From positions 11,842,001 through 11,906,000 of the forward strand of contig OZ241829.1 of assembly GCA_965202585.1 (NCBI GenBank): DNA of 64,000 bases. The letters are read 5' to 3'. The notes beneath the pieces were generated by a model. The model did not search any database. It was not told the origin of the DNA and saw only the letters and a program-made list of their open reading frames with translations. The position numbers and the translations under genes are program-made. This stretch comes from Thalia democratica. Taxonomy: Eukaryota. Position 1 is the first letter of the stretch, and every line of letters starts with the position of its first letter. This document shows positions 1 to 64,000 of the stretch, piece by piece.

Positions 1-310
1 AACCTGCAAACGGTTTGGTGATCTTCAGAGAACAGCACCTAGTGTTGTTCTATTTCTATACTATTTTTTATACTTCACTTTATTTAAAATCAACCTGCAA
101 ACAGTTTGGTGATCTTCAGAGAACACCACTTAGTGTTGTTCTATTTCTATACTATTTTTTATATTTCACTTTATTTAAAATCAACCTGCAAACGGTTTGG
201 TGATCTTCAGAGAACAGCACCTAGTGTTGTTCTACTTCTATACTATTTTTTATACTTCACTTTATTTAAAACCAACCTGCAAACGGTTTGGTGATCTTCA
301 GCGAACACAA
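1..310 (-). repeat. 91-bp tandem repeat of the exon 57 3' end + donor (4 copies visible, likely continues beyond the window)
   Basis: aacctgcaaac(g/a)gtttggtgatcttcag recurs at ~1, 92, 183 and 274. Confidence 0.95.
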
Positions 311-3300
311 CTTCCTTCAGCGCGTTCTGAGCTGCTTCAGCAGTCACCGTGAAGAACTCATCCTTGCACGGGAGGATGTCCTCCCTACTCGGGAAGTCCA
401 CAGCGAAGCCTAGTAACTCCATCAGTCTGTTCACCAGGTGCAGCAGAGACGTGTATCTGAGATAATTATTTAACTTAAAAATTATTAGATGATTCAGGGC
501 AATTTATTAATTTTGTCAACAAACGCAACATAGACGTGTACTTTTTGAACAATTCAAAGTGGTGTGTTCAAAAAACAGAACCGCTAAGTTGTTACATAAA
601 GTCTGATAACAACAAAAAGTCGAAAATAAGCTTCAAAGTCAATTTAACTTCAAATTTAAGTTTTTAGATTTTTCCAAGTTGTGATTGTAAAACTATGTTT
701 AAATTACAGTGGGGCTAGTTTTATTTAGTAGCACTTCAAAAAGTCAAAAAGTAAATGGGTAGGTTAGACTATTACTAATACCATGAATAAGTTTAGAACA
801 TTTCAACAGAGTTAGTTTATACATTTTACAAATTTGTACAAAGTTATAATTTTATCAGATATGTTAAACTAGTTTATTTGAAAACTGCTAGTTTTGCATC
901 AACTATTCCAAAGTGTTAAAAAAGTATATAAAAACCATAGCGCTTACACAAAACTAATAATCATTGCCACTTCAACAGAGTTAACTTTGATACATACATT
1001 GTTTTACAAATGTTACAATTTTAAGAGATATGTTGAACAAGTTTATTTGAAAACTGATAGGTTTGCATAAATTATTTCAAAATGTCAAAACACCATGGTG
1101 CTTGTACAAAACTAACATAATTCTTAAAAAATCATCCGAAAAAAATAATCGCAAAGTTACTTATAGATACAAACAACTAAAAAGTGTGAAACAATCGACT
1201 ACAAACAGTTACTCGTACTTTGATCCAAAGCAAACCTGTTGGACCACGTTTGGTGAGAAAGGACCCTGTTTGCGGGGTCTTCGGGGCAGAAAACTTTGGG
1301 GAAGGCGTCGAACAGCGCTGCGGGGTCGCCATCCACGTTTTCCAGGTTGGCGTACGTGAGCACGACGTTCTTGAAAGATTCGAAGTCCCGCACCTGACTG
1401 GTCATCATGACGAGGGTCTGTAAAGTTGCAAATATAAACTGAATTGTTTAAAGTAAATTTTGCGATATGAATAATGTTCTAAGATAAACCAAGGTAAAAC
1501 ACATGACTAAACACAATTTTGCATTTTATAGTTGGTAAAGCTATAAGTGGTCAAATATTTAAAGCAACTAGTTCTGATCAGAACTGACTTATATAATTTC
1601 AACTAGATTTACTTAAATGTCTTAAGAAAGTTAAAAGTTTAGTTGAATAATTTTTGTAAATTTCTTACTTCTGTTTATAATTAAGAACAAAACAGATAAA
1701 TATTTAAATATTGATTAAAACTACGAGGGTAGTAAAAGTTTTTTGTCTTAATTTATATTTTAAGTTTAAGCTAAGTGCAACAGTTTTTATACTTTTAGAC
1801 GCATTTGTAAAAAAAAGCTTTTTAGTTTATTGTTTTGAAACAAATTAAAATGCTCGCTTATTATAATAAACCTTTATAATTTCGTTAAAAGTAATTAACA
1901 AATTAAATAAAAAAGTTTATAACTTACAACACTATCCTCACATAAAAATGTGCATTAGTTAACATACTTAATGTGCTTACTGGTATATAAAAAAAAAATC
2001 TAAAAATAAATTTGACTATGTTTCAGACTGATTCAAGAAAATTTAACCAAGTTAAAATAAAAATAAATAAAGTTTTTTTAAATTTTTTATAAAGTATTTC
2101 AACTTAGTTTGATACTTTGTTAATTTGACTTCTTTTATGTAATGTGTCTTGCTTCTATTTTACTGTTTAGTACAATGCAAAAGACTATTTGTATCTTTAG
2201 GTGCTTGATAGAGTTTTACTTATTTAATTTTAACTTTTATAAATATTTAGTCTTGTATATGATACGAAATACATATTTTTTCTTAAAGTACTTAAACGTA
2301 AGTTCTGTCAAAAGTAAACAATAGTTACAATGTATACACTTGAAAGCTTTATTAAAGTAGCACTATTGTCAAACATAGTTAAAAAAATTCATTTTCAACC
2401 TGATAGTTTGATCTGATACCGGGAACTTTGTCCAGAGCAGTGGAGCATCTTCCGGAGAAACAGGACACGATCGAGCTTGACATGCATCCGAGGAACTTCT
2501 CAAAACCAGGTCTGAAATTGAAAAAAAAATCAACGAAAACAGAGTGACAAGGTCATTTCTTGAGAAAAAAGGTCGTAACATTTTGTACTTTGTAAGTTAC
2601 AAAAGAATACTTTTAAAAACTAAACAATTGATAATAAATACTACCTGTCAATATTAGAAGTGGAATAGTTAAAGCACTTAAGAGTATATACTTAGTCAGT
2701 TATAACGTAAAATTAAACAACAGTTAATAACTTTAAGGGTCTTAAATTTTTTACAGCACAGCTCAAAATAATGAAAAATTTGATATTCTTTTATAAAAAT
2801 GTAAAATGAGTACAGATAGTTTTTGAGTCTATAGGCACACAAATCAGATGGCTATAAGTAGTAATTCTTTAAGTCTTTTAACTAGCTTCATGTGTTGTTT
2901 GTTTCACATTATTCATTTTAAACTAACAAGCAATGCTGGCTGTTGCTTTTGTAAGGCAGTCCTTCCACGAAGGGTGCTGTGCAATACTCGATCTTTCCGA
3001 GCAAATCTTTGAACGAACAAGAAGGCAAAAATGGGATGTCTGGAATGATAGAGAAAATAATTAATTACACTTATACTGCTAGTGTACTTATCTACAGCAA
3101 AAGTTTTAAAAACATAAGTTACTACTATTTTTCTTTGTAAAAACTTGAACTAGAACTTCTTAAATTTGTTTTTATTTTTAGACTAAAGTGTAGAAAAACC
3201 TTAAAAAATTTAAAGTATATTTCTTGTTAAAAAGTTATCACAAGTCTCTTTTTCTATGAAGACTTGTACAGTTTAACTCTGTCATAAACCTTAAAGTAGT

Positions 3301-4524
3301 CAAACAATTTCAAATGAATTCCAAAACGATTTTAAAAGCGGCAATATCTTCTTGTGTTACAAATAAATTTTAGATAGTTGAAAACAAAAACATAGTATTA
3401 ATTTAGTTCATTTTATATTATTTTTTCAACTGAATAAAACTTATATGATCAAGACTAAAAATATAACGTTTTCAAAAAGTTAATAGTTGTGAATTAAATT
3501 TTTATTTCTAAGCAGGTGTCCTCTTTTTGTGTTCAATGCGAAAGTTTTAATTAAGGTTTAAAAAAATGTTTGCTTAAGTTAAACAGTATTTGATAAATTG
3601 TTAAACTTTTAACCAACCAACTTCTCTTGTGGCTTAAAAACAGTTTTACAGTAAACTTAATTAAACTAATTTTATTTTTATCAACAACAAAACCTCTTTT
3701 GAAATTCTCAGGGGCTTAGAGTGAAAGTAAAAACTATAAATAATTATTTTACTGACTAAGTACTTATTTTTTCAACCACCAACCTCTTTTGGGGCACTTT
3801 TGGGGCGGAGGTGTTTCCTGCATGTCTGAACACTGGTCGCCATGACAATAGTTCATCGTGCAGTTTCTCAGGAAACCCATTCCTGAGTATTCCACGAACC
3901 TGCTCACGTCCTGACACGTGTAAGCCTTCCTGCTACTCATACATTTGCCTTCCTCAATTACCACTGTAAAGAAAAAATAAGTTACATAATTTGATATTTT
4001 TTACTGTTTAGTTAGTTTAATTCTTGTAAGCCTTCATACTGTTCATGCATTTTCCTACCTCTGTTACCACTGTAAAGGAAAAAAACAAATAGTTTGATAA
4101 TTAGCATCGTTTTATGTATTTCTGTATTACCACTAAAATAATAACTTATAAAATAATTAATAGTTTGTTTTTTTATGTGCTTAAACGTTGCAAGCCTTCC
4201 TCCTCTTCATACATTTGCCTTTCTCGATTATTACTGTTATAGTTTTTTTTGTTTTTTTTTAATGTAATATATAATCTTAAACTAACAAGGAATCTGCTGT
4301 GATACGTGTACGCATTTTTCAGACATAAATTTAAAATAAACAATTAGGCATAGAAAACTTTAAAACAAATTCCAACTAACGAGGAGTCTTATTTGAAACG
4401 AGCACGTATTTTTCTGACATGCACAAAAACTCCCCATTGCCCACATTGCAGGGTGTGACGTACGTGTTGTCCTCAACCACTTTTCCGTCCACCACCATCC
4501 TCTTACCAGTCACGCACTCCCTCT
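277..4524 (-). CDS. Module 8 (exons 52-57, last module exon lies outside the window)
   Basis: Exons 4381-4524, 3784-3963, 2928-3039, 2400-2511, 1236-1417, 277-456. Ends at a TGC AG|GTTGGT donor, as the equivalent exon does in other modules. Confidence 0.9.
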
Positions 4525-7500
4525 CTGTAAGGTTGTAAAAATTTAAAAGTTACCACTGTTTCTGTTGTGCATAATGTTAGTAGTTTTGAATTATACATTT
4601 TTCTTTCTTAGTCTTTAGACCAGTGGTCTTCACGGTTTGCATCTGTGCACATTAGTGTGCATAAAGGTAATTTTAGCGTGCACCAAAGACGTAATGTTCT
4701 AATATAAATATATAGTATAATCATTTTATAAAATAAGAAAAAATAAGCAAAAGGTAATTGTACTATACAAAGTACTTTATATATTTTTTTTTATTTTACA
4801 CTTTAAATCGTTAGACTACAACTTTTTAAAATGCTCAATATCATTAAATTTTAAAACGAAAAGATTTAAATCACTGATAACAGTCGTGTTTCTTTATATT
4901 TATTGACAACTAAGTTCATAACAATGCATATAGTATAAGTCTGTCGTTCAAAAAATGATAGATTTTTTTGTAAGATTCTTGTAGTTCTTTAATAGATTTA
5001 TGCAAACTATTCCGACCGGTTTCGGTGGCGAAAAATTGCTACCTTTTCAAGCAAAAACATTAAACTGCATATAACAATGTTAGTTAATAATGCTGTTATT
5101 TAAAAACTTATTCATGCGTGAAAAGTATAAACAATAACTAAAGTGTAGTTCTTTCATATAAATGTATGAAAACCTCTATCGCATCCGATGAGCTTCTTGT
5201 TGTCGGCAAAGAACTCATAATAAAAAAATAAAATAAACTTATGAAAACCTTTATCGCAACCGATGAGCTTCTTGTTGTCGGCAAAGAACTCGTACAGTAC
5301 CCTGGTTGCTGTTTCGAACTGGTAGGCGTACTCGTGGTTGTCCGGGTACTTCCTGAACAACTCCTGAAAGTTGACCACGTCCTTCTTGGAGCACCCGTGC
5401 CTGTAGATCAGCTTCATCAGCTTCGTGAAGTAGTCGTACGCTCTGTTGATCAGATTTTAATTAAATGCATATAATATTAAATATTTAAATAGAAAAAAAA
5501 TTTAAATTTTTTTTTTCACGGTTACTTTTGAAGTAGTCGTACGCTCTGTTGGGAGATAAGTGTATTAAAGTTAATTTTTTTATTCAAATAACGTTTTTAG
5601 TTTTCTTTGATTAAACCTGAAGCCAAGAGTTTTTTTCTTACAAATATTTTTTTTTGTTTTTAAATTCAAATCAAAAATCAAGTTGTTTTTACAACTTAAC
5701 CTAATCTCTAAAAATGCTTTTTAATAATTTTATACACCTAACAAAAATAAAAGTAAGAAGAAAATGAGTAAACTTAAACGTGCACATAACTGCTTAAAAA
5801 CAAATTCAAACAAAAACAAACTTGCAAATGTCGTTTTTGTCCTGAGCCCTGGCAAGTGAACTGTACAGGTTCTTCTGCAGTATAGCAGACAATGTGTAAA
5901 AGTTGTAATCGCAAGGAAGAATTTGCTCGATCGTCGGAATTTCCACTTTGATTTGCAAGCTGTTGAAGAAATCCTGTGAGAAAAATTGTTTACGTTTCAT
6001 TAAAATCATTTTTTAAATTGTTTTTGTCACTAAAAAGTTATTAAAGTTAATATTTGTTTTTACCTGTGCCATCTTGGTAAAATCGGTTGTGATTATCAAG
6101 GGTTTCTGGTACTTTCCCTCCTTATCGGGGCACAACATCACCGCTTGCTCCAGATCCTCCAGTAGGGTCGCTGTTTCCTGGAAACCTAGCAACCTGAACC
6201 TCTTGACTATTTCCTCCACTGAACTAACCTCGTACATCACTTCTCGGATGGTCTGAAAAAAAATGTTAAGTTTAAATTAAATTAGATTAAGTATTTAACA
6301 GAAGTGAATTCATTGTTTATTAGTCGATTAAAAATAATAATTTTGTTTCTAGAACTTTTATGTACGAAAATAAACTGTTATTTATCTATGTCGTTTTGAA
6401 TTTTTTGTATGATAATTTCGGAAAATCACAATACAAAATTTTCTTATCTAATTATTTTATTTCAATAATGCTTATTATATCTAATTTAAATTCACTATTA
6501 AAAGTATATAAAACGTTAACTAGATAAAATGTTTAATAGACTATGTTTAAGTACATATAAATGTTATTTCTTAGTTCAATATATTATATGTAAAGGTTTT
6601 AATGAACTTACGTAAAATCATTTTATTACTTTTATTATTCTAACTTAAGTTAAAACTAAAACATAAATAATGCTACAAACTTAGCATATCAAAAATTACC
6701 ATGTAAGTGAATCTCATACCAGGAATATCATCTAATACAGTTGGACATCTCCCACTCAAAAAATCAACAATCACCTTTGACAGACACTTTATTGTATCTG
6801 TACTTGCTTTTCTGTGTAATAAATTGTTTACTAGTATTTGCTTGATTTTATAGAACTACTTTGCATAATACTTTAATTCATCTACAATTACTATAAACAT
6901 TGACTCGCGTTTAATTATTTTTTTGGAGCTACATTTTAGTTAGTCTTTTTTTTTTGTTGTTTATAAAACATAAATATAATTGGTTGTTTTGAAAGAAAAG
7001 CTTTTCGAGTACTAGATAAACATAGTTGAAAAAAGGCAAATTAAGCACAAAAATATACAATAAAAGATGAATATATTACATTCATTTTTTTTATTTCTTT
7101 TCTTTTTTTGGGTGGCACGCATGCACCAGTTTCCCTCCCTACGCTACGCCCCTGGTCCTTAGTAAACTTGCTTTTATCTTTATATTCTATAACGTTTGAT
7201 AATATAACATTCGCAGATAAATTAAACATTCAAGTTTCAACCTCTGATAATTTACAGTCTGGTTTGTTAACTAAAGTTTTGTCTGTACATAACTTCATAT
7301 ATACTATTTCGGTTTGTTATAGAGATCGAAATAGTTTCCATCGTAAATAAATCATTGAACAAGTTACTGATCTACCTAAACTTAATACTACTTTAAACCA
7401 ATTAAAACTAACTTTATACACTTACGCGCAGCTCTTTTAGCTAAAACATTGTGCTAAACATTTAAACTAAGTAAACGATTAGAAAATTAGTTGTATTGTA

Positions 7501-10500
7501 TATTATAAAACAGTAACTAGATATTATTTGAATGTAGTTGATAAAAATTTACAAGTTGGTAAGAATTTTCCAACTCCCCTCATCCAAAGTTAGATATATC
7601 AAGTACGAAAAAAAACAAACAAATAATCTTACACTTACAAAAGTGGTTATTTGTGCAAAACTTTTAAGTAAACAACTTGGAATATTTATATTACACATAC
7701 ATGAAGAGACTCACTTGCAGCTTTCCGGATCATTGGGCAGTGATGCGATGTACGGAGCGAAGCAAACCATCAACCCGTCCAAACTCTCCCTCAAGGTGGC
7801 ACCAGGTAACAACTGCATGCCTACATTTTTATCTGTTTGTAAGAGGGTGAAATTACGTATGAAGCTAGGATGACGTCACTTCAAATAACTGATTTGTTTT
7901 GAAGCTCGAAGCTTTTTTATGATGGGTGTTTTATTTTTGTTAAGCTCATGGTTGTTGGGTTAGTAACGCTTGCAAGTAAAAAGTAATAGTTTTGTTGTAA
8001 AATGAACTATTCCACACATGTAAGTATGCGTACGATTTTTGCTAAAAATGAACAATTTTTAACAAAAAAAAAAACTAAAATGTTCTGTGTGTTAGTCTTT
8101 TTACTAGTTTAAACTTCTAGTTTAAGTATGTTAGTATCATATAAAAGTATTTTCAAAGTATGTTAGAATCGTTGTAAATTACGTATAAGTTTTATAAGTA
8201 ATACAAAAATTATAAATGTTTAAAGACAATGTTAGTAGTGGTTTTTTATCGATTATAAAACAGTGCAGGAAGCTAAACAGAATAAAATCACTAACCATAA
8301 AAACAAAATCCTAAAAAACTTAATCCATTTAAAACAAACTAAACACTAAAATATTTTGTAAAGCAAATTTAAAAAAAGTATTCTAATAAACAATTAGTCT
8401 TATCTTAACAATGTTTTATTTACAAAATCTCACTTAAGGTACATCAAGAAAACAGTAAAATTAAAATAAAAGAAGTCAATAATTTTTGAACTCAGTTTTT
8501 TTTCTATTCACTCGCAAACTAACCATGAGGTAGCGGCTTGCAATCGAGTGGCAGTGTTGCCTTAAGTGAAGTGCACATGTCCGTAGAGCAAGACTCAGTT
8601 TCGCACTCGGTAATTTCCCCTCTTCCCATGACGTCATTGTACTTTATGACGTCATCGCAGGTGTAAGGTTCGTGGGCGGGCATGCACATTCCGTATTTGA
8701 TGTCGACTGTTGATAACGGTTGTGAAATATAAAAAATGTTTAGTGCTGTTAAAATTTTATAAAATGAGTTTTTAGCACGGCCAACTTTGTTGTCGACAGT
8801 TGACATTTTTAGCGTTTATTCTAAATTAAACTAAATCATAGAACAAATATAAATAAAGTTGTTGTCAAATTTTGCGAAGTTAACTCCTTAAGTAAAAATT
8901 CTGCTAAACTATAATTTAATCATATATATTCTATAACATGTAGTGACATATATTAGTTCGTTTGTTTGAAAGTTTAAAGATTTTAATACTTTAGATGTGT
9001 TCTCTGACAAAACTTATGCTTATACATATTTAACGATTAACAGAATAATATTAACTAATTTCTACTATATTTTGTTTACTTACAGTTCTGCAACTATTAG
9101 AGAAATAATAAGTATAGTTTTGTCAACATAATCATCCTAAGAAAGTTTATTTTGTATAAAATAATTATTTAAAAAAACTGAGAAAACATTTTTAATTAAT
9201 AAACAAGTAATTATTTTCACAACAAACGTGTGGTGTTGTCAACGTTCATCTTGTATTTTTTCATCTCGCATCTGTCAGAGGGATTGGGGCAGATTGTGAC
9301 GACTGTGTTGTCGTTTATGACGTAATCACCCATCTTTGTTACGTCACCCGTTACGCATCTTCTTTCTGTTGATTAATAATTAATAGGTTAATTTTACTAA
9401 ACTTTATACTTTATGATCATCTATGTAAATAATTTTTGCTTTTAATAATTAAGTATGTATATATGATTTGAGATAATATTCTTGTGTATTGTTAATTAAG
9501 TTTTTAATGCTTATATAAGTTTTGTAATTTCTATTTAGATAATAACACTAAAAACCGTTGAACTATCGGTTGAAGTTTTGTTTTTGTCAAAGTGAAATCT
9601 ATCTTAGCTTAAAGCTGTAATAACTTTTAAAACTTTACTAATTAAAACAAGGTTGTATAAAAAGTTACTCCGAGATTAGAACACTAACAGGCTTTTAAAA
9701 TTACTGTAGTATATAGTACTTATATATTTATTATACTGTAAGTAAACAAACTGTCCATACCTCCTTCACACTGGAACAAGTTCTTGTTGTTTTCCTTGTA
9801 ACCCTTCAGAACTCTCACAGCTTTCTCAATGTTCCTCTGTCTCTTTTCCTCGCCTGTTGAGAAGCAGCCGACCTCCAGTGTTTCCACCAAAGTGTCGAAA
9901 AAGTACTCGTACGATCTTCAAGTAATAATTAATACTTAACTTCTCTTAAAGTTAACAGTTGTTATGGATTTTGAAGTATTCATACTTTATTTATTTTTTT
10001 AGGAAAAATTCGAACTCAAACCTGCAGTACTGCAAGCTTTTACTGAGAGATGCAAACTCAATCTTTCTTCTCTTTAAACTTTCGCTTTTTTCCAAATCTT
10101 TTACACAATTATTTTCCGGCTGGACGTCTAATCCCGTTGATAACAGCAGTTTGTACATTTCTTGAAAAAAAATAGTTTGTAAGCTTCTTGAATAAAAAAA
10201 GTATTTGTACATTTCGTAAATAAAACAAATATGTTCCTTAAACATAAAATTAGTTTGTACATTCGTTTAATTCACAAATCAGTTTGTAGATTCCTTAGAT
10301 AAAACAAATATTTCTAATGACTTTAGTTTATACATTACTTATAAACAAAAATAAAGTTTATTTTTTGAACACAAAATTAATACAAAAAAAATTGTGAGTT
10401 TAGTTTTGTACTAAATACATACAACGAAAAAAAAAACTCCTAAAGAAAAACTTTTCAATTTTCTCAAACTTCTTCGAACACGATATTTCAAGTTATAAAC

Positions 10501-13500
10501 TTTTGACCCAATTAAAGTGCTTGAAACTTCACTTAACGTGGTAAATCTTGTATCAACTTATAAAAAACTATTTTAGATTTTTTATGTCATTAGAAAATTC
10601 TCAATGTTATCCGTATCCCGTATCGTGAGGCCAGCTATTTTACTTTTTTAAATAAAAGTACTTTTATCCCTTAAAATATTTTAAATTTTACCAATCATTG
10701 TACTATGAGTATTAGTAGTAACTTATGAAAATATTTTTTTAGTTCTATTAAACCAGGAAAAAATAATCTCAACATTTTCCGAATCCGAAACCTTGAAACC
10801 AGGTGATCCATGGAATTAATATTTTTTTAATTTTCTAGACTTTTTACCAAGAGTCTAAACTCATATAGCATCTTAATTCTTTTCAATTACTATTAATATT
10901 TACCTTCTCCGAACCCAATACCGTGAAGCCAGTGATCCATAACATCACGTGACGATTGATCATCATCGTGACAGAAGATGTCGTAAGCGCTGCTGAGTAT
11001 TATGGATGAGTTCGCGAATCCCATCATTTGTATCCGGGAAGCCATCTCCGTGAAAGATGTGGCATCCTTCACTATCTCACGAAACATCTTTAGATTAAAT
11101 ATATTTTATATATTTATGATGGTTTTTATAACTGCATATATATATATTAATCAAAGTAGAGGTTATTTTATCTCCATAAATTATGTGGCATCTTTCAAGA
11201 CCTCACGGAACACCTAAGAGTCGTGTTTTTAAAGAATAGGAAAGTTAATATTTGTTGGGATTTTATAAAGATCAAACGAAAAAAAAAATGCTTAATAAAA
11301 CTTTGATTAAGAAAATTAGTTAAACGACAAATACTCATTTTCGAAGTATTTTTAATAGCAGAAACATCTTAAGTTTTTTATTTACTCTACTAACCCCGTA
11401 ATATTCTCTAAAACCGGGGTAGTCGTCTAAGAATGTGGGGCAATTTCCACTGAAACAATCGAAAGCTTTCTTGTTGACACACGTCATCATTACATCAACT
11501 GTATCCCTGTGTATTAATTATGTGCTATTTGATGTAGTTAGCTGTATAATTTTCTATCATTAAAAAAAGCTTTCAAAGTACTTTTGTGTGTTAATTAAAC
11601 CCCTTTAAAGACAGTTATAATTTTTTATTGTTAGATTTGTCCTGTATGTTTTTACCTATTATTAAAAAAAAAATCTATGAAAGGTATTTATTCAGGTGAA
11701 AACTAAGTATAGAAATAAGCTATGTTATTTTTTTGTTTGCCGTTTATAGTTTAAGTTTAGTCATTAGTTTAGTTGAACAGGTAAAAATAAAGTTTGATTT
11801 CAGAACAGTAATTATAAATCTAAAACAAATAGTTTGCTTGAAACTTATGAGCGTTCAACAATTTTTACTGAGGTTCATTTTAATTTTTATTGTCCTGGAC
11901 AAGACGTTAAACTGTATCTAAGTAGTGTACGACTTAATAACCAAAAGCTTTTTTCATACACTAGGTCTTAGGACCATTGTTTTTTATCGTTCATTAAACT
12001 ATTATTACTTAATTTGAATACTCAATAAACAAATTTAAACCTGCACAGTTCATTACTTGCAAACGGTAGCATTGTGGTAAATTTGGACGCGCATTCATGT
12101 ATTTCTTTAGCTGCATCAACCAGTGAACAACTTGGCATGAAAAGCATATCTGAAATATTATTATAAAATTGATATTAATGTTATAATTATTATCAAATAA
12201 TAAATTAATATGTGCATTCATGTATTTCTTTAGCTGCATCAACAAGTGAACAACTTGGCATGAAAAGCATGTCTGAAATATTATTACTGAAGTGTTACTA
12301 ATATTATAACTTATATTAATTAATGAATTTATATGTGCATTCGTGTATTTCTTTAGCTGCATCAACAAGTGAACAACTTGGCATGAAAAGCATGTCTGAA
12401 ATATTAATATTGAACTGTTACTAATATTATAACTTATATTAACTAAAGAATTTATATTTGCATTTATGTTTTCTTTAGCTACATCAAAAAGTAAACAACT
12501 TGGCATAAACAACATCTCTAAAAAAATTGTTTTAAAAGGTTAAAAAAATACCTTGATAAAAAATATGATGTTCTAAGAAGTTTAGAACTCTTTTGACCCA
12601 TTTGGTTTGTTTGAACTAACTTATTTTTAGATGTTTTAGCTAAAAATTTGTGTTTAGAGCTTTACTTTACCTGTCACTTTTAGTTTCATTTTGAATTAAA
12701 AACGATTTAGATAAACAAATGTTTGAGATAAAAATAACAAGCTTCAGTTACAACAAATACTAATTTTTACAAGTACTACATTATCAAACAAACCGTCATC
12801 ACTTTCAGTTTCACAGTTTTCAGTGGAGGTCCTCCTTACTATGCCCTCATTGCAATTATCGTGATCGCACAACTTAACACTGCAATCGGAAACTTCACCG
12901 TAGTTCTGCATCTTGCTGTACTCGTACGCCATCTTGCAGTCGTCCTGAAGTTGCATGTCGTTCAAACAGCTTCCCACCGTTACTTCGACTGGAAAGGATA
13001 AAAATTTCAGTTAAAGATAAAAGCATAAAAAATAAGTTGATAAGCAAGCGTTACTTTAAATAGAAAGGTCAATAAATAATAACCTTGTTTATAAACATAA
13101 TCTTATGTCAAGTTATGCTCCGATAGTCAGTTTGACAGGAAAGAATAACTCGTAATGGTTAACTTCAAATTAGACTAAATAATATTATGTTAACTATGAC
13201 TTCTATACTTCGACTGGAAGAATTATTATTTGTATTTACTAGTATGAAACAGCATAAATTTAACAAAGCTCTATGTTAACTGTTGTGTTGAGAAGTTATA
13301 CTGTTTAAAACTTAAAAGCAGAATATTTTTTTACTAATTAGTATTGTGCTTTATTGTTATATTGCTCATGTCTTTTAAACGTATATACTTGTAAAAATAA
13401 ACAAAAACTGTGTTATTTATTACTCAAGAGGAATTGCAAATTATCTTTTAAATCTTGTCTTTTACAAATATGTGTTGTGAACAGTTGTTTCAATGGCTGT

Positions 13501-16500
13501 ATTGGTATTAAACAAATTGGTGCTAAACTACATATTCATTTAGTTTTCAATATTTACAAAAGATAATGTTAAACAAAACTTGCTTGATAAACGTTACTGT
13601 TAAAAATTATTCCACGCAAATATTTTGTTTTAAATGCTGTTTAGACTATCTAAAACTTACTATAATTAAAAAACAAGTTAGTTATTATATTACAGTACAA
13701 TTTGAGAGTTGTATATAATATAATATTAGAAAGCTTTGTTCCTATTTACGCTTGACTATTTCTCATTAACTCAAAGATTTTTGTGAAAATTGAACATTTA
13801 AATTTAAGACGTCATAATTAACCTTGATTTTCAGTTTTATACAAAGAGACAGTTTTTATATGAGACTTTTTTAACATAGCATTTAAACTATTAATTCTAA
13901 ACTGAAAAACAATTGTTTTCACACAAAAAAATGTTTAAAAACGTTTTGAATTTTTTTTCAATTAAAATCCGGTTAAATAAAGGCTCGAAAAATAATTTAA
14001 CTGTGAAAACTTATTAACTAATGCAAAGAACGCTGTGTTTCTACCAATAATATATTGACTACTAATTAAGTTCTTATAATGATATACTCACTATTATGCG
14101 TGTCTGGAGTGAGCAAACAGACATAGCCCTATATAGTTTTTAATGTGAAAACTTTACATACCTTTATGTATGTAAAGTAAGTCTGGTATCAACAGAATAA
14201 ACTAAATATTCAAACAGCCTTAATACATTTATTTTGAAAACTAACCTTTGTGCATGTCTGGAGTGAGCAAGTTGTACTTTTGTGTTTTGCAGAACGCACT
14301 TTTCGACTTGCAAGTCACCAATCCGCTGTTGTCCATTGACCAATCGTCCCCGACCCTCGATATGTCTCCCACTACGCATCTTCTTTCTGTAAAAAATTTG
14401 AAAAAAGCTCACATGAATCAAGGTACACTGGTAGTTAATTTTAAGCCTCAAACTTGTAATGCAAACATTTGAAAGGTTGTTATTTTAAAACGATATTTTT
14501 TAGATTATATTCTACTACACATATCCTTTCAGTAGTTTGTTTAAAACATTACAAAAAAAAAAACTATAAGTTTCTCGTTATTTAATCAAGTTTATATTGC
14601 AGAAATATGGTAGGAACTTTCTTTATAGTTTTTACGAAACAGCGTCAAATTTATACTAGAATCGCAGTTGGGAAGTCTAAAAAAAACTTCCATTTAAAAA
14701 ATATTAATTAAAAAGATAATACTTCATTAAAAAAATTTAATAAACTATAGCCGCAGTTAGTAAATCTCAGCCAGTCTCACAGTAAAAATAACTTTATAAA
14801 AATTGAAAAATGAAAAGTGAAAAAATAAGTTTAACAAACTAGAGTCGCAATTCGGCAGTCTCGGGAAATCCCCCATCACCTCATTCAACAAGTTCGCGCT
14901 CCTCCTTATGAGACCCATGCTCCTTTCGCTCACGTCTCCTCTCGCTCCGATCTTTGTCATCATCTGTCCGACGAAGTCCGGACACAATGACGGTAGCATG
15001 GAGTACATCTTCGTCACAAAGTTGTCGTACTCGCTGAGTTAAAAAAATATTTTGTGTTTGTTTTGTCAGATTCGTAGAAGAAACTAGACATACAAACGTA
15101 CATCTTTATTGAAAAAAGGTCTTACTGTGTTCAAAAAATATAGCTTTTTTGATTTAGTATGGCTTTTATGTTATTAGGTACAGTTGCCTAACACCTAAAA
15201 ATATAAAGAAAATTAACTCTTCGACCCTAAAAGCTTATACGTTCTAATCTATTTATTAACTTTAAATATTTCTATTTGTATCGAATGGTATATAATTTAA
15301 ACATGTTATACAAAATGAAAGCTCAAGTCTGAATTAATTTTTTGTGAGTAAAAGCTTAATGCGTCCATTAAAGTTTAACATCGCAATTAAACTGGTTAAT
15401 AGTTATTTATAATTTTCAATAAATTTATAAGCAATCATAAGCATCTACCTGCACAAATCGTCGTGAGTGTAAGCCCTAAGCATCATCTTAATACTTTCCG
15501 CACTCAAATCTTCCAATTCGTTGAAGAATCTAAAAATTTAAAGTATTTAATTTACTTTTTATCTTACTTGTAGATACAGTTAAGAATGTTTAGTAGCTTT
15601 TAAGACTTTGACTGATAAAATTATAGTTCTAAGCTACAATGATAGAGAAAATAAAAATACAATTTAACAAATCAAAAATATTTTGTAGCAAAAAGATAAC
15701 AAATGTACCTTAAAAAACTACTTACAAACCATAGTACCATCGTTTATAACTACCTGTTGCAGTTGGGGAGGAAGTCGAGGCCACTCTTGAACTTCCCGCC
15801 ACTGAAAACGTCCGCGACCCCTCCCATCAGGAACTTGACGTCTAGCACTTGGGCCCACTGTTCGTATCCGAAGTAGGTCTTCTCGGGTGGGGAGCAGAAG
15901 ATCTCGGGGAGGGCGTTCACCATGGCAACCGCTCCCTCCATCTGGACCACCCTGAACCCGTTGGCGAGGTCTTCTAAAGTTTCAGCGTCCTTGAACACCA
16001 TCAGCGCCCACTAGAGGTGAGAAATATTTTAAAAATTATTGTTTGTGTAAACATTTGTAAATAAATCTATACGTTTATAGTCTGAGTCTACTAAAACCCC
16101 CAGAATTAACAATATACATACTAAAAACAAGTAAAAATTTTTTTTTTTTTAAAGCACTTCAACGAATATAGAACATTAAGAACAGTACTATATTCTGTGT
16201 CTTTTTTCTAGTATTATTGATTTTCACAAAAAGCTTTAAAACAGAATCATTAAACTAACTCCGTATCTGGATCTTATTCCAGGAAGATGGTCTAATTCTG
16301 TGGGGCAGTTACCATGCAAACAGTGGGTAATTCCCTGGGACATGCACTTCACTACTTCTTGCAACCGAGAACTGCGATATTGTTTGTGTTTTGTATTAAG
16401 AAACTTTTAAAAAAATAAATTGCAAATTAAAACCAAAAAAACATTTTAGCAGTTGTTGATACATGTAATAACGATTTGTTTACTTTTTCATAAAAATAAT

Positions 16501-19500
16501 TATTACGTTTGACAAAATATGGAAATTTGTTTAGTGAAAAATGGAACTAACTTGCATGTGCTTTCGTCTTCAAACGGCAGATTTCCAAGGTAATTTGCAA
16601 AACAAACTTGGTAAATTTCAAAAGTGTCTCTCAATGTGCACTGAGGTAGAAGTTGGAAATCTGTTAAAAATAAACAACATATATCTAGTTCTTGATTGGT
16701 TAGTTTTAACAAAAAAGTAAACTAAATATTTACTGAAATTAATTAATTGCTTAAACCAGTGTTGTATAACAATGATTTAAGTCTTATAAAACTGCTAAAG
16801 TATTGACATGTTTAGTAATTAAATTATGTTTCAAACAGAATTTTGTATAGAGGTTATAATCCTTTTTTTTGAATTAAGACCTGTGAGATTTTTACTTTTT
16901 AATAAAATCATTGTAGTAGCAAAAAGGTTTAAAGTACAAAATGTTTTATCTTTTCCTTAAATAAACTACAGACAACTAAAAATACTTAACTAAATTAGTT
17001 TTTACATATTGGTACACCAAAGATATTAACTTAAAAAAAAATTCGAAAGAACACACGTTTCACATAAATCACGTTGTTTGCAAACTTTTCAACTGAAAAA
17101 AATCAAACCGTTTTCATTTATCATAGAGTACTAAGGTTAAAATATAAAAAAAAAAAAAAGCACATAAATCACGTTGTTTATAAACCTTTTAACCGTTAAA
17201 AATTATAAACAAACCATTTTCATTTATCATAGAGTACTAAGGTTAAAATGTATAAAAAAAACAAACCGTTTTCATTTATCATAGAGTACTAAGGTTAAAA
17301 TGTATAAAAAAAACAAACCGTTTTCATTTATCATAGAGTACTAAGGTTAAAAAACATAAGCAAAACAAACCATTTTCATCTTCAATGACGGGGCAGCCAC
17401 TCGGCGTCGCCACTGATCCTTCAGAGCACAGATCACCTTTACAATCTTTCTTCTCGCACATCTTTATGTACGTCGGATCGACGTTCTTGTACAGCGACAA
17501 GTACTGCTTGATCTGGTCACAGTTGAACGAGTTTCGATCGTTCACGCACTCACCCTCGTTGTAGTCGACTGTGACGTAATATTGAAGTTGCAAGTACTTT
17601 AGAAGGGTAAAGGTAAACTAAGTTTATGACTACGTTTGAAAATTTGAAAACTATGAAATTGTTAGTAATTGGTTGTAAAGTAGTAATTGGAGTCCACTGT
17701 GACGAGAAGAGATATAGACCTTTTTTTAATGTAAAATAGCGAAGTAAGAACATAAGAGATAAAAAAAAAGTTTTGACTGTTTAAACTATTTGGAAGGCTA
17801 TAAAGAAGTAGTAAGGTGCGCTTGTAAAGGACGTAAAATGTAACACATTGTAAGATACTATAAGATACGGTTTTAATAATTTATATATATTCTTATGTGT
17901 TGATAATTAGTTAAAAACTTATCAACGACCTTCGTCAATGCTAAATAGTGAAGTTAATTATTAGATGTGTTCTTTAAACTTTAAATATTTTTACAAAGTT
18001 AAGTTGTAATTGTTAATATTTGTTACTTAATTAACCACTTTAAACAAAAAAAGTTAAACTTTTTACCTTAAGTTTAAAATAAACGTATTAAACACTAAGC
18101 TACTAACATAGGGGAGAGTAAGACCAAAAAACTGTTGTATACTTTGTAAATAAAACTGCCCACCAAAAAAACTATTAGCGTAATAAAAAAATTTAAACAA
18201 AATTAGAAAATCTTCAAACGAAAGTTTATAAACTTCTTTACTTGTTATTAATAATATAGTAAAAGACACAGTAGTAAAAGAACTAATATTTCTTCAAAAC
18301 TACTCACCAACGACACCACCCGGATACTCAAACCTCATCTTCAACCAACTGCAGTGGGTCATCTGATCACCGCAAATGCTGACCACCCTGTTGTCACTGG
18401 TAACCACCCCGTTGGTAACCTGGTATTCCCCGGTCACGCATCGAAGGTTGTTATCAGGTTTCTCTATCAGGGGGATTCTCGGGTTTGCAGTTACTGTTTA
18501 ACAATTAGTTAAAGACAAGTTATTTAAATTGTAATACATAAATATGTAATGAAGTATGTAAATTAGTTTTGTAATGAATAATAAGATTTTATCTTTTTTT
18601 CAACATATTCAGTAAATAAGAAAAAAAATCTAAATGATAAAACTGATAAGTAAGTTTTACGAAATTTTTCAACTAAAATTGTAAAACTAATATCACTAAG
18701 CAATTTTTTTTAATTTAGGGTTAAAAATTAATGTTATTTACACAACAAACAGTAATCTTTTGAAAAATAATAAAATGTTAAAAACCTGTCTCAGTAGTGG
18801 TTGTTTCAGGCTCCACATACTCGTAAAAGTTCTCGCATCCGGGGAAGTTTTTGTTTTGGCGGTAAAACCTCCTTAGCGTGTTGAATGTTGAAGCTTCGTT
18901 TTCGTTGATCTTGCAGGTCAGTTTCTCTTCTGCGACCAGACCTTCCGTCAGTTTGTTGTACGCTCTGTAGTAAGTATCTAACGTGTTAAGAGAAAGATCT
19001 TAAATTTTATGATGGAATTTAAAAAATAAATAAAGTGAAGTAGTTCCATTTTACGATTTATTTTTCCTACAAATCTGTAATAATTTAACATTTTTTAACG
19101 TTTTCTTAAACTCCAAATAGAAAACAATCACTACTGTCAATAAATTTAGTAAGTTCTTAGAGTAAAATTGAAAACAGACACAAACGTTCTAAAAATTAAA
19201 TTTGAAAAGCCACGTATAAGCATTTTAAATATCAAACAATGTTGAAACACAAAATACCTGCAAATATCGTTCTTGTTAGCCGCACCCGCCACAGTTTTCA
19301 CGAAATCGTGGTGCAGTATGGAGAAACTGCTGGCGTAAATGTTGGTGCAGGGGAATATCTGGGTCAGGGCCGGAATTCTCAGGTACACGTTCACGTTCTT
19401 CAGTGCTTTTCCTATCAACCTGGGAATGAATTAATGTAATTATAAAGATTATAAATATTTGGCTGAAACTTTAATGAATAAATAAGAACTGAGCATTTTA

Positions 19501-22500
19501 GCGAATAAAGCATCGTATTTTTGTTTAGATAAAGACCTTGTATGTGTGTTTTTACATTTATATGTGCAAAATCCTTTTTTATAACTACAAACCTAATCTT
19601 TAAAATTCAAACACTTTGTTTTCGAAACAGTAAATTCAAACATCTTTTAACAAACATGATAAAAAACAGTTTTGTATTTACAAATATTCTTAATTAAATT
19701 TATAATAAATATCAACGGTGTAACTTTAAGGCAAAATATTTTAAAGCTAACAAAAAACCAACCTCAACGGATCCTGGGTGAAAATCTTGATGTTCTCCTT
19801 GATCTGGACCTGATCTCTGGTGCAGAAGTGGTCGTAAGTGAGAGTTTCCGCCGCTTCGTTCAAACGGAGCAGTTGGAGGCGTTTCTGGAGGTCTGGGACT
19901 GTGTGCATGTTCTTCAGCAAGATCCTCATGAACTGCACAATGAATTAAAAATAAATATATGATAAAGTGTAAATAACAACTGATTAAAACGTTCTGGAGG
20001 TCTGGGACTGTGTGCATGTTCTTCAGCAAGATCCTCATGAACTGCATAATCAAGTAGTTTGTTTGAATGTTATAACAATATATTATAAAACATGATATTA
20101 AATGGCAAATGTTTATAAAAGTTTTTTGAGACCTATGAGCGTATGCATGTTCGTTAGTAAAATTCTTATCAACTGTAAAAAATAAAGTTTTACTGGTGTA
20201 TTATAAATAATAAGGTATAATGAAAGTATATTGTTTTTATAAAAGTTTCTGGGTATTCTAGAACATTTTAGCCGTGCATATTCTTAAGCAGGATTCTGTC
20301 TTTATAAGTTGGACTTGTTTTTTTTTTTTGCATAAAAATGTGTCACAGATATTAATAATAATTAATACTTTTAAAAGTTTTTATAGGTTTGGTAGTTTGT
20401 ATGTACTACATGTTTTTAGTAGGGTGCATATCACTAACTTAACTAATTAGTTTACTTTTATCTTTTATAGTATATTTTACTGTTTTTAGAAATAACTTAA
20501 AAACGTAAGTACTTTTTGCTTTAACTTTTCACAAAACGTTTTAGACGAAACCAAAAAAGAAAAGCAAAATCCATAATTTAATTTTTGTAGTTATAAAAAA
20601 AATATTTTGATCAAAAGTTCCTTTTAAAAACTTACTGTTGTGGTTTAGCAATTTATCTTTTATGTTTAATTGAAAAATAAATTTAAATAAATAGTAAAAG
20701 TAACTTACAATCTTTCAACAAAAAATTTGCCTTATTATAATTATTAAAGATATTCCTTACAATCAAGCTACTAAAAGCAACAATAAATTACAACGAATAA
20801 AATGCAGCGAAATGACAAAACTTTTGACATTAAGCCGTTTTGAGAATTTTGACGATGTTCAAAGTTCAAAGCAAGAATATAATCAAAAGATAACAATCAC
20901 AAGGTTTTAGTGGTTTTTATGGCTTCTTTGAAATAAAAAATCAATTAGTTTTGTGGCATCTACCGCAGACTATGAGTTGTAGTATGGGAAAATGGTTACA
21001 AAAGTTTTACAAATACTGCAGTAGTATTTAAGCTTGCAAGTGTAAATCGAGCGATAAACTTACATTTTTTAGCTGTAATACTCATATTTTAGGTGCTTTT
21101 TATTTTCTAAGTACAATATAGCAAACAATAAGTAGTAGTATAATTCATAAACATTACTTACAGTTTATTACTTGATATAAAACAAATTTAAGTTTATTCA
21201 GAAGTTTCATTATAACTTGTTAGCTTGTAAGTTTTATTTATAGTGTTAATACTAGCTAAATGAAAATTATTTTAAGAATTTTTTTTTTGAATCGAAAAAC
21301 TAATTGTTGTTATAGGTTATTGTTATTATTCTAGTTAAACAATTGTTCAGAAACATAACAAGGTAAGAAAGATAATAATTTTCTAAATTACACAATTTCA
21401 CTGTAGTAGATACAATTAAAATTTTAAGAACATTTCGTTACTATGCTATATAGTTGATAGTGTGATTACTTGATAACATTTTCTTGAGTGAAATTTGAAG
21501 AAACTTAGATTTTTATTTAATTTTTACATCTCTATTAGTTTTCGTATGCTATTTATCACTTCAAATGTTATTTAATAGTATAAGAAAATAAAAAAAAGTT
21601 CTTTGAAACTTCTTATCTAACCCTGCAGAAACTTTGTTTAAAAATTGAACAAAAAGTTGCTTAGATAAATAGGAAATTAAGATACATAAACACCTAAACA
21701 AATGTTGGCTAGTAGACATGCAGTTTCTTTTAAAAACAAGTTTAAGTTTGCTAGATTAACAGTCAAACACTTGCAAACACATCAGAAATTCTCAGAAGAA
21801 ATATTAAAGGCGTTAGCGGTATTATTGGTTCTCCGCAAAGTTCTATAGCGGGAAATTTACAACCTCTAATGCGTGTGCGACTAAAAAAAGATAGTAAACA
21901 TATTTGCAGTTTTTACTAGATTTTAAACAAAATAGCTTCTTTTTAAGTTTTTTCTATCTTTTTGTTAGCAAAAATTTTAGTAACAATGTGCCTTAAATCT
22001 ATTATAAAAAAAATACTCTTCTGAATAAAGTTTTTTAGAGTGATATAAAAATAAGTAAAAAAACATAATAATTGGAGGTTTAATCAGTTTGTTTATTTAT
22101 ATAAAATGTTATACTTCAATTTTGTCTTAAAAAGAGGTTTTAGAAATTTTACTACTTATTTAAAACTCTTTATTTTTCATAATGAATCATAGTTATTCTA
22201 ATTCTACAAATGTTAACTAGTAATTTAACCTGACACGCTATCAAAACGTACAATTGTTACCCCGTCAAACCGGTAAAATAAAATTAACTCTCGGAAAAAT
22301 ACAATTTTTACGTTCGTACCTTGTAATTCTTAGTACACTTTACAAAAGATACATTCCGTGTCAACCTGTATGACAATGATAAGCGCAAAACGTAATTATC
22401 AAGCCCTGACGTTAAGCCTTTTAAAAAAGTTCAGACATCAAAGAAAATTTAAATTTACAGATAACAGTTTTTATACATTAGAGGTTTTCGTTGATTAAAT

Positions 22501-25500
22501 GAAAACGCTTTGATTTTAAATTAATCCCAACTATTTTAAATTTTTACTAAAATATAAGCATATGAATGAGTTTTTTAAGTTGACGTTTTAACAAATAATT
22601 CTTTACAATTGTTTTCAAGCTCTTTAATTAATTTCAATGTTGTAAGAAACTTTAGTTATTTGAATTATTAGCTTTGTTTATTTTTCAAGTTTTTTTAATA
22701 TAAGTTTATAGCAAAGCAAAAATAAAAATTGTTTATTTGCTGCGAGAACAACTTATAAGTCGTTGCTACAAATCGCTAAATTAGAATGTCGCAACTTTTC
22801 TGGCAAACTTGTTTCAAGTGTAAACAGAACACCTTGAAATTCTAATTAAGTTCGAATCAAGAGTGTCACCTTGTAACAAGCAATTTGACTTGTAATAACT
22901 CGTAACCGTGGTAACGACAAGCACTTTACAATTCGTAACTAACGTAACGATGAAACCAGCAGTTATTTTGCACACTGCTGCAATGTTTTGCTGCAATACT
23001 AGACTCTTGTGATGGAGTTGCAACGTAAATATTTTAAATGGTATTAGCGGTTTTAATGGTTCTCGGTACAAGTCTTTAGCGGGAATTTATAACCATTTAG
23101 TTGTTGTAGCTACAAACCAACATATCTTATTGATTTCAAATTTATAAGAAAAAAGTTTAAACTGTAAACTTATATAAAGATTTAAATGCAAACTAGTTTT
23201 ATTTATAGTATTAAATTTAACAAGTACCAAAAATACACAAAATCTAATTTTTTAAACATTTTTTGTACCCTTGTAAAAATTGGCATTTATAAAAGTTAGT
23301 TTATTCAGATTAATGTAAACTTGAGAACAAAATATAACAAGTTAAAGCTATTTGACTTTTATGAGAAAGTTCTAATCAAATTATTTTTAAACTGAATTTT
23401 TTGCAAAAAGTAGCAATATAACTTTTCTAGAGTAAAAAATATAAAGTAAAAACTATACTTCTTAGTATACTATAAGTTTTACTACCAAGCTGAAAAGTAA
23501 AAGCCTGTTTTAGTCTTAACATTTTGTAACAATAGCAGCTTGCGAATGTTTACGTTAAATGTAAACAGGTGCTAAATACAATGCACTGCTTTTGATAAAT
23601 TTAGTTAAACTGAAAGTGACATCTGCAAGTATTTAAATGTAAACAATTTTCATCAGTAGCACTTTTGTTTTAAACTGAGTTTATGAAAAAAAATTTCAAG
23701 TAATTGATTCTTTTGCAATATGAATTGTATATTAAAATGAATACAGTTGTTTAACGCTACGAATTTATTTTAAAAGATAAAACAGTTTTCTAAAAAGTGC
23801 AAGTAAACGTTATAAGTGGTATTAAAAACTGTTTTAATTAAAATTATCAGTGCATTCGACAACACAATAAGCTTGTTAAAGGATAGTTTTATATAAAAAA
23901 TTTTAAGCTTGTTAACTGGAAAGTTTTTATAAGATATATTGTCTAGTCTAGGTATATATACTATCTAATTTAGAATTAATACTTAAAGCTTTTGTTTAGT
24001 TGCAACGTATTAAATGTGTCAACAATGTTTCTTAGTTTGTATGCTACACCTTTATTTAATGTAAATACAAGAGTTCACAATTTTAATATTATGGTTTTAT
24101 AAGCGTCAAGTTGTTATTGCTTTTACCATCCTTTAGATTAATTTGTAACTGTGCTAAAAAATTATTTGAACTATATAATCGATGCTCGATGCTTTTATAA
24201 TAAACTTAGTTAATGTGGTTTTTTCAAGCAAATATATAAAATTTTAATGATTAATTTAATTTTTGTTTAAAATTTTTGGTAGGAACTTGCAACTAATTAC
24301 GCTTTATAGCTGAAGTGCTGAATTAATACACTTATATCAGTGTGTATAAATGGAACCCCTAAACAATAATTTCAATAAAACTTTTGGTTTCTGTGTGCAT
24401 CCTGCCCAAAATAATCAAGTACTAAATATTGTTTATCATAAGTTATATAAACTTAATATTTAAAAACCAATTCTACAAGTATTTTCATACAATACAATTT
24501 TGTTTAAACGTTAGTATCTGAACTGTACCTTGAACGATTGCTTTAAGCATAGATGACCATCTAATACATAGAATAAGTTGTAAATAGTGTAAATATAACT
24601 CTTTACAACTAAAGTGGCATACAACTAGAACAGTTCTTTTATAAACTTGTTAGTTTTTATGCTCCTTTTATCTAAGGTAATAGAATACTTTAGAATTTTA
24701 ATACTAAAATATGAGAAATTCAGTTTTAAAAAGCAGTTTTACCTACAGCTTTATACAAAATACACTCAATAGTCATAGCAACAACATAGAAACTGTACCT
24801 TGTACGATTGTTTCAGCCCTGGATAATCTTGTAACACAGTAGGGCAATCCCCTGTTGTACAACTGATGAAAGATTGGATCAAGCATGATATCATCCTGTC
24901 TGTGTTTGTCCTTAAAAAGATTGTGAGGTTTTAACTGGGTTTATAATGGCAAGTTTTCAAATTTTCACATTAATAAACTGGTTTAAAAAAACTTTTTATT
25001 TTGTTTTAATACTTTTTAAAATATTGTTTAAGTAATTCATATATCTGAATAATATTTTTCCCACGTTTAAAAAATTAAAAGTGGGTTGTATTTCGATTAA
25101 AAACCTACGTATAGTTTTTAAAATTAGTTGTTTTAAGAAAAAGTAATTGTATGAAATGGATACAATGTAAATCAAAAAATTTTATAAATTTGTTTAAATA
25201 AAACAAAACTTCAAACGGTATTTGGATAAGTAAGAATATAATTAAATAATTATAATAGTTTAAATAGAAAATATAAGAAGTTAAAAAACACAACGATTAC
25301 ACAATTATATAATTATATAAAGTTAAGTTTTTATATTAAAATCTTACTTGCAGTTGTTCAAGTCACTGTAAGGCATATCAGTGGCGTATAATGCAGCGCA
25401 TTCGTACGTTTTTTCCAAAACTTTGTACAAATATCAAATATATATGTATTGAAATGTTAATTATACATTTAATTCTTACTTGCAATTGTTCAAGTCACTA

Positions 25501-28500
25501 TAAGGCATGTCAGTGACGAATAATGCAGCGCATTCGTATGTTTTTCCAAAACTTTGTACAAATATCAAATATATATGTATTGAAATGCTAATTATACATT
25601 TAATTCTTACTTGCAATTGTTCAAGTCAGTGTAAGGCAAGTCAGTGGCGTATAATGCAGCGCATTCGTATGTTTTTTCCAAAACTTTGTACAAATATCAA
25701 ATATATATGTATTGAAATGCTAATTATACATTTAATTCTTACTTGCAATTGTTCAAGTCAGTGTAAGGCAAGTCAGTGGCGTATAATGCAGCGCATTCGT
25801 ATGTTTTTCCAAAAACTTTGTACAAACACCAAATATATATATATTGAAATATTAATTATACATTTAATTCTTACTTGCAATTGTTCAAGTCAGTGTAAGG
25901 CAAGTCAGTGGCGTATAATGCAGCGCATTCGTACGTTTTTCCAAAAACTTTGTACAAACACCAAATATATATATATTGAAATATTAATTATACATTTAAT
26001 TCTTACTTGCAATTGTTCAAGTCACTGTAAGGCATATCAGTGGCGTATAATGCAGCGCATTCGTATGTTTTTTCCAAAACTTTGTACAAATATCAAATAT
26101 ATATGTATTGAAATGCTAATTATACATTAAAATCTTACTTGCAGTTGTTCAAGTCAGTATAAGGCAAGTCAGTGGCGTATAATGCAGCGCATTCGTATGT
26201 TTTTCCAAAAACTTTGTACAAACACCAAATATATATATATTGAAATATTAATTATACATTTAATTCTTACTTGCAATTGTTCAAGTCAGTGTAAGGCAAG
26301 TCAGTGGCGTATAATGCAGCGCATTCGTACGTTTTTCCAAAAACTTTGTACAAACACCAAATATATATATATTGAAATATTAATTATACATTTAATTCTT
26401 ACTTGCAATTGTTCAAGTCACTGTAAGGCATATCAGTGGCGTATAATGCAGCGCATTCGTATGTTTTTTCCAAAACTTTGTACAAATATCAAATATATAT
26501 GTATTGAAATGCTAATTATACATTTAATTCTTACTTGCAATTGTTCAAGTCAGTGTAAGGCAAGTCAGTGGCGTATAATGCAGCGCATTCGTACGTTTTT
26601 CCAAAAACTTTGTACAAATATCAAATATATATGTATTGAAATGTTAATTATACATTTAATTCTTACTTGCAATTGTTCAAGTCAGTGTAAGGCAAGTCAG
26701 TGGCGTATAATGCAGCGCATTCGTACGTTTTTTCCAAAACTTTGTACAAATATCAAATATATATATATTAAAATGTTAATTATACATTTAATTCTTACTT
26801 GCAATTGTTCAAGTCAGTGTAAGGCAAGTCAGTGGCGTATAATGCAGCGCATTCGTACGTTTTTTCCAAAACTTTGTACAAATATCAAATATATATATAT
26901 TAAAATGTTAATTATACATTTAATTCTTACTTGCAATTGTTCAAGTCAGTGTAAGGCAAGTCAGTGGCGTATAATGCAGCGCATTCGTACGTTTTTTCCA
27001 AAACTTTGTACAAATATCAAATATATATATATTAAAATGTTAATTATACATTTAATTCTTACTTGCAATTGTTCAAGTCAGTGTAAGGCAAGTCAGTGGC
27101 GTATAATGCAGCGCTTTCGTAAGTTTTTTCCAAAACTTTGTACAAACATCAAATGTACATATATATATTGTAATATTAATTATACATTTAATTCTTACTT
27201 GCAATTGTTCAAGTCACTGTAAGGCAAGTCAGTGGCGTATAATGCAGCGCATTCGTATGTTTTTTCCAAAACTTTGTACAAATATCAAATATATATATAT
27301 ATATATTGTAATATTAATTACACATTAAAATCTTACTTGCAATTGTTCAAGTCACTGTAAGGCATGTCAGTGGCGTATAATGCAGCGCATTCGTACGTTT
27401 TTTCCAAAACTTTGTACAAATATCAAATATATATATATTAAAATGTTAATTATACATTTAATTCTTACTTGCAATTGTTCAAGTCAGTGTAAGGCAAGTC
27501 AGTGGCGTATAATGCAGCGCATTCGTACGTTTTTCCAAAAACTTTGTACAAATATCAAATATATATGTATTGAAATGTTAATTATACATTTAATTCTTAC
27601 TTGCAATTGTTCAAGTCAGTGTAAGGCAAGTCAGTGGCGTATAATGCAGCGCATTCGTACGTTTTTTCCAAAACTTTGTACAAATATCAAATATATATAT
27701 ATTAAAATGTTAATTATACATTTAATTCTTACTTGCAATTGTTCAAGTCAGTGTAAGGCAAGTCAGTGGCGTATAATGCAGCGCTTTCGTAAGTTTTTTC
27801 CAAAACTTTGTACAAACATCAAATGTACATATATATATTGAAATATTAATTATACATTAAATTCTTACTTGCAGTTGTTCAAGTCAGTATAAGGCAAGTC
27901 AGTGGCGTATAATGCAGCGCATTCGTATGTTTTTCCAAAAACTTTGTACAAACACCAAATATATATATATTGTAATATTAATTATACATTTAATTCTTAC
28001 TTGCAATTGTTCAAGTCACTGTAAGGCATGTCAGTGGCGTATAATGCAGCGCATTCGTATGTTTTTTCCAAAACTTTGTACAAATATCAAATATATATAT
28101 ATATATATTGAAGTATTAATTATACATTAAAATCTTACTTGCAATTGTTCAAGTCAGTGTAAGGTAAGTCAGTGGCGTATAATGCAGCGCATTCGTACGT
28201 TTTTCCAAAAACTTTGTACAAATATCAAATATATATGTATTGAAATGTTAATTATACATTTAATTCTTACTTGCAATTGTTCAAGTCAGTGTAAGGCAAG
28301 TCAGTGGCGTATAATGCAGCGCTTTCGTAAGTTTTTTCCAAAACTTTGTACAAACATCAAATGTACATATGTATATTGAAATATTAATTATACATTAAAT
28401 TCTTACTTGCAATTGTTCAAGTCACTGTAAGGCATGTCAGTGGCGTATAATGCAGCGCATTCGTACGTTTTTTCCAAAAACTTTGTACAAATATCAAATA

Positions 28501-31500
28501 TATATATATTAAAATGTTAATTATACATTTAATTCTTACTTGCAATTGTTCAAGTCAGTGTAAGGCATGTCAGTGGCGTATAATGCAGCGCATTCGTACG
28601 TTTTTTCCAAAACTTTCTACAAATATCAAATATATATATATTAAAATGTTAATTATACATTTAATTCTTACTTGCAATTGTTCAAGTCAGTATAAGGCAA
28701 GTCAGTGGCGTATAATGCAGCGCATTCGTATGTTTTTCCAAAACTTTGTACAAATATCAAATATATATGTATTGAAATGTTAATTATACATTAAAATCTT
28801 ACTTGCAGTTGTTCAAGTCAGTATAAGGCAAGTCAGTGGCGTATAATGCAGCGCATTCGTATGTTTTTCCAAAAACTTTGTACAAACACCAAATATATAT
28901 ATATTGTAATATTAATTATACATTTAATTCTTACTTGCAATTGTTCAAGTCACTGTAAGGCATGTCAGTGGCGTATAATGCAGCGCATTCGTACGTTTTT
29001 TCCAAAAACTTTGTACAAACATCAAATATATATATTGAAATATTAATTATACATTAAAATCTTACTTGCAATTGTTCAAGTCACTGTAAGGCAAGTCAGT
29101 GGCGTATAATGCAGCGCATTCGTAAGTTTTTTCCAAAACTTTGTACAAATATCAAATATATATATTGAAATGTTAATTATACATTAAAATCTTACTTGCA
29201 ATTGTTCAAGTCACTGTAAGGCATGTCAGTGGCGTATAATGCAGCGCATTCGTACGTTTTTTCCAAAACTTTGTACAACGAGCATCCAGGTAGAAGCTGT
29301 ATGTCTGAAATTATATCTTTGTTTACTTAAAGTTTCTCTTCGAATAAAACTACAAACTATTATGTAACTGTGACAGCTAAATTTATATATTTGTTCTAAC
29401 TTGTACAGCTAAGTTCCCAAAATGGTTAAAAAACTGCTTATATACTACTTTAAAAAATGTAATAATATTTTTATCAAATGTAAAATCTGCATACCTACAA
29501 GTATGTTTAGTTTGTTTGTTAAATTCTTTTTCAGGTTAAAGTAATAAAAAATATAATATAACTACTTAACAGCCAAATTTGTTTATTGGTGCTAATTTTA
29601 AGAGTATTGAATTACATAATGATAAAAAACAGTTTAATTTCAAAATAAAAAAAAACATTTTATTTTTTAAATCTGTGGTATATATTTATTGTTTTTATTA
29701 TAAGCTTTATGCTCAGTTTCTACCAAACTTTTGTTAAAGACATTTTTATTTTATACACTTGTAACGTAACTCCAGTTAACACTTTAAGATAGATAATATT
29801 TTTAAATTTTATGAACCTAGTGTAAAACTAAAGTTATAATAATTTAAAAATTAAGCTTTACTTATTTATTAATGTGATAAAGGTTTTGAAATTTTACAAT
29901 AACCAGTTTTACCAACTCTGCACTTATCAATTTATTCAAATAAATAAGTTATAAGTGCAGCGTAATTTATGCACCCTGAAAATATTATTAACAATTTTCT
30001 ACATAAAATTTTGTCAATCTAAGTGTTGACTTTTTTGTGTAATAGACAAACAAACAATTTTGTCAATAAATATTACAACATTAAAACCAACCAGTCTTGT
30101 CGATTCTGCACTGCTGTGACGTCATCAGGGGTTCGAAGTCGGTGCAAACGTTTCCAATGCAAACTTCCTGCTCGCAACGAGTGACGTCACCGCCCGTTTC
30201 CGCTCTGACGACACGCGCTATGTCGTCACACGTGTAAGGTTGTGACGCGTTGAAACACTTTCCGCTCTCCACACGTACTGGAAATAAATTAGAATAATGA
30301 AAAAAATTTTAACACTTGTATTGGTGTTAATCATCAAATGTGTTTAATGATTTTTTATAATATGATGTAATTATGTCGTCACAGGCGTAAGGTTGTGATG
30401 GGTTAAAACACTTGCCGCTCTCGACTCGGGCTGTGGAAGCAAAATAAAAAGTATTATGTTCTATCTTTTAAAGATTTAGAGCTTTTAAGTTGACTCTGCT
30501 GTTTCAATATCCAGTATAAACGAAAAGTATCTCAAAAAGTTTTGATTCAAAAATACTCCAGCTTAAATAAAAACTTAAGCGTAAAGCTTGTGTAAAATAG
30601 TTCGATGGTATAAAAGTGTGAGCTGCGTTCAAAGTGGTGCACACTTTTATATAAGTTTTATAATGCTTGATGCTTTATTGACTGAAGACTGAAGAAAGTT
30701 CGTTTGTTAAAATACCGAGTTTGAAACAATGGTAAAAAATACTGTTATTTTTTTCAAATGATTCTTTATATATGAACAAGTGTATAGAATATACATTGTG
30801 TGTAAAAACCTGTTTATATTTTTTTTTATAAATTTGAAACAAAATAAGGATTAGTTCTACATTGTGCTTTTTTTAATTAATCGCTTGATGACTTAATTTA
30901 AGATTTTAAAACCGGATGACACGGTTTTAAGCAGATTAAGTAAAACTTTTTAGTTTTTCAAGGTAACCTTTTTAGACTTTTCATACAACGATCATACTAA
31001 GTTGTGCTTACGCTAGTATAAAACAACCTTTCTAAACCTTTCTTGAGTTTAAATAAGTTTGAAACTTCAAGTGCGGTTTTTAATTAAAACTCAAGCTACG
31101 TACGAAATAGGGTTGAAAGTTTCAGAAAATAGTAAGCTCTTAATTTCAGCAAAACGTTAATAATGTGAAAAGCTTGTATTAATTCTGTACTTTTAAGCTT
31201 GCATTTCGCAAACCTGACATCAAGTTTTAATTTCTTATAAGTTTTAAGAAAGTTTTAAAATATTTTTTCTAACTACGATGTTTTACTTTACAACAGATTA
31301 AATCTGATGCGTAAAGCTAAGTATAACAAAATTCTTTAAAATAAATAAATATTTTTTTACTTGTTAGTTCAAACTTATAAACCAAAGTCTTTGTGCTAAA
31401 TTAATGTAAAATTTTGGACTAATATTCACATTCTAAACATTAATTAAAGCAGCCACACTGCATAGAAGCAAAATGCGAAATAACACTATTAGCTTTTTCG

Positions 31501-34500
31501 TTTAAGATAAAAGTAATTTTTTATATATTTAAAAAGTTTTTTTTACAATTTTTACGTTTTAGTTTTTTCATATATTTAGATATAAACTAAACCTTCAATT
31601 CCACCTAGTAAATAAAACTGTTACTTTTGAGTATAATTTGTCAGAATCAGTGAAAATATAGCTTAAAAAATAGTTTTAAAAATGGTATAAACAACTTAAC
31701 TCTTAAAAAGTATTTTTAGTATAGACCGTTTTTTCAAAACAGAAAAAGATAGTTATTTAAAAAAACACATTTACTCCTCGCAGTTTAGATATTTCACACA
31801 ATATTTATTATAATGCAATTCATTTAAGCAAATTATATTGGTTTTTAAAACAAACTTTAGTTTCAATCAGCAACGTTTACATGTAACCTCTAAACAGAAA
31901 CAGTTGTGTCACAAATCATTTGTTTGTTTACAACAGTCTTATTTTTAACGGACCGGTTTGTTTTAATAACAAACATTTCTATTTGTATAAAACAAGTTTA
32001 TGCACCACAAGGCAAAACGAAGTTAAACGATGTACTTTGTGCAAATTATTTATTGAAAATAATCATTTCCAATCAAATTTTTAAAGTATTTTTTATAAAA
32101 ATATCAAAACTAATTGATTTTTTTTTAATTTAAGATACGTCATGAAACCAAACGATGATTAAAAAGAATTTAGATCAAACTTAAAGTATACTTATAATTA
32201 TATGTAACTTTTGTATTTTAGTCTTAAACATATAAACCGAATAAACAGCCAACCATTGATGCACTGACAAATTAGAATCTTAAAATCTAAAACCTTACTT
32301 GTTAACAGTTTCAAAACTATTTTTATTAAACTAAAATATGTACTCGACCACTTTGATAATACAGATAATAAAAACTCAAATGGAACAAATTTAACTATAA
32401 AGCGCTTATTATATATGTGTTTGTAACTGTCATTTATCATAACTCACAATATTCTCAAAACAACAAATTATATTTTTAATACATAGGTCGTATTGGTCTT
32501 TTTGACTGTTTTGGCTACTACACTAAATAACGTTTTACCAGAAATAACAAAATGTACGTAACATATACTAGCACGTAACTTTTTATTTTATACGACTACT
32601 TACCTACGCCGCCCTTGATGAAATCGAATCTTTCGACGTAACTTTTATTGAACTAAAATATGTAGTCGACCGATTTTATTATACAGACAATAAAACTCAA
32701 ATGATGCAAACTTAATTATAAAGCGTTTATTATATTTTAATTTGTAACTGTCACATATCATAGTTCTCAATATATTGCTAAACAATAAACCATATTTTCA
32801 ATACATGGGTCGTATTGGTCTTTTTGACTATTTTGGCTACTACGATTTAACAGAAAGTACAAAAACTACCTGTGCCGCCCTTGATGAAATCGAATCTTTC
32901 GACGTAACACAAGTGCCTGTTATCAGGGCAAGTTTCGATCTTCGTGTAATCGGAAACAAGTTCTCCTTCCATGAACGTCTTGTCTCCCACCACACACACT
33001 CGGTCTGTGTGAAAATAATAAATTAAAATTTCACTTTTCTGTATCTGTTTAACAAAACAAATTATTGTGCATTGTACATGTATAACTAGCTTCCTGTTAA
33101 GCACACTGTGTGTCTATAAGAACGAATAAGTTGGTGAGAATATTTTTAAGTACAATCAAAATCTTAATAAAATTAAATGCATTTATCACATACTTACTAC
33201 TTTACTTGATGCGTTTTTAGTTTTTTTTGTGTTCTTGTAAACGTCTTTTACACTTCTTTTTAATCATAATTTTAAAGGTCGTATATACAAAAGAAACAAA
33301 ATAACTTGTTAAGTTTGATTTTTAGTTATATATATTTTTAAACTCAAACTTACTAGCATCGCAGGCAGGGAACTTCTTGGCTCTCGTGAACAACTTGTAC
33401 AATAAATTCAAAGACTTCATCTCTTTTCTGCTCATCATCACATTCATGATGCATGATCTCTTCACTAAGTTGCTAATCTCCGAATGCATTGAGTCGTATG
33501 CTCTGTTGTGTTACAAGTTATAAGTGTATCCTAATGGATAAAGATTTTATCTATTTGAAAAAGCTCTAAAATAAAATGCTAATTAAAAACAAATGTGCTT
33601 GCTAAGTATAATTGTGCATTAGCATATTCAATTTATTAGAACGATCAAAAAAGTTAATACTCTTAAATAATTAAACTTCTCTTAAGTTAGTCTTTTGTTA
33701 AAGCCAGCACGAACGAACCACAGTAAACTCTGAAATTTTTATCAACAAAACAAAACCCACGTGCAGATACCCTCGTGCGATCCGGCTCTCGTGAACTCCA
33801 CCATGGAGTCTTCGAAAATCTTGTAGATCTTATCGAAGGTTCCTCGCACGCACGGCATGTACTCGTGGAACGACTGCAGTTCCACATCAATTCCAACAGA
33901 TTTCAAAAGATCCCCTGGGATTTTATGAACAGTTTAAAATACATAAAAATACATAAAAACATTGCGTCTTTTGTTTTAAATAATTTAGTTATCTCGGTAG
34001 GACGATCTCATTTTCACTAAATACTTAGACATTTTATCACATAAAACAGTATTTAGAAGTGTTTGTAAATTGAAAAAAAAGTAAAATAAGCTTAATAAAA
34101 ATAAAAGGAGATAAATCTTCAAAAAATAAAGCTAATGATCACCTAATACTGAGGGCAGGTCCATTAAGCTCATCCAATCCTGAATGTTAGTGTTCCTGGT
34201 GCAGAACATCTGTTTCGCCTTTTCCATTTTTTCCAACAAATTCGGGTATCCCATGACGGTGGCCCTGTTCCTAAAGTCTTCGAAGGAAGTGAGTTCGTAG
34301 CTCATTAAGTGAATGAACTGAAAAAAAATATATAATAAAAATATTCTGTTTGAATCAGAAATTATTTCAACTGATGATCTTTTTTTTTTGAGTGAAACAT
34401 TGTTTTGAAAATAAAAGTTTAAACTACTTAAAATTGAACTGAACAAAACCATGAATTTACAATAGGCATTAACTTTGTAATTTTTTTTTGTTGTATTTTT

Positions 34501-37500
34501 TGTAGTTTTGTTTAAGAAATCATTGTATTGGTTTAAAAGTTTGCAAATAAACTAGTTTCAGGCGACCAAAATAGGTTGTTGGTTTTAATTGTTAGCATTT
34601 GCTTGGTATTTATAAGTTAAGGATGAGTTATCTTGGTAAAATAAGTTTTTAACTCAATTATAGGTAGTTGTCGACCCTGTTATATGACTAGATATACAGC
34701 TACGACTTAACAAGTTTAATGTTTAGTCAAAAATAAATGATATTAACCCGAATCAAATACAGTTGTAATAGTTCCGTTCAAACAAAAATAAACAAATAAA
34801 ATAAATTTTTGTGTTAATTACTTATAACTTACCGGGTAAAAAGCGCTCAACCCAGGATTAGGATCGAACATACAATGTAAAAAGTACAATCAAATATTTT
34901 ACATAAAAAAATTAATTTTAACTCACCGCATATATACATTATATGCTCTCAACCAAGATAAGTGATTGAATAAATTTAAGAAATAAACATAAGTAAATTT
35001 TTTAAACAAAAATATAGTATAACTTACTGGATAGTTTGTTCTTTTAATTAATGGATAACTATCTATTAGCTGACAGGATAAGAAGCCCTAAACTCAGGAA
35101 TATGATCTAAAATACTAAGTATAAAGTACAATAAAAAATGTTTGTTTTAAAAATATTTATTCTAACCGGATAATTTGCTCTCAATCCAGGTATGTGATCG
35201 AACAAGGTCTTGCATCTTCCATGCAAGCATCCGTTTAGCACCCTCATCATACAACCCATCATTTCTTCCGATTTCATGCTGGAATGTTATTAAGAAATAT
35301 TTATATGCTTTTATGATAAAGTTTATGCTTAAATAATTTGCAATAATTCTATATAGGAGCATGTAAACACCCAATCATATGTTCAGCTTTGATATTGGAA
35401 TGAATAAGTATTGTTTAGTTGAATTAACTTTTTTAAACTACACACAGGTGTTTTCATACACCCGTCGTTTTCTTTGATGTAGCAATATAAAAATCAACTA
35501 TAAATATTTCATAGCAGAAGTTATACACAAAATAGGTATAATTGGTACTTCATGTACCTATGACATCATTTATTACGATTTTGTGCTAAAAAGTCGTTCA
35601 AAGAAATTATAAGCTATACAGTTTGCCAGCAACCTGAAAAACTCTGTCGACTTTTGTTGTTCCTTTAACATATATCGACTTTATAAGTTTAAATAAACTA
35701 ACCTGCTTTCTAACTATAAGTATTTAACCAACTAAAAAGATTGACTAAAAACACTGTTTTTACGTTTTAGCTGTTTACTTAACTGCAAAATTTAACAAAC
35801 GTTGTGCTATTGTTCGTATGAAAATAGTAATCATTTTTCTTACCCGCACGTATCATCATTTTCGTACGGCAGGTCCGACAAGTAAGGGACCATGCAAACC
35901 AAAATTCTGTCCAAAGCGTCGTTCAGTGTACAGTTGGGCAGTATTCTCATGTCTGTTAATATAAAGTTTTTTTGAAAACAAAAAACAAGTTTAATGTGTT
36001 CACTGAAACCTGTTAATATTTGTGTGGTCTAATCTCCAACATAACTTAATATTGACAACTAATGAACGGCTATAATTTTTAAATTACCCTAGAATTTCCA
36101 TTTCATAAATCAAACAAATCATCAGCATTAGTAAAATAAACAGAGTAAAAAAAAAATCTTAAAAAATATACAAAAGAATAACTAGTTCAAAACATTTTCG
36201 TTCATTGTAAAATATTATCAAGTTGACTATATATAACTTATATATCTAACTATGGTTAACATCTACAAGACTTTAAACATAAAATCTTATAATCCACTTA
36301 TAAAACAACTTTAAAAATACATTCAAAATGTCAACAAAAAAAACGTCATCATCAGTAATCTGACAACTTAAAGCACTACAACTCAAAGGATTATCAAAAT
36401 AACTAAACATCTCCAACAGTCATAAAAGTATTTATGTTAATTACAAACCGTCATCATCGATAATCTAACAATTTAAAAAACTACAACTCAAAGGAGTATC
36501 AGAATAACTAAATATGTCCAACATTTGTAAAAAAAAATATGTTGAGTACAAACCGTCATCATCAGTGTGACAATTGTCGGGATCCGTTGTCTTCATCTGA
36601 GTGCACAGGTCTCCGTTGCACACGTGCGTCTCGCACTTTGACACGTCCCCGTCGATGGTCTCCTTCATCAGGTACTTCAAATCGTGGCAGTCCTGAGCCG
36701 GTGCCTCGGCCGGGTCGTGGCAAAGTCCTTGCTCAGTTTGCACTGTGCAGAGTGTTTTTATAAATAGCATTTTTTCAATCTTTAGTTTTATTATTAAGTG
36801 ATAGTGTAGCCCGCTTTGGGAAAAATAGGTTAAAATTACAGCAAGCTTTGCATAACTGTACAACATAAAAGAGCCTAAACTGTTCTTTTAAGTAAATCGT
36901 GATCTTTATTATGTATCATTAGTTTATGTTTAAAGAGTTATATTTGAGTTAATAGCTCGGAAACCGATAAACCCAATAAACCAATATCACCTTTTATAAG
37001 AAAACTAACTGTTTGTATGGTTGTTGTACATAATTTGTTTTCGTGTAACTTTATTATAATTTAGACCGCAAAAACTGTATGATGGTTTAGTTATACTTCC
37101 GTATCTGATTCAAAAAAACTTTATTTGTTCAGATTCTCACCTGTCCACTTGAAGCCATTCTCAACTCCCGACAACTCGTACTTTGCGTGGTAACACACCT
37201 GGTTGCCATGGCCGCATGGCACCTCGGTAACCGTGTCAGAGACCGGGTATCCCATGGAAGTCGTCCGGTCCCCAACCACACACCTTCTCTCTGAAAGTAA
37301 TATAAATGTTAAGTTTGTTTTTTATGGTATTTTTTATCTTAAGTTTGTTTTTTACAGTATTTTTTATCTTAAGTTTGTTTTTTATGGTATTTTTTATCTT
37401 AAGTTTGTTTTTTATGGTATTTTTTATATTAAGTTTGTTTTTTATGGTATTTTTTATTTTAAGTTTGTTTTTTACAGTATTTTTTATATTAAGTTTGTTT

Positions 37501-40500
37501 TTTATGGTATTTTTTATCTTAAGTTTGTTTTTTACAGTATTTTTTATCTTAAGTTTGTTTTTTACAGTATTTTTTATCTTAAGTTTGTTTTTAGTATTTT
37601 TGACACCTTTCTTAGTTTAAAACAGTTCAACGGTTAGGTTTGTTACAGCTCTGAGGAAAATATTCAACTTGTTTTCTACTTTTAATATTCAAGTTAAAAT
37701 CAAATCAAATCAAATTTATAAAATTATCAAAATCAAGCAGCATCGTAGTTATTAATCAAAGTGTTGAAATAAACAAGTTGATCGAAAATTTTAGTTATGT
37801 TTATTTAAACCTCGTAATTTTATAACAGAGAAAGGGTTTAAATTAAAGTAAGCACGTTAATATCTGCTAAGTGTTAATGTTAAACTAGTTTTTAAACCAT
37901 TAACATCACTATTGCAATTGCTTAAACTGTTTTATTAAACAACGACAACTAGCTGCTAAAAGTTCACCTGTTTTTTAGTCAACAGTCGATTCGCTAAATA
38001 TAGAAAATTTTGTTGTTATCTAAAACTGTTTACTTATATTTTAATTTACACTTGATTTGTGAAGAAACAGTTATAGGTTTCTTTTGTAAAAGAAAAACAA
38101 ACTACTTTTTTTCAAAAGTACTTTGAACAGACAAACTTTCGCTTAAACAGCTCGTCAGTGCTTAACATAGATACTAGAATATTAAGATTACGATGAGAAG
38201 AAATAGAACAATGTTATTTGAATGAATAAGTTCCCATTTTGATTACTTTGAATATTTTGACTAAGTGTTTAAAAATTATCATTAAAATAAAATATAAAAT
38301 AAACCACTGTCGCATCCTAGCATATTGTATTTTGCGCAAACCAGCTTTTTAATAAAAAATAAAGTATTCTATCAATGTTTATAACTGTCATATTTCACAA
38401 CTGAAACCAACCGCTGTCACATCCTGGCATCTTGTAATTTTACGATAAGAACTTCTTAAAACCATCTACTTTTGTTTTATGATTATTTTTTTTAAGTTTA
38501 AAACGGTCAAAAACTTCTTGCAAATATTTTAAAGATTTCAAGTCAACGGCAAAAGTATCATGAACGTATTTATTTTAACGTCATTTTTTAATCAATTTTT
38601 ACAAATTAGAACCAACCCTGATCGCATCCGGGCATCTTGTAATTTTGCGAGAAGAACTGTTCGATCACGTCCAGTCCCTCGCTGAACAACCTCGCTGCTC
38701 CGTCACTCACTCCCATCTGGTTGACGATCCTCTCAATCCTGATCCGCGGATCCGACTCGCAGTGGGTCACCTTCAGCTTGTTTATCGAAGCGTGAAAGTC
38801 CTCGTATGTTCTGAGCAAAATGATTAGCATGGCATTACTATTTATGTTATAACTGCAAAGATATCATAAAAAATTTTATAACTGAATCGTACTTAAATTT
38901 ACCTACAGTTGTTGTTCAGATCAACTTTATGCTGTTTAGGAAAAGTACATAAAAATAATAAAAATATAAACTTTCTTTTTTAAACTAATCTAACTTGGCT
39001 GAAAACCAATAGTTTATAAATTTTCTGTTAACAACAGTGTAAATTTCACCGACTTGCAAAAAGATTGGTGACTGGATGCGCGGGAAAACCCGTCAACGGC
39101 CATTTTGATCTCCTCCTTCAGCTTCCTGGGGAATTCCCTGGTGCAAGGCAACACGTACTCCAGTGGGGGAAGCATGAACGCGGACTCGAAACTTTTGAAG
39201 AATTTCTCCAAACCGGGAAGCACCTCCGCAACTACGTACCAAATTTCCCTCGCCTTTATATGAATAATATAAATAATAAAACCAAGGATTTTTTTATTAA
39301 TATTTTATTTAAACAAATTCAAGTAATTTGAAGTATTATTACTAAGTATCCCTTAGATGTAAAATTAAACAAAAATTAAACTATTATATACAGCTTAATT
39401 TTGATAAAGTATTTTGATTTAAAACTTATTATTTTTTTAAATATTACTAAAATCAATCCCTCTCACCCGTTCTTTTTCTGCCTCTTGTGGGCAGAAAGCC
39501 CTAGTAGCGTTCTTCAAAAGTTCCACGGTCAAAGGGGAATCCCAGAAATTGAGACGATTGTAGGCGTCTTCCACCGAAGTCAGGTCACGTGTCATCTCTC
39601 TCACCGGCTGTTGAGTAGTTTTTTTGTTTACTTAACACTAAGCTAATTTTTGTTCATTAACTTTTAACTTGGTAAAAAAACTGGCTTTTTAATATTTTTT
39701 ATTTTATCAATTCTAATACTGGCTGTTTACTTGGATTTTTTTTTTCAATATTATTTTACTTCATAAAAAAACAGACTATCGTTGTTTTATTTTTTCTCGT
39801 CATTTCCTTAGACTTACTGTTGAGCTTTAAAGTTTTAATTTAATTCTTGATAAAATATGTTTACTTGTTTTATTTAAACTTTATGATATGCTTTAAAGTT
39901 AACGTAGTGTTTATTATATTGTATCAAAGAAACGCATTTAGATAAATAGTTTCGTTTAATATTTTTTTATGGAAAATAGATTTTTGAGTTTTTCTTTTCT
40001 GCAAAATTTCTGCAAAAAAAAAAAAACTCATTTAAAACATAAACTTCAAACATCTTGTGGTTATTTTAAAGCTGTACTTTCAAAATCAAATACAAACCTG
40101 ATAGAACGATCTCAACCCAGGTAGCATATCAAGAACAGTTGGGCAAGTTCCCCACAAACAGTTGTGAGCTATTTCTCCCATGCATAACAACATATTGTCC
40201 ACATTATTGCTGTGAAAAGTTTTTGTATTATTTAATACTTTTTTTTTACTGTTAGGTTCAAATATTTCAAAAAATTTATGTTCAATTTCTCCAAGACCTA
40301 ACAATACCTTACCGATATTGTTTCTGTAAACGGAGTGTTGTATTGGTTATTGTTTAATACTTGTTTTACAATGGTAATGCTAGTTAGTTTTAAAAATTTT
40401 TTTACAAGTCATCCAAAACATAACAGTATCTTTTTTACGTTGTTGCTTGAATATAAATTTAAGTTATTTTATAACTAGTATTTCAAATTACTTTAGTTAA

Positions 40501-43500
40501 TTTCAGGTAATAAAAAATATCTCATTCAAGAATGTTTCTGAAATCAAACTAAAAAAGTATCTTACCTAAGTCATAGAAAAGTTTTTTACTTTGAACGTTT
40601 TGATAAGAAAGTTAGGATATTAAACAATTAGATTTGCGAATACAATATCTTCAAGATATAAAGCATATTTATATCTTAGTTTAAGCAAAATTTATATCAG
40701 CATAAACATGATTAACGAGTAGAAAAAAATAATCAAATATGCTGCTGTATTTTTTGTTTGACATTTTTACAGAAAAAGTTTTTATTTATTAACACAGCTT
40801 TTGCATATACTTCAAACTAGTGTATGCCATGTATGTTTACATGGATATATAATTATTGATGCAAAAATGCTCGTTAATTTATACCGCTGTTGCAAAAATT
40901 TGGTAATAAAATACCTTTAAGTTGTATCTACATGTAAACTACTGGTAATTATAATAAAAAACACGAACTAATACATGGTTTTTTTTTCAGAGTTCGAAGC
41001 AAAAACACAAAATTTATTTAAATTAAGATTTCAGTTTATTTTGCAAAATGCTAACAATCTTCATCTAGTAAAAGAAGAAGCATTTAGTATAAAAAAGTAT
41101 GTAAATGACAAGCCTGAAGATTTTTAAAAGGTCATATACATGACGTACACAGATGTACAGAATATTTAAACATGCACCAAGATAAATAATCACTTTTTTA
41201 AGTTCTCAGACGAAAATAAAGACATACAAACAAATCCAAGTATGTAACAGTATGTTTTACAAGTATAAACAAGTCAACACGAAAAATGTAAAACATGTTT
41301 TTAATAACTTATTAACAAAAATTTAAGTTAAATATCACAAAGTAGAATATTTATAAAAGTTTGACTAGTTAGGTTACATATAGTTCAGTTCAAACACTTT
41401 TAAGCTGTACTACAAAATTAGAAACATTTGTGAAACATAAATTATATGGTTGATAAATATTTTAAAACTATAAATTGCAAATAGAAATTCTTTATCACGA
41501 TAACAGAATTCATTAAACCACTTTTCTTTTATTAGAGAAGACAGTATTTTTTTAAGGTAAAACATAACATATGAATGTGAAATACGGTTTTAAAATTTTT
41601 TAACTAATTTAAGCTTTTTTAAAAGCTGCATAATATAAAAGTATTCTTTGTTGTAGACATAGACGAGAAATATAAAATAACAGTCAAGTAACTTAAGATG
41701 ACATTAAAAAATAATCACAGTAAACGGAAGCGACAAACTAAACTTTCAAAGTATCAACTTACTTGCATTTTTTGTGAAACTTTGAGCAACATATATATAG
41801 TTTGTAGTAAATACTAATTTATAATCACCATATCGCTAGCAAAAATGTATGCTACCAATATATCAACTCACTTGCAAGTATCTTGTGAGCTGTAGGGGAA
41901 TTCTGTGAGGTATTGATGGGTGCAATGAGACATCTTTTGTATGAGATCTCTGAGAGTACAGCTAGGTAGAAGTTGCAAGTCTGTTAAATTACATATTCAC
42001 TTATTTTATTTAAAACCGTTTATACATTATAATACTTCTGTTTTTACCAAGTTTAAAGTCTGTTTATGTGTAATGATGTTTTTAGTTATTATATAAAAAT
42101 TTATTAATATATTGATATAAAAAGTAATATTTATGTTTATATTTTAGTATTTTTTAAAAACAAACACAAACAACAGACTAGATATGTTTCGCACCTTAAG
42201 ATCAAAAACTTGTTATTACCTTCATACAAATTATAAGGAAAATTTTATAATATCTGTACTTTTGATTGTTTTCAACTATATGTTGGTTAATGAAAAGTTG
42301 TATGTCTGTAAAAACATTCTTGTTGTCTGTAATGTGAAAGTTGTATTTTAGTGACAAGTTTATGTTTTTTGTTATACCGTAAAATTTTGTAAACAAATAA
42401 AACAAGTTCAACTAAGCTTAATCATGTCAAGTTCTGTTTTATAAAAAAAGATTACAGTTACATTTATTCATTGTTGTAAGTTAAATTTAGAATCTAGCTT
42501 TTAAATAAGAAATCATTTTATATTACTTATATTAAAATTTAAAACATGCTTATTAAAATTATCACATTCATCTCGTTGGGGATTTATCTTCAGTTCAGTG
42601 CACATGAGTAAATAAATTAACAAAAAAAATAATTTAACCAAGTTACCATTTTCAGGAGTATCGCACTCATCCCGCTGAGGATTGACTTTGAGCTCCGTGC
42701 ACATATCCGCGTAGCAATGATGCGTCCGGCAGTTGGTCATGGACTCGTTCCTCATCTCCTTGAACATCTCGATCTCCTTGCAAGTGTACAAGTCCTGAGG
42801 TCTCCTGCAGTACCCGCCTTCGTATGTGTCTGCGGGAGAACTTGAAATTAATTAACAAGTTTTATTTTGACGTTCAACATATTTAAATAAAAATAATGAT
42901 TAAGTTCTAACTATTCTATTTAAGAAAATTCAAACCTAAGGCAAAGCTAACTACTTCTATTTAAAAACAATTTTTTAGTTAAACAAAATAAAGAAAAATT
43001 TAATTGCTTACACTTTTTGAAGTTAAAAAAAAAAAATTAGCACAAAAGTCAGTTGATTTTTTATTTTGTTTATTAAACTTACATGTGACACCATTGTCAA
43101 CATACTGCAGGGTTTCATACAAACAGTAATAATCGGGTCCTGGACATGGGGTGACTGCCACGTTGTCATAGATACCGAACACTCTGTCCCCAGTAACACA
43201 CGTTCGCAATCCTTGAAAAAAAAAATAAATATTAAACTTATTTAATATACCAAACTTTTTGAAAAATAAAACTTAGTAGGAGTTTAAGTGTGCAAAAAGC
43301 TTTATAAAGCCATTGTCTGGATATTTTTTACAAAGAAGTCGTATAAACGGGTAAAATATAAACTGTATAAAAAATAATTAAAAAGTCAAGTTTGTAAGTA
43401 AAACAAAAATGGTGTCCACATATTTGAGGTTGTGAATAATAAAAAAGTACTTAAAATTCTTGTTTTCTATTTAAAAAAAGACTTAAAATTTTATTACCTG

Positions 43501-46500
43501 GGAAGCCGGCAAAAGCACTGCCTTCCACAATTATACTCTCAGTGGGTGTTTCATCAACTTTCTCATCAACTTTCTCATCAACATTTTCAGTAACTTTCTC
43601 ATCAACATTTTCAGTAGTTCCAGTTGTCAATCCAGATCCTTCGACAGATTTTTCCCCAGAACCAGTTTTGTCTGCTTTTTTTTTTGCATTAAATAAAATT
43701 TAATTAATGTACAAATTTGTTTGTAATGCATTTTATTTTTTTCAAACTAATTAGTTGTTATTTATGCAACGATAGCTGCAAAACACAAAACCTTTTAAAT
43801 TTAAAACAATAAATTAGAAGTGCGTATAAATTTATGAGAAATTTATTTAAAACAAAAATTGACACTATACTTTTATGTTGTCTTACATTTTTTTAAAGAC
43901 TTTCAAAAACATTAAACGAATGTTTATCATTTATGTTTTCTCTGTGCTTCTGGTAATACATCGTACTGATGGAGTTTTGTATGGCTTAAGTTGTAAAAAC
44001 TGCGTTTAGTTAAACCTTTTAACTTGAGCTTAAACCGAGTAAGTGCATTAGTCTCAAGCTAAAACGATTGGAATACAGACTAAATGCTGTAACACACATT
44101 AAAGTACTATAAGGCTACTTTCTATAGCAAACCGCATTAGATTATTTTATGAAATTTATTTGATTTCCTCTAATTTCGTTTGTAAAACAAAAGTTCGAAT
44201 ATCGATAACAACTTTTTTTAAACTTTTTTATTCAGTTTTAGTTTATTTCAACTTTTAAAGCTTAGTTTTAAACTACCACTTATACTGGTCTTAAAACTTT
44301 TTAAACTCATTAGTCACAAGCCTAAACTGCTCAACTACTTTTAAATCGTCGAGTTACAAGCTAAAAACACCAAAAATTTACTCTAAGAGCTGGATAAGAG
44401 CTTACCACTCAAATCGCAGTCAGGAGCCTGTAGATTTTCGCTGAAAAACCGGAAGACAATCTCGAGTCCCTTGTTCAAGTCGAGAGCTTGCTGCAGGTTC
44501 AAACCCAAGTTGTCTCTGATCTGGTTGACATTGATCAGGTCGTTCGTCTCGCAATATTGTTGCTGAATTTCCACCACTTTAGTTGCAAAGTTGCTGTAAA
44601 CGCTGTGAAAAAATAAACTTTTTTCAGTAAGTTGTGTAAAAAAAAGTTTTTAATACTTTTATTTTAGCCGTTTATGATTAACAGTTGTTAATAGATTTTA
44701 TTATATTAAAAAAAACGATTAAAAATTTTAATACTGTTTATCCACCTATTTTGTTGCAAAGCCGCCGTGAAAAATTTGATAGGTTTAGTTTATTTTAATT
44801 TTTAAACTTTTTTACTTAAACACTGTAAAAATTTTTATAAGTTTAGTTTGTTTTAGTGACTTGCATGTTTACATTACTGCTTACTATTAAATATTTAAAA
44901 ACTGTTTGCAGTGAAACATTTGTCAACAAAGTTTATTTTAAGTGTTGAATATTTATGATAAAAATTATGCTAAAAACGAAGACTTATAAAACAAAAGCGG
45001 AAGTTAAAAATGAACAAGTTTTGATTAACATTTTTGACGCAAGTTTAAAAAAAAACAACGCAATCAATCAGAAACGAAAAGCTTTAAAATTACCGCTCTA
45101 ATTTTCACGTTAAAAGTTCATTTGAGATGTGAAAACCTTGGCTTCATTGTAAGCTCATTAATTATTACATTTCACTTTAAGCGGTTTATAAAAATGTTTT
45201 TAGACGTCTAAACTCAGTTTAACGGTTATCAAAATCTATTTTTGAACAAATCTGAATTTAATTTGTCAAAAGGCGTTCGTAAAAAGTTTACCTTGTCAAA
45301 AAAAAAACGTGTCTCATAACTCATTTAATAAAACCGAATAGTTTCAATGAAAGCTTTCTTTCTTTATTGTTAAGATTTTTCAAATGACAAAAATATTCTT
45401 TACATTTTCTATTTGACAAAACACTCGATCAAAATAATTTATCAAGGAATTTTTCAAAATATAATAAATAAAATGCATTTAAGTTTGTTTTATATACGTC
45501 TTGTTTAAAATATAAGATATATGTTACAATCGATTTTTTCAGAGGAGAAATTTTATAAGAAATTGTAAAATAATTGCTAAATAAACCACACTTAGAGTAA
45601 AATTACCAAGTTATGAAATTTATACCGAAAAATGTACTCAATAAGTTCAAAACAGTTAGTTTTAAGTTTCAAAGTTGAAGCTAGTTTAAACGAATATTTA
45701 TTACATAATAAGTAAAACGTTGAAAATTACTACTATGTTTCAAATTGTTTAGTAGTAATTTATTTTTGGTAGTATGCACTAGTATAAAATGTTTACCAAA
45801 AGTTTCATTTGTTCGGTAAACGCTAAACACTTTTCTAAAAACTGTCAAAACTTAAATTTTTTTTGAAATAAATAATTTTAGATAAAACGTTGATTTATTA
45901 CTGAAAAGCTTTCGAAAATTGTAAATTAATCAAAAGCGTTTCGATATAACCTCATCTCAACTTTACATTACAAACACCAGCAAACACATATATTTTATTT
46001 AAACGTCACAACTAGCTATTTGTGCAAATTTTCACAACAATTTTTCTCTGAGTGTATATATTACAACAAACCTGCAAAAAGCTTCATGATCGGGTAATTC
46101 CCTCATGTTTTCAAGAAACATGTTCACCAAGGGAACCAGATTCCTGAAGAATTCATCCTGGCAACTTCCTATCTCGTGTAGGTAGGGTACCTGTTTTTTT
46201 GTTTGAGTTTTTATTTCAACAATGTAAACTCTGCAATAATTTTCAAGTTCAACTACTCTACTGACTGTCGTTAAAGATTGCTGAAAAAAATTAATTTAAC
46301 TGCGCTTAAGAAGTTACTAGTATGTTAACTAATTTTAACTGAGAAAAAACATTTTGTAATGTTATAACATTAATAATTTACAAAAAATCTAGACGAAAAA
46401 AGAAATTATGCAAGTTAGTGTCTAACAACAGTTAAAAAAAATAAATCAGATAACAATGACCTGATTGATAAGAACTGCTTTTAACAGCGAGCATATTTGA

Positions 46501-49500
46501 AAATTTTAAATATTTTTTCTTCTAAATCAATAGTTTTAACTGTTTAAATATAAAGAAAAACCTCCAAAAGGAAAACTATTTACCTTAAAACTCAACGCGA
46601 AAGCCTTAAATATTTCATCAAGAAAAAAAAAGTTACTTCTAAAAAAATTTTTATTAGTTCAGCCTTTAGAGTAATATTTTAAAGTTTTTGTTATATTCTT
46701 TTAGTTAAAATTTTTAATCAATTTATTGAAAGTAAAAAACCTAAAGCTATGAACACTTCACCAACCAGAGGGTGAGAAAAAACGTTATTTTTTAATTTAA
46801 ATTTACTGGTCCAACCTTTTAACTAATGCATTATAAATTTATCTTATATGTTTATCTGTAAGTTAAATTAAATACTCAAAATGAAATGTTTAGATTAGCA
46901 TTTACCTTGACGCTCAACATTAAAACCTTAAACATCTTAACGGGAAAACTAAAATAAAAACTTTAATCTTAAACAAAGCTTTATCATTTAAGCTTTTAAA
47001 TTAATGTTTCATAGTTATCATATATTCATAGTAACCAAACTGATTTATTGAAAATGAAAATTCACCCAAGCTCCTTGAATATTTTACTAAGCACGGGGGT
47101 AAACAGTTAAAAAGTTATTGTTATAAAACTAATAAAAAAACAAGAGCATTAATTTATAAACAATAATTGGTGGTTTGAATTAAAAAATATACTATTTTTG
47201 AAAAATGAGTCTGACAAAACTATACTACTTTTCAACTTATTTTATTAAAACACCAAACTAATTTATTGTAAATATAAAATCACCTTCACGCTCAGCCCGA
47301 GAGCGTTGAACATTTCGCTCAGCACCGGCGTGATGTAAACCGCGCCCCGCCACTTGCTGATGACGTCATCCAACTGCTCGTCATCGGGGCAGAAAGCTTG
47401 CAGTACGGGTTCCACGTAGTCGGCCAGCTCGGGGAAGAGGAGTTCCTTCATGCGCTGCACCATCACGTCGACCGACAGCACTTGAATCGTCAGCTGTCGG
47501 ATGTGCTGTCAAGGTTTTTAATTAATTTATAATACATCCTGTTGAAAATTTTTACTGATGTCTAAAGAGACTTATAAGAAACAATTTTAAAAAAACATAC
47601 TTGAAAAATTCTATGGTATTGGTAGCTTATATGATACTTTATAGTTTCTTACAATTTGAACTTTACGCCATTGTTACGTCATTGACATATTTTGCTAAAA
47701 CATAAGTTCTGTCAGTTCTGAACTAACTTAGAATGTTAGCTGCCTGATGTATTTTTATCGCTATTTTCCAGAACAAGGTAAGAAAAATTATCAGTTGTTA
47801 GCTTAGAAAAGATTTATAATTTAAACAATTGTATTTATTTTTTTGGTGCGTTATTAATATACTTTCCACTTGTAAAATATTTAAAACAAGACCAAGTTTT
47901 TCTGTCTAAAAGTGTTCAATGAACTTAATAGTACATTAATATTTAGTATATTTAAAATAAAATAAAAACTGATGCTACACATGTTTTCTCAGTGGTAGTG
48001 TTGAAAAGAAGCGTATATAAACATATTTATTTACGTAAAATTATATCTTTAAAGCTTAAATGACAAGTAATAAATTGATAATTACCGAGTACAATGAACT
48101 CTGCTCTTGTGATATTTGTGATAATTTGACTAAAAAAATTCAACATTTACATAAAACAACGCAGTTAGACTTCGTGCACTTATCTAAAAAGTTTTAGTGC
48201 TGAAATATATGCATCGTTAACTCATACCCCGTAGCATCGAACTGTAAAATACTCATACTTGATAACATAATGAAATTTATTTAAAGTATTTCAGCGCTTA
48301 AAACACACTCATCGTTTGTCGTCACCAAAAACTTCTGACTTGAATGTTATATATATATTAGTTAAATGTTATATATGTATATACTAGTTGTCACCAACCC
48401 CGTACATCGAACGCATGCCTCTGACGTCATCCAACGCGGAAGGGCAGGTTCCTTGCAAGCACTCGTTCAGCATCTTTGCACTGCAAACCAGCATCCCCTC
48501 CGCTCTCGTTCTGATAGAGTTGTAACATATAAATGTGTGTAACTATGTGTACATATGTAACGTCCATACGCATCTTGTTTTTATGTTTTATCGTATTATT
48601 GTAAAAAACCAAATGAAGATTTGTTTTGTTCTGAAGTTTTAAATGACCCTCCGTGCAAAACTGTCACTCGTGCAAAGTTGACTCTTTGTGCGAAATTGTC
48701 TTCGTGCAATTTTGTCTTCTTGCAATTTCGTCTTCGTGCAAAAGTGTCTTCGTTTAATTAAACCCCCTCGTGCAAATTTTCTTCGTGCTATTTTGACTTG
48801 TTCCCATTTATGTACATTTATCTACAGTTTAAAAAAAACTGTCGAATTCAAAAAAAATGCAATAAAGTTGTTTCATATTTTCTTTTGAATATAATTTCAG
48901 CTTTTTAAACTCGAAACGATATATTGATATAAACACATATTGCGAAATGTTTGTTTGACAGACTAATAGTCCACAATGTAAAAATTTAAACTATTAAAGA
49001 ACAATTTAATGTAGTTTTGATAGCGATCAGTCTGTAGAAACTTAATGTTACAATTGTTTAAAAATTGTTCGTGCTTTATTGAAAGTTCCACAAAAAAGTC
49101 ATTGAAAAATTAACTTCTAGCTCGTACCAAGTAGTGAAAATTAAATTTAACAAACAGAACAATACTGTCATTTACATAAAATTTTCAAACATTAGTTTAA
49201 ACTGTTAGTTTACAATGAATGTCAGATAAAACCAATTTATATCCGATACCTATTAGCTAAATGAGCATTTTATATCTTAAGATGAAACAACTCAGTAAAT
49301 TTATAACCTGCAGTTGTACATTTAGCACGAATTTTCTACGTGAAGCATTTACAATAAAAACTTGAGTTTTTGAAAACTTTTTACAAAACACTTCGCTTCC
49401 TTAACATCGATGGTTAACGTTTTTTAAACTAACTCCGTTAAACAAAATAAAAAAATTAACCTGCAACTGTTGTTATGCTTGTAAGGAAGTTCTCTGAGGA

Positions 49501-52500
49501 ATATTTCGTAGCATTCCTTGCTTTTTTCCAGAAATGTTTTCAGAGAACAACTGGGCAACAGCTGGACGTCTGTGTTTTGTTTTTAAAAATTTGTTTTTAT
49601 TAATTAAAACTAAAAACAAACTAAATAAAGTTATAAGACAAATATTTAAAATAAACGAAAAAAGTTTTTAGAAAACAAGTTTTTAATGCTTTTTAACTAA
49701 AGCTGCTTAATAAAAACTTTTTAAAGTTTCTGATTACGGTTGAACTTACTAATAGAATGTATTTTCTAAGGTACAAAACTTAACAAAGACAACATAAGTT
49801 ACAAAAACATAAGTTCTCGACTGCTTTAAAAGATTACGTAGGCCTTGAGTAAGTTATAACTTTTTGTCTTTTTCCTTAAACTATACTAACAATTATTTTA
49901 AGTAACAGTTTTTTTTTTAATTGTCGACGAGCTGTTAAAAATGTTTAATAGACCTAATTAATACAAAAAAAAACATTTTGCAACACTGTTTTAAATGTTT
50001 TTAATCTAATTTCGACCTTAAGAAGTTTCCTGTGTTTTTTTTTTATTAAAGTAGTTTCCTTGTTACAAACAAAAAAAAACTTAGTACTGCACCCTTCTTA
50101 AAATTATTGACAGTTTAACTTAGATTTTATGTAGTTTATTTATACATTTTTAATTTAATTAGTTTGTATTTTTCAAATAACCGTCTTAATTTGAATTTTT
50201 TTTTAATCATTTTTCTTGTTTTTATTGTTTTTTAAATAAATTTGTATGAAAAAAATTAAAATACCAACAAATTTTACATTAACAATTTCACTAAAATGTT
50301 ATATTGTTTATTTATTTTATTAAGCAATTTTGAAACAACCGTCTTCCTCCCTCGGGCACTGTGACGTCATAGGCATGGTTGACTTGAGTGACGTGCACAG
50401 TGACGTGTTGCAAACTTCCACCTTGCAGTTTTCAATGGGCGTTCCCGCCTGTTGGGCCTTTTCAATCATGACGTCACAGGTGTACTGGCGCTGGGGTTCG
50501 TCCAACGGCATGCAAGACCCTCCGGTTAATCGAACTGGAACGGATTTTTTTTTGTTATATATTTTTGTTTATTTATTTAATATGCTGTTTATTTTCTCGG
50601 TTAATGTTTTAAGCTCCCGCTTCTAATCGAAGTGAATAGAAAAATAATTATTTTTAATTTTTGACATACAAGTTGCTACTACCAAATAAACTGAAGCAAA
50701 AAAAAAAAATTTTAATTAAAATTTTAGTTTTGATTATTATGGCACACAAGTTCCCGCTGGCAAATTAACAGAAATTAAATTTTTGTCTTCTTTTTTTTTT
50801 AAATATCTTAAATTAAATTATATAAGCATAATTTATTGTACTCGCTTCTAGTCGGAGTGAATTATTTTTATTAATATAATTTTGTTTTATACTAACTAAT
50901 TGTTATTTTTATTTGCTGTTTGTTTTATTGATTGACAATGCAATATCTGGCTTCCAATTGAACTAAATAAAACTTATTTTTATTTGTTTTTAAGTCATTA
51001 CTTCTCTTTTTTTTTAATTTGTTGATATAATTAAGTTGTTTTGTGTATGACGTGAAAACTATTATTTTTTTAGAGTTTGTAGAGCGTACTTTAGGTAATA
51101 CATTTTTGGTTTTCTTTAATTTTATCGTGTGCAAATTGCTGAAAATTTTTTGAAAATGTTTACTTGATTTAGTGCAAGATTTTTAGTTTTTTTTTATTAT
51201 AAAATTTACTCTCTGAAATATTTTCATATATAATTTACAGCTTGAGTTTTAACAATGTGAGTTTAAATGAAAAAACATTAATAATTTAAAAAGAGGAGTT
51301 TTGATTAGGTTATGAAACTTAACTATCCAGAGTAACTAGTTTTTATGTGAACTCCTTGCTATAGCAACGGTTATTATGACTCTAATAAAATAAAATAAAA
51401 GAAGATACATACAGTTATTACTTCACAAAAGCCTTTGAACATAGCATTTAAAACTTAAATTAACTTCAAATAATATATAGTTGCCTTAAAATATTTGTTC
51501 ATGAAACAAATAAAAAATTATGGTTGTTATCATTAGTTATACTATTTTAAAACCGTTCAGCTTTCACAAAACAGATAAATCAACAAAAATCATGATGAAC
51601 TCGAAAGAGTTCAGCTGCAACATTTTAAACCTTAACAGAGCAGCCGATTACGTTTGAAAATGTTAAAAGTATGAGTTTAATACCAGACAAAAAACATTTT
51701 GAACTTTAACAGCAGCTGATAATATTTAAACAAAAACATTTGGTTTATTTGAAAAATTTATTTCTAAAATCTAAATAGACAAGACTTTTTTTATTAGCAA
51801 ATGCTTTTTTTTAATCGAAACATTGTTTTGAAAATAAAGTGACTGAAATATTTGATTTAGAACAAGTTATAGTTTAGTGACCTGGTGGCCCGCCGTCGCC
51901 GAGCACCAGCGTGTAGGACTCCACCCTGCAGGAGTGGTTCGCATCGGGGCACGAGGCGTCCACCACGTGGTCGATGACCCTCCCGCCGGTGTCGATCCTC
52001 TCACCGGTGGCGCAAGTGAGCACTTCACCTGTAAACATGTTTAATTGAAATTATTCTGCAAATTGCGAAACAAGTTTGTGATTTTAGTAATAACGCGAAA
52101 ATTTTAAACTGTTTCATCTGTGAATGAATTCAAATGAAAAAGTTATTTTATTTTAGAACTTATATGTTTGATATTCAACGTGCCCGATTGGTTTTGTGAT
52201 AAAATAACAATTTCAAATGAAGTCTTACTAATTTAAGTTTAAAACGGCATTTAGTTGAAAATTTCAAACACTTTCTGTTTAGTAAAGTTCGGGCACAATT
52301 TTTGTAGATTTTATCACTTTTATTTTTACATGCTTTGTAAGTTTAACTAAACAAATGTAATTAAAAAAATTTATTCGCCATGCTTTTATTGTATTGAACA
52401 AAGTTTTAGGTTTTTAAGGTTTATGGTTGTGCATTATTTTATAGTGAGATAGTAATTTAAAAGTTAAAGTTCTATGTTGTAATACGACTATAAAAAAATT

Positions 52501-53050
52501 GCAACAACTAAAATAAAACTGTATTTAACTGTTTTTTAAAACTTAATTTAAGAGAATTGTCTGAAAATTTAATCAATTTAAGTTTTTACGCTATTTTTAT
52601 GTTTTTTCTATAAAGGTTGATTAATTTACGTATAAATAATTTTCGGTTGCTAAGTGCTTTAAATATAACTTTTAAAAATATACTATTTTATAACTTAATA
52701 ATTACATATATTAAGAATTTTTTTAAGTTAAAACTAAAATAAGCTTCTAAAAACTTCAAAAAAACTAGGAATTAATAAAATTGAAAATGTTTAAAAATAA
52801 TAATGTTGTAAAATAGAACAACAAAATAGTTTAAAGTAAACTGACCCTGTAAAGTTCCAGTAAAACAACATACTTAAAAATAAACTAACCCTGTAAAGTT
52901 CCAGTGAAACAACATAGTGAAAAACAAACTAATCCTGTAAAGTTCCAGTGAAACAACATAGTAAAAAATAAACTAACCCTGTAAAGTTCCAGTGAAACAA
53001 CATAGAAACAGCAACGCTAAAAACGCTGTTGACCCAATTTTGTAATTCAT
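277..53050 (-). CDS. Large secreted multi-module Cys-rich protein (signal peptide + 8 x [Ly6/uPAR-like domain + two helical Cys domains]); 57 exons in window, 3'-incomplete
   Basis: 57 GC-richer exons bounded by AG/GT were translated manually. Every one of the 56 junctions is phase-compatible, giving one ORF of 8663 nt (2887 codons + 2 nt). The Cys pattern and exon sizes (e.g. 109 + 112 nt pair) recur eight times. Confidence 0.92.
790..1140. repeat. Diverged ~170-bp tandem duplication within intron 56
   Basis: ttcaacagagtta…gtttatttgaaaactg…caaaactaa occurs at ~800 and ~972. Confidence 0.75.
5249..9365 (-). CDS. Module 7 (exons 45-51)
   Basis: Exons 9228-9365, 8524-8706, 7715-7820, 6700-6811, 6064-6252, 5822-5973, 5249-5442. 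Lacks two of the 20 conserved Cys. Confidence 0.9.
9761..14386 (-). CDS. Module 6 (exons 38-44)
   Basis: Exons 14246-14386, 12794-12988, 12041-12149, 11395-11506, 10904-11087, 10022-10160, 9761-9915. Confidence 0.9.
12095..12520 (-). repeat. ~120-bp tandem repeat of the exon 40 acceptor + 5' half (3 intronic copies)
   Basis: aatatttcag|A(C/T)ATGCTTTTCATGCCAAGTTG… repeats upstream of the real exon. The most distal copy is degenerate. Confidence 0.92.
14840..18493 (-). CDS. Module 5 (exons 31-37)
   Basis: Exons 18308-18493, 17371-17568, 16552-16660, 16260-16371, 15754-16010, 15449-15529, 14840-15033. Confidence 0.9.
17100..17380 (-). repeat. ~50-100-bp tandem repeats containing the exon 32 donor region
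   Basis: aaacc(g/a)ttttcatttatcatagagtactaaggttaaaa occurs four times downstream of the exon. Confidence 0.88.
18786..33004 (-). CDS. Module 4 (exons 24-30)
   Basis: Exons 32870-33004, 30092-30277, 29196-29304, 24799-24910, 19763-19932, 19258-19419, 18786-18964. Exon 30 ends in a Thr-rich stretch (EPETTTTET). Confidence 0.9.
25335..29278 (-). repeat. Exon-derived tandem array: 30 units of ~132 bp (3' part of exon 26 + splice donor + ~58 nt intron)
   Basis: The unit is directly visible, with 30 copies of cttacttgc counted. The top unit is the real end of exon 26 (…VLEKTYECAALYATDMPYSDLNNC|gtaag). Confidence 0.97.
32320..32906. repeat. ~320-bp tandem duplication including the last ~37 nt of exon 24 and a donor
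   Basis: 32321-32521 aligns to 32643-32843. gcccttgatgaaatcgaatctttcgacgtaac is present at ~32611 and ~32877. Confidence 0.88.
33354..37290 (-). CDS. Module 3 (exons 17-23)
   Basis: Exons 37141-37290, 36554-36742, 35844-35952, 35167-35278, 34143-34317, 33761-33914, 33354-33502. Confidence 0.9.
37305..37600. repeat. 30-bp minisatellite (~10 copies) directly upstream of the exon 17 acceptor
   Basis: aagtttgttttt(tatgg/tacag)tattttttat(c/a/t)tt repeated. Confidence 0.95.
38617..43211 (-). CDS. Module 2 (exons 10-16)
   Basis: Exons 43083-43211, 42647-42829, 41872-41980, 40098-40209, 39467-39607, 39054-39253, 38617-38810. All 20 Cys positions are conserved. Confidence 0.9.
43498..43671 (-). CDS. 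Exon 9: acidic Thr/Ser-rich linker with Ser-Gly dipeptides
   Basis: 174-nt phase 1-1 exon: DKTGSGEKSVEGSGLTTGTTENVDEKVTENVDEKVDEKVDETPTESIIVEGSAFAGFP. Contains internal 12/24-nt repeats. Confidence 0.8.
44406..52028 (-). CDS. Module 1 (exons 2-8)
   Basis: Exons 51882-52028, 50340-50534, 49461-49569, 48399-48510, 47284-47505, 46072-46190, 44406-44602. Translation EVLTCATG...CKVEVCNTSLCT...LLPSC...AFCP...PDCDLS. Confidence 0.9.
48650..48800. repeat. ~16-bp subrepeat array (ttcgtgcaaWWttgtc-like, ~9 copies), possibly a dispersed-repeat remnant
   Basis: The motif (t/c)cgtgcaa recurs at ~16-bp spacing in intron 4. Confidence 0.75.
52835..53003 (-). repeat. 44-bp tandem repeat of the signal-peptide exon 3' end + donor (4 copies)
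   Basis: cctgtaaagttccagt(g/a)aaacaacat at 44-bp spacing. One copy has the donor GT changed to AT. Confidence 0.93.
52978..53050 (-). CDS. Exon 1: start codon and signal peptide MNYKIGSTAFLALLFLCCFTGTLQ(G)
   Basis: ATG at 53050, basic N-terminus and hydrophobic core. The 73-nt exon ends in phase 1 at a GTTAGT donor, matching phase-1 exon 2. Confidence 0.88.
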
Positions 53051-54699
53051 TTTGAATAACACTACTATGCTGTATAAATTAAATTATTTTTAGTTCAATT
53101 AAAATGAATATAAAACAGCAAACGATAATTTCGATGATATTCAAAAGTATGTCTATACAGATAAAGTACATAAATAAAATACAAAAATGCTAATACTAAA
53201 ATAAAATAAAAAAGAAAACAGTTGCTATGTTGAAAAAAATAATAAGTTGAGCAGTCTTAAATTTTTCTTTAAACAACTTTCTTTACTTTATCACAAACCA
53301 TTTATACAAATTATTTCAAACAAAAAAAAAACAATATTATAATAAATTTAAACAATGTTTACTTTTGTTGTCTCATTAAAGTAATATTTGCTTCTAGTAA
53401 ATTATAAACAAAAGTACATTTTTTAAATAACAACTAAAATTATTTTGAGAACAACGTAAAAGTATTTTTTTAATTGGCGCTAGGCTAATTCTTTTGATAT
53501 GAGCAAATCAAAATAAACTATTTTTAAAGTTTTCTCAGAATTTAAAACATTTATTTTAATCTAAAAAGAAACTTTAAACTATTTATGTTTTAAAATTTCA
53601 AAAAAAAACCAAAGTAATTTATCTCTTATATAACATAGCTTATCGAATATTTTAAGTAAAATTTTACTGATTTTATAAATATTAGACAAAATATTTTAGG
53701 CTACATTGTTTACAATATAACATTTTAAATTTATATACTATTTCATAAACCACTTTATTTCAGATGATATTACTAAAAACATCAATACTGAAAAGGGATA
53801 GGTTAAATAAAGTTGTTATTTTTTTCCGATAATCTAGTAGACTTGTAGTCAAAATTTGATTCGTATTACTAAAAAACAATCAATTATCACTCAAAACGCC
53901 CTTTAAAAGTTTAATAATTTAACAACAAACTATTTTTATACTTTTTTATGTGTTTTGTACACAAAACATAGCAAAATTTTCAGCTAGAACCTTAACTCTT
54001 TAGTATCTTGTTTTTAACCACTTTAATTATGCCTGATTCTCGTATAACTATTAAACGCATTAAAATCAAGGCGTGTTGAAGTTTTTTATAATCATTTAAT
54101 ACAATTTAATTATTGATGCGCTCTTTGTGGAACCGTTATCAAACAATACAATCAGAAAAATTCTTCTAAGTTGTTTTTTTTAATTGAGATACTTTTAATG
54201 AAATATCTCTATTTGATTATTTTTTTCAAAGGTAGAAAATAGAAAAGTTATCAAAAAAAAAAACTTAACCGGTAAAGCGGTTATACTTAAGTTTTAATAT
54301 AGTAACTTAAGCATATAAATAATTAGATTTGAAAACTATAAGGCTTAAGTTTTTATAAAGACATATCCAAACTAAGTAGACTACGAATCTTTTCCATTAA
54401 AAGTTTTCTTTCTGAAAGCCTAGAGCTCACTTGTTAAATAAATAATTAAAATTTATACAAATGTGTTTTATCAAACATTTATTCTTTGTTGAACTTATAT
54501 TCTCTCTGAGCTAAATACTTACGCGTAAAACACAAAATTTTGGTGTTTAATTTTTTTTTTACTATGTATTTTATTTGAATTTTTTTGACAAGACAATAAC
54601 ATAATTGGTTATAATTAAAATGTTGCATATCTTGCGAAACCATTTCAAATTAAATTAAAAAGGTAATTTTGACTATTGCAGTTTTAACTAAAAATTCTA

Positions 54700-55420
54700 T
54701 CGATATCTTTAGGCACAGTTCCACTAAAACACGTGACAACACTTGTTTGTGTGAAACAGTTTAATCATAGTAAATATAAATGAACAAAAAACTAAATAAG
54801 GTTCGAGTCTTAAAACAAAGGCTAGCAAACATCAAAAATTAAAAAAAAGCAAACTTATATTCACAATCTCAATTTTTTATGGAATTTCGAAACAAGCCGT
54901 TCCGAACTGAAAATATTTTTATTTTTCAACGCAAGCAAAACATACACAGAAAGTTATTTCACAAATTCGAAACCCTCGAAACTGCCTAAAGCAAAACTGC
55001 AACGAAAAGCTTTGGTTTTCCCTGAAAACGCACTTAAGTTATTAACCAGCCGCCTCTCACAAACAACTTCAAAATGTTTTGCAATTGTCGCACGGTCGTA
55101 ACTTTATCAGTAGAATGCGCACGAAGCCCCGGGGCAAGATTGCTTTCAGCGGAAATATGAAAAAATGCACTTTCGACACTCAAACTGCATTAGGTCGCTG
55201 CGTTTAATTAAACAATTAATTTAACTGACTCTATGAGCTATATTGATTTTTGTTTACACTTTTAAACACAATGTAATCGCTTTTGCGGCAAATTTTTACG
55301 TAAAGATCACGTATTCACAAATCTGAAAAACTTAAACCGGTTTATCGAGTGTAATTTGCTCGTATTTTCGAGTACTGGCAGATCTGATTACAACGGATTA
55401 TCTCTTTTTGTTTGTGATAA
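54700..55420. promoter_or_regulatory. Candidate regulatory/promoter region upstream of the large gene
   Basis: Locally GC/CpG-richer, non-coding island 1.7-2.4 kb upstream of the ATG, with CACGTG at 54730-54735. Composition evidence only. Confidence 0.25.
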
Positions 55421-57748
55421 GAATCTTTTTGTTTGTAATAAAAAGTATTTGAACAACCATGACTCAAACAAACAACTTTTAACTTAGAAACAAAATAAAA
55501 TATACTATAGAGATTTTGTGGTTTTAAGCAAAGTTACATGTAAATTTTAGACTTATTCTTTTTAATTGGTTTGTTTTTATAAAATCATTAAGTTTAAAAT
55601 TTCTACTTTATTTGTAAAAGAGATTAAGTTGTGTAACTTCTAGTGTTTACTAAATTATTAAAACTTGCTATGATTTTTTAATTGGTTAATAATCGTTGAA
55701 AAGCTAAAAGGAAAAAACAAGTTATAGGTCTACTAACAAATTAAAAAAAAAAGTTAAGGTCCGTTGTATCCGTTGGTCACTAGTTAAAAAAAATCGAAAA
55801 GTTCTATTTGATTAATTAACTTACAAAATTCCTATAAGCTGCAATTTTTTCTCTGAAAAGTTATTAACTACAGTTTCTTTTTTATCAGTCTTTTATTATC
55901 AATATTTTAAATGAAAGAAAGTCTATTTTATCTAAGCTAGTAAAGAAATTTCAAACTATATTTTAATAAAACAAAGTTTTAAATTTTTAACTTATAGTCT
56001 TATAGTAAGTTATTTGATTTTTACAGGTAAATATTTTTGATTAGAAAATAAAAAAGTAAACCCTAAAACATATGACCATGTAACTATGGCCTCTACTGAC
56101 CAAGTGTTCAATTGCTATAAAACGTTGAGAGCTTTGTTAGACTGGCTTTTACTACAAACTAAAGTTTTTCAAGTGTATAGAAAAAAATAACTAAAATTAA
56201 AAAATATAAATCCGATTTTTTTATTAACTTTGATTAGTAATTTAAAAAATCAACTTGTATTATTGAAACAAATATGTGTTTTAATAGCTTTTTCAAATTC
56301 ATCAACTTTTTTTTATTGACAATCTTACAGTTCAAGTACGGCTAAAGGATATCGTAAGTCAGTTACCGTGAAAGAAATTGATAAGACAAAAACATAACAA
56401 TGAAAAATAATAAAATGTTAATTAAAGTTGAAGTTGACAAAAGTAGCTAGAAAACCAAACGTTCTACGTTTAGTCTGAAATAAGTCTGATTTGCATATTT
56501 ATAGAATCAGAATTTCTTTAAATGTTTTTTTTATTTTTTAGTTTAGACTCATTCTTAGCCCACCTTACCTTAATACATAAAAATAGTAAATAAATAAATA
56601 AAAGTAATTAATAAATAGTTAAAAAAAATTTATTTACTAATAACTAATTAATAGTAGTTAACAATTAATAAACAGTTAATAAACTTAATAATCAATATGA
56701 TTAATAATAAAGTTATTAAATTGATAATTTATTAAAAAATAAATAAAAAATTAATTTTATTATAATTAATTACTAAATTAATAAAATAAATATATAGATT
56801 AATTTAATTAATAATCAAATTAATAAACTAATAAATTTAATTAAAATTAAAAAAAAAAAAAAGTTTTAATAACTAAAACTAAAAATTACATAAAAACAGC
56901 TTATATTGCTGACGCAGCAAATATGCAAATCAAACTGAATTTTATGTATACTAGCCCAATATTTATAAGAATTCGTTTAAAGGTCAAAAGTATTCCGTAA
57001 AATCGAACTTTTAAATAAAACAAAAATTAAAAGTAAAACTGTCCCACAACTTTAATAAAATATTGATAAGAATAAAAAGAGTTGTATTTTCAAGCCTGTG
57101 TTTAATGAATTTTTTTGTTTAAAACTAATTCAAATTAATTATTAAAGTTGTGAAAATGTTAAAATGTATGATAAAATTATTTGAATTAGTTGAAGACGAT
57201 TTTTTCGTTTCGTTTATTTTTTTCTCACAATGACTATTAAAACTTTATTATGTACTTTAATTTGGAAGCTTACTTTTAAAGAAGCTTTGAACCTGGTAGA
57301 TTTTGTACAAACTATGTTGGTCATTGACAAATTTGCTAACTATCTGTTGCTAACAAATTTGCATACTAGTTATTAACAAATTTGCATAACAACATTAAGT
57401 GATGACAACTTGTCAACTACATTCAATACTTGAAACAACCTTCATAATTATATGCTATACTAAGGTCTGCCCACATAAATTCATACAAGCATATCAGGGC
57501 AGATGATTAAATGATTTGATCTTGATCAAAGTATTTTTAAGCTTTTTGGCAAAGTATGAAAAAATAAATAAAACTTAGTTCTAGAAAGTTTTTAGATGCT
57601 TATTCTCTTATTGAAGTACCTAAAATCAGTGTTAACTTTTACATGTTAATTAGTAAAGTTTCGATTTTACATAAACAATATATATGAATTGATAGATAAA
57701 AACTTTTTATCACTATCAAACTTTTTTACCAGTCAAATACACATTTAA

Positions 57749-58321
57749 GGGCATAGGGGGGAGTAGGGGGTTGCTTTTTACATATTTTATAAACTCAAAA
57801 TATTTTTTGAGATATAGGTGGTCAAAGTGGAGGTTACAATAGGTTCCTTAGAGGGGCGCAAACTATAAAACGGTGAATACCTAGTACTCACTAAAAATCT
57901 ATGTCCTCTTACGTTTTTTGAGATAACTACCACATTTTTTTATGTAGAGCTCCAAAACCTTTATACAACAAAAAACAAAAGAAAATTGTTTTATTTGTTA
58001 ATGTTTTTAATAAATTTCTTTATCTTCTAATTTTTAAAACTTAGTTCTGACAGAATTTTCTAAAATCTGCAAAGGAACATTTCCTAAAATTTTAAGGTAT
58101 TTATCTCAAAAAAAAAGTAGCAGAAGATAGATTTAGTGATATAGTCTTTTTTCCGTTTTTAGTTTGCGCCTTCCATTAGGAACCTATTAAACCAACTTTG
58201 ATCTCTCATATCTCAAAAATTACTTTGAATTTTTTCAAGCAATTAAAAATATCTGATAGCTCAGATAAAACTTAAACAATAGGATCAATGTGTAAAAATC
58301 AAGATGGGACCCCCTATGCCC
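57749..58321. mobile_element. Kolobok-like MITE (573 bp)
   Basis: 12-bp TIRs GGGCATAGGGGG/CCCCCTATGCCC flanked by TTAA on both sides, with long imperfect subterminal inverted repeats. A TTAA TSD with purine-purine 5' termini is characteristic of Kolobok rather than piggyBac. Confidence 0.8.
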
Positions 58322-58885
58322 TTAAAGTACATAAAAACAGTGTTTACAAAGCAAATTACCAATAGTTCAAAACTACAAGGTCTTTCTCCACTTTAAGCCA
58401 TTGACTTTAGTTTTGAGTTTTTAATTTTTTTTTTCTTGAATTAGATATTTCAATCTTAGTGCTAGTCAGACGTCCTGTTTAACTATACTGGGTAATTTTT
58501 GTAAGAAAGTATACTTTTCTCTAAAACTTATTAAATATATCATATAAATTTTAAAATAGTTTTTATTTGATTATGTTTGTTGTTTATTTATAACTTATGT
58601 GATTGTTTCAAGTAAATACTGTATTGTTTTTAAGCATAAATTGTTGATGAAAATCAGAAATTTTTTTACAAGTAGATATTTTTCCATTGAAATTATACTT
58701 ACTTGTCTAACCCATCATTATTGTTTGACAAAGTATGAAAATTTTGAGATACAAAGTTGAAAATTTTTAAATATTATTCAAGAAAGTTGTTAATTGCAAA
58801 GGGAAAGACAACTTCATTAAAAGTACAACCTTACATGCAGCTAATATTAAATCATTTAAGTTTTTTCTTCTATAATTGTTAGTTT

Positions 58886-59200
58886 GGGCATAGGGAGGGG
58901 TGTCCACCTTTATTTTTACAAGTTGATCTTATTTAATAGAGTTATATCTGATCTATTATAAATTTTTAACTTCTTAAAAAAATCAAAGTAATTTTTGAGA
59001 TACAAGCGATCAAAATTGGTAACCTCAATAGGTTCCTAATAACAGAAAAAAGAGTATTTATTAAAAATCTATATTATCCTTCATTTTTAACCAATAATTT
59101 CAAATTTTCACAAAAAATCCATTATTAAATTTAAAAAGACTAAATGCAGGAATTTTTAAAATAAAAAAAGATATTAAGCACCACCTAATTTTTTATTTAT
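58886..59200. mobile_element. Truncated 5' fragment of the same MITE family
   Basis: GGGCATAGGGAGGGG start followed by ttttgagata…caataggttcct. No right TIR seen; the right boundary is approximate. Confidence 0.55.
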
Positions 59201-59451
59201 TTTAATACTTTTAAAAATCGCAACATCATAGAACTTTTTGAATTTGTGATAAAATTGATTATGAAAAATTTTCTTACACAGGTATAAATATTCTTACATA
59301 ACTTTTCTAGAAAAAAATTAAAAGTTATACTAATATGAAATAACTTATATTTTATGTTGTTAGAGCTTTATTAGGGTCCGAGAGTTTTTTTATAATTTTA
59401 ACTTTAGCTCTTATTTAAAAGCTGAAAGTTAAGCTATAAGTTAATTATCAT

Positions 59452-59615
59452 TAGTGATGTACCCCGGATCCGGACTTTTTTTTCAAATTAGAATCCGGCC
59501 GGAACCAGATCCGGACTTTTTTTTCAAATTAGAGTCCGGCCGGATCCGGATATTAGACAAAAATGGCAATATTCGGCCGGACCCGGACCCGGATAGTGAG
59601 TCCGGTACATCACTA
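59452..59615. mobile_element. hAT-type MITE (164 bp)
   Basis: Perfect 12-bp TIRs (TAGTGATGTACC/GGTACATCACTA) and an exact 8-bp target-site duplication ATTATCAT (59444-59451, 59616-59623). Internal CCGGAT/ATCCGG subrepeats. Confidence 0.9.
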
Positions 59616-61280
59616 ATTATCATTAAGTTTAAAACTTGTTTTCAGTTTAAAGATGTACTATTTCAAGCTTAAAACATTTATTTAAAGGAGGGCATTCATT
59701 CCAATTATCTAAAATTTAGGTAGATATTAAATAAAAAAATTATCTCGGGTTTTTAACACAATTGACAACAAAAATTCATGGAGTGTTCATTGCATAATTA
59801 TAAAGAAACTTGTTGCAGCATTTAAAAATAAATAATGGATATTTAAAAATTAGGAACTGTGGAGTGAAAAGTTTACCTTAATGTAAAAATGGTTGATTTA
59901 TTCTTGAAAAAAAAAAATCAAAGTTTTCTTTCTGAATTTTAATTAACAATTTAATCTAAAACTTTTACAAATAGAGATCATATCTATAAATTTTTAATCT
60001 TTTTTGATCTTTATCCTGGTAAGCCTTCAAAGTTTGTGAGATAATAGCTCACATGGACCATATAAATGTACATATCATGAAAAAACTTCAGCGTAGTAAA
60101 TTCTTATAACACTATAATTTAATAATGATCATATATTAAGAAAGCTACTAATTGTACTTAAAAACAATCTATAACTTTTGAGATGTAGTATGCAGAAGAC
60201 TTCAATTTAAAAAAGTTTTTGCACTATTATAAACAGCTTTTAAATTTTTATTAAATAAAAAAATATTAGAAACTTGAAAGTTGCTTCAAAGAAATTGATA
60301 AATGATATAAACTCAGCTTAGAAAAGATTGTTTAACTTTTTTTAAAAAAGTTGTTGCAAAACAAGGTTTGCACCTTTTTAAAGAATCTGTTGAACTCTTC
60401 AAAATTAGCCCCCTGTATTTCAATAGTTACTTTTAATTAAGAAAACTGTTTAAAGCAATAATAATTTAAACAATAATAATTTAAGCAATAGTGTCTTTAA
60501 TAACAATGTAAAAATATAACAAATTCAAAAAATCAGTTAAACTTTTTAAGGTCCTTAAGCTTTCAAAGTTACATTTTTATATTATGTTATTTTGTTAAGG
60601 TTTTAATTATTAAAAAAGTAAACAATAATTTAGAAGCTTAATGACAGTGTCTTTTTTATTTAATTTAAAGTTGATTTCTTTTTTCAAAAGTAATAGTTTG
60701 TTCATCTTTAAAAAAGAGTTTGACCATTTTTGGGTAATTATCTAAAATTTAAAGATAAATATAAATAAGTAATGAAGTAGCATTCTATTGATTAGTGAGG
60801 TTTTACTGTGTACATAATCTTGGTTTAATTTCCATTTACATTTATTTATTAAAAAACAGTTATCAATATAGTTTTGTAGTAATAATTATGGCGATTAGTT
60901 TTACACCGTTTAATAGATTAGTTTTCTAAGTTTTTGTACTTATAATTCATATATTAGGCTTACTTATTTTAATTATTGGTACATGGATTTATTCTTAACT
61001 TCCATAAATAATTTTGTTAAAATATAATTACAATATTTTGTTAAAGCGGTGCAGTGCTCCAAAACGTTTTAAATTGGTAATTAAAGGTAAGTTATAAGTT
61101 CTAAAAGTAAAGTAGCTTGTATATAATAAAAAATACATAAAATTTTAAGTTGTTTTCAATGTTGTAAATTGTTTTCTACAAAAGCGTATATAAGACAAGA
61201 TAATCTCTTTAATGTCAATTTTGTTAAAAATATATAGTCAACTAAAATTTAAACTCATCTTTTATATTAAAGATTAAATA

Positions 61281-61809
61281 CAGGGTTCCCACTTTAATAT
61301 AAAATCTACAATTCCTTATAAATCCCTATATATTTGCAATATTCTTAAAAATTCCTAAAAAAACAGAAAATAAGTGAAAATCCCTGGAAATTACGTTTCT
61401 TGCTTGATGATTGAAATTTAAAATCCAAAAAAGCAACACAACGTAGTGAAAATAATGATATTTTCTATTTTATTAAATCAAAATCTTTGCAAACTCATTA
61501 GAAAAATGTGACTCTATAGCATCACTTTGTGGATATGTTTTTTTCCTTTTTTAATCAAATACAGTTTATCCAAAGTTTGCTTATTTTACTAAAGTTAGAG
61601 CTCTAAAACCCTCAAACTATCGCAAATTTCTTATTAAGACTGTCTTTATAATCGGTTGATGACATGTTTAACTTTGAGTACCTTAAAAATATGTTAGTAA
61701 AATTTTTAGTTTAAAATTAAAAAATTTTTTTTTTGATAATTTTCCTATAAATTTGCTATACTTAAAGGATTTTCTTATAAAAGTTCTTAAAATTTTGGTG
61801 GGAACCCTG
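61281..61809. mobile_element. MITE with CAGGGTTCCCAC TIRs (529 bp), superfamily uncertain
   Basis: Perfect 12-bp TIRs. Flanks read TAAATA on both sides, compatible with a TA TSD or a 6-bp repeat. Confidence 0.8.
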
Positions 61810-62580
61810 TAAATACCTCTGAACTTCCTAAAATAGTTTAAAAGTTGTAAAAAATATAATTTGAAACAGTTTAATATAAAATTCTATATAGCCAAATGTC
61901 TTATAAAAGACTTAATGAAAAATCTATTTTGAAATTTATTTTTAATTATATCTATCATGGTTTTTTGTTTTGTTTGATTTTTTAAAGCATTTTTTGTACA
62001 TAACATACTAACGATATTAGTAATATCATAAGAACTTCTTTAATTTTCAATTAACAGCTTGCCAAAAATCTTTAATCTTATAAAAACCTGGAATATACAT
62101 TTAAAGTAGCTTTACAACATCTTTTAATGTTGTTATAATAATAAAGACAGTGTTTTACCTAAATCTTAGTTTTAAAATAAAAAAATACTTCAAAAAATTG
62201 AAGCTTTAAAACCTGGAAGAATTTTAAAAAAACCTGGAAGAAATTTCCTATTAAATTTTGTCAATTAAACTTCTAAAAAACCTAAGAGCTAAAGTAAAGT
62301 TTTCAAAAGTTAGATCAACTAGTAAATAATGAGTATGACCCCTTACTGTGCCTGGTCTAAGCATAATATTACTTACTTAATCTATAATACATTTTATAAA
62401 AGTGTTATTTTTCAATATCAAGATTTTATTATATCTTTAGTGCAGTGTTATCTTAAATACAGTCAGCTTGAAAGTTGTAAGGTTAACATTTGTAGTAGTT
62501 ATTAGTTTAGAAAATTCTTTTTATATGAACTTTTTTCTGTACAGTAAATACCAATGGGCAAATCTCAAAAATTAGTTTAA

Positions 62581-63264
62581 GGGCATAGGGGAGTGGGGTA
62601 AATCACCTTTTTCACAAATTAAATTTATTTTATTGAGTTTTAATTAAGCTACAAGTTGATTTTTACAGATTTCTTTAACTCAAAGTACTTTTTTAGATAT
62701 AGCCTGTCAAAGTTGAGACTACAGTAGGTTCCTTATGGGAGGCGGAAACTAAAATGGCAAATAATTAGAGATTACTAAAAATCAATCTCCTCCTACGTTC
62801 TTTTGGGACAACTACCTCAAACTTTTAAGAAATTTTTCTTGAAATATTTAGAAAACTCTGTCTGAACAAATTTTTATGAACTTATAAATTAAAATCTCTG
62901 CCAAAAAAACAATTAAAACACTTTTTCATGTTTATTAAAAAAAAAATAATAATTTTGATTAAACATTTTTTTTCCAACATAATTTTCTAAATATTGCAAG
63001 GAACATTTCCTGAAAGTTTAAGGTATTTATCTAAAAATTGTAGGAGGAGATTGATTTTTAGTGAAATAGTCTTTTTTTGCAACTTTAGTTTGAGCCTTCC
63101 ATAAGGAACCTATTGTTGCCTCCGACTTTGACCGACTATATCTCAAAAATTATTTAGAATTTTTGAAATCTGTAAAAAGTATTTTGTAGCTTAGTTAACA
63201 CTCAATAAAATAAGTTTAAATAGTGAAAAAAGTGATTTAACCCCTTCCCCTTCTCCCTATGCTC
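62581..63264. mobile_element. Second, diverged copy of the Kolobok-like MITE
   Basis: TTAA|GGGCATAGGGGAG left end and degenerate CTCCCTATGCTC right end. Internal motifs (taggttcctt…, aggaacatttcct…aaggtatttatct) are shared with 57749-58321. Confidence 0.75.
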
Positions 63265-63349
63265 ATATTACTTAAAAAATGTTTAAAGTTAAAATCCATA
63301 ACTTAACAAACTTCAGAAAAATTTAACTACAGCTCAGTTATTTATTCAG

Positions 63350-63436
63350 GTATATAGCTGATATAGAAAAATCAAATTGTAATGCAGCAGTGCTCGCCCT
63401 GCAGTATTGCCAACATAGTTTGGCAAATTGTTGTTC
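63350..63436 (+). CDS. Possible isolated exon of a neighbouring plus-strand gene (YIADIEKSNCNAAVLALQYCQHSLANCC)
   Basis: tttattcag acceptor, GTAAGT donor, 87 nt, open in phase 2, locally raised GC. No partner exon was confidently found. Confidence 0.35.
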
Positions 63437-64000
63437 GTAAGTATCAAATTTAATTTTGGTTTTTCAAATTAAATTTAAACAGTTTTTTATTGTCATTCTT
63501 TTCAAACCAAGACAACCAAAGGCTTAGCATTAAATATAAAATGAAATTTTGTCTACTACCTTGTTTTAAATTTGACTATTTTAAAATGATTAAAGTTTTG
63601 TTTTCTATTAAATGTTTTAATAAAAGTCATCTCAATTCAAACAATTTTAATTTTTAAGGATTGAGCTGTGATTTTACTTAAACTTCATTATAAGTTTTAG
63701 CTCAAATTACAATGCATTTTAATCAACATTTTTTAAATTATGTTTTATAGTGGTAAATTAAAAATATATTTCTTATTTTTGTTCTTTACAGTTTTTTATA
63801 CCACAGTTAGTTTTTAATTATTTTAAGTTTTGTTAATTGATAACTACTAACTGTTTTTTGGTCACTAAGATTTTTTTGTGTTGTGTCAAAGAGTGTATTA
63901 CAGAAAAAAAAAATGTTTTAGTTTTTTAATGATTATAGTATTAAAAAACTTATACAATATTTTATTTCTTAACTTATTCATACAAAGGTTGTAAAATTGT

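Follow-up and report, generated by a model that had tools for sequence, protein, structure and literature searches.

The gene studied here raises the question of how one and the same exon came to be interrupted once, at a different position, in each of eight copies of a protein module, either by separate intron gains in an exon that was ancestrally unsplit or by displacement of an inherited intron. The gene lies on the minus strand of the window (the whole stretch of DNA analysed, 64 kb) and is built of repeats, with at least eight modules of ~350 amino acids and seven exons apiece (coding length ~1086 nt per module), named M0 to M7 for modules 1 to 8 of a preliminary description. The source genome is that of a very AT-rich marine animal.

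277..52028, minus strand: visible portion of the modular gene, M0 to M7, exons E1, E2, E3, E4, A, B and E6 per module

The gene extends past the window start and M7 is therefore devoid of E6. No stops were encountered in the joined reading frames across the exons of the modular gene. The exon models bear out the description of six introns per module that are constant in position and phase (1,1,2,0,-,2,1), E4 measuring 112 nt in all eight modules and E3 109 nt in all except M6 (106 nt) and M7 (112 nt). The helical segment encoded by exons A and B (323-362 nt together) is interrupted once in every module. All eight of its exon pairs were found on the minus strand at the lengths previously claimed, bordered by AG upstream and GT downstream and with the reading frame open. 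It had also been stated that no coding exon exceeds 257 nt, and the longest in the model is indeed M4 exon A, of that length.

47284..47505, minus strand: M0 exon A, 222 nt; conserved exactly from acceptor to donor in L006 and L007; ranked first of 16 alternatives
46191..47283, minus strand: M0 variable intron, 1093 nt, phase 0, alignment nt 261
46072..46190, minus strand: M0 exon B, 119 nt
39467..39607, minus strand: M1 exon A, 141 nt; ranked first of 3 alternatives; A+B = 341 nt
39254..39466, minus strand: M1 variable intron, 213 nt, phase 0, alignment nt 165
39054..39253, minus strand: M1 exon B, 200 nt
34143..34317, minus strand: M2 exon A, 175 nt; sole open-frame model; free of indels in L010
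33915..34142, minus strand: M2 variable intron, 228 nt, phase 1, alignment nt 226
33761..33914, minus strand: M2 exon B, 154 nt; free of indels in L010
19763..19932, minus strand: M3 exon A, 170 nt
19420..19762, minus strand: M3 variable intron, 343 nt, phase 2, alignment nt 218
19258..19419, minus strand: M3 exon B, 162 nt
15754..16010, minus strand: M4 exon A, 257 nt; covered (16011-15754) by X5 record 24 and X4 record 21
15530..15753, minus strand: M4 variable intron, 224 nt, phase 2, alignment nt 299
15449..15529, minus strand: M4 exon B, 81 nt; matches the 81-nt gap in both transcript contigs
10904..11087, minus strand: M5 exon A, 184 nt; X5 record 22 and X4 record 17
10161..10903, minus strand: M5 variable intron, 743 nt, phase 1, alignment nt 220
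10022..10160, minus strand: M5 exon B, 139 nt; X5 record 22 and X4 record 16
6064..6252, minus strand: M6 exon A, 189 nt; conserved exactly from acceptor to donor in L005; A+B = 341 nt
5974..6063, minus strand: M6 variable intron, 90 nt, phase 0, alignment nt 228
5822..5973, minus strand: M6 exon B, 152 nt
1236..1417, minus strand: M7 exon A, 182 nt; ranked first of 13 alternatives
457..1235, minus strand: M7 variable intron, 779 nt, phase 2, alignment nt 200
277..456, minus strand: M7 exon B, 180 nt

Direct RNA evidence was obtained for two of the eight pairs, M4 and M5, whose junctions are confirmed exactly by transcript contigs. In M5, 11087-10904 and 10160-10022 are contiguous in a 1550-nt transcript contig from the same organism (X5 record 22). 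In M4, the stretch 16011-15754 is linked to 15033 through exactly 81 intervening nt, both in a second contig (X5 record 24) and in one from a marine metatranscriptome (X4 record 21). Spliced contigs came only from X5 and X4. In three further runs initially listed as RNA (X1-X3), coverage is as deep over introns as over exons, so that these runs behave as DNA. In contigs of related species, conservation ends at the predicted borders of M0 exon A, M6 exon A and both M2 exons, so that the M0 and M6 exon-A borders, which carry the donor site of the variable intron, are kept in closer relatives; in L010 the intron stretch of M2 differs by indels of 2, 6, 4 and 35 nt and the exons by none. Leave-one-out profile scoring ranked the junctions of the preliminary description first in seven of the eight modules, and none of the open-frame alternatives in these tests yielded a split position common to the modules. 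The M3 donor is ambiguous and may lie 6 nt upstream, giving an exon A of 164 nt with the phase unchanged; copies of the 5' end of this exon occur upstream, at about 20283-19930. The M1 and M7 junctions are predicted from sequence logic.

The positions of the variable introns were compared in an alignment of 12 sequences that included unsplit homologues and was anchored on two invariant Cys, one conserved Trp and a G-hydrophobic motif; another alignment, which combined full modules and single-exon fragments, was set aside because it put the helical fragments in the wrong place. The eight sites stay apart, at nt 165, 200, 218, 220, 226, 228, 261 and 299. As had been described from manual alignment, those of M3, M5, M2 and M6 (in this order along the alignment) fall within 10 nt in three phases, and those of M0, M1, M4 and M7 lie 18-81 nt from this cluster. 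Exons A and B total 341 nt in M0, M1, M6 and in the unsplit relative, and the split points of the three modules, at 222, 141 and 189, can therefore not be indel effects. The conserved Trp and an F-x-x-F motif are found in exon B in M1 and in exon A in the other modules, and the second conserved Cys of M4 is within exon A. On both sides of the variable introns of M0, M1, M4 and M7 the coding sequence is colinear with the unsplit homologues. Phases 0, 1 and 2 are represented 3:2:3. Under uniform placement, the presence of four of eight sites within 10 nt has p = 0.007-0.04, and the eight sites are concentrated towards the middle of the exon (standard deviation of the split fraction 0.10, p = 0.001). 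By simple arithmetic on the coding length of a module, the chance that eight random introns all fall in the helical exon, one per module, is ~2e-7.

An unsplit exon in related species had been proposed as a check, and in two environmental genomic contigs of a distant relative the helical segment is indeed a single exon. That of L008 (127-467, 341 nt, bordered by cag upstream and gt downstream) is 100% identical to module b of P0005, a transcript-derived protein with modules a, b and c, and that of L001 (1934-2280, 347 nt) is preceded by E3- and E4-like exons with phases as in the window. The intron phases flanking both single exons are those of the window modules; consequently, the pattern expected of parallel gain, an unsplit outgroup exon with shared flanking introns, is present in both contigs. 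M5, M6 and M7 match P0005 modules a, b and c in order, M6 and module b are reciprocal best matches (208 bits), and the M6 variable intron is missing from this homologue; a ~190-aa peptide from L001 was also entered in this matching, its result giving weak support. This outgroup evidence, drawn from protein and contig collections, comprises one distant organism and two of its modules, and loss in that lineage is conceivable. Identity is 25.7% among the window modules and equally low, 26.5%, between them and those of the relative; the module array is therefore older than the species split. The module tree, star-shaped and long-branched, gives no order of events.

The gene belongs to an undescribed family, and no Pfam match was obtained with the single exons or with the 1091-aa homologue. 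For the N-terminal part, Foldseek returned probabilities of 0.9-1.0 to CD177, uPAR and erabutoxin with low TM scores and a model pLDDT of 60; the modules would begin with a putative three-finger-like domain, possibly of Ly6/uPAR type, followed by the Cys-containing helical domain. The whole-module structure model is of low confidence, and the fold search gave no match for the helical segment. An exhaustive profile search of 1.84 billion representatives gave seven real matches, two others (P0008 and P0009) being spurious repeat proteins. No new homologues came from word-based searches that used P0005 or a 20-row profile as query, no source contig was identified for P0005, and the sole JGI metagenome match (L009) was GC-rich, bacterial and false.

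Since the helical piece of the relative is unsplit, repeated independent intron gain looks likely, and the reading judged moderately probable is that an ancestrally unsplit exon gained separate introns following module multiplication. The helical segment would have been one exon of ~341 nt at the time of module multiplication, the six fixed introns being already present, and separate introns would later have been inserted into it, module by module, in the lineage of this genome, by at least five independent insertions (M1, M7, the central cluster, M0 and M4) that each left the coding sequence colinear. If the survivors were only those insertions far enough from old splice sites, and if split exon halves no longer attracted or tolerated a further intron, exactly one near-middle intron per module would result. 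The direction of change was probably gain and not loss, and exon length may have influenced intron placement. Of the two interpretations given in the preliminary description, repeated splitting of an ancestral ~340-nt exon is directly supported by the 341- and 347-nt homologues; long-range sliding is unlikely for M0, M1, M4 and M7, given the colinear coding sequence on both sides of their introns, and the four clustered modules may represent a single older intron that slid over a short range.

This last possibility can be extended into a rather unlikely account whereby the founder module had a central intron that M2, M3, M5, M6 and perhaps M7 keep after sliding by 2-10 nt, M0, M1 and M4 having swapped it by gain plus loss and the relative having lost both of its copies. 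Inheritance would account for the cluster at 218-228, for the single intron per module and for the mid-exon crowding of all eight sites; moreover, the M2 and M5 introns are both in phase 1, 6 nt apart, with identical Trp-to-Gly spacing, and near intron pairs and positions derived by sliding are documented in Drosophila (PMC2891723). However, this scenario needs about three slides, three or four loss-plus-gain events and, in the relative, two precise losses that left the adjacent introns on either side intact, against five to eight gains. The cluster also contains three phases, the introns retain no mutual similarity, and surveys back sliding mainly over 1 nt (PMC3488318).

If the ancestral segment had instead possessed introns at many or all positions, each module keeping one, no gain would be required and the frequent process of intron loss would suffice. 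Eight positions in 135 nt would, however, imply ancestral exons of 2-40 nt and dozens of losses that invariably left one intron, and the relative has none in the segment, making this ancestor highly improbable. The suspicion that wrong splice sites were picked and that the real junctions coincide draws on the restriction of direct RNA evidence to two of the eight pairs and on the 6-nt uncertainty at the M3 donor, yet is scarcely credible: the transcripts confirm an outlier (M4) and a cluster member (M5), the most different kinds of site, and the conservation borders in relatives for M0, M2 and M6 agree, as do the leave-one-out ranks. A further, doubtful variant of the gain reading is that long exons in this genome are systematically split near the middle by junction duplication or another targeted process, exon-length selection keeping one intron; the eight modules would then be eight replicate runs of exon-length homeostasis.

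As regards the mechanism of gain, the introns of the modular gene are rich in tandem copies of exon edges, indicating that local duplication at junctions is very active. Gain by tandem duplication is recognised by an intron start resembling the downstream exon start, an intron end resembling the upstream exon end, and an AG/GT exon junction. This signature was not found in the variable introns, the AG/GT junction occurring only in M0 and M3, and the exon-edge echoes in M0, M5 and M7 are arranged in the opposite way: decayed copies of the end of exon A at 47100-47062 (M0) and 10811-10775 (M5), and copies of the start of exon B at 10263-10244 (M5, decayed) and 540-525 (M7, whose intron also has a 126-nt internal repeat). 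Old tandem-duplication signals could have decayed. In blastn against the window, the eight variable introns showed no matches to one another of the kind left by introners or transposons; the search returned only their own internal repeats and a few short, weak matches elsewhere in the window (35-57 nt, E 7e-5 to 1e-3).

Animals offer few clear examples of intron gain, and whether introns really slide is a matter of debate. The locus offers eight internal replicates in one gene with six unchanged introns per module as controls, and at least two of the variable positions are stable across related species. More tunicate genomes could show directly whether the longest exon of the repeat acquires new introns independently and whether exon length guides where introns persist.

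Taken together, the locus represents a clean case of an already known event type. It resembles tandem-duplication gain and 'mirage' splice-junction minisatellites in its abundant tandem copies of exon edges within introns, but in the variable introns the copies are ordered as duplicated junctions and not as an intron derived from a duplicated exon piece. Near intron pairs, positions within less than ~32 nt of each other in homologous sequence and never found together, have been described along with intron sliding by Lehmann et al. 2010 (PMC2891723; reviewed in PMC3488318), and M3, M5, M2 and M6, with one intron apiece, show the same close and mutually exclusive positions in homologous coding sequence. 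No order of older and derived positions was found for these pairs, the eight introns being dissimilar and the module tree star-shaped; the positions compared here belong to eight ancient paralogous modules within a single gene and not to orthologues, and the four sites off the cluster are farther away than the known reach of sliding. An upper exon-size limit under exon definition is discussed in PMC3096672, and the exon receiving the introns would be the longest of the module (~341 nt) and is split near its middle, whereas the relative retains exons of 341-347 nt. Lineage-specific intron gain and turnover in Oikopleura were reportedly described by Edvardsen in 2004 and Denoeud in 2010. Such gain and turnover in these fast-evolving tunicates are summarised in PMC3096672 and PMC3488318, and the present introns are alike in having positions unshared with relatives and evenly spread phases; unlike in Oikopleura, six old introns per module are fixed here and the longest exon alone is affected, once in each of eight copies.

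The window has a very high AT content (22-34% GC per 2-kb interval) and carries one large gene on the minus strand, built from modules, with 49% GC in exons versus 25% in introns. Clustering of stop-free pieces gave five well-conserved exon types with eight copies each, together with weakly conserved helical pieces, and eight modules (M0 to M7, numbered 1-8 in the preliminary description) were put together from the exon types using splice-site and phase rules. Each module consists of seven exons, E1, E2, E3, E4, A, B and E6, where A and B are the two halves of the helical segment; M7 is without E6 because the gene extends past the window start. E4 is 112 nt long in all modules, E3 is 109 nt in six of them (106 in M6, 112 in M7) and the longest exon of the gene model is 257 nt. 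The phases of the fixed introns (1,1,2,0,-,2,1 per module, the dash standing for the variable intron between A and B) are as stated in the preliminary description.

No Pfam match was found for the protein of this gene. A low-confidence structure model of one module (pLDDT 60) displays an N-terminal beta domain of ~110 aa, with Foldseek probabilities of 0.9-1.0 and low TM scores to the three-finger proteins CD177, uPAR, erabutoxin and activin-receptor-like, and language-model features weakly indicate uPAR/Ly6. The remainder of the module model is helical, and no fold match was found for it.

All eight pairs of exon A and B lengths proposed earlier were recovered at their expected places, with AG before, GT after and an open frame, and total 341, 341, 329, 332, 338, 323, 341 and 362 nt from M0 to M7. 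When all open-frame GT-AG alternatives of each module were scored against a profile from the other sequences, the proposed junctions ranked first in seven modules of eight; in M3 they came second, 0.2 bit behind a model of unchanged phase whose donor is 6 nt upstream. Transcript contigs confirmed two modules, M4 with an outlier site and M5 with a clustered one. For M5, a 1550-nt contig of the same organism (run X5, record 22) lies on 12988-12794, 12149-12040, 11505-11395, 11087-10904 and 10160-10022. For M4, record 24 of the same run and an independent marine metatranscriptome contig (run X4, record 21) both cover 16011-15754 and continue at 15033; the 81 unplaced letters in between agree exactly in length with the M4 exon B that was proposed. 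Three further modules (M0, M2 and M6) are supported by contigs of related species from ocean metagenomes: codon-like conservation begins and ends exactly at the proposed borders of exon A, in L006 and L007 for M0 and in L005 for M6, and in L010, from a close relative, both M2 exons are indel-free and the stretch between them has indels of 2, 6, 4 and 35 nt.

The family is very sparsely represented, with seven real matches in an exhaustive profile search; P0001-P0004, reading frames of single exons, match the window almost perfectly, P0006, P0007 and P0010 come from relatives at 64-77% identity, and P0005 is a 1091-aa protein of three modules from a marine metatranscriptome catalogue. On L001, a 2.5-kb ocean metagenome contig bearing the reading frame P0011, E3- and E4-like exons with phases as in the window are followed by the entire helical segment in one 347-nt exon (1934-2280), bordered by cag before and gtgagt after. 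With the helical part of P0005 module b as query, P0012 was found on L008, a 720-nt metagenome scaffold, where this segment is again one exon, of 341 nt (127-467), 100% identical to the transcript. One sample yielded both L008 and L001 (as its copy L004) but none of the window-like contigs, and the introns of these two have 33-38% GC versus 25% in the window; therefore, they belong to another organism. The only known sequences of this distant relative are P0005 and short contigs from ocean metagenomes (L001 1-2493, L008 1-720).

M5, M6 and M7 match P0005 modules a, b and c in the same order, M6 and module b being reciprocal best hits (208 bits). The window modules are 25.7% identical among themselves and 26.5% to the relative's modules, and with such equal identity the module array must predate the split of the two organisms. 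M6 has an unsplit counterpart of identical length in the distant relative. The fixed introns are common to all modules and the distant relative, but not the variable intron. Relatives at 64-77% protein identity also have the M0 and M6 sites, and the insertions would thus not be recent.

The helical segment, in which two Cys are invariant and a Trp and a hydrophobic-Gly motif are conserved, was aligned across 12 sequences, four of them unsplit homologous segments. A collapse of the eight sites under proper alignment was looked for and not seen, the sites remaining distinct.

Variable introns of the minus-strand gene, by position in the alignment of the helical segment
M1, alignment nt 165, phase 0
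M7, alignment nt 200, phase 2
M3, alignment nt 218, phase 2
M5, alignment nt 220, phase 1
M2, alignment nt 226, phase 1
M6, alignment nt 228, phase 0
M0, alignment nt 261, phase 0
M4, alignment nt 299, phase 2

Since M0, M1 and M6 each total 341 nt, as does the relative's unsplit exon, but are split at nt 222, 141 and 189, indels cannot reconcile the sites. The coding sequence flanking each variable intron is colinear with the unsplit homologues on both sides, and these introns are clean insertions or deletions, with no exon/intron sequence swaps. The sites crowd the exon middle (split fraction 0.56 on average, sd 0.10; p = 0.001 versus uniform placement), and four of the eight lie within 10 nt (p = 0.007-0.04). 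In its AlphaFold model (pLDDT 80) the segment consists entirely of helices; with the alignment mapped onto the model, six of the eight sites fall inside the same long helix, and so the sites do not track structural borders.

No sequence common to the eight variable introns was found, hence nothing points to an introner family. The exon junctions have AG before the intron in seven cases and G after it in five, which is ordinary. Decayed copies of the flanking exon edges are present in three variable introns (M0, M5 and M7); the order of the copies fits duplicated junctions ('mirages'), which fill the modular gene, and does not fit intron birth from a duplicated exon piece.

Repeats and other elements in the region of the minus-strand gene
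25335-29278, 132-bp tandem array of ~30 copies in the E3-E4 intron of M3; a 'mirage'-type splice-junction minisatellite, since each unit copies the 3' part of E3 (..YECAALYATD.PY.DLNNCK) and its donor
12091-12506, 123-bp unit x3.4, copies of the M5 E3 acceptor with the adjoining 5' part of the exon (..ISDMLFMPSCSLVDAAKEIHEC); of these, only the last (12149-12041) is used in the transcript contig
1-308; 36340-36564; 17061-17379; 5174-5260; 35069-35146; 4020-4258; 30330-30467; 42516-42704; 19930-20283, decaying copies of exon edges
11885-11954, short element in the M5 E3-E4 intron, a very high-copy repeat at which many contigs break (contig word depth ~49,000-69,000 in two DNA-type runs versus ~100-300 nearby)
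37309-37592, 30-bp unit x9.5 just upstream of M2 E1, open on the minus strand as (KNT[VI]KNKL[KN]I)n; either coding linker or intron
43454-43699, stop-free on the minus strand between M0 and M1, acidic repetitive peptide (..ENVDEKVTENVDEKVDEKVDE..); may be an extra linker exon, outside the gene model

Many other exon edges have one to three such decaying self-copies in the adjoining intron, after or before the edge, including the donors of M7 exon B, M2 E2, M4 E2, M6 E6 and M2 E4, the E2 acceptors of M7 and M3, the M1 E2 end and the M3 exon A acceptor. Over 10018-16014, run X3, labelled organism B, nearly equals the run of organism A in its coverage of exons and introns, so that A and B have to be one species or very closely related.

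In the simplest history, the ~341-nt exon would still have been unsplit when the modules multiplied and between five and eight separate insertions would have followed in the lineage leading to this genome. Repeated gain into an ancestral ~340-nt exon, one of two alternatives in the preliminary description, is supported by the unsplit 341/347-nt exons of the relative; for M2, M3, M5 and M6 a shift of one central intron by a few nucleotides is a less probable alternative. One intron per module is not what random insertion would give: with eight introns placed at random over ~1086 coding nt per module, the probability that all fall in the helical exon, one per module, is ~2e-7 by arithmetic on module exon lengths.

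Two readings fit the crowding of sites near the exon middle. Selection or a mechanistic bias may have favoured splitting the longest exon of the module well away from its old splice sites, and this is the reading we lean towards as somewhat probable. It would otherwise be that M2, M3, M5 and M6 inherited one central intron, later displaced by a few nucleotides and lost in the relative; this agrees with the crowding but is rather unlikely, as more events are needed, including two precise losses in the relative sparing both neighbouring introns, and selection or bias is preferred for that reason. The module tree is a star and gives no decision between the two. Differential loss from an ancestor with many introns, which implies exons of 2-40 nt, is very unlikely. 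An exon-size ceiling is put forward as a hypothesis; the distant relative keeps exons of 341-347 nt.

Near intron pairs and sliding have been described in Drosophila (PMC2891723), and reviews accept sliding by 1 nt, longer moves having little evidence (PMC3488318, PMC3096672). In Oikopleura, intron phases are evenly distributed and species-specific introns are many (PMC3488318, PMC3096672), and an upper exon size under exon definition has been discussed (PMC3096672). Seen against this literature, the variable intron is a clean and replicated instance of an event type already known and does not amount to a new mechanism.

Follow-up and report, generated by a model that had tools for sequence, protein, structure and literature searches.

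An eight-module secreted protein with a predicted three-finger domain and a helical cysteine-rich domain in each module

A 57-exon gene on the minus strand

The window analyzed here, a stretch of 64,000 nucleotides, carries on its minus strand nearly all of a gene of 57 exons that spans about 56.6 kb. Fifty-six of the exons lie within the window, and only the last, G8, falls outside it (G000:C5:11838457-11838661; window -3543 to -3339, 3.3 kb left of its edge). Spliced together, the in-window exons give a frame without a stop over 2,847 codons, or 2,916 codons including G8. All in-window introns are GT-AG (55/55), and GC content is 48.6% in exons versus 24.9% in introns. The encoded protein is acidic (pI about 5), with 2,916 residues and a mass of 324 kDa. 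Exon 1 (52978..53050, minus strand) comprises the ATG, the signal peptide MNYKIGSTAFLALLFLCCFTGTLQ, and 1 nucleotide, and ends in phase 1 with a G followed by the donor GTTAGT. As an earlier note on this DNA had proposed, a signal peptide opens the protein: the ATG at 53050 begins MNYKIGSTAFLALLFLCCFTGTLQG, the sole strongly hydrophobic stretch in the whole chain. A 44-bp tandem repeat in intron 1 echoes the 3' end of exon 1 three times. Part of the sequenced stretch is also contained in a marine metagenome. This and the ascidian homologues described below suggest a filter-feeding tunicate as the source, a marine and probably pelagic one.

Eight tandem modules of 344 to 396 amino acids follow the signal peptide directly. 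Every module is built from seven exon types, A to G, that recover one another by BLASTP or HMM, and every module begins and finishes in phase 1. The intron phases of module 3 served as the template for the remaining modules, and for about six exon boundaries a second position would also be plausible. A profile of exon D, 37 columns long, recovered the eight exons from which it was built at E values of 1e-16 to 1e-18, with only four additional sites across the 802-Mb genome.

All modules lie on the minus strand. Module 1 (residues 26-421; 44406..52028), delimited by exon families, splice sites, and phases, consists of exons A 51882-52028, B 50340-50534, C 49461-49569, D 48399-48510, E 47284-47505, F 46072-46280, and G 44406-44602; it has 21 cysteines, the extra one being in exon F, and its E/F intron is in phase 0. 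Module 2 (residues 423-776; 38617..43211) comprises A 43083-43211, B 42647-42829, C 41872-41980, D 40098-40209, E 39448-39607, F 39054-39231, and G 38617-38810; contigs of the public sequencing run X5 are limited here to exons F and G, with the boundary at 39054. Module 3 (residues 778-1122; 33354..37290) includes A 37141-37290, B 36554-36742, C 35844-35952, D 35167-35278, E 34143-34317, F 33761-33914, and G 33354-33502. Module 4 (residues 1124-1473; 18786..33004) is made of A 32870-33004, B 30092-30277, C 29196-29304, D 24799-24910, E 19763-19932, F 19258-19419, and G 18786-18964. The start of its exon A is backed by an X5 contig that continues from G3, and its E/F boundary is less certain (alternative 19752/19411). 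Its long introns contain a 132-bp satellite at 25335-29278.

In module 5 (residues 1475-1842; 14840..18463), with A 18308-18463, B 17371-17568, C 16552-16660, D 16260-16371, E 15754-16010, F 15449-15529, and G 14840-15033, the E/F intron is displaced such that exon E also holds the first F-type cysteine; for exon A, the acceptor could instead lie at 18493. Module 6 (residues 1844-2187; 9761..14386) comprises A 14246-14386, B 12794-12988, C 12041-12149, D 11395-11506, E 10904-11087, F 10022-10160, and G 9761-9915, of which exon F was located by a phase-constrained exon search and exon C has a weak donor. Module 7 (residues 2189-2545; 5249..9365) consists of A 9228-9365, B 8524-8706, C 7715-7820, D 6700-6811, E 6064-6252, F 5822-5973, and G 5249-5442, with alternatives at the exon C acceptor (7832) and at the exon G donor (an echo copy at 5174). 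Module 8 contributes exons A to F to the window (residues 2547-2847; 277..4524): A 4381-4524, B 3784-3963, C 2928-3039, D 2400-2511, E 1213-1438, and F 277-409. Position 277, given earlier as the end of the feature, is the exact donor of this last in-window exon. A 91-bp satellite whose sequence was copied from the terminal part of exon F8 fills the final intron.

Exon G8 ends in ...KLENC followed by TGA, placing the stop codon directly after the last cysteine of module 8, which indicates exactly eight modules and no membrane anchor. The earlier count of "at least 8" thus stood as to the repeats and is now refined to a fixed number. No further module, transmembrane segment, EGF domain, or C-terminal cysteine domain of the kind seen in the family was detected in the window or in the 60 kb downstream. 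The protein has no transmembrane or GPI end anywhere; the earlier note had likewise seen no membrane-spanning segment within the window. Mucin-like spacers and domains of any other type are also missing from the chain, and its N-glycosylation sequons number only 11.

X5 contigs cover exons only and contain the joins A3-B3, E3-F3-G3, and G3-A4, each of which coincides with the predicted sites within 1 nucleotide of alignment ambiguity. This comparison spans modules 2 to 4, and the other junctions rest on phase compatibility and the lack of stops. X5 carries no RNA label on its record; its nature as a transcript data set follows from the exon-only coverage and the spliced contigs, and no runs labelled as RNA were found. 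Given that X5 behaves like a transcript assembly, the gene is probably expressed. Reading frame, GC content, splice sites, and spliced contigs agree that the modules are part of a single transcribed gene. That several separate genes might be present had been raised as a reason to abandon the interpretation; the contigs instead connect module 3 to module 4.

It is very improbable that the locus yields several shorter products, by internal promoters or extensive exon skipping. Because all module boundaries are in phase 1, skipping of a whole module would stay in frame; the limited span of the contigs and the presence of one to four modules in related genes would also accommodate such products. 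However, the G3-to-A4 junction, the only one between modules for which a reading was possible, is a constitutive join between neighbors, no internal signal peptide or internal start context was found in the protein, no stop interrupts the 2,916 codons, and a related transcript (P0001, below) carries three consecutive modules.

A three-finger-like domain coupled to a helical domain

Pairwise identity among the modules is only 22 to 30%, but all eight can be aligned on 20 cysteine columns (one pair is missing from module 7, and module 1 carries an additional cysteine), in keeping with the earlier description of strongly diverged repeats that retain their cysteines. The spacing pattern described there recurs, on the minus strand, in eight modules: exons A and B encode eight cysteines ending in C-x4-C-x4-C[T/S/N], plus a linker cysteine, and exons C to G encode 11 more, giving 12 in the helical part when the linker is counted. 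Module 7, with 18 cysteines, has lost one presumed disulfide pair, as exon C Cys1 and exon D Cys2 are missing together; such joint absence is expected for a disulfide pair. Together with the intact frame, the GC contrast, and the exon D profile, this joint loss argues that neither the gene nor its modules are products of chance.

An AlphaFold model was obtained for a homologous module (P0001:362-728; pLDDT 87, pTM 0.84) that is 32% identical to module 7, from 21 aligned sequences and not for the window's own protein; the window exons were left out of the folding alignment because fragments of E, F, and G misaligned when added. Its first ~95 residues match Ly6/uPAR three-finger structures, with the same predicted three-finger beta fold as CD59, including a helix in finger 3. 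By this model, exons A and B encode a divergent Ly6/uPAR-type (LU) domain. Disulfide connectivity and the interface between the LU and helical parts rest on pTM and cysteine co-loss. LU genes typically encode the domain on two exons flanked by phase-1 introns (PMC6600238). The same arrangement was found in 8/8 modules: the start of exon A, the A/B intron, and the end of exon B are all in phase 1, with the A3-B3 join confirmed by a spliced contig.

Agreement with the family at the residue level is partial. Ten plesiotypic LU cysteines are bonded 1-5, 2-3, 4-6, 7-8, and 9-10, and the asparagine after the last of them has been called invariant (PMC6600238). All eight modules have eight LU cysteines, in an order that fits positions 1, 4, 5, 6, 7, 8, 9, and 10 and is compatible with bonds 1-5, 4-6, 7-8, and 9-10, the 2-3 pair being missing. 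This pair is likewise absent from short-chain toxins. Cysteines 8 and 9 are spaced four residues apart here but are adjacent in canonical LU domains. In module 1 of the relative P0002, the last two LU cysteines are absent together, which matches the canonical 9-10 bond. The residue following the eighth cysteine is threonine in modules 1 to 4 and 7, serine in modules 5 and 8, and asparagine in module 6 only, so that the canonical residue is replaced in 7/8 modules. The Pfam models UPAR_LY6, Toxin_TOLIP, Activin_recp, and QVR gave no match at E values up to 10 on the B exons and ten isolated LU segments, and the Pfam LU models gave none on ten whole homologues at E values up to 0.01. Matches of CLIP_SPH_mas, CIDR1_gamma, and Defb50 to exons or LU segments were attributed to chance. 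The Ly6/uPAR-like reading of the earlier note is therefore supported by predicted fold and by exon and phase structure, though no LU sequence model matches.

With the multi-LU proteins uPAR, C4.4A, CD177, and TEX101, the window protein has in common an extracellular, disulfide-locked, tandem arrangement within one chain; Drosophila proteins carry 2 to 44 LU domains (PMC6600238). It differs from the LU family in retaining 8/10 plesiotypic cysteines, in the Asn-to-Thr/Ser replacement, and in having no GPI anchor, and from LU-only arrays in that each LU domain is followed by a helical cysteine-rich domain.

This second part of the module, ~260 residues long, is all-helical in the model, with 11 or more helices and six presumed disulfides. 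It had no match in the PDB, AlphaFold DB clusters, ESM Atlas, or Pfam: PDB sequences gave only chance matches to the module profile (E about 0.8), and an ESM Atlas feature search returned no usable match. Checks against GDNF-receptor, saposin, and DUF19 folds, suggested at the outset, were run with Foldseek, VIA-align, and Pfam and supported none of them. DUF19 scored a probability of 0.13 and a TM of 0.2, and GFR-alpha/GAS1 and saposin were absent from the best 50 Foldseek and VIA-align matches and had no Pfam match. These families are likewise all-alpha and extracellular with several disulfides, but the domain described here, with its 12 cysteines including the linker, is far larger. Saposins and helical domains of the GFR-alpha/GAS1 and Frizzled-CRD types carry or sense lipids or small hydrophobic ligands. 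One reading, which we consider improbable, accordingly makes the helical domain the working part, a carrier or sensor of such ligands with the three-finger domain as lid or adaptor; the size of the domain favors it, as does its being the best conserved region of the module, with the motif C-L-S-G-x-C-P-T-x-L-D-x-x-P-G-x-R-x-x-Y.

Relatives of the module in other tunicates

Sequence comparison places the gene in a small family that also occurs in other tunicates. A module HMM of 358 positions matched end to end in P0001 (three modules) and P0002 (two modules), among others; in Clavelina, Ciona savignyi, and further matches it covered the greater part of the module. The window modules agree with the family definition (~358 positions, 20 cysteines, and the motif C-L-x-G-x-C-P-T-x-L-D-x-x-P-G-x-R-x-x-Y), full-length homologous modules keep all 20 cysteine columns, and relatives' modules are 25 to 32% identical to those of the window. 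Pfam found nothing on the module region in any homologue, the named relatives are only "unnamed" or "uncharacterised" ascidian entries, and a literature search returned no description of an LU-plus-helical module. A match to a characterized family over the whole module, which would have overturned the earlier note, was not found in Pfam or among PDB sequences. Its proposal of a novel extracellular architecture holds in that known families do not match, but the architecture is shared by a small tunicate family and is not unique to this gene. A possible link to Oikosin, an Oikopleura house protein, was set aside: no matching domain description was found in the literature, and the 21 profile hits included no protein named for Oikopleura. 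A prefiltered protein search with the 21-module profile recovered one fragment only, the word prefilter being coarse at 25% identity.

The relatives differ in architecture. P0001, a three-module sequence from the Tara metatranscriptome, also ends directly after the last cysteine of its last module. P0002, P0007, P0031, and P0020 combine modules with EGF and a C-terminal cysteine-rich domain (...RKAWLCDYAxWR...CxCxDHEY...) that have no counterpart in the window gene; a P0002-like gene lies in the same genome at C1:48804653-48809724. These unannotated marine transcripts and Ciona savignyi H2Z5C6 carry the same 20-cysteine module at full length but in one to three copies. In Clavelina lepadiformis CAK8694486.1, four modules lie upstream of EGF_CA, GPR128_N, GPS, and 7tm_2 by HMM and Pfam; unlike this protein and CAK8694485.1, the window protein has no GPS, 7TM, or EGF and is a free secreted chain. 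LU domains occur in adhesion GPCR/7TM ectodomains of starfish, molluscs, and arthropods (PMC13719153); those were found with LU HMMs, and a helical partner domain was not reported.

Module 7 and P0001 module 2 are reciprocal best hits. In a maximum-likelihood module tree, module 8 groups with the last P0001 module (module 3; support 93/94) and module 1 with module 2 (86/89). The tree is saturated (median end-branch length 1.75) and only these two groupings come near to being supported, so module-by-module orthology is only suggestive.

Proposed function and implications

We propose, with a probability of roughly 0.55 and on the strength of sequence features, that the gene encodes a multivalent extracellular binder or scaffold, a secreted protein of eight modules. 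All of the roughly 159 mature cysteines would be paired, giving rigid, protease-resistant beads in which the three-finger loops may be displayed on a helical pedestal. Such loops are the usual protein-binding surface of LU domains. With eight diverged modules per chain, several partners could be captured or cross-linked in matrix, mucus, or body fluid. The presence of the module in an adhesion-GPCR ectodomain of another tunicate fits a role in ligand or adhesion recognition, and the Clavelina case suggests that LU-type modules serve as extracellular recognition elements.

The protein could alternatively be a purely structural block of extracellular material (tunic, feeding mucus net, or egg coat), its modules acting as rigid spacers or self-associating beads. 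A giant, secreted, anchorless, cysteine-rich protein from what is apparently a filter-feeding tunicate would suit this role. We nonetheless regard it as unlikely: polymerization domains (VWD, CTCK) and mucin-like Ser/Thr spacers are lacking, N-glycosylation sequons are few, and the module also sits in a receptor ectodomain. Moreover, the modules are highly diverged from one another, but the last one, at the least, groups with the corresponding module of another species, which suggests module-specific roles.

A broader and more tentative proposal, to which we give slightly less than even odds, is that the LU-helical module is an invention of the tunicate lineage for extracellular recognition. 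It would place an undescribed helical fold in an obligate rigid unit with the divergent three-finger domain, used in adhesion-GPCR ectodomains and, eightfold, in a giant free secreted protein that could act in multivalent capture or cross-linking in the immune fluid, tunic, or feeding mucus of a pelagic tunicate.

LU/three-finger domains are among the most used extracellular binding modules of animals and are known mainly as single domains, LU-only arrays, and receptor-kinase ectodomains. Here an LU-fold domain that evades sequence models is permanently coupled to a large helical, disulfide-rich domain without detectable relatives, and the pair acts as a single evolutionary unit across tunicates. 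A 2026 survey of invertebrate LU proteins included only the lancelet among chordates and did not mention tunicates (PMC13719153). The present value of these findings is descriptive and hypothesis-generating: they would extend known LU architectures into tunicates, offer structural biology a candidate new fold in the helical domain, and provide, for pelagic tunicates, whose extracellular machinery is poorly known, a 324-kDa candidate component that is apparently expressed.

Exon structure and extent of the gene

The window is AT-rich and eukaryotic in composition (24-30% GC), and its six-frame translation revealed Cys-rich open segments that recur on the minus strand. By all-against-all BLASTP, these segments fell into seven repeated exon types, A to G, with weaker copies picked up by HMMs of the exon types and a phase-constrained exon search. 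Eight A-B-C-D-E-F-G sets follow in succession on the minus strand from 52028 to 277, behind a signal peptide of the classic kind that opens at the ATG at 53050. The span of 277-53050 proposed in the earlier note runs exactly from the final donor inside the window to the ATG. Intron positions and phases were set in module 3 from public-run contigs and transferred to the other modules via phase-matched GT/AG sites at homologous positions. The in-window model comprises 56 exons, 73 to 257 nt long, and 55 introns that without exception are GT-AG; the spliced frame is stop-free over 2,847 codons. Independent support for the exon calls comes from GC content (48.6% in exons versus 24.9% in introns). 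Exon D is always 112 nt long, exon C is 109 nt in all but two of the eight modules, and phase 1 holds at both edges of every module. The E/F intron has drifted; its phase is 0 in modules 1 and 7 and 2 in modules 4 and 5, the last of which also has it at a moved position. About six exon boundaries have a plausible alternative site, none of which changes the architecture (on the minus strand, acceptors of A5 at 18493, C7 at 7832, and E1 at 47493; donors of G7 at 5174 and E8 at 1219; and E4/F4 at 19752/19411).

Among public runs, no RNA-labeled run containing the window stretch was found. The small run X5 shares its coded organism with the best DNA runs and, over 33250-39240, resembles a transcript assembly: depth is confined to bins with predicted exons and is zero in introns. 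One X5 contig joins 34142-34305, 33761-33913, and 33354-33502 and continues into sequence translating RVCVVGDKT, with which exon A4 opens; a second joins 37141-37291 to 36554-36742. At most one ambiguous base separates these joins from the GT-AG sites. On this evidence splicing links modules into one transcript, at least from module 3 to 4, the opposite of the several separate genes that the earlier note had named as a refuting result. The remaining inter-module joins would follow from compatible phases, absent stops, and absent internal signal peptides. That the locus instead yields shorter products via module skipping seems highly improbable. A 30-bp tandem repeat (37309-37592; 9.5 copies, 94% matches) lies in the module 2/3 intron directly upstream of exon A3, and X5 has some depth over it.

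The 3' end of the gene lies left of the window (G000:C5:11842001-11906000 by genome and contig handle). There, 91-bp units derived from the final part of exon F8 form a satellite of ∼3 kb that fills the last intron. Past this satellite, at C5:11838457-11838661, is a terminal G-type exon with a good acceptor and no donor, whose frame reads ...GTPKLENC and then TGA. In the 60 kb further left, neither an exon of any type nor the C-terminal Cys-rich domain of the relatives was detected. The next open segment downstream, on the minus strand at G000:C5:11833925-11834140 (51925-52140 in the "left" coordinates of extracted sequence L004), reads ...VNVLDVGTGL, which looks like a methyltransferase SAM-binding motif, and probably belongs to a neighboring gene. 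Given a terminal exon with a stop and nothing further left, the protein comprises 2,916 residues, a signal peptide plus exactly eight modules. The count of "at least 8" thus held for the number present but not for its open end. The same leftward extension, which had been proposed as a check, located the gene end and yielded neither a transmembrane segment nor a GPI signal in the 2,916-residue protein (pI ∼5, >324 kDa, only 11 N-x-S/T sequons).

For at least 10 of the 56 exons, a neighboring intron repeats part of the exon's own end (or start) on the same strand. These echoes lie at window positions 52820-53005, 38420-38453, 32608-32642, 30372-30422, 25335-29278, 19992-20041, 12091-12506, 5177-5216, 4192-4230, and 1-308, the last running on ∼3 kb to the left (C5:11839074-11842131) as the F8-derived 91-bp units. 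They range in size from a single copy up to satellites, including one of ∼30 132-bp units, each made of the final 83 nt of exon C4 and 49 nt of intron. Only the copy that continues into the body of the exon is in frame with the gene model.

A two-domain module

Modules of the giant protein are 22-30% identical to one another and align 20 cysteines each (three in exon A, six in B, three each in C and D, one in E, and two each in F and G). Five of the exon B cysteines finish an 8-Cys domain ending C-x4-C-x4-C[T/S/N]; the sixth is a linker. Module 7 has lost both Cys1 of exon C and Cys2 of exon D, and module 1 of the homologous protein P0002 has lost both of the last two cysteines of the first domain, paired losses that are the behavior of disulfide partners.

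The structure prediction that the earlier note had called for was run on a module of the homologue P0001 (residues 362-728, 32% identical to window module 7) with a 21-row module alignment. The model (mean pLDDT 87, pTM 0.84) suggests one rigid two-domain unit. Model residues 1-96 are predicted as beta strands plus a single helix, in the third loop, and match uPAR and erabutoxin at Foldseek probabilities of 0.97-1.0, as well as UPAR_LY6, quiver, Activin_recp, and Bouncer clusters in the AlphaFold DB and ESM Atlas. The helical domain alone (residues 97-367; pLDDT 85, pTM 0.81) has at least 11 predicted helices. Searched as an entire domain, within which a small known sub-fold may be hidden, it had no credible match in the PDB (best Foldseek E, 0.63), the AlphaFold DB clusters (best probability, 0.75 at TM 0.33), or the ESM Atlas (TM ≤0.36). 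DUF19 scored a probability of 0.13 among the AlphaFold DB clusters.

LU (Ly6/uPAR) domains are defined by 60-90 residues, ten cysteines bonded 1-5, 2-3, 4-6, 7-8, and 9-10, an invariant Asn after Cys 10, and a two-exon gene unit flanked by phase-1 introns (Leth et al., PMC6600238). The P0001 model predicts the three-finger fold, and all eight modules have the two-exon, phase-1 structure. Cysteine order, from which connectivity is inferred, is compatible with an 8-Cys LU variant without the 2-3 pair, and the joint loss in P0002 with the 9-10 bond. Unlike in LU, however, Cys 8 and 9 of the window modules are not adjacent, and the otherwise invariant Asn follows the last LU cysteine in one module of eight. 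No Pfam LU model matched, even at E 10. The first domain is probably a divergent LU-fold domain homologous to LU, although sequence does not certify membership.

Relatives and distribution of the module

When 1.84 billion cluster representatives were searched exhaustively by HMMER with a 37-column exon-D profile, rather than the whole module, only 21 proteins reached E < 1e-3. A 358-position whole-module HMM aligned over positions 1-358 in P0001 and P0002 and over most of the module in Clavelina, Ciona savignyi, and others; full-length homologous modules keep all 20 Cys columns. A source name or organism is attached to just two clusters: Clavelina lepadiformis (CAK8694486/85) and a Ciona savignyi fragment (H2Z5C6). 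The Clavelina protein has EGF_CA, GPR128_N, GPS, and 7tm_2 downstream of four modules, a position that puts these modules in the ectodomain of an adhesion GPCR. A Tara Oceans metatranscriptome is the source of P0001, a three-module protein that stops directly after its last cysteine. In P0002, P0007, P0031, P0020, and P0012, one or two modules are accompanied by EGF repeats and a common C-terminal Cys-rich domain of ∼130 residues (P0002:737-885, P0007:780-919, P0031:750-892, P0020:420-565, P0012:239-368; also P0041:400-454). This domain, which has no Pfam match, contains the motifs ...C(Q/G)(M/R)R(K/R)AW(L/M)CDYAxW(R/K)... and ...CxCx(D/A)H(E/D/R)Y..., and the proteins end ...C. It occurs in most smaller family members but is absent from the giant gene.

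Within this genome, the exon-D profile recovered its eight source exons and four further sites, in two minus-strand loci on another contig, C1 (48804653-48809724 and 61931807-61948154), each with two exon-D matches and matches to the P0002 C-terminal domain. The first is a compact, P0002-like gene of ∼5 kb, 40-60% identical to the marine transcript P0002. A marine metagenome contains 14% of the window's sampled words, which, like the ascidian homologues and the marine metatranscriptome origin of relatives, fits a pelagic tunicate. Two plus-strand copies of the B-C-D part (2839-4227 and 9659-10297) occur in L010, a sequence extracted from another assembly (ENA ERZ21736675 ctg14008l:159828-180127) with 41% GC and very short introns, which places the family in at least one compact-genome organism. 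In an otherwise saturated module tree, module 8 clusters with the last P0001 module (support, 93/94). By sequence comparison, module 7 and P0001 module 2 are each other's best hits.

Novelty and proposed function

In the consulted part of a 2026 survey of invertebrate LU proteins (PMC13719153), lancelet is the only chordate and tunicates are unmentioned; the non-standard partner domains named there are 7TM GPCR, GPS, Kunitz, thioredoxin-type, and permease-like, with no helical Cys-rich domain. No description of an LU-plus-helical module was found in the searched literature, which lay largely outside the subscription journals.

We favor the reading that the giant protein may act as a multivalent extracellular binder or cross-linker. 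This would fit a secreted, anchor-free protein with no polymerizing or mucin-type elements, the role of LU domains as typical protein binders outside the cell (consulted part of PMC7053344), and the occurrence of this module in the ectodomain of an adhesion GPCR. Strong inter-module divergence, with hints of module-specific conservation between species, also argues for it. A purely structural bead chain seems unlikely, and it is rather improbable that the helical domain carries a ligand. Together, a LU-fold domain fused to an unrecognized helical domain forms a conserved unit, present eightfold in a 2,916-residue secreted protein that, in the multivalent reading, would bind or cross-link extracellular partners.
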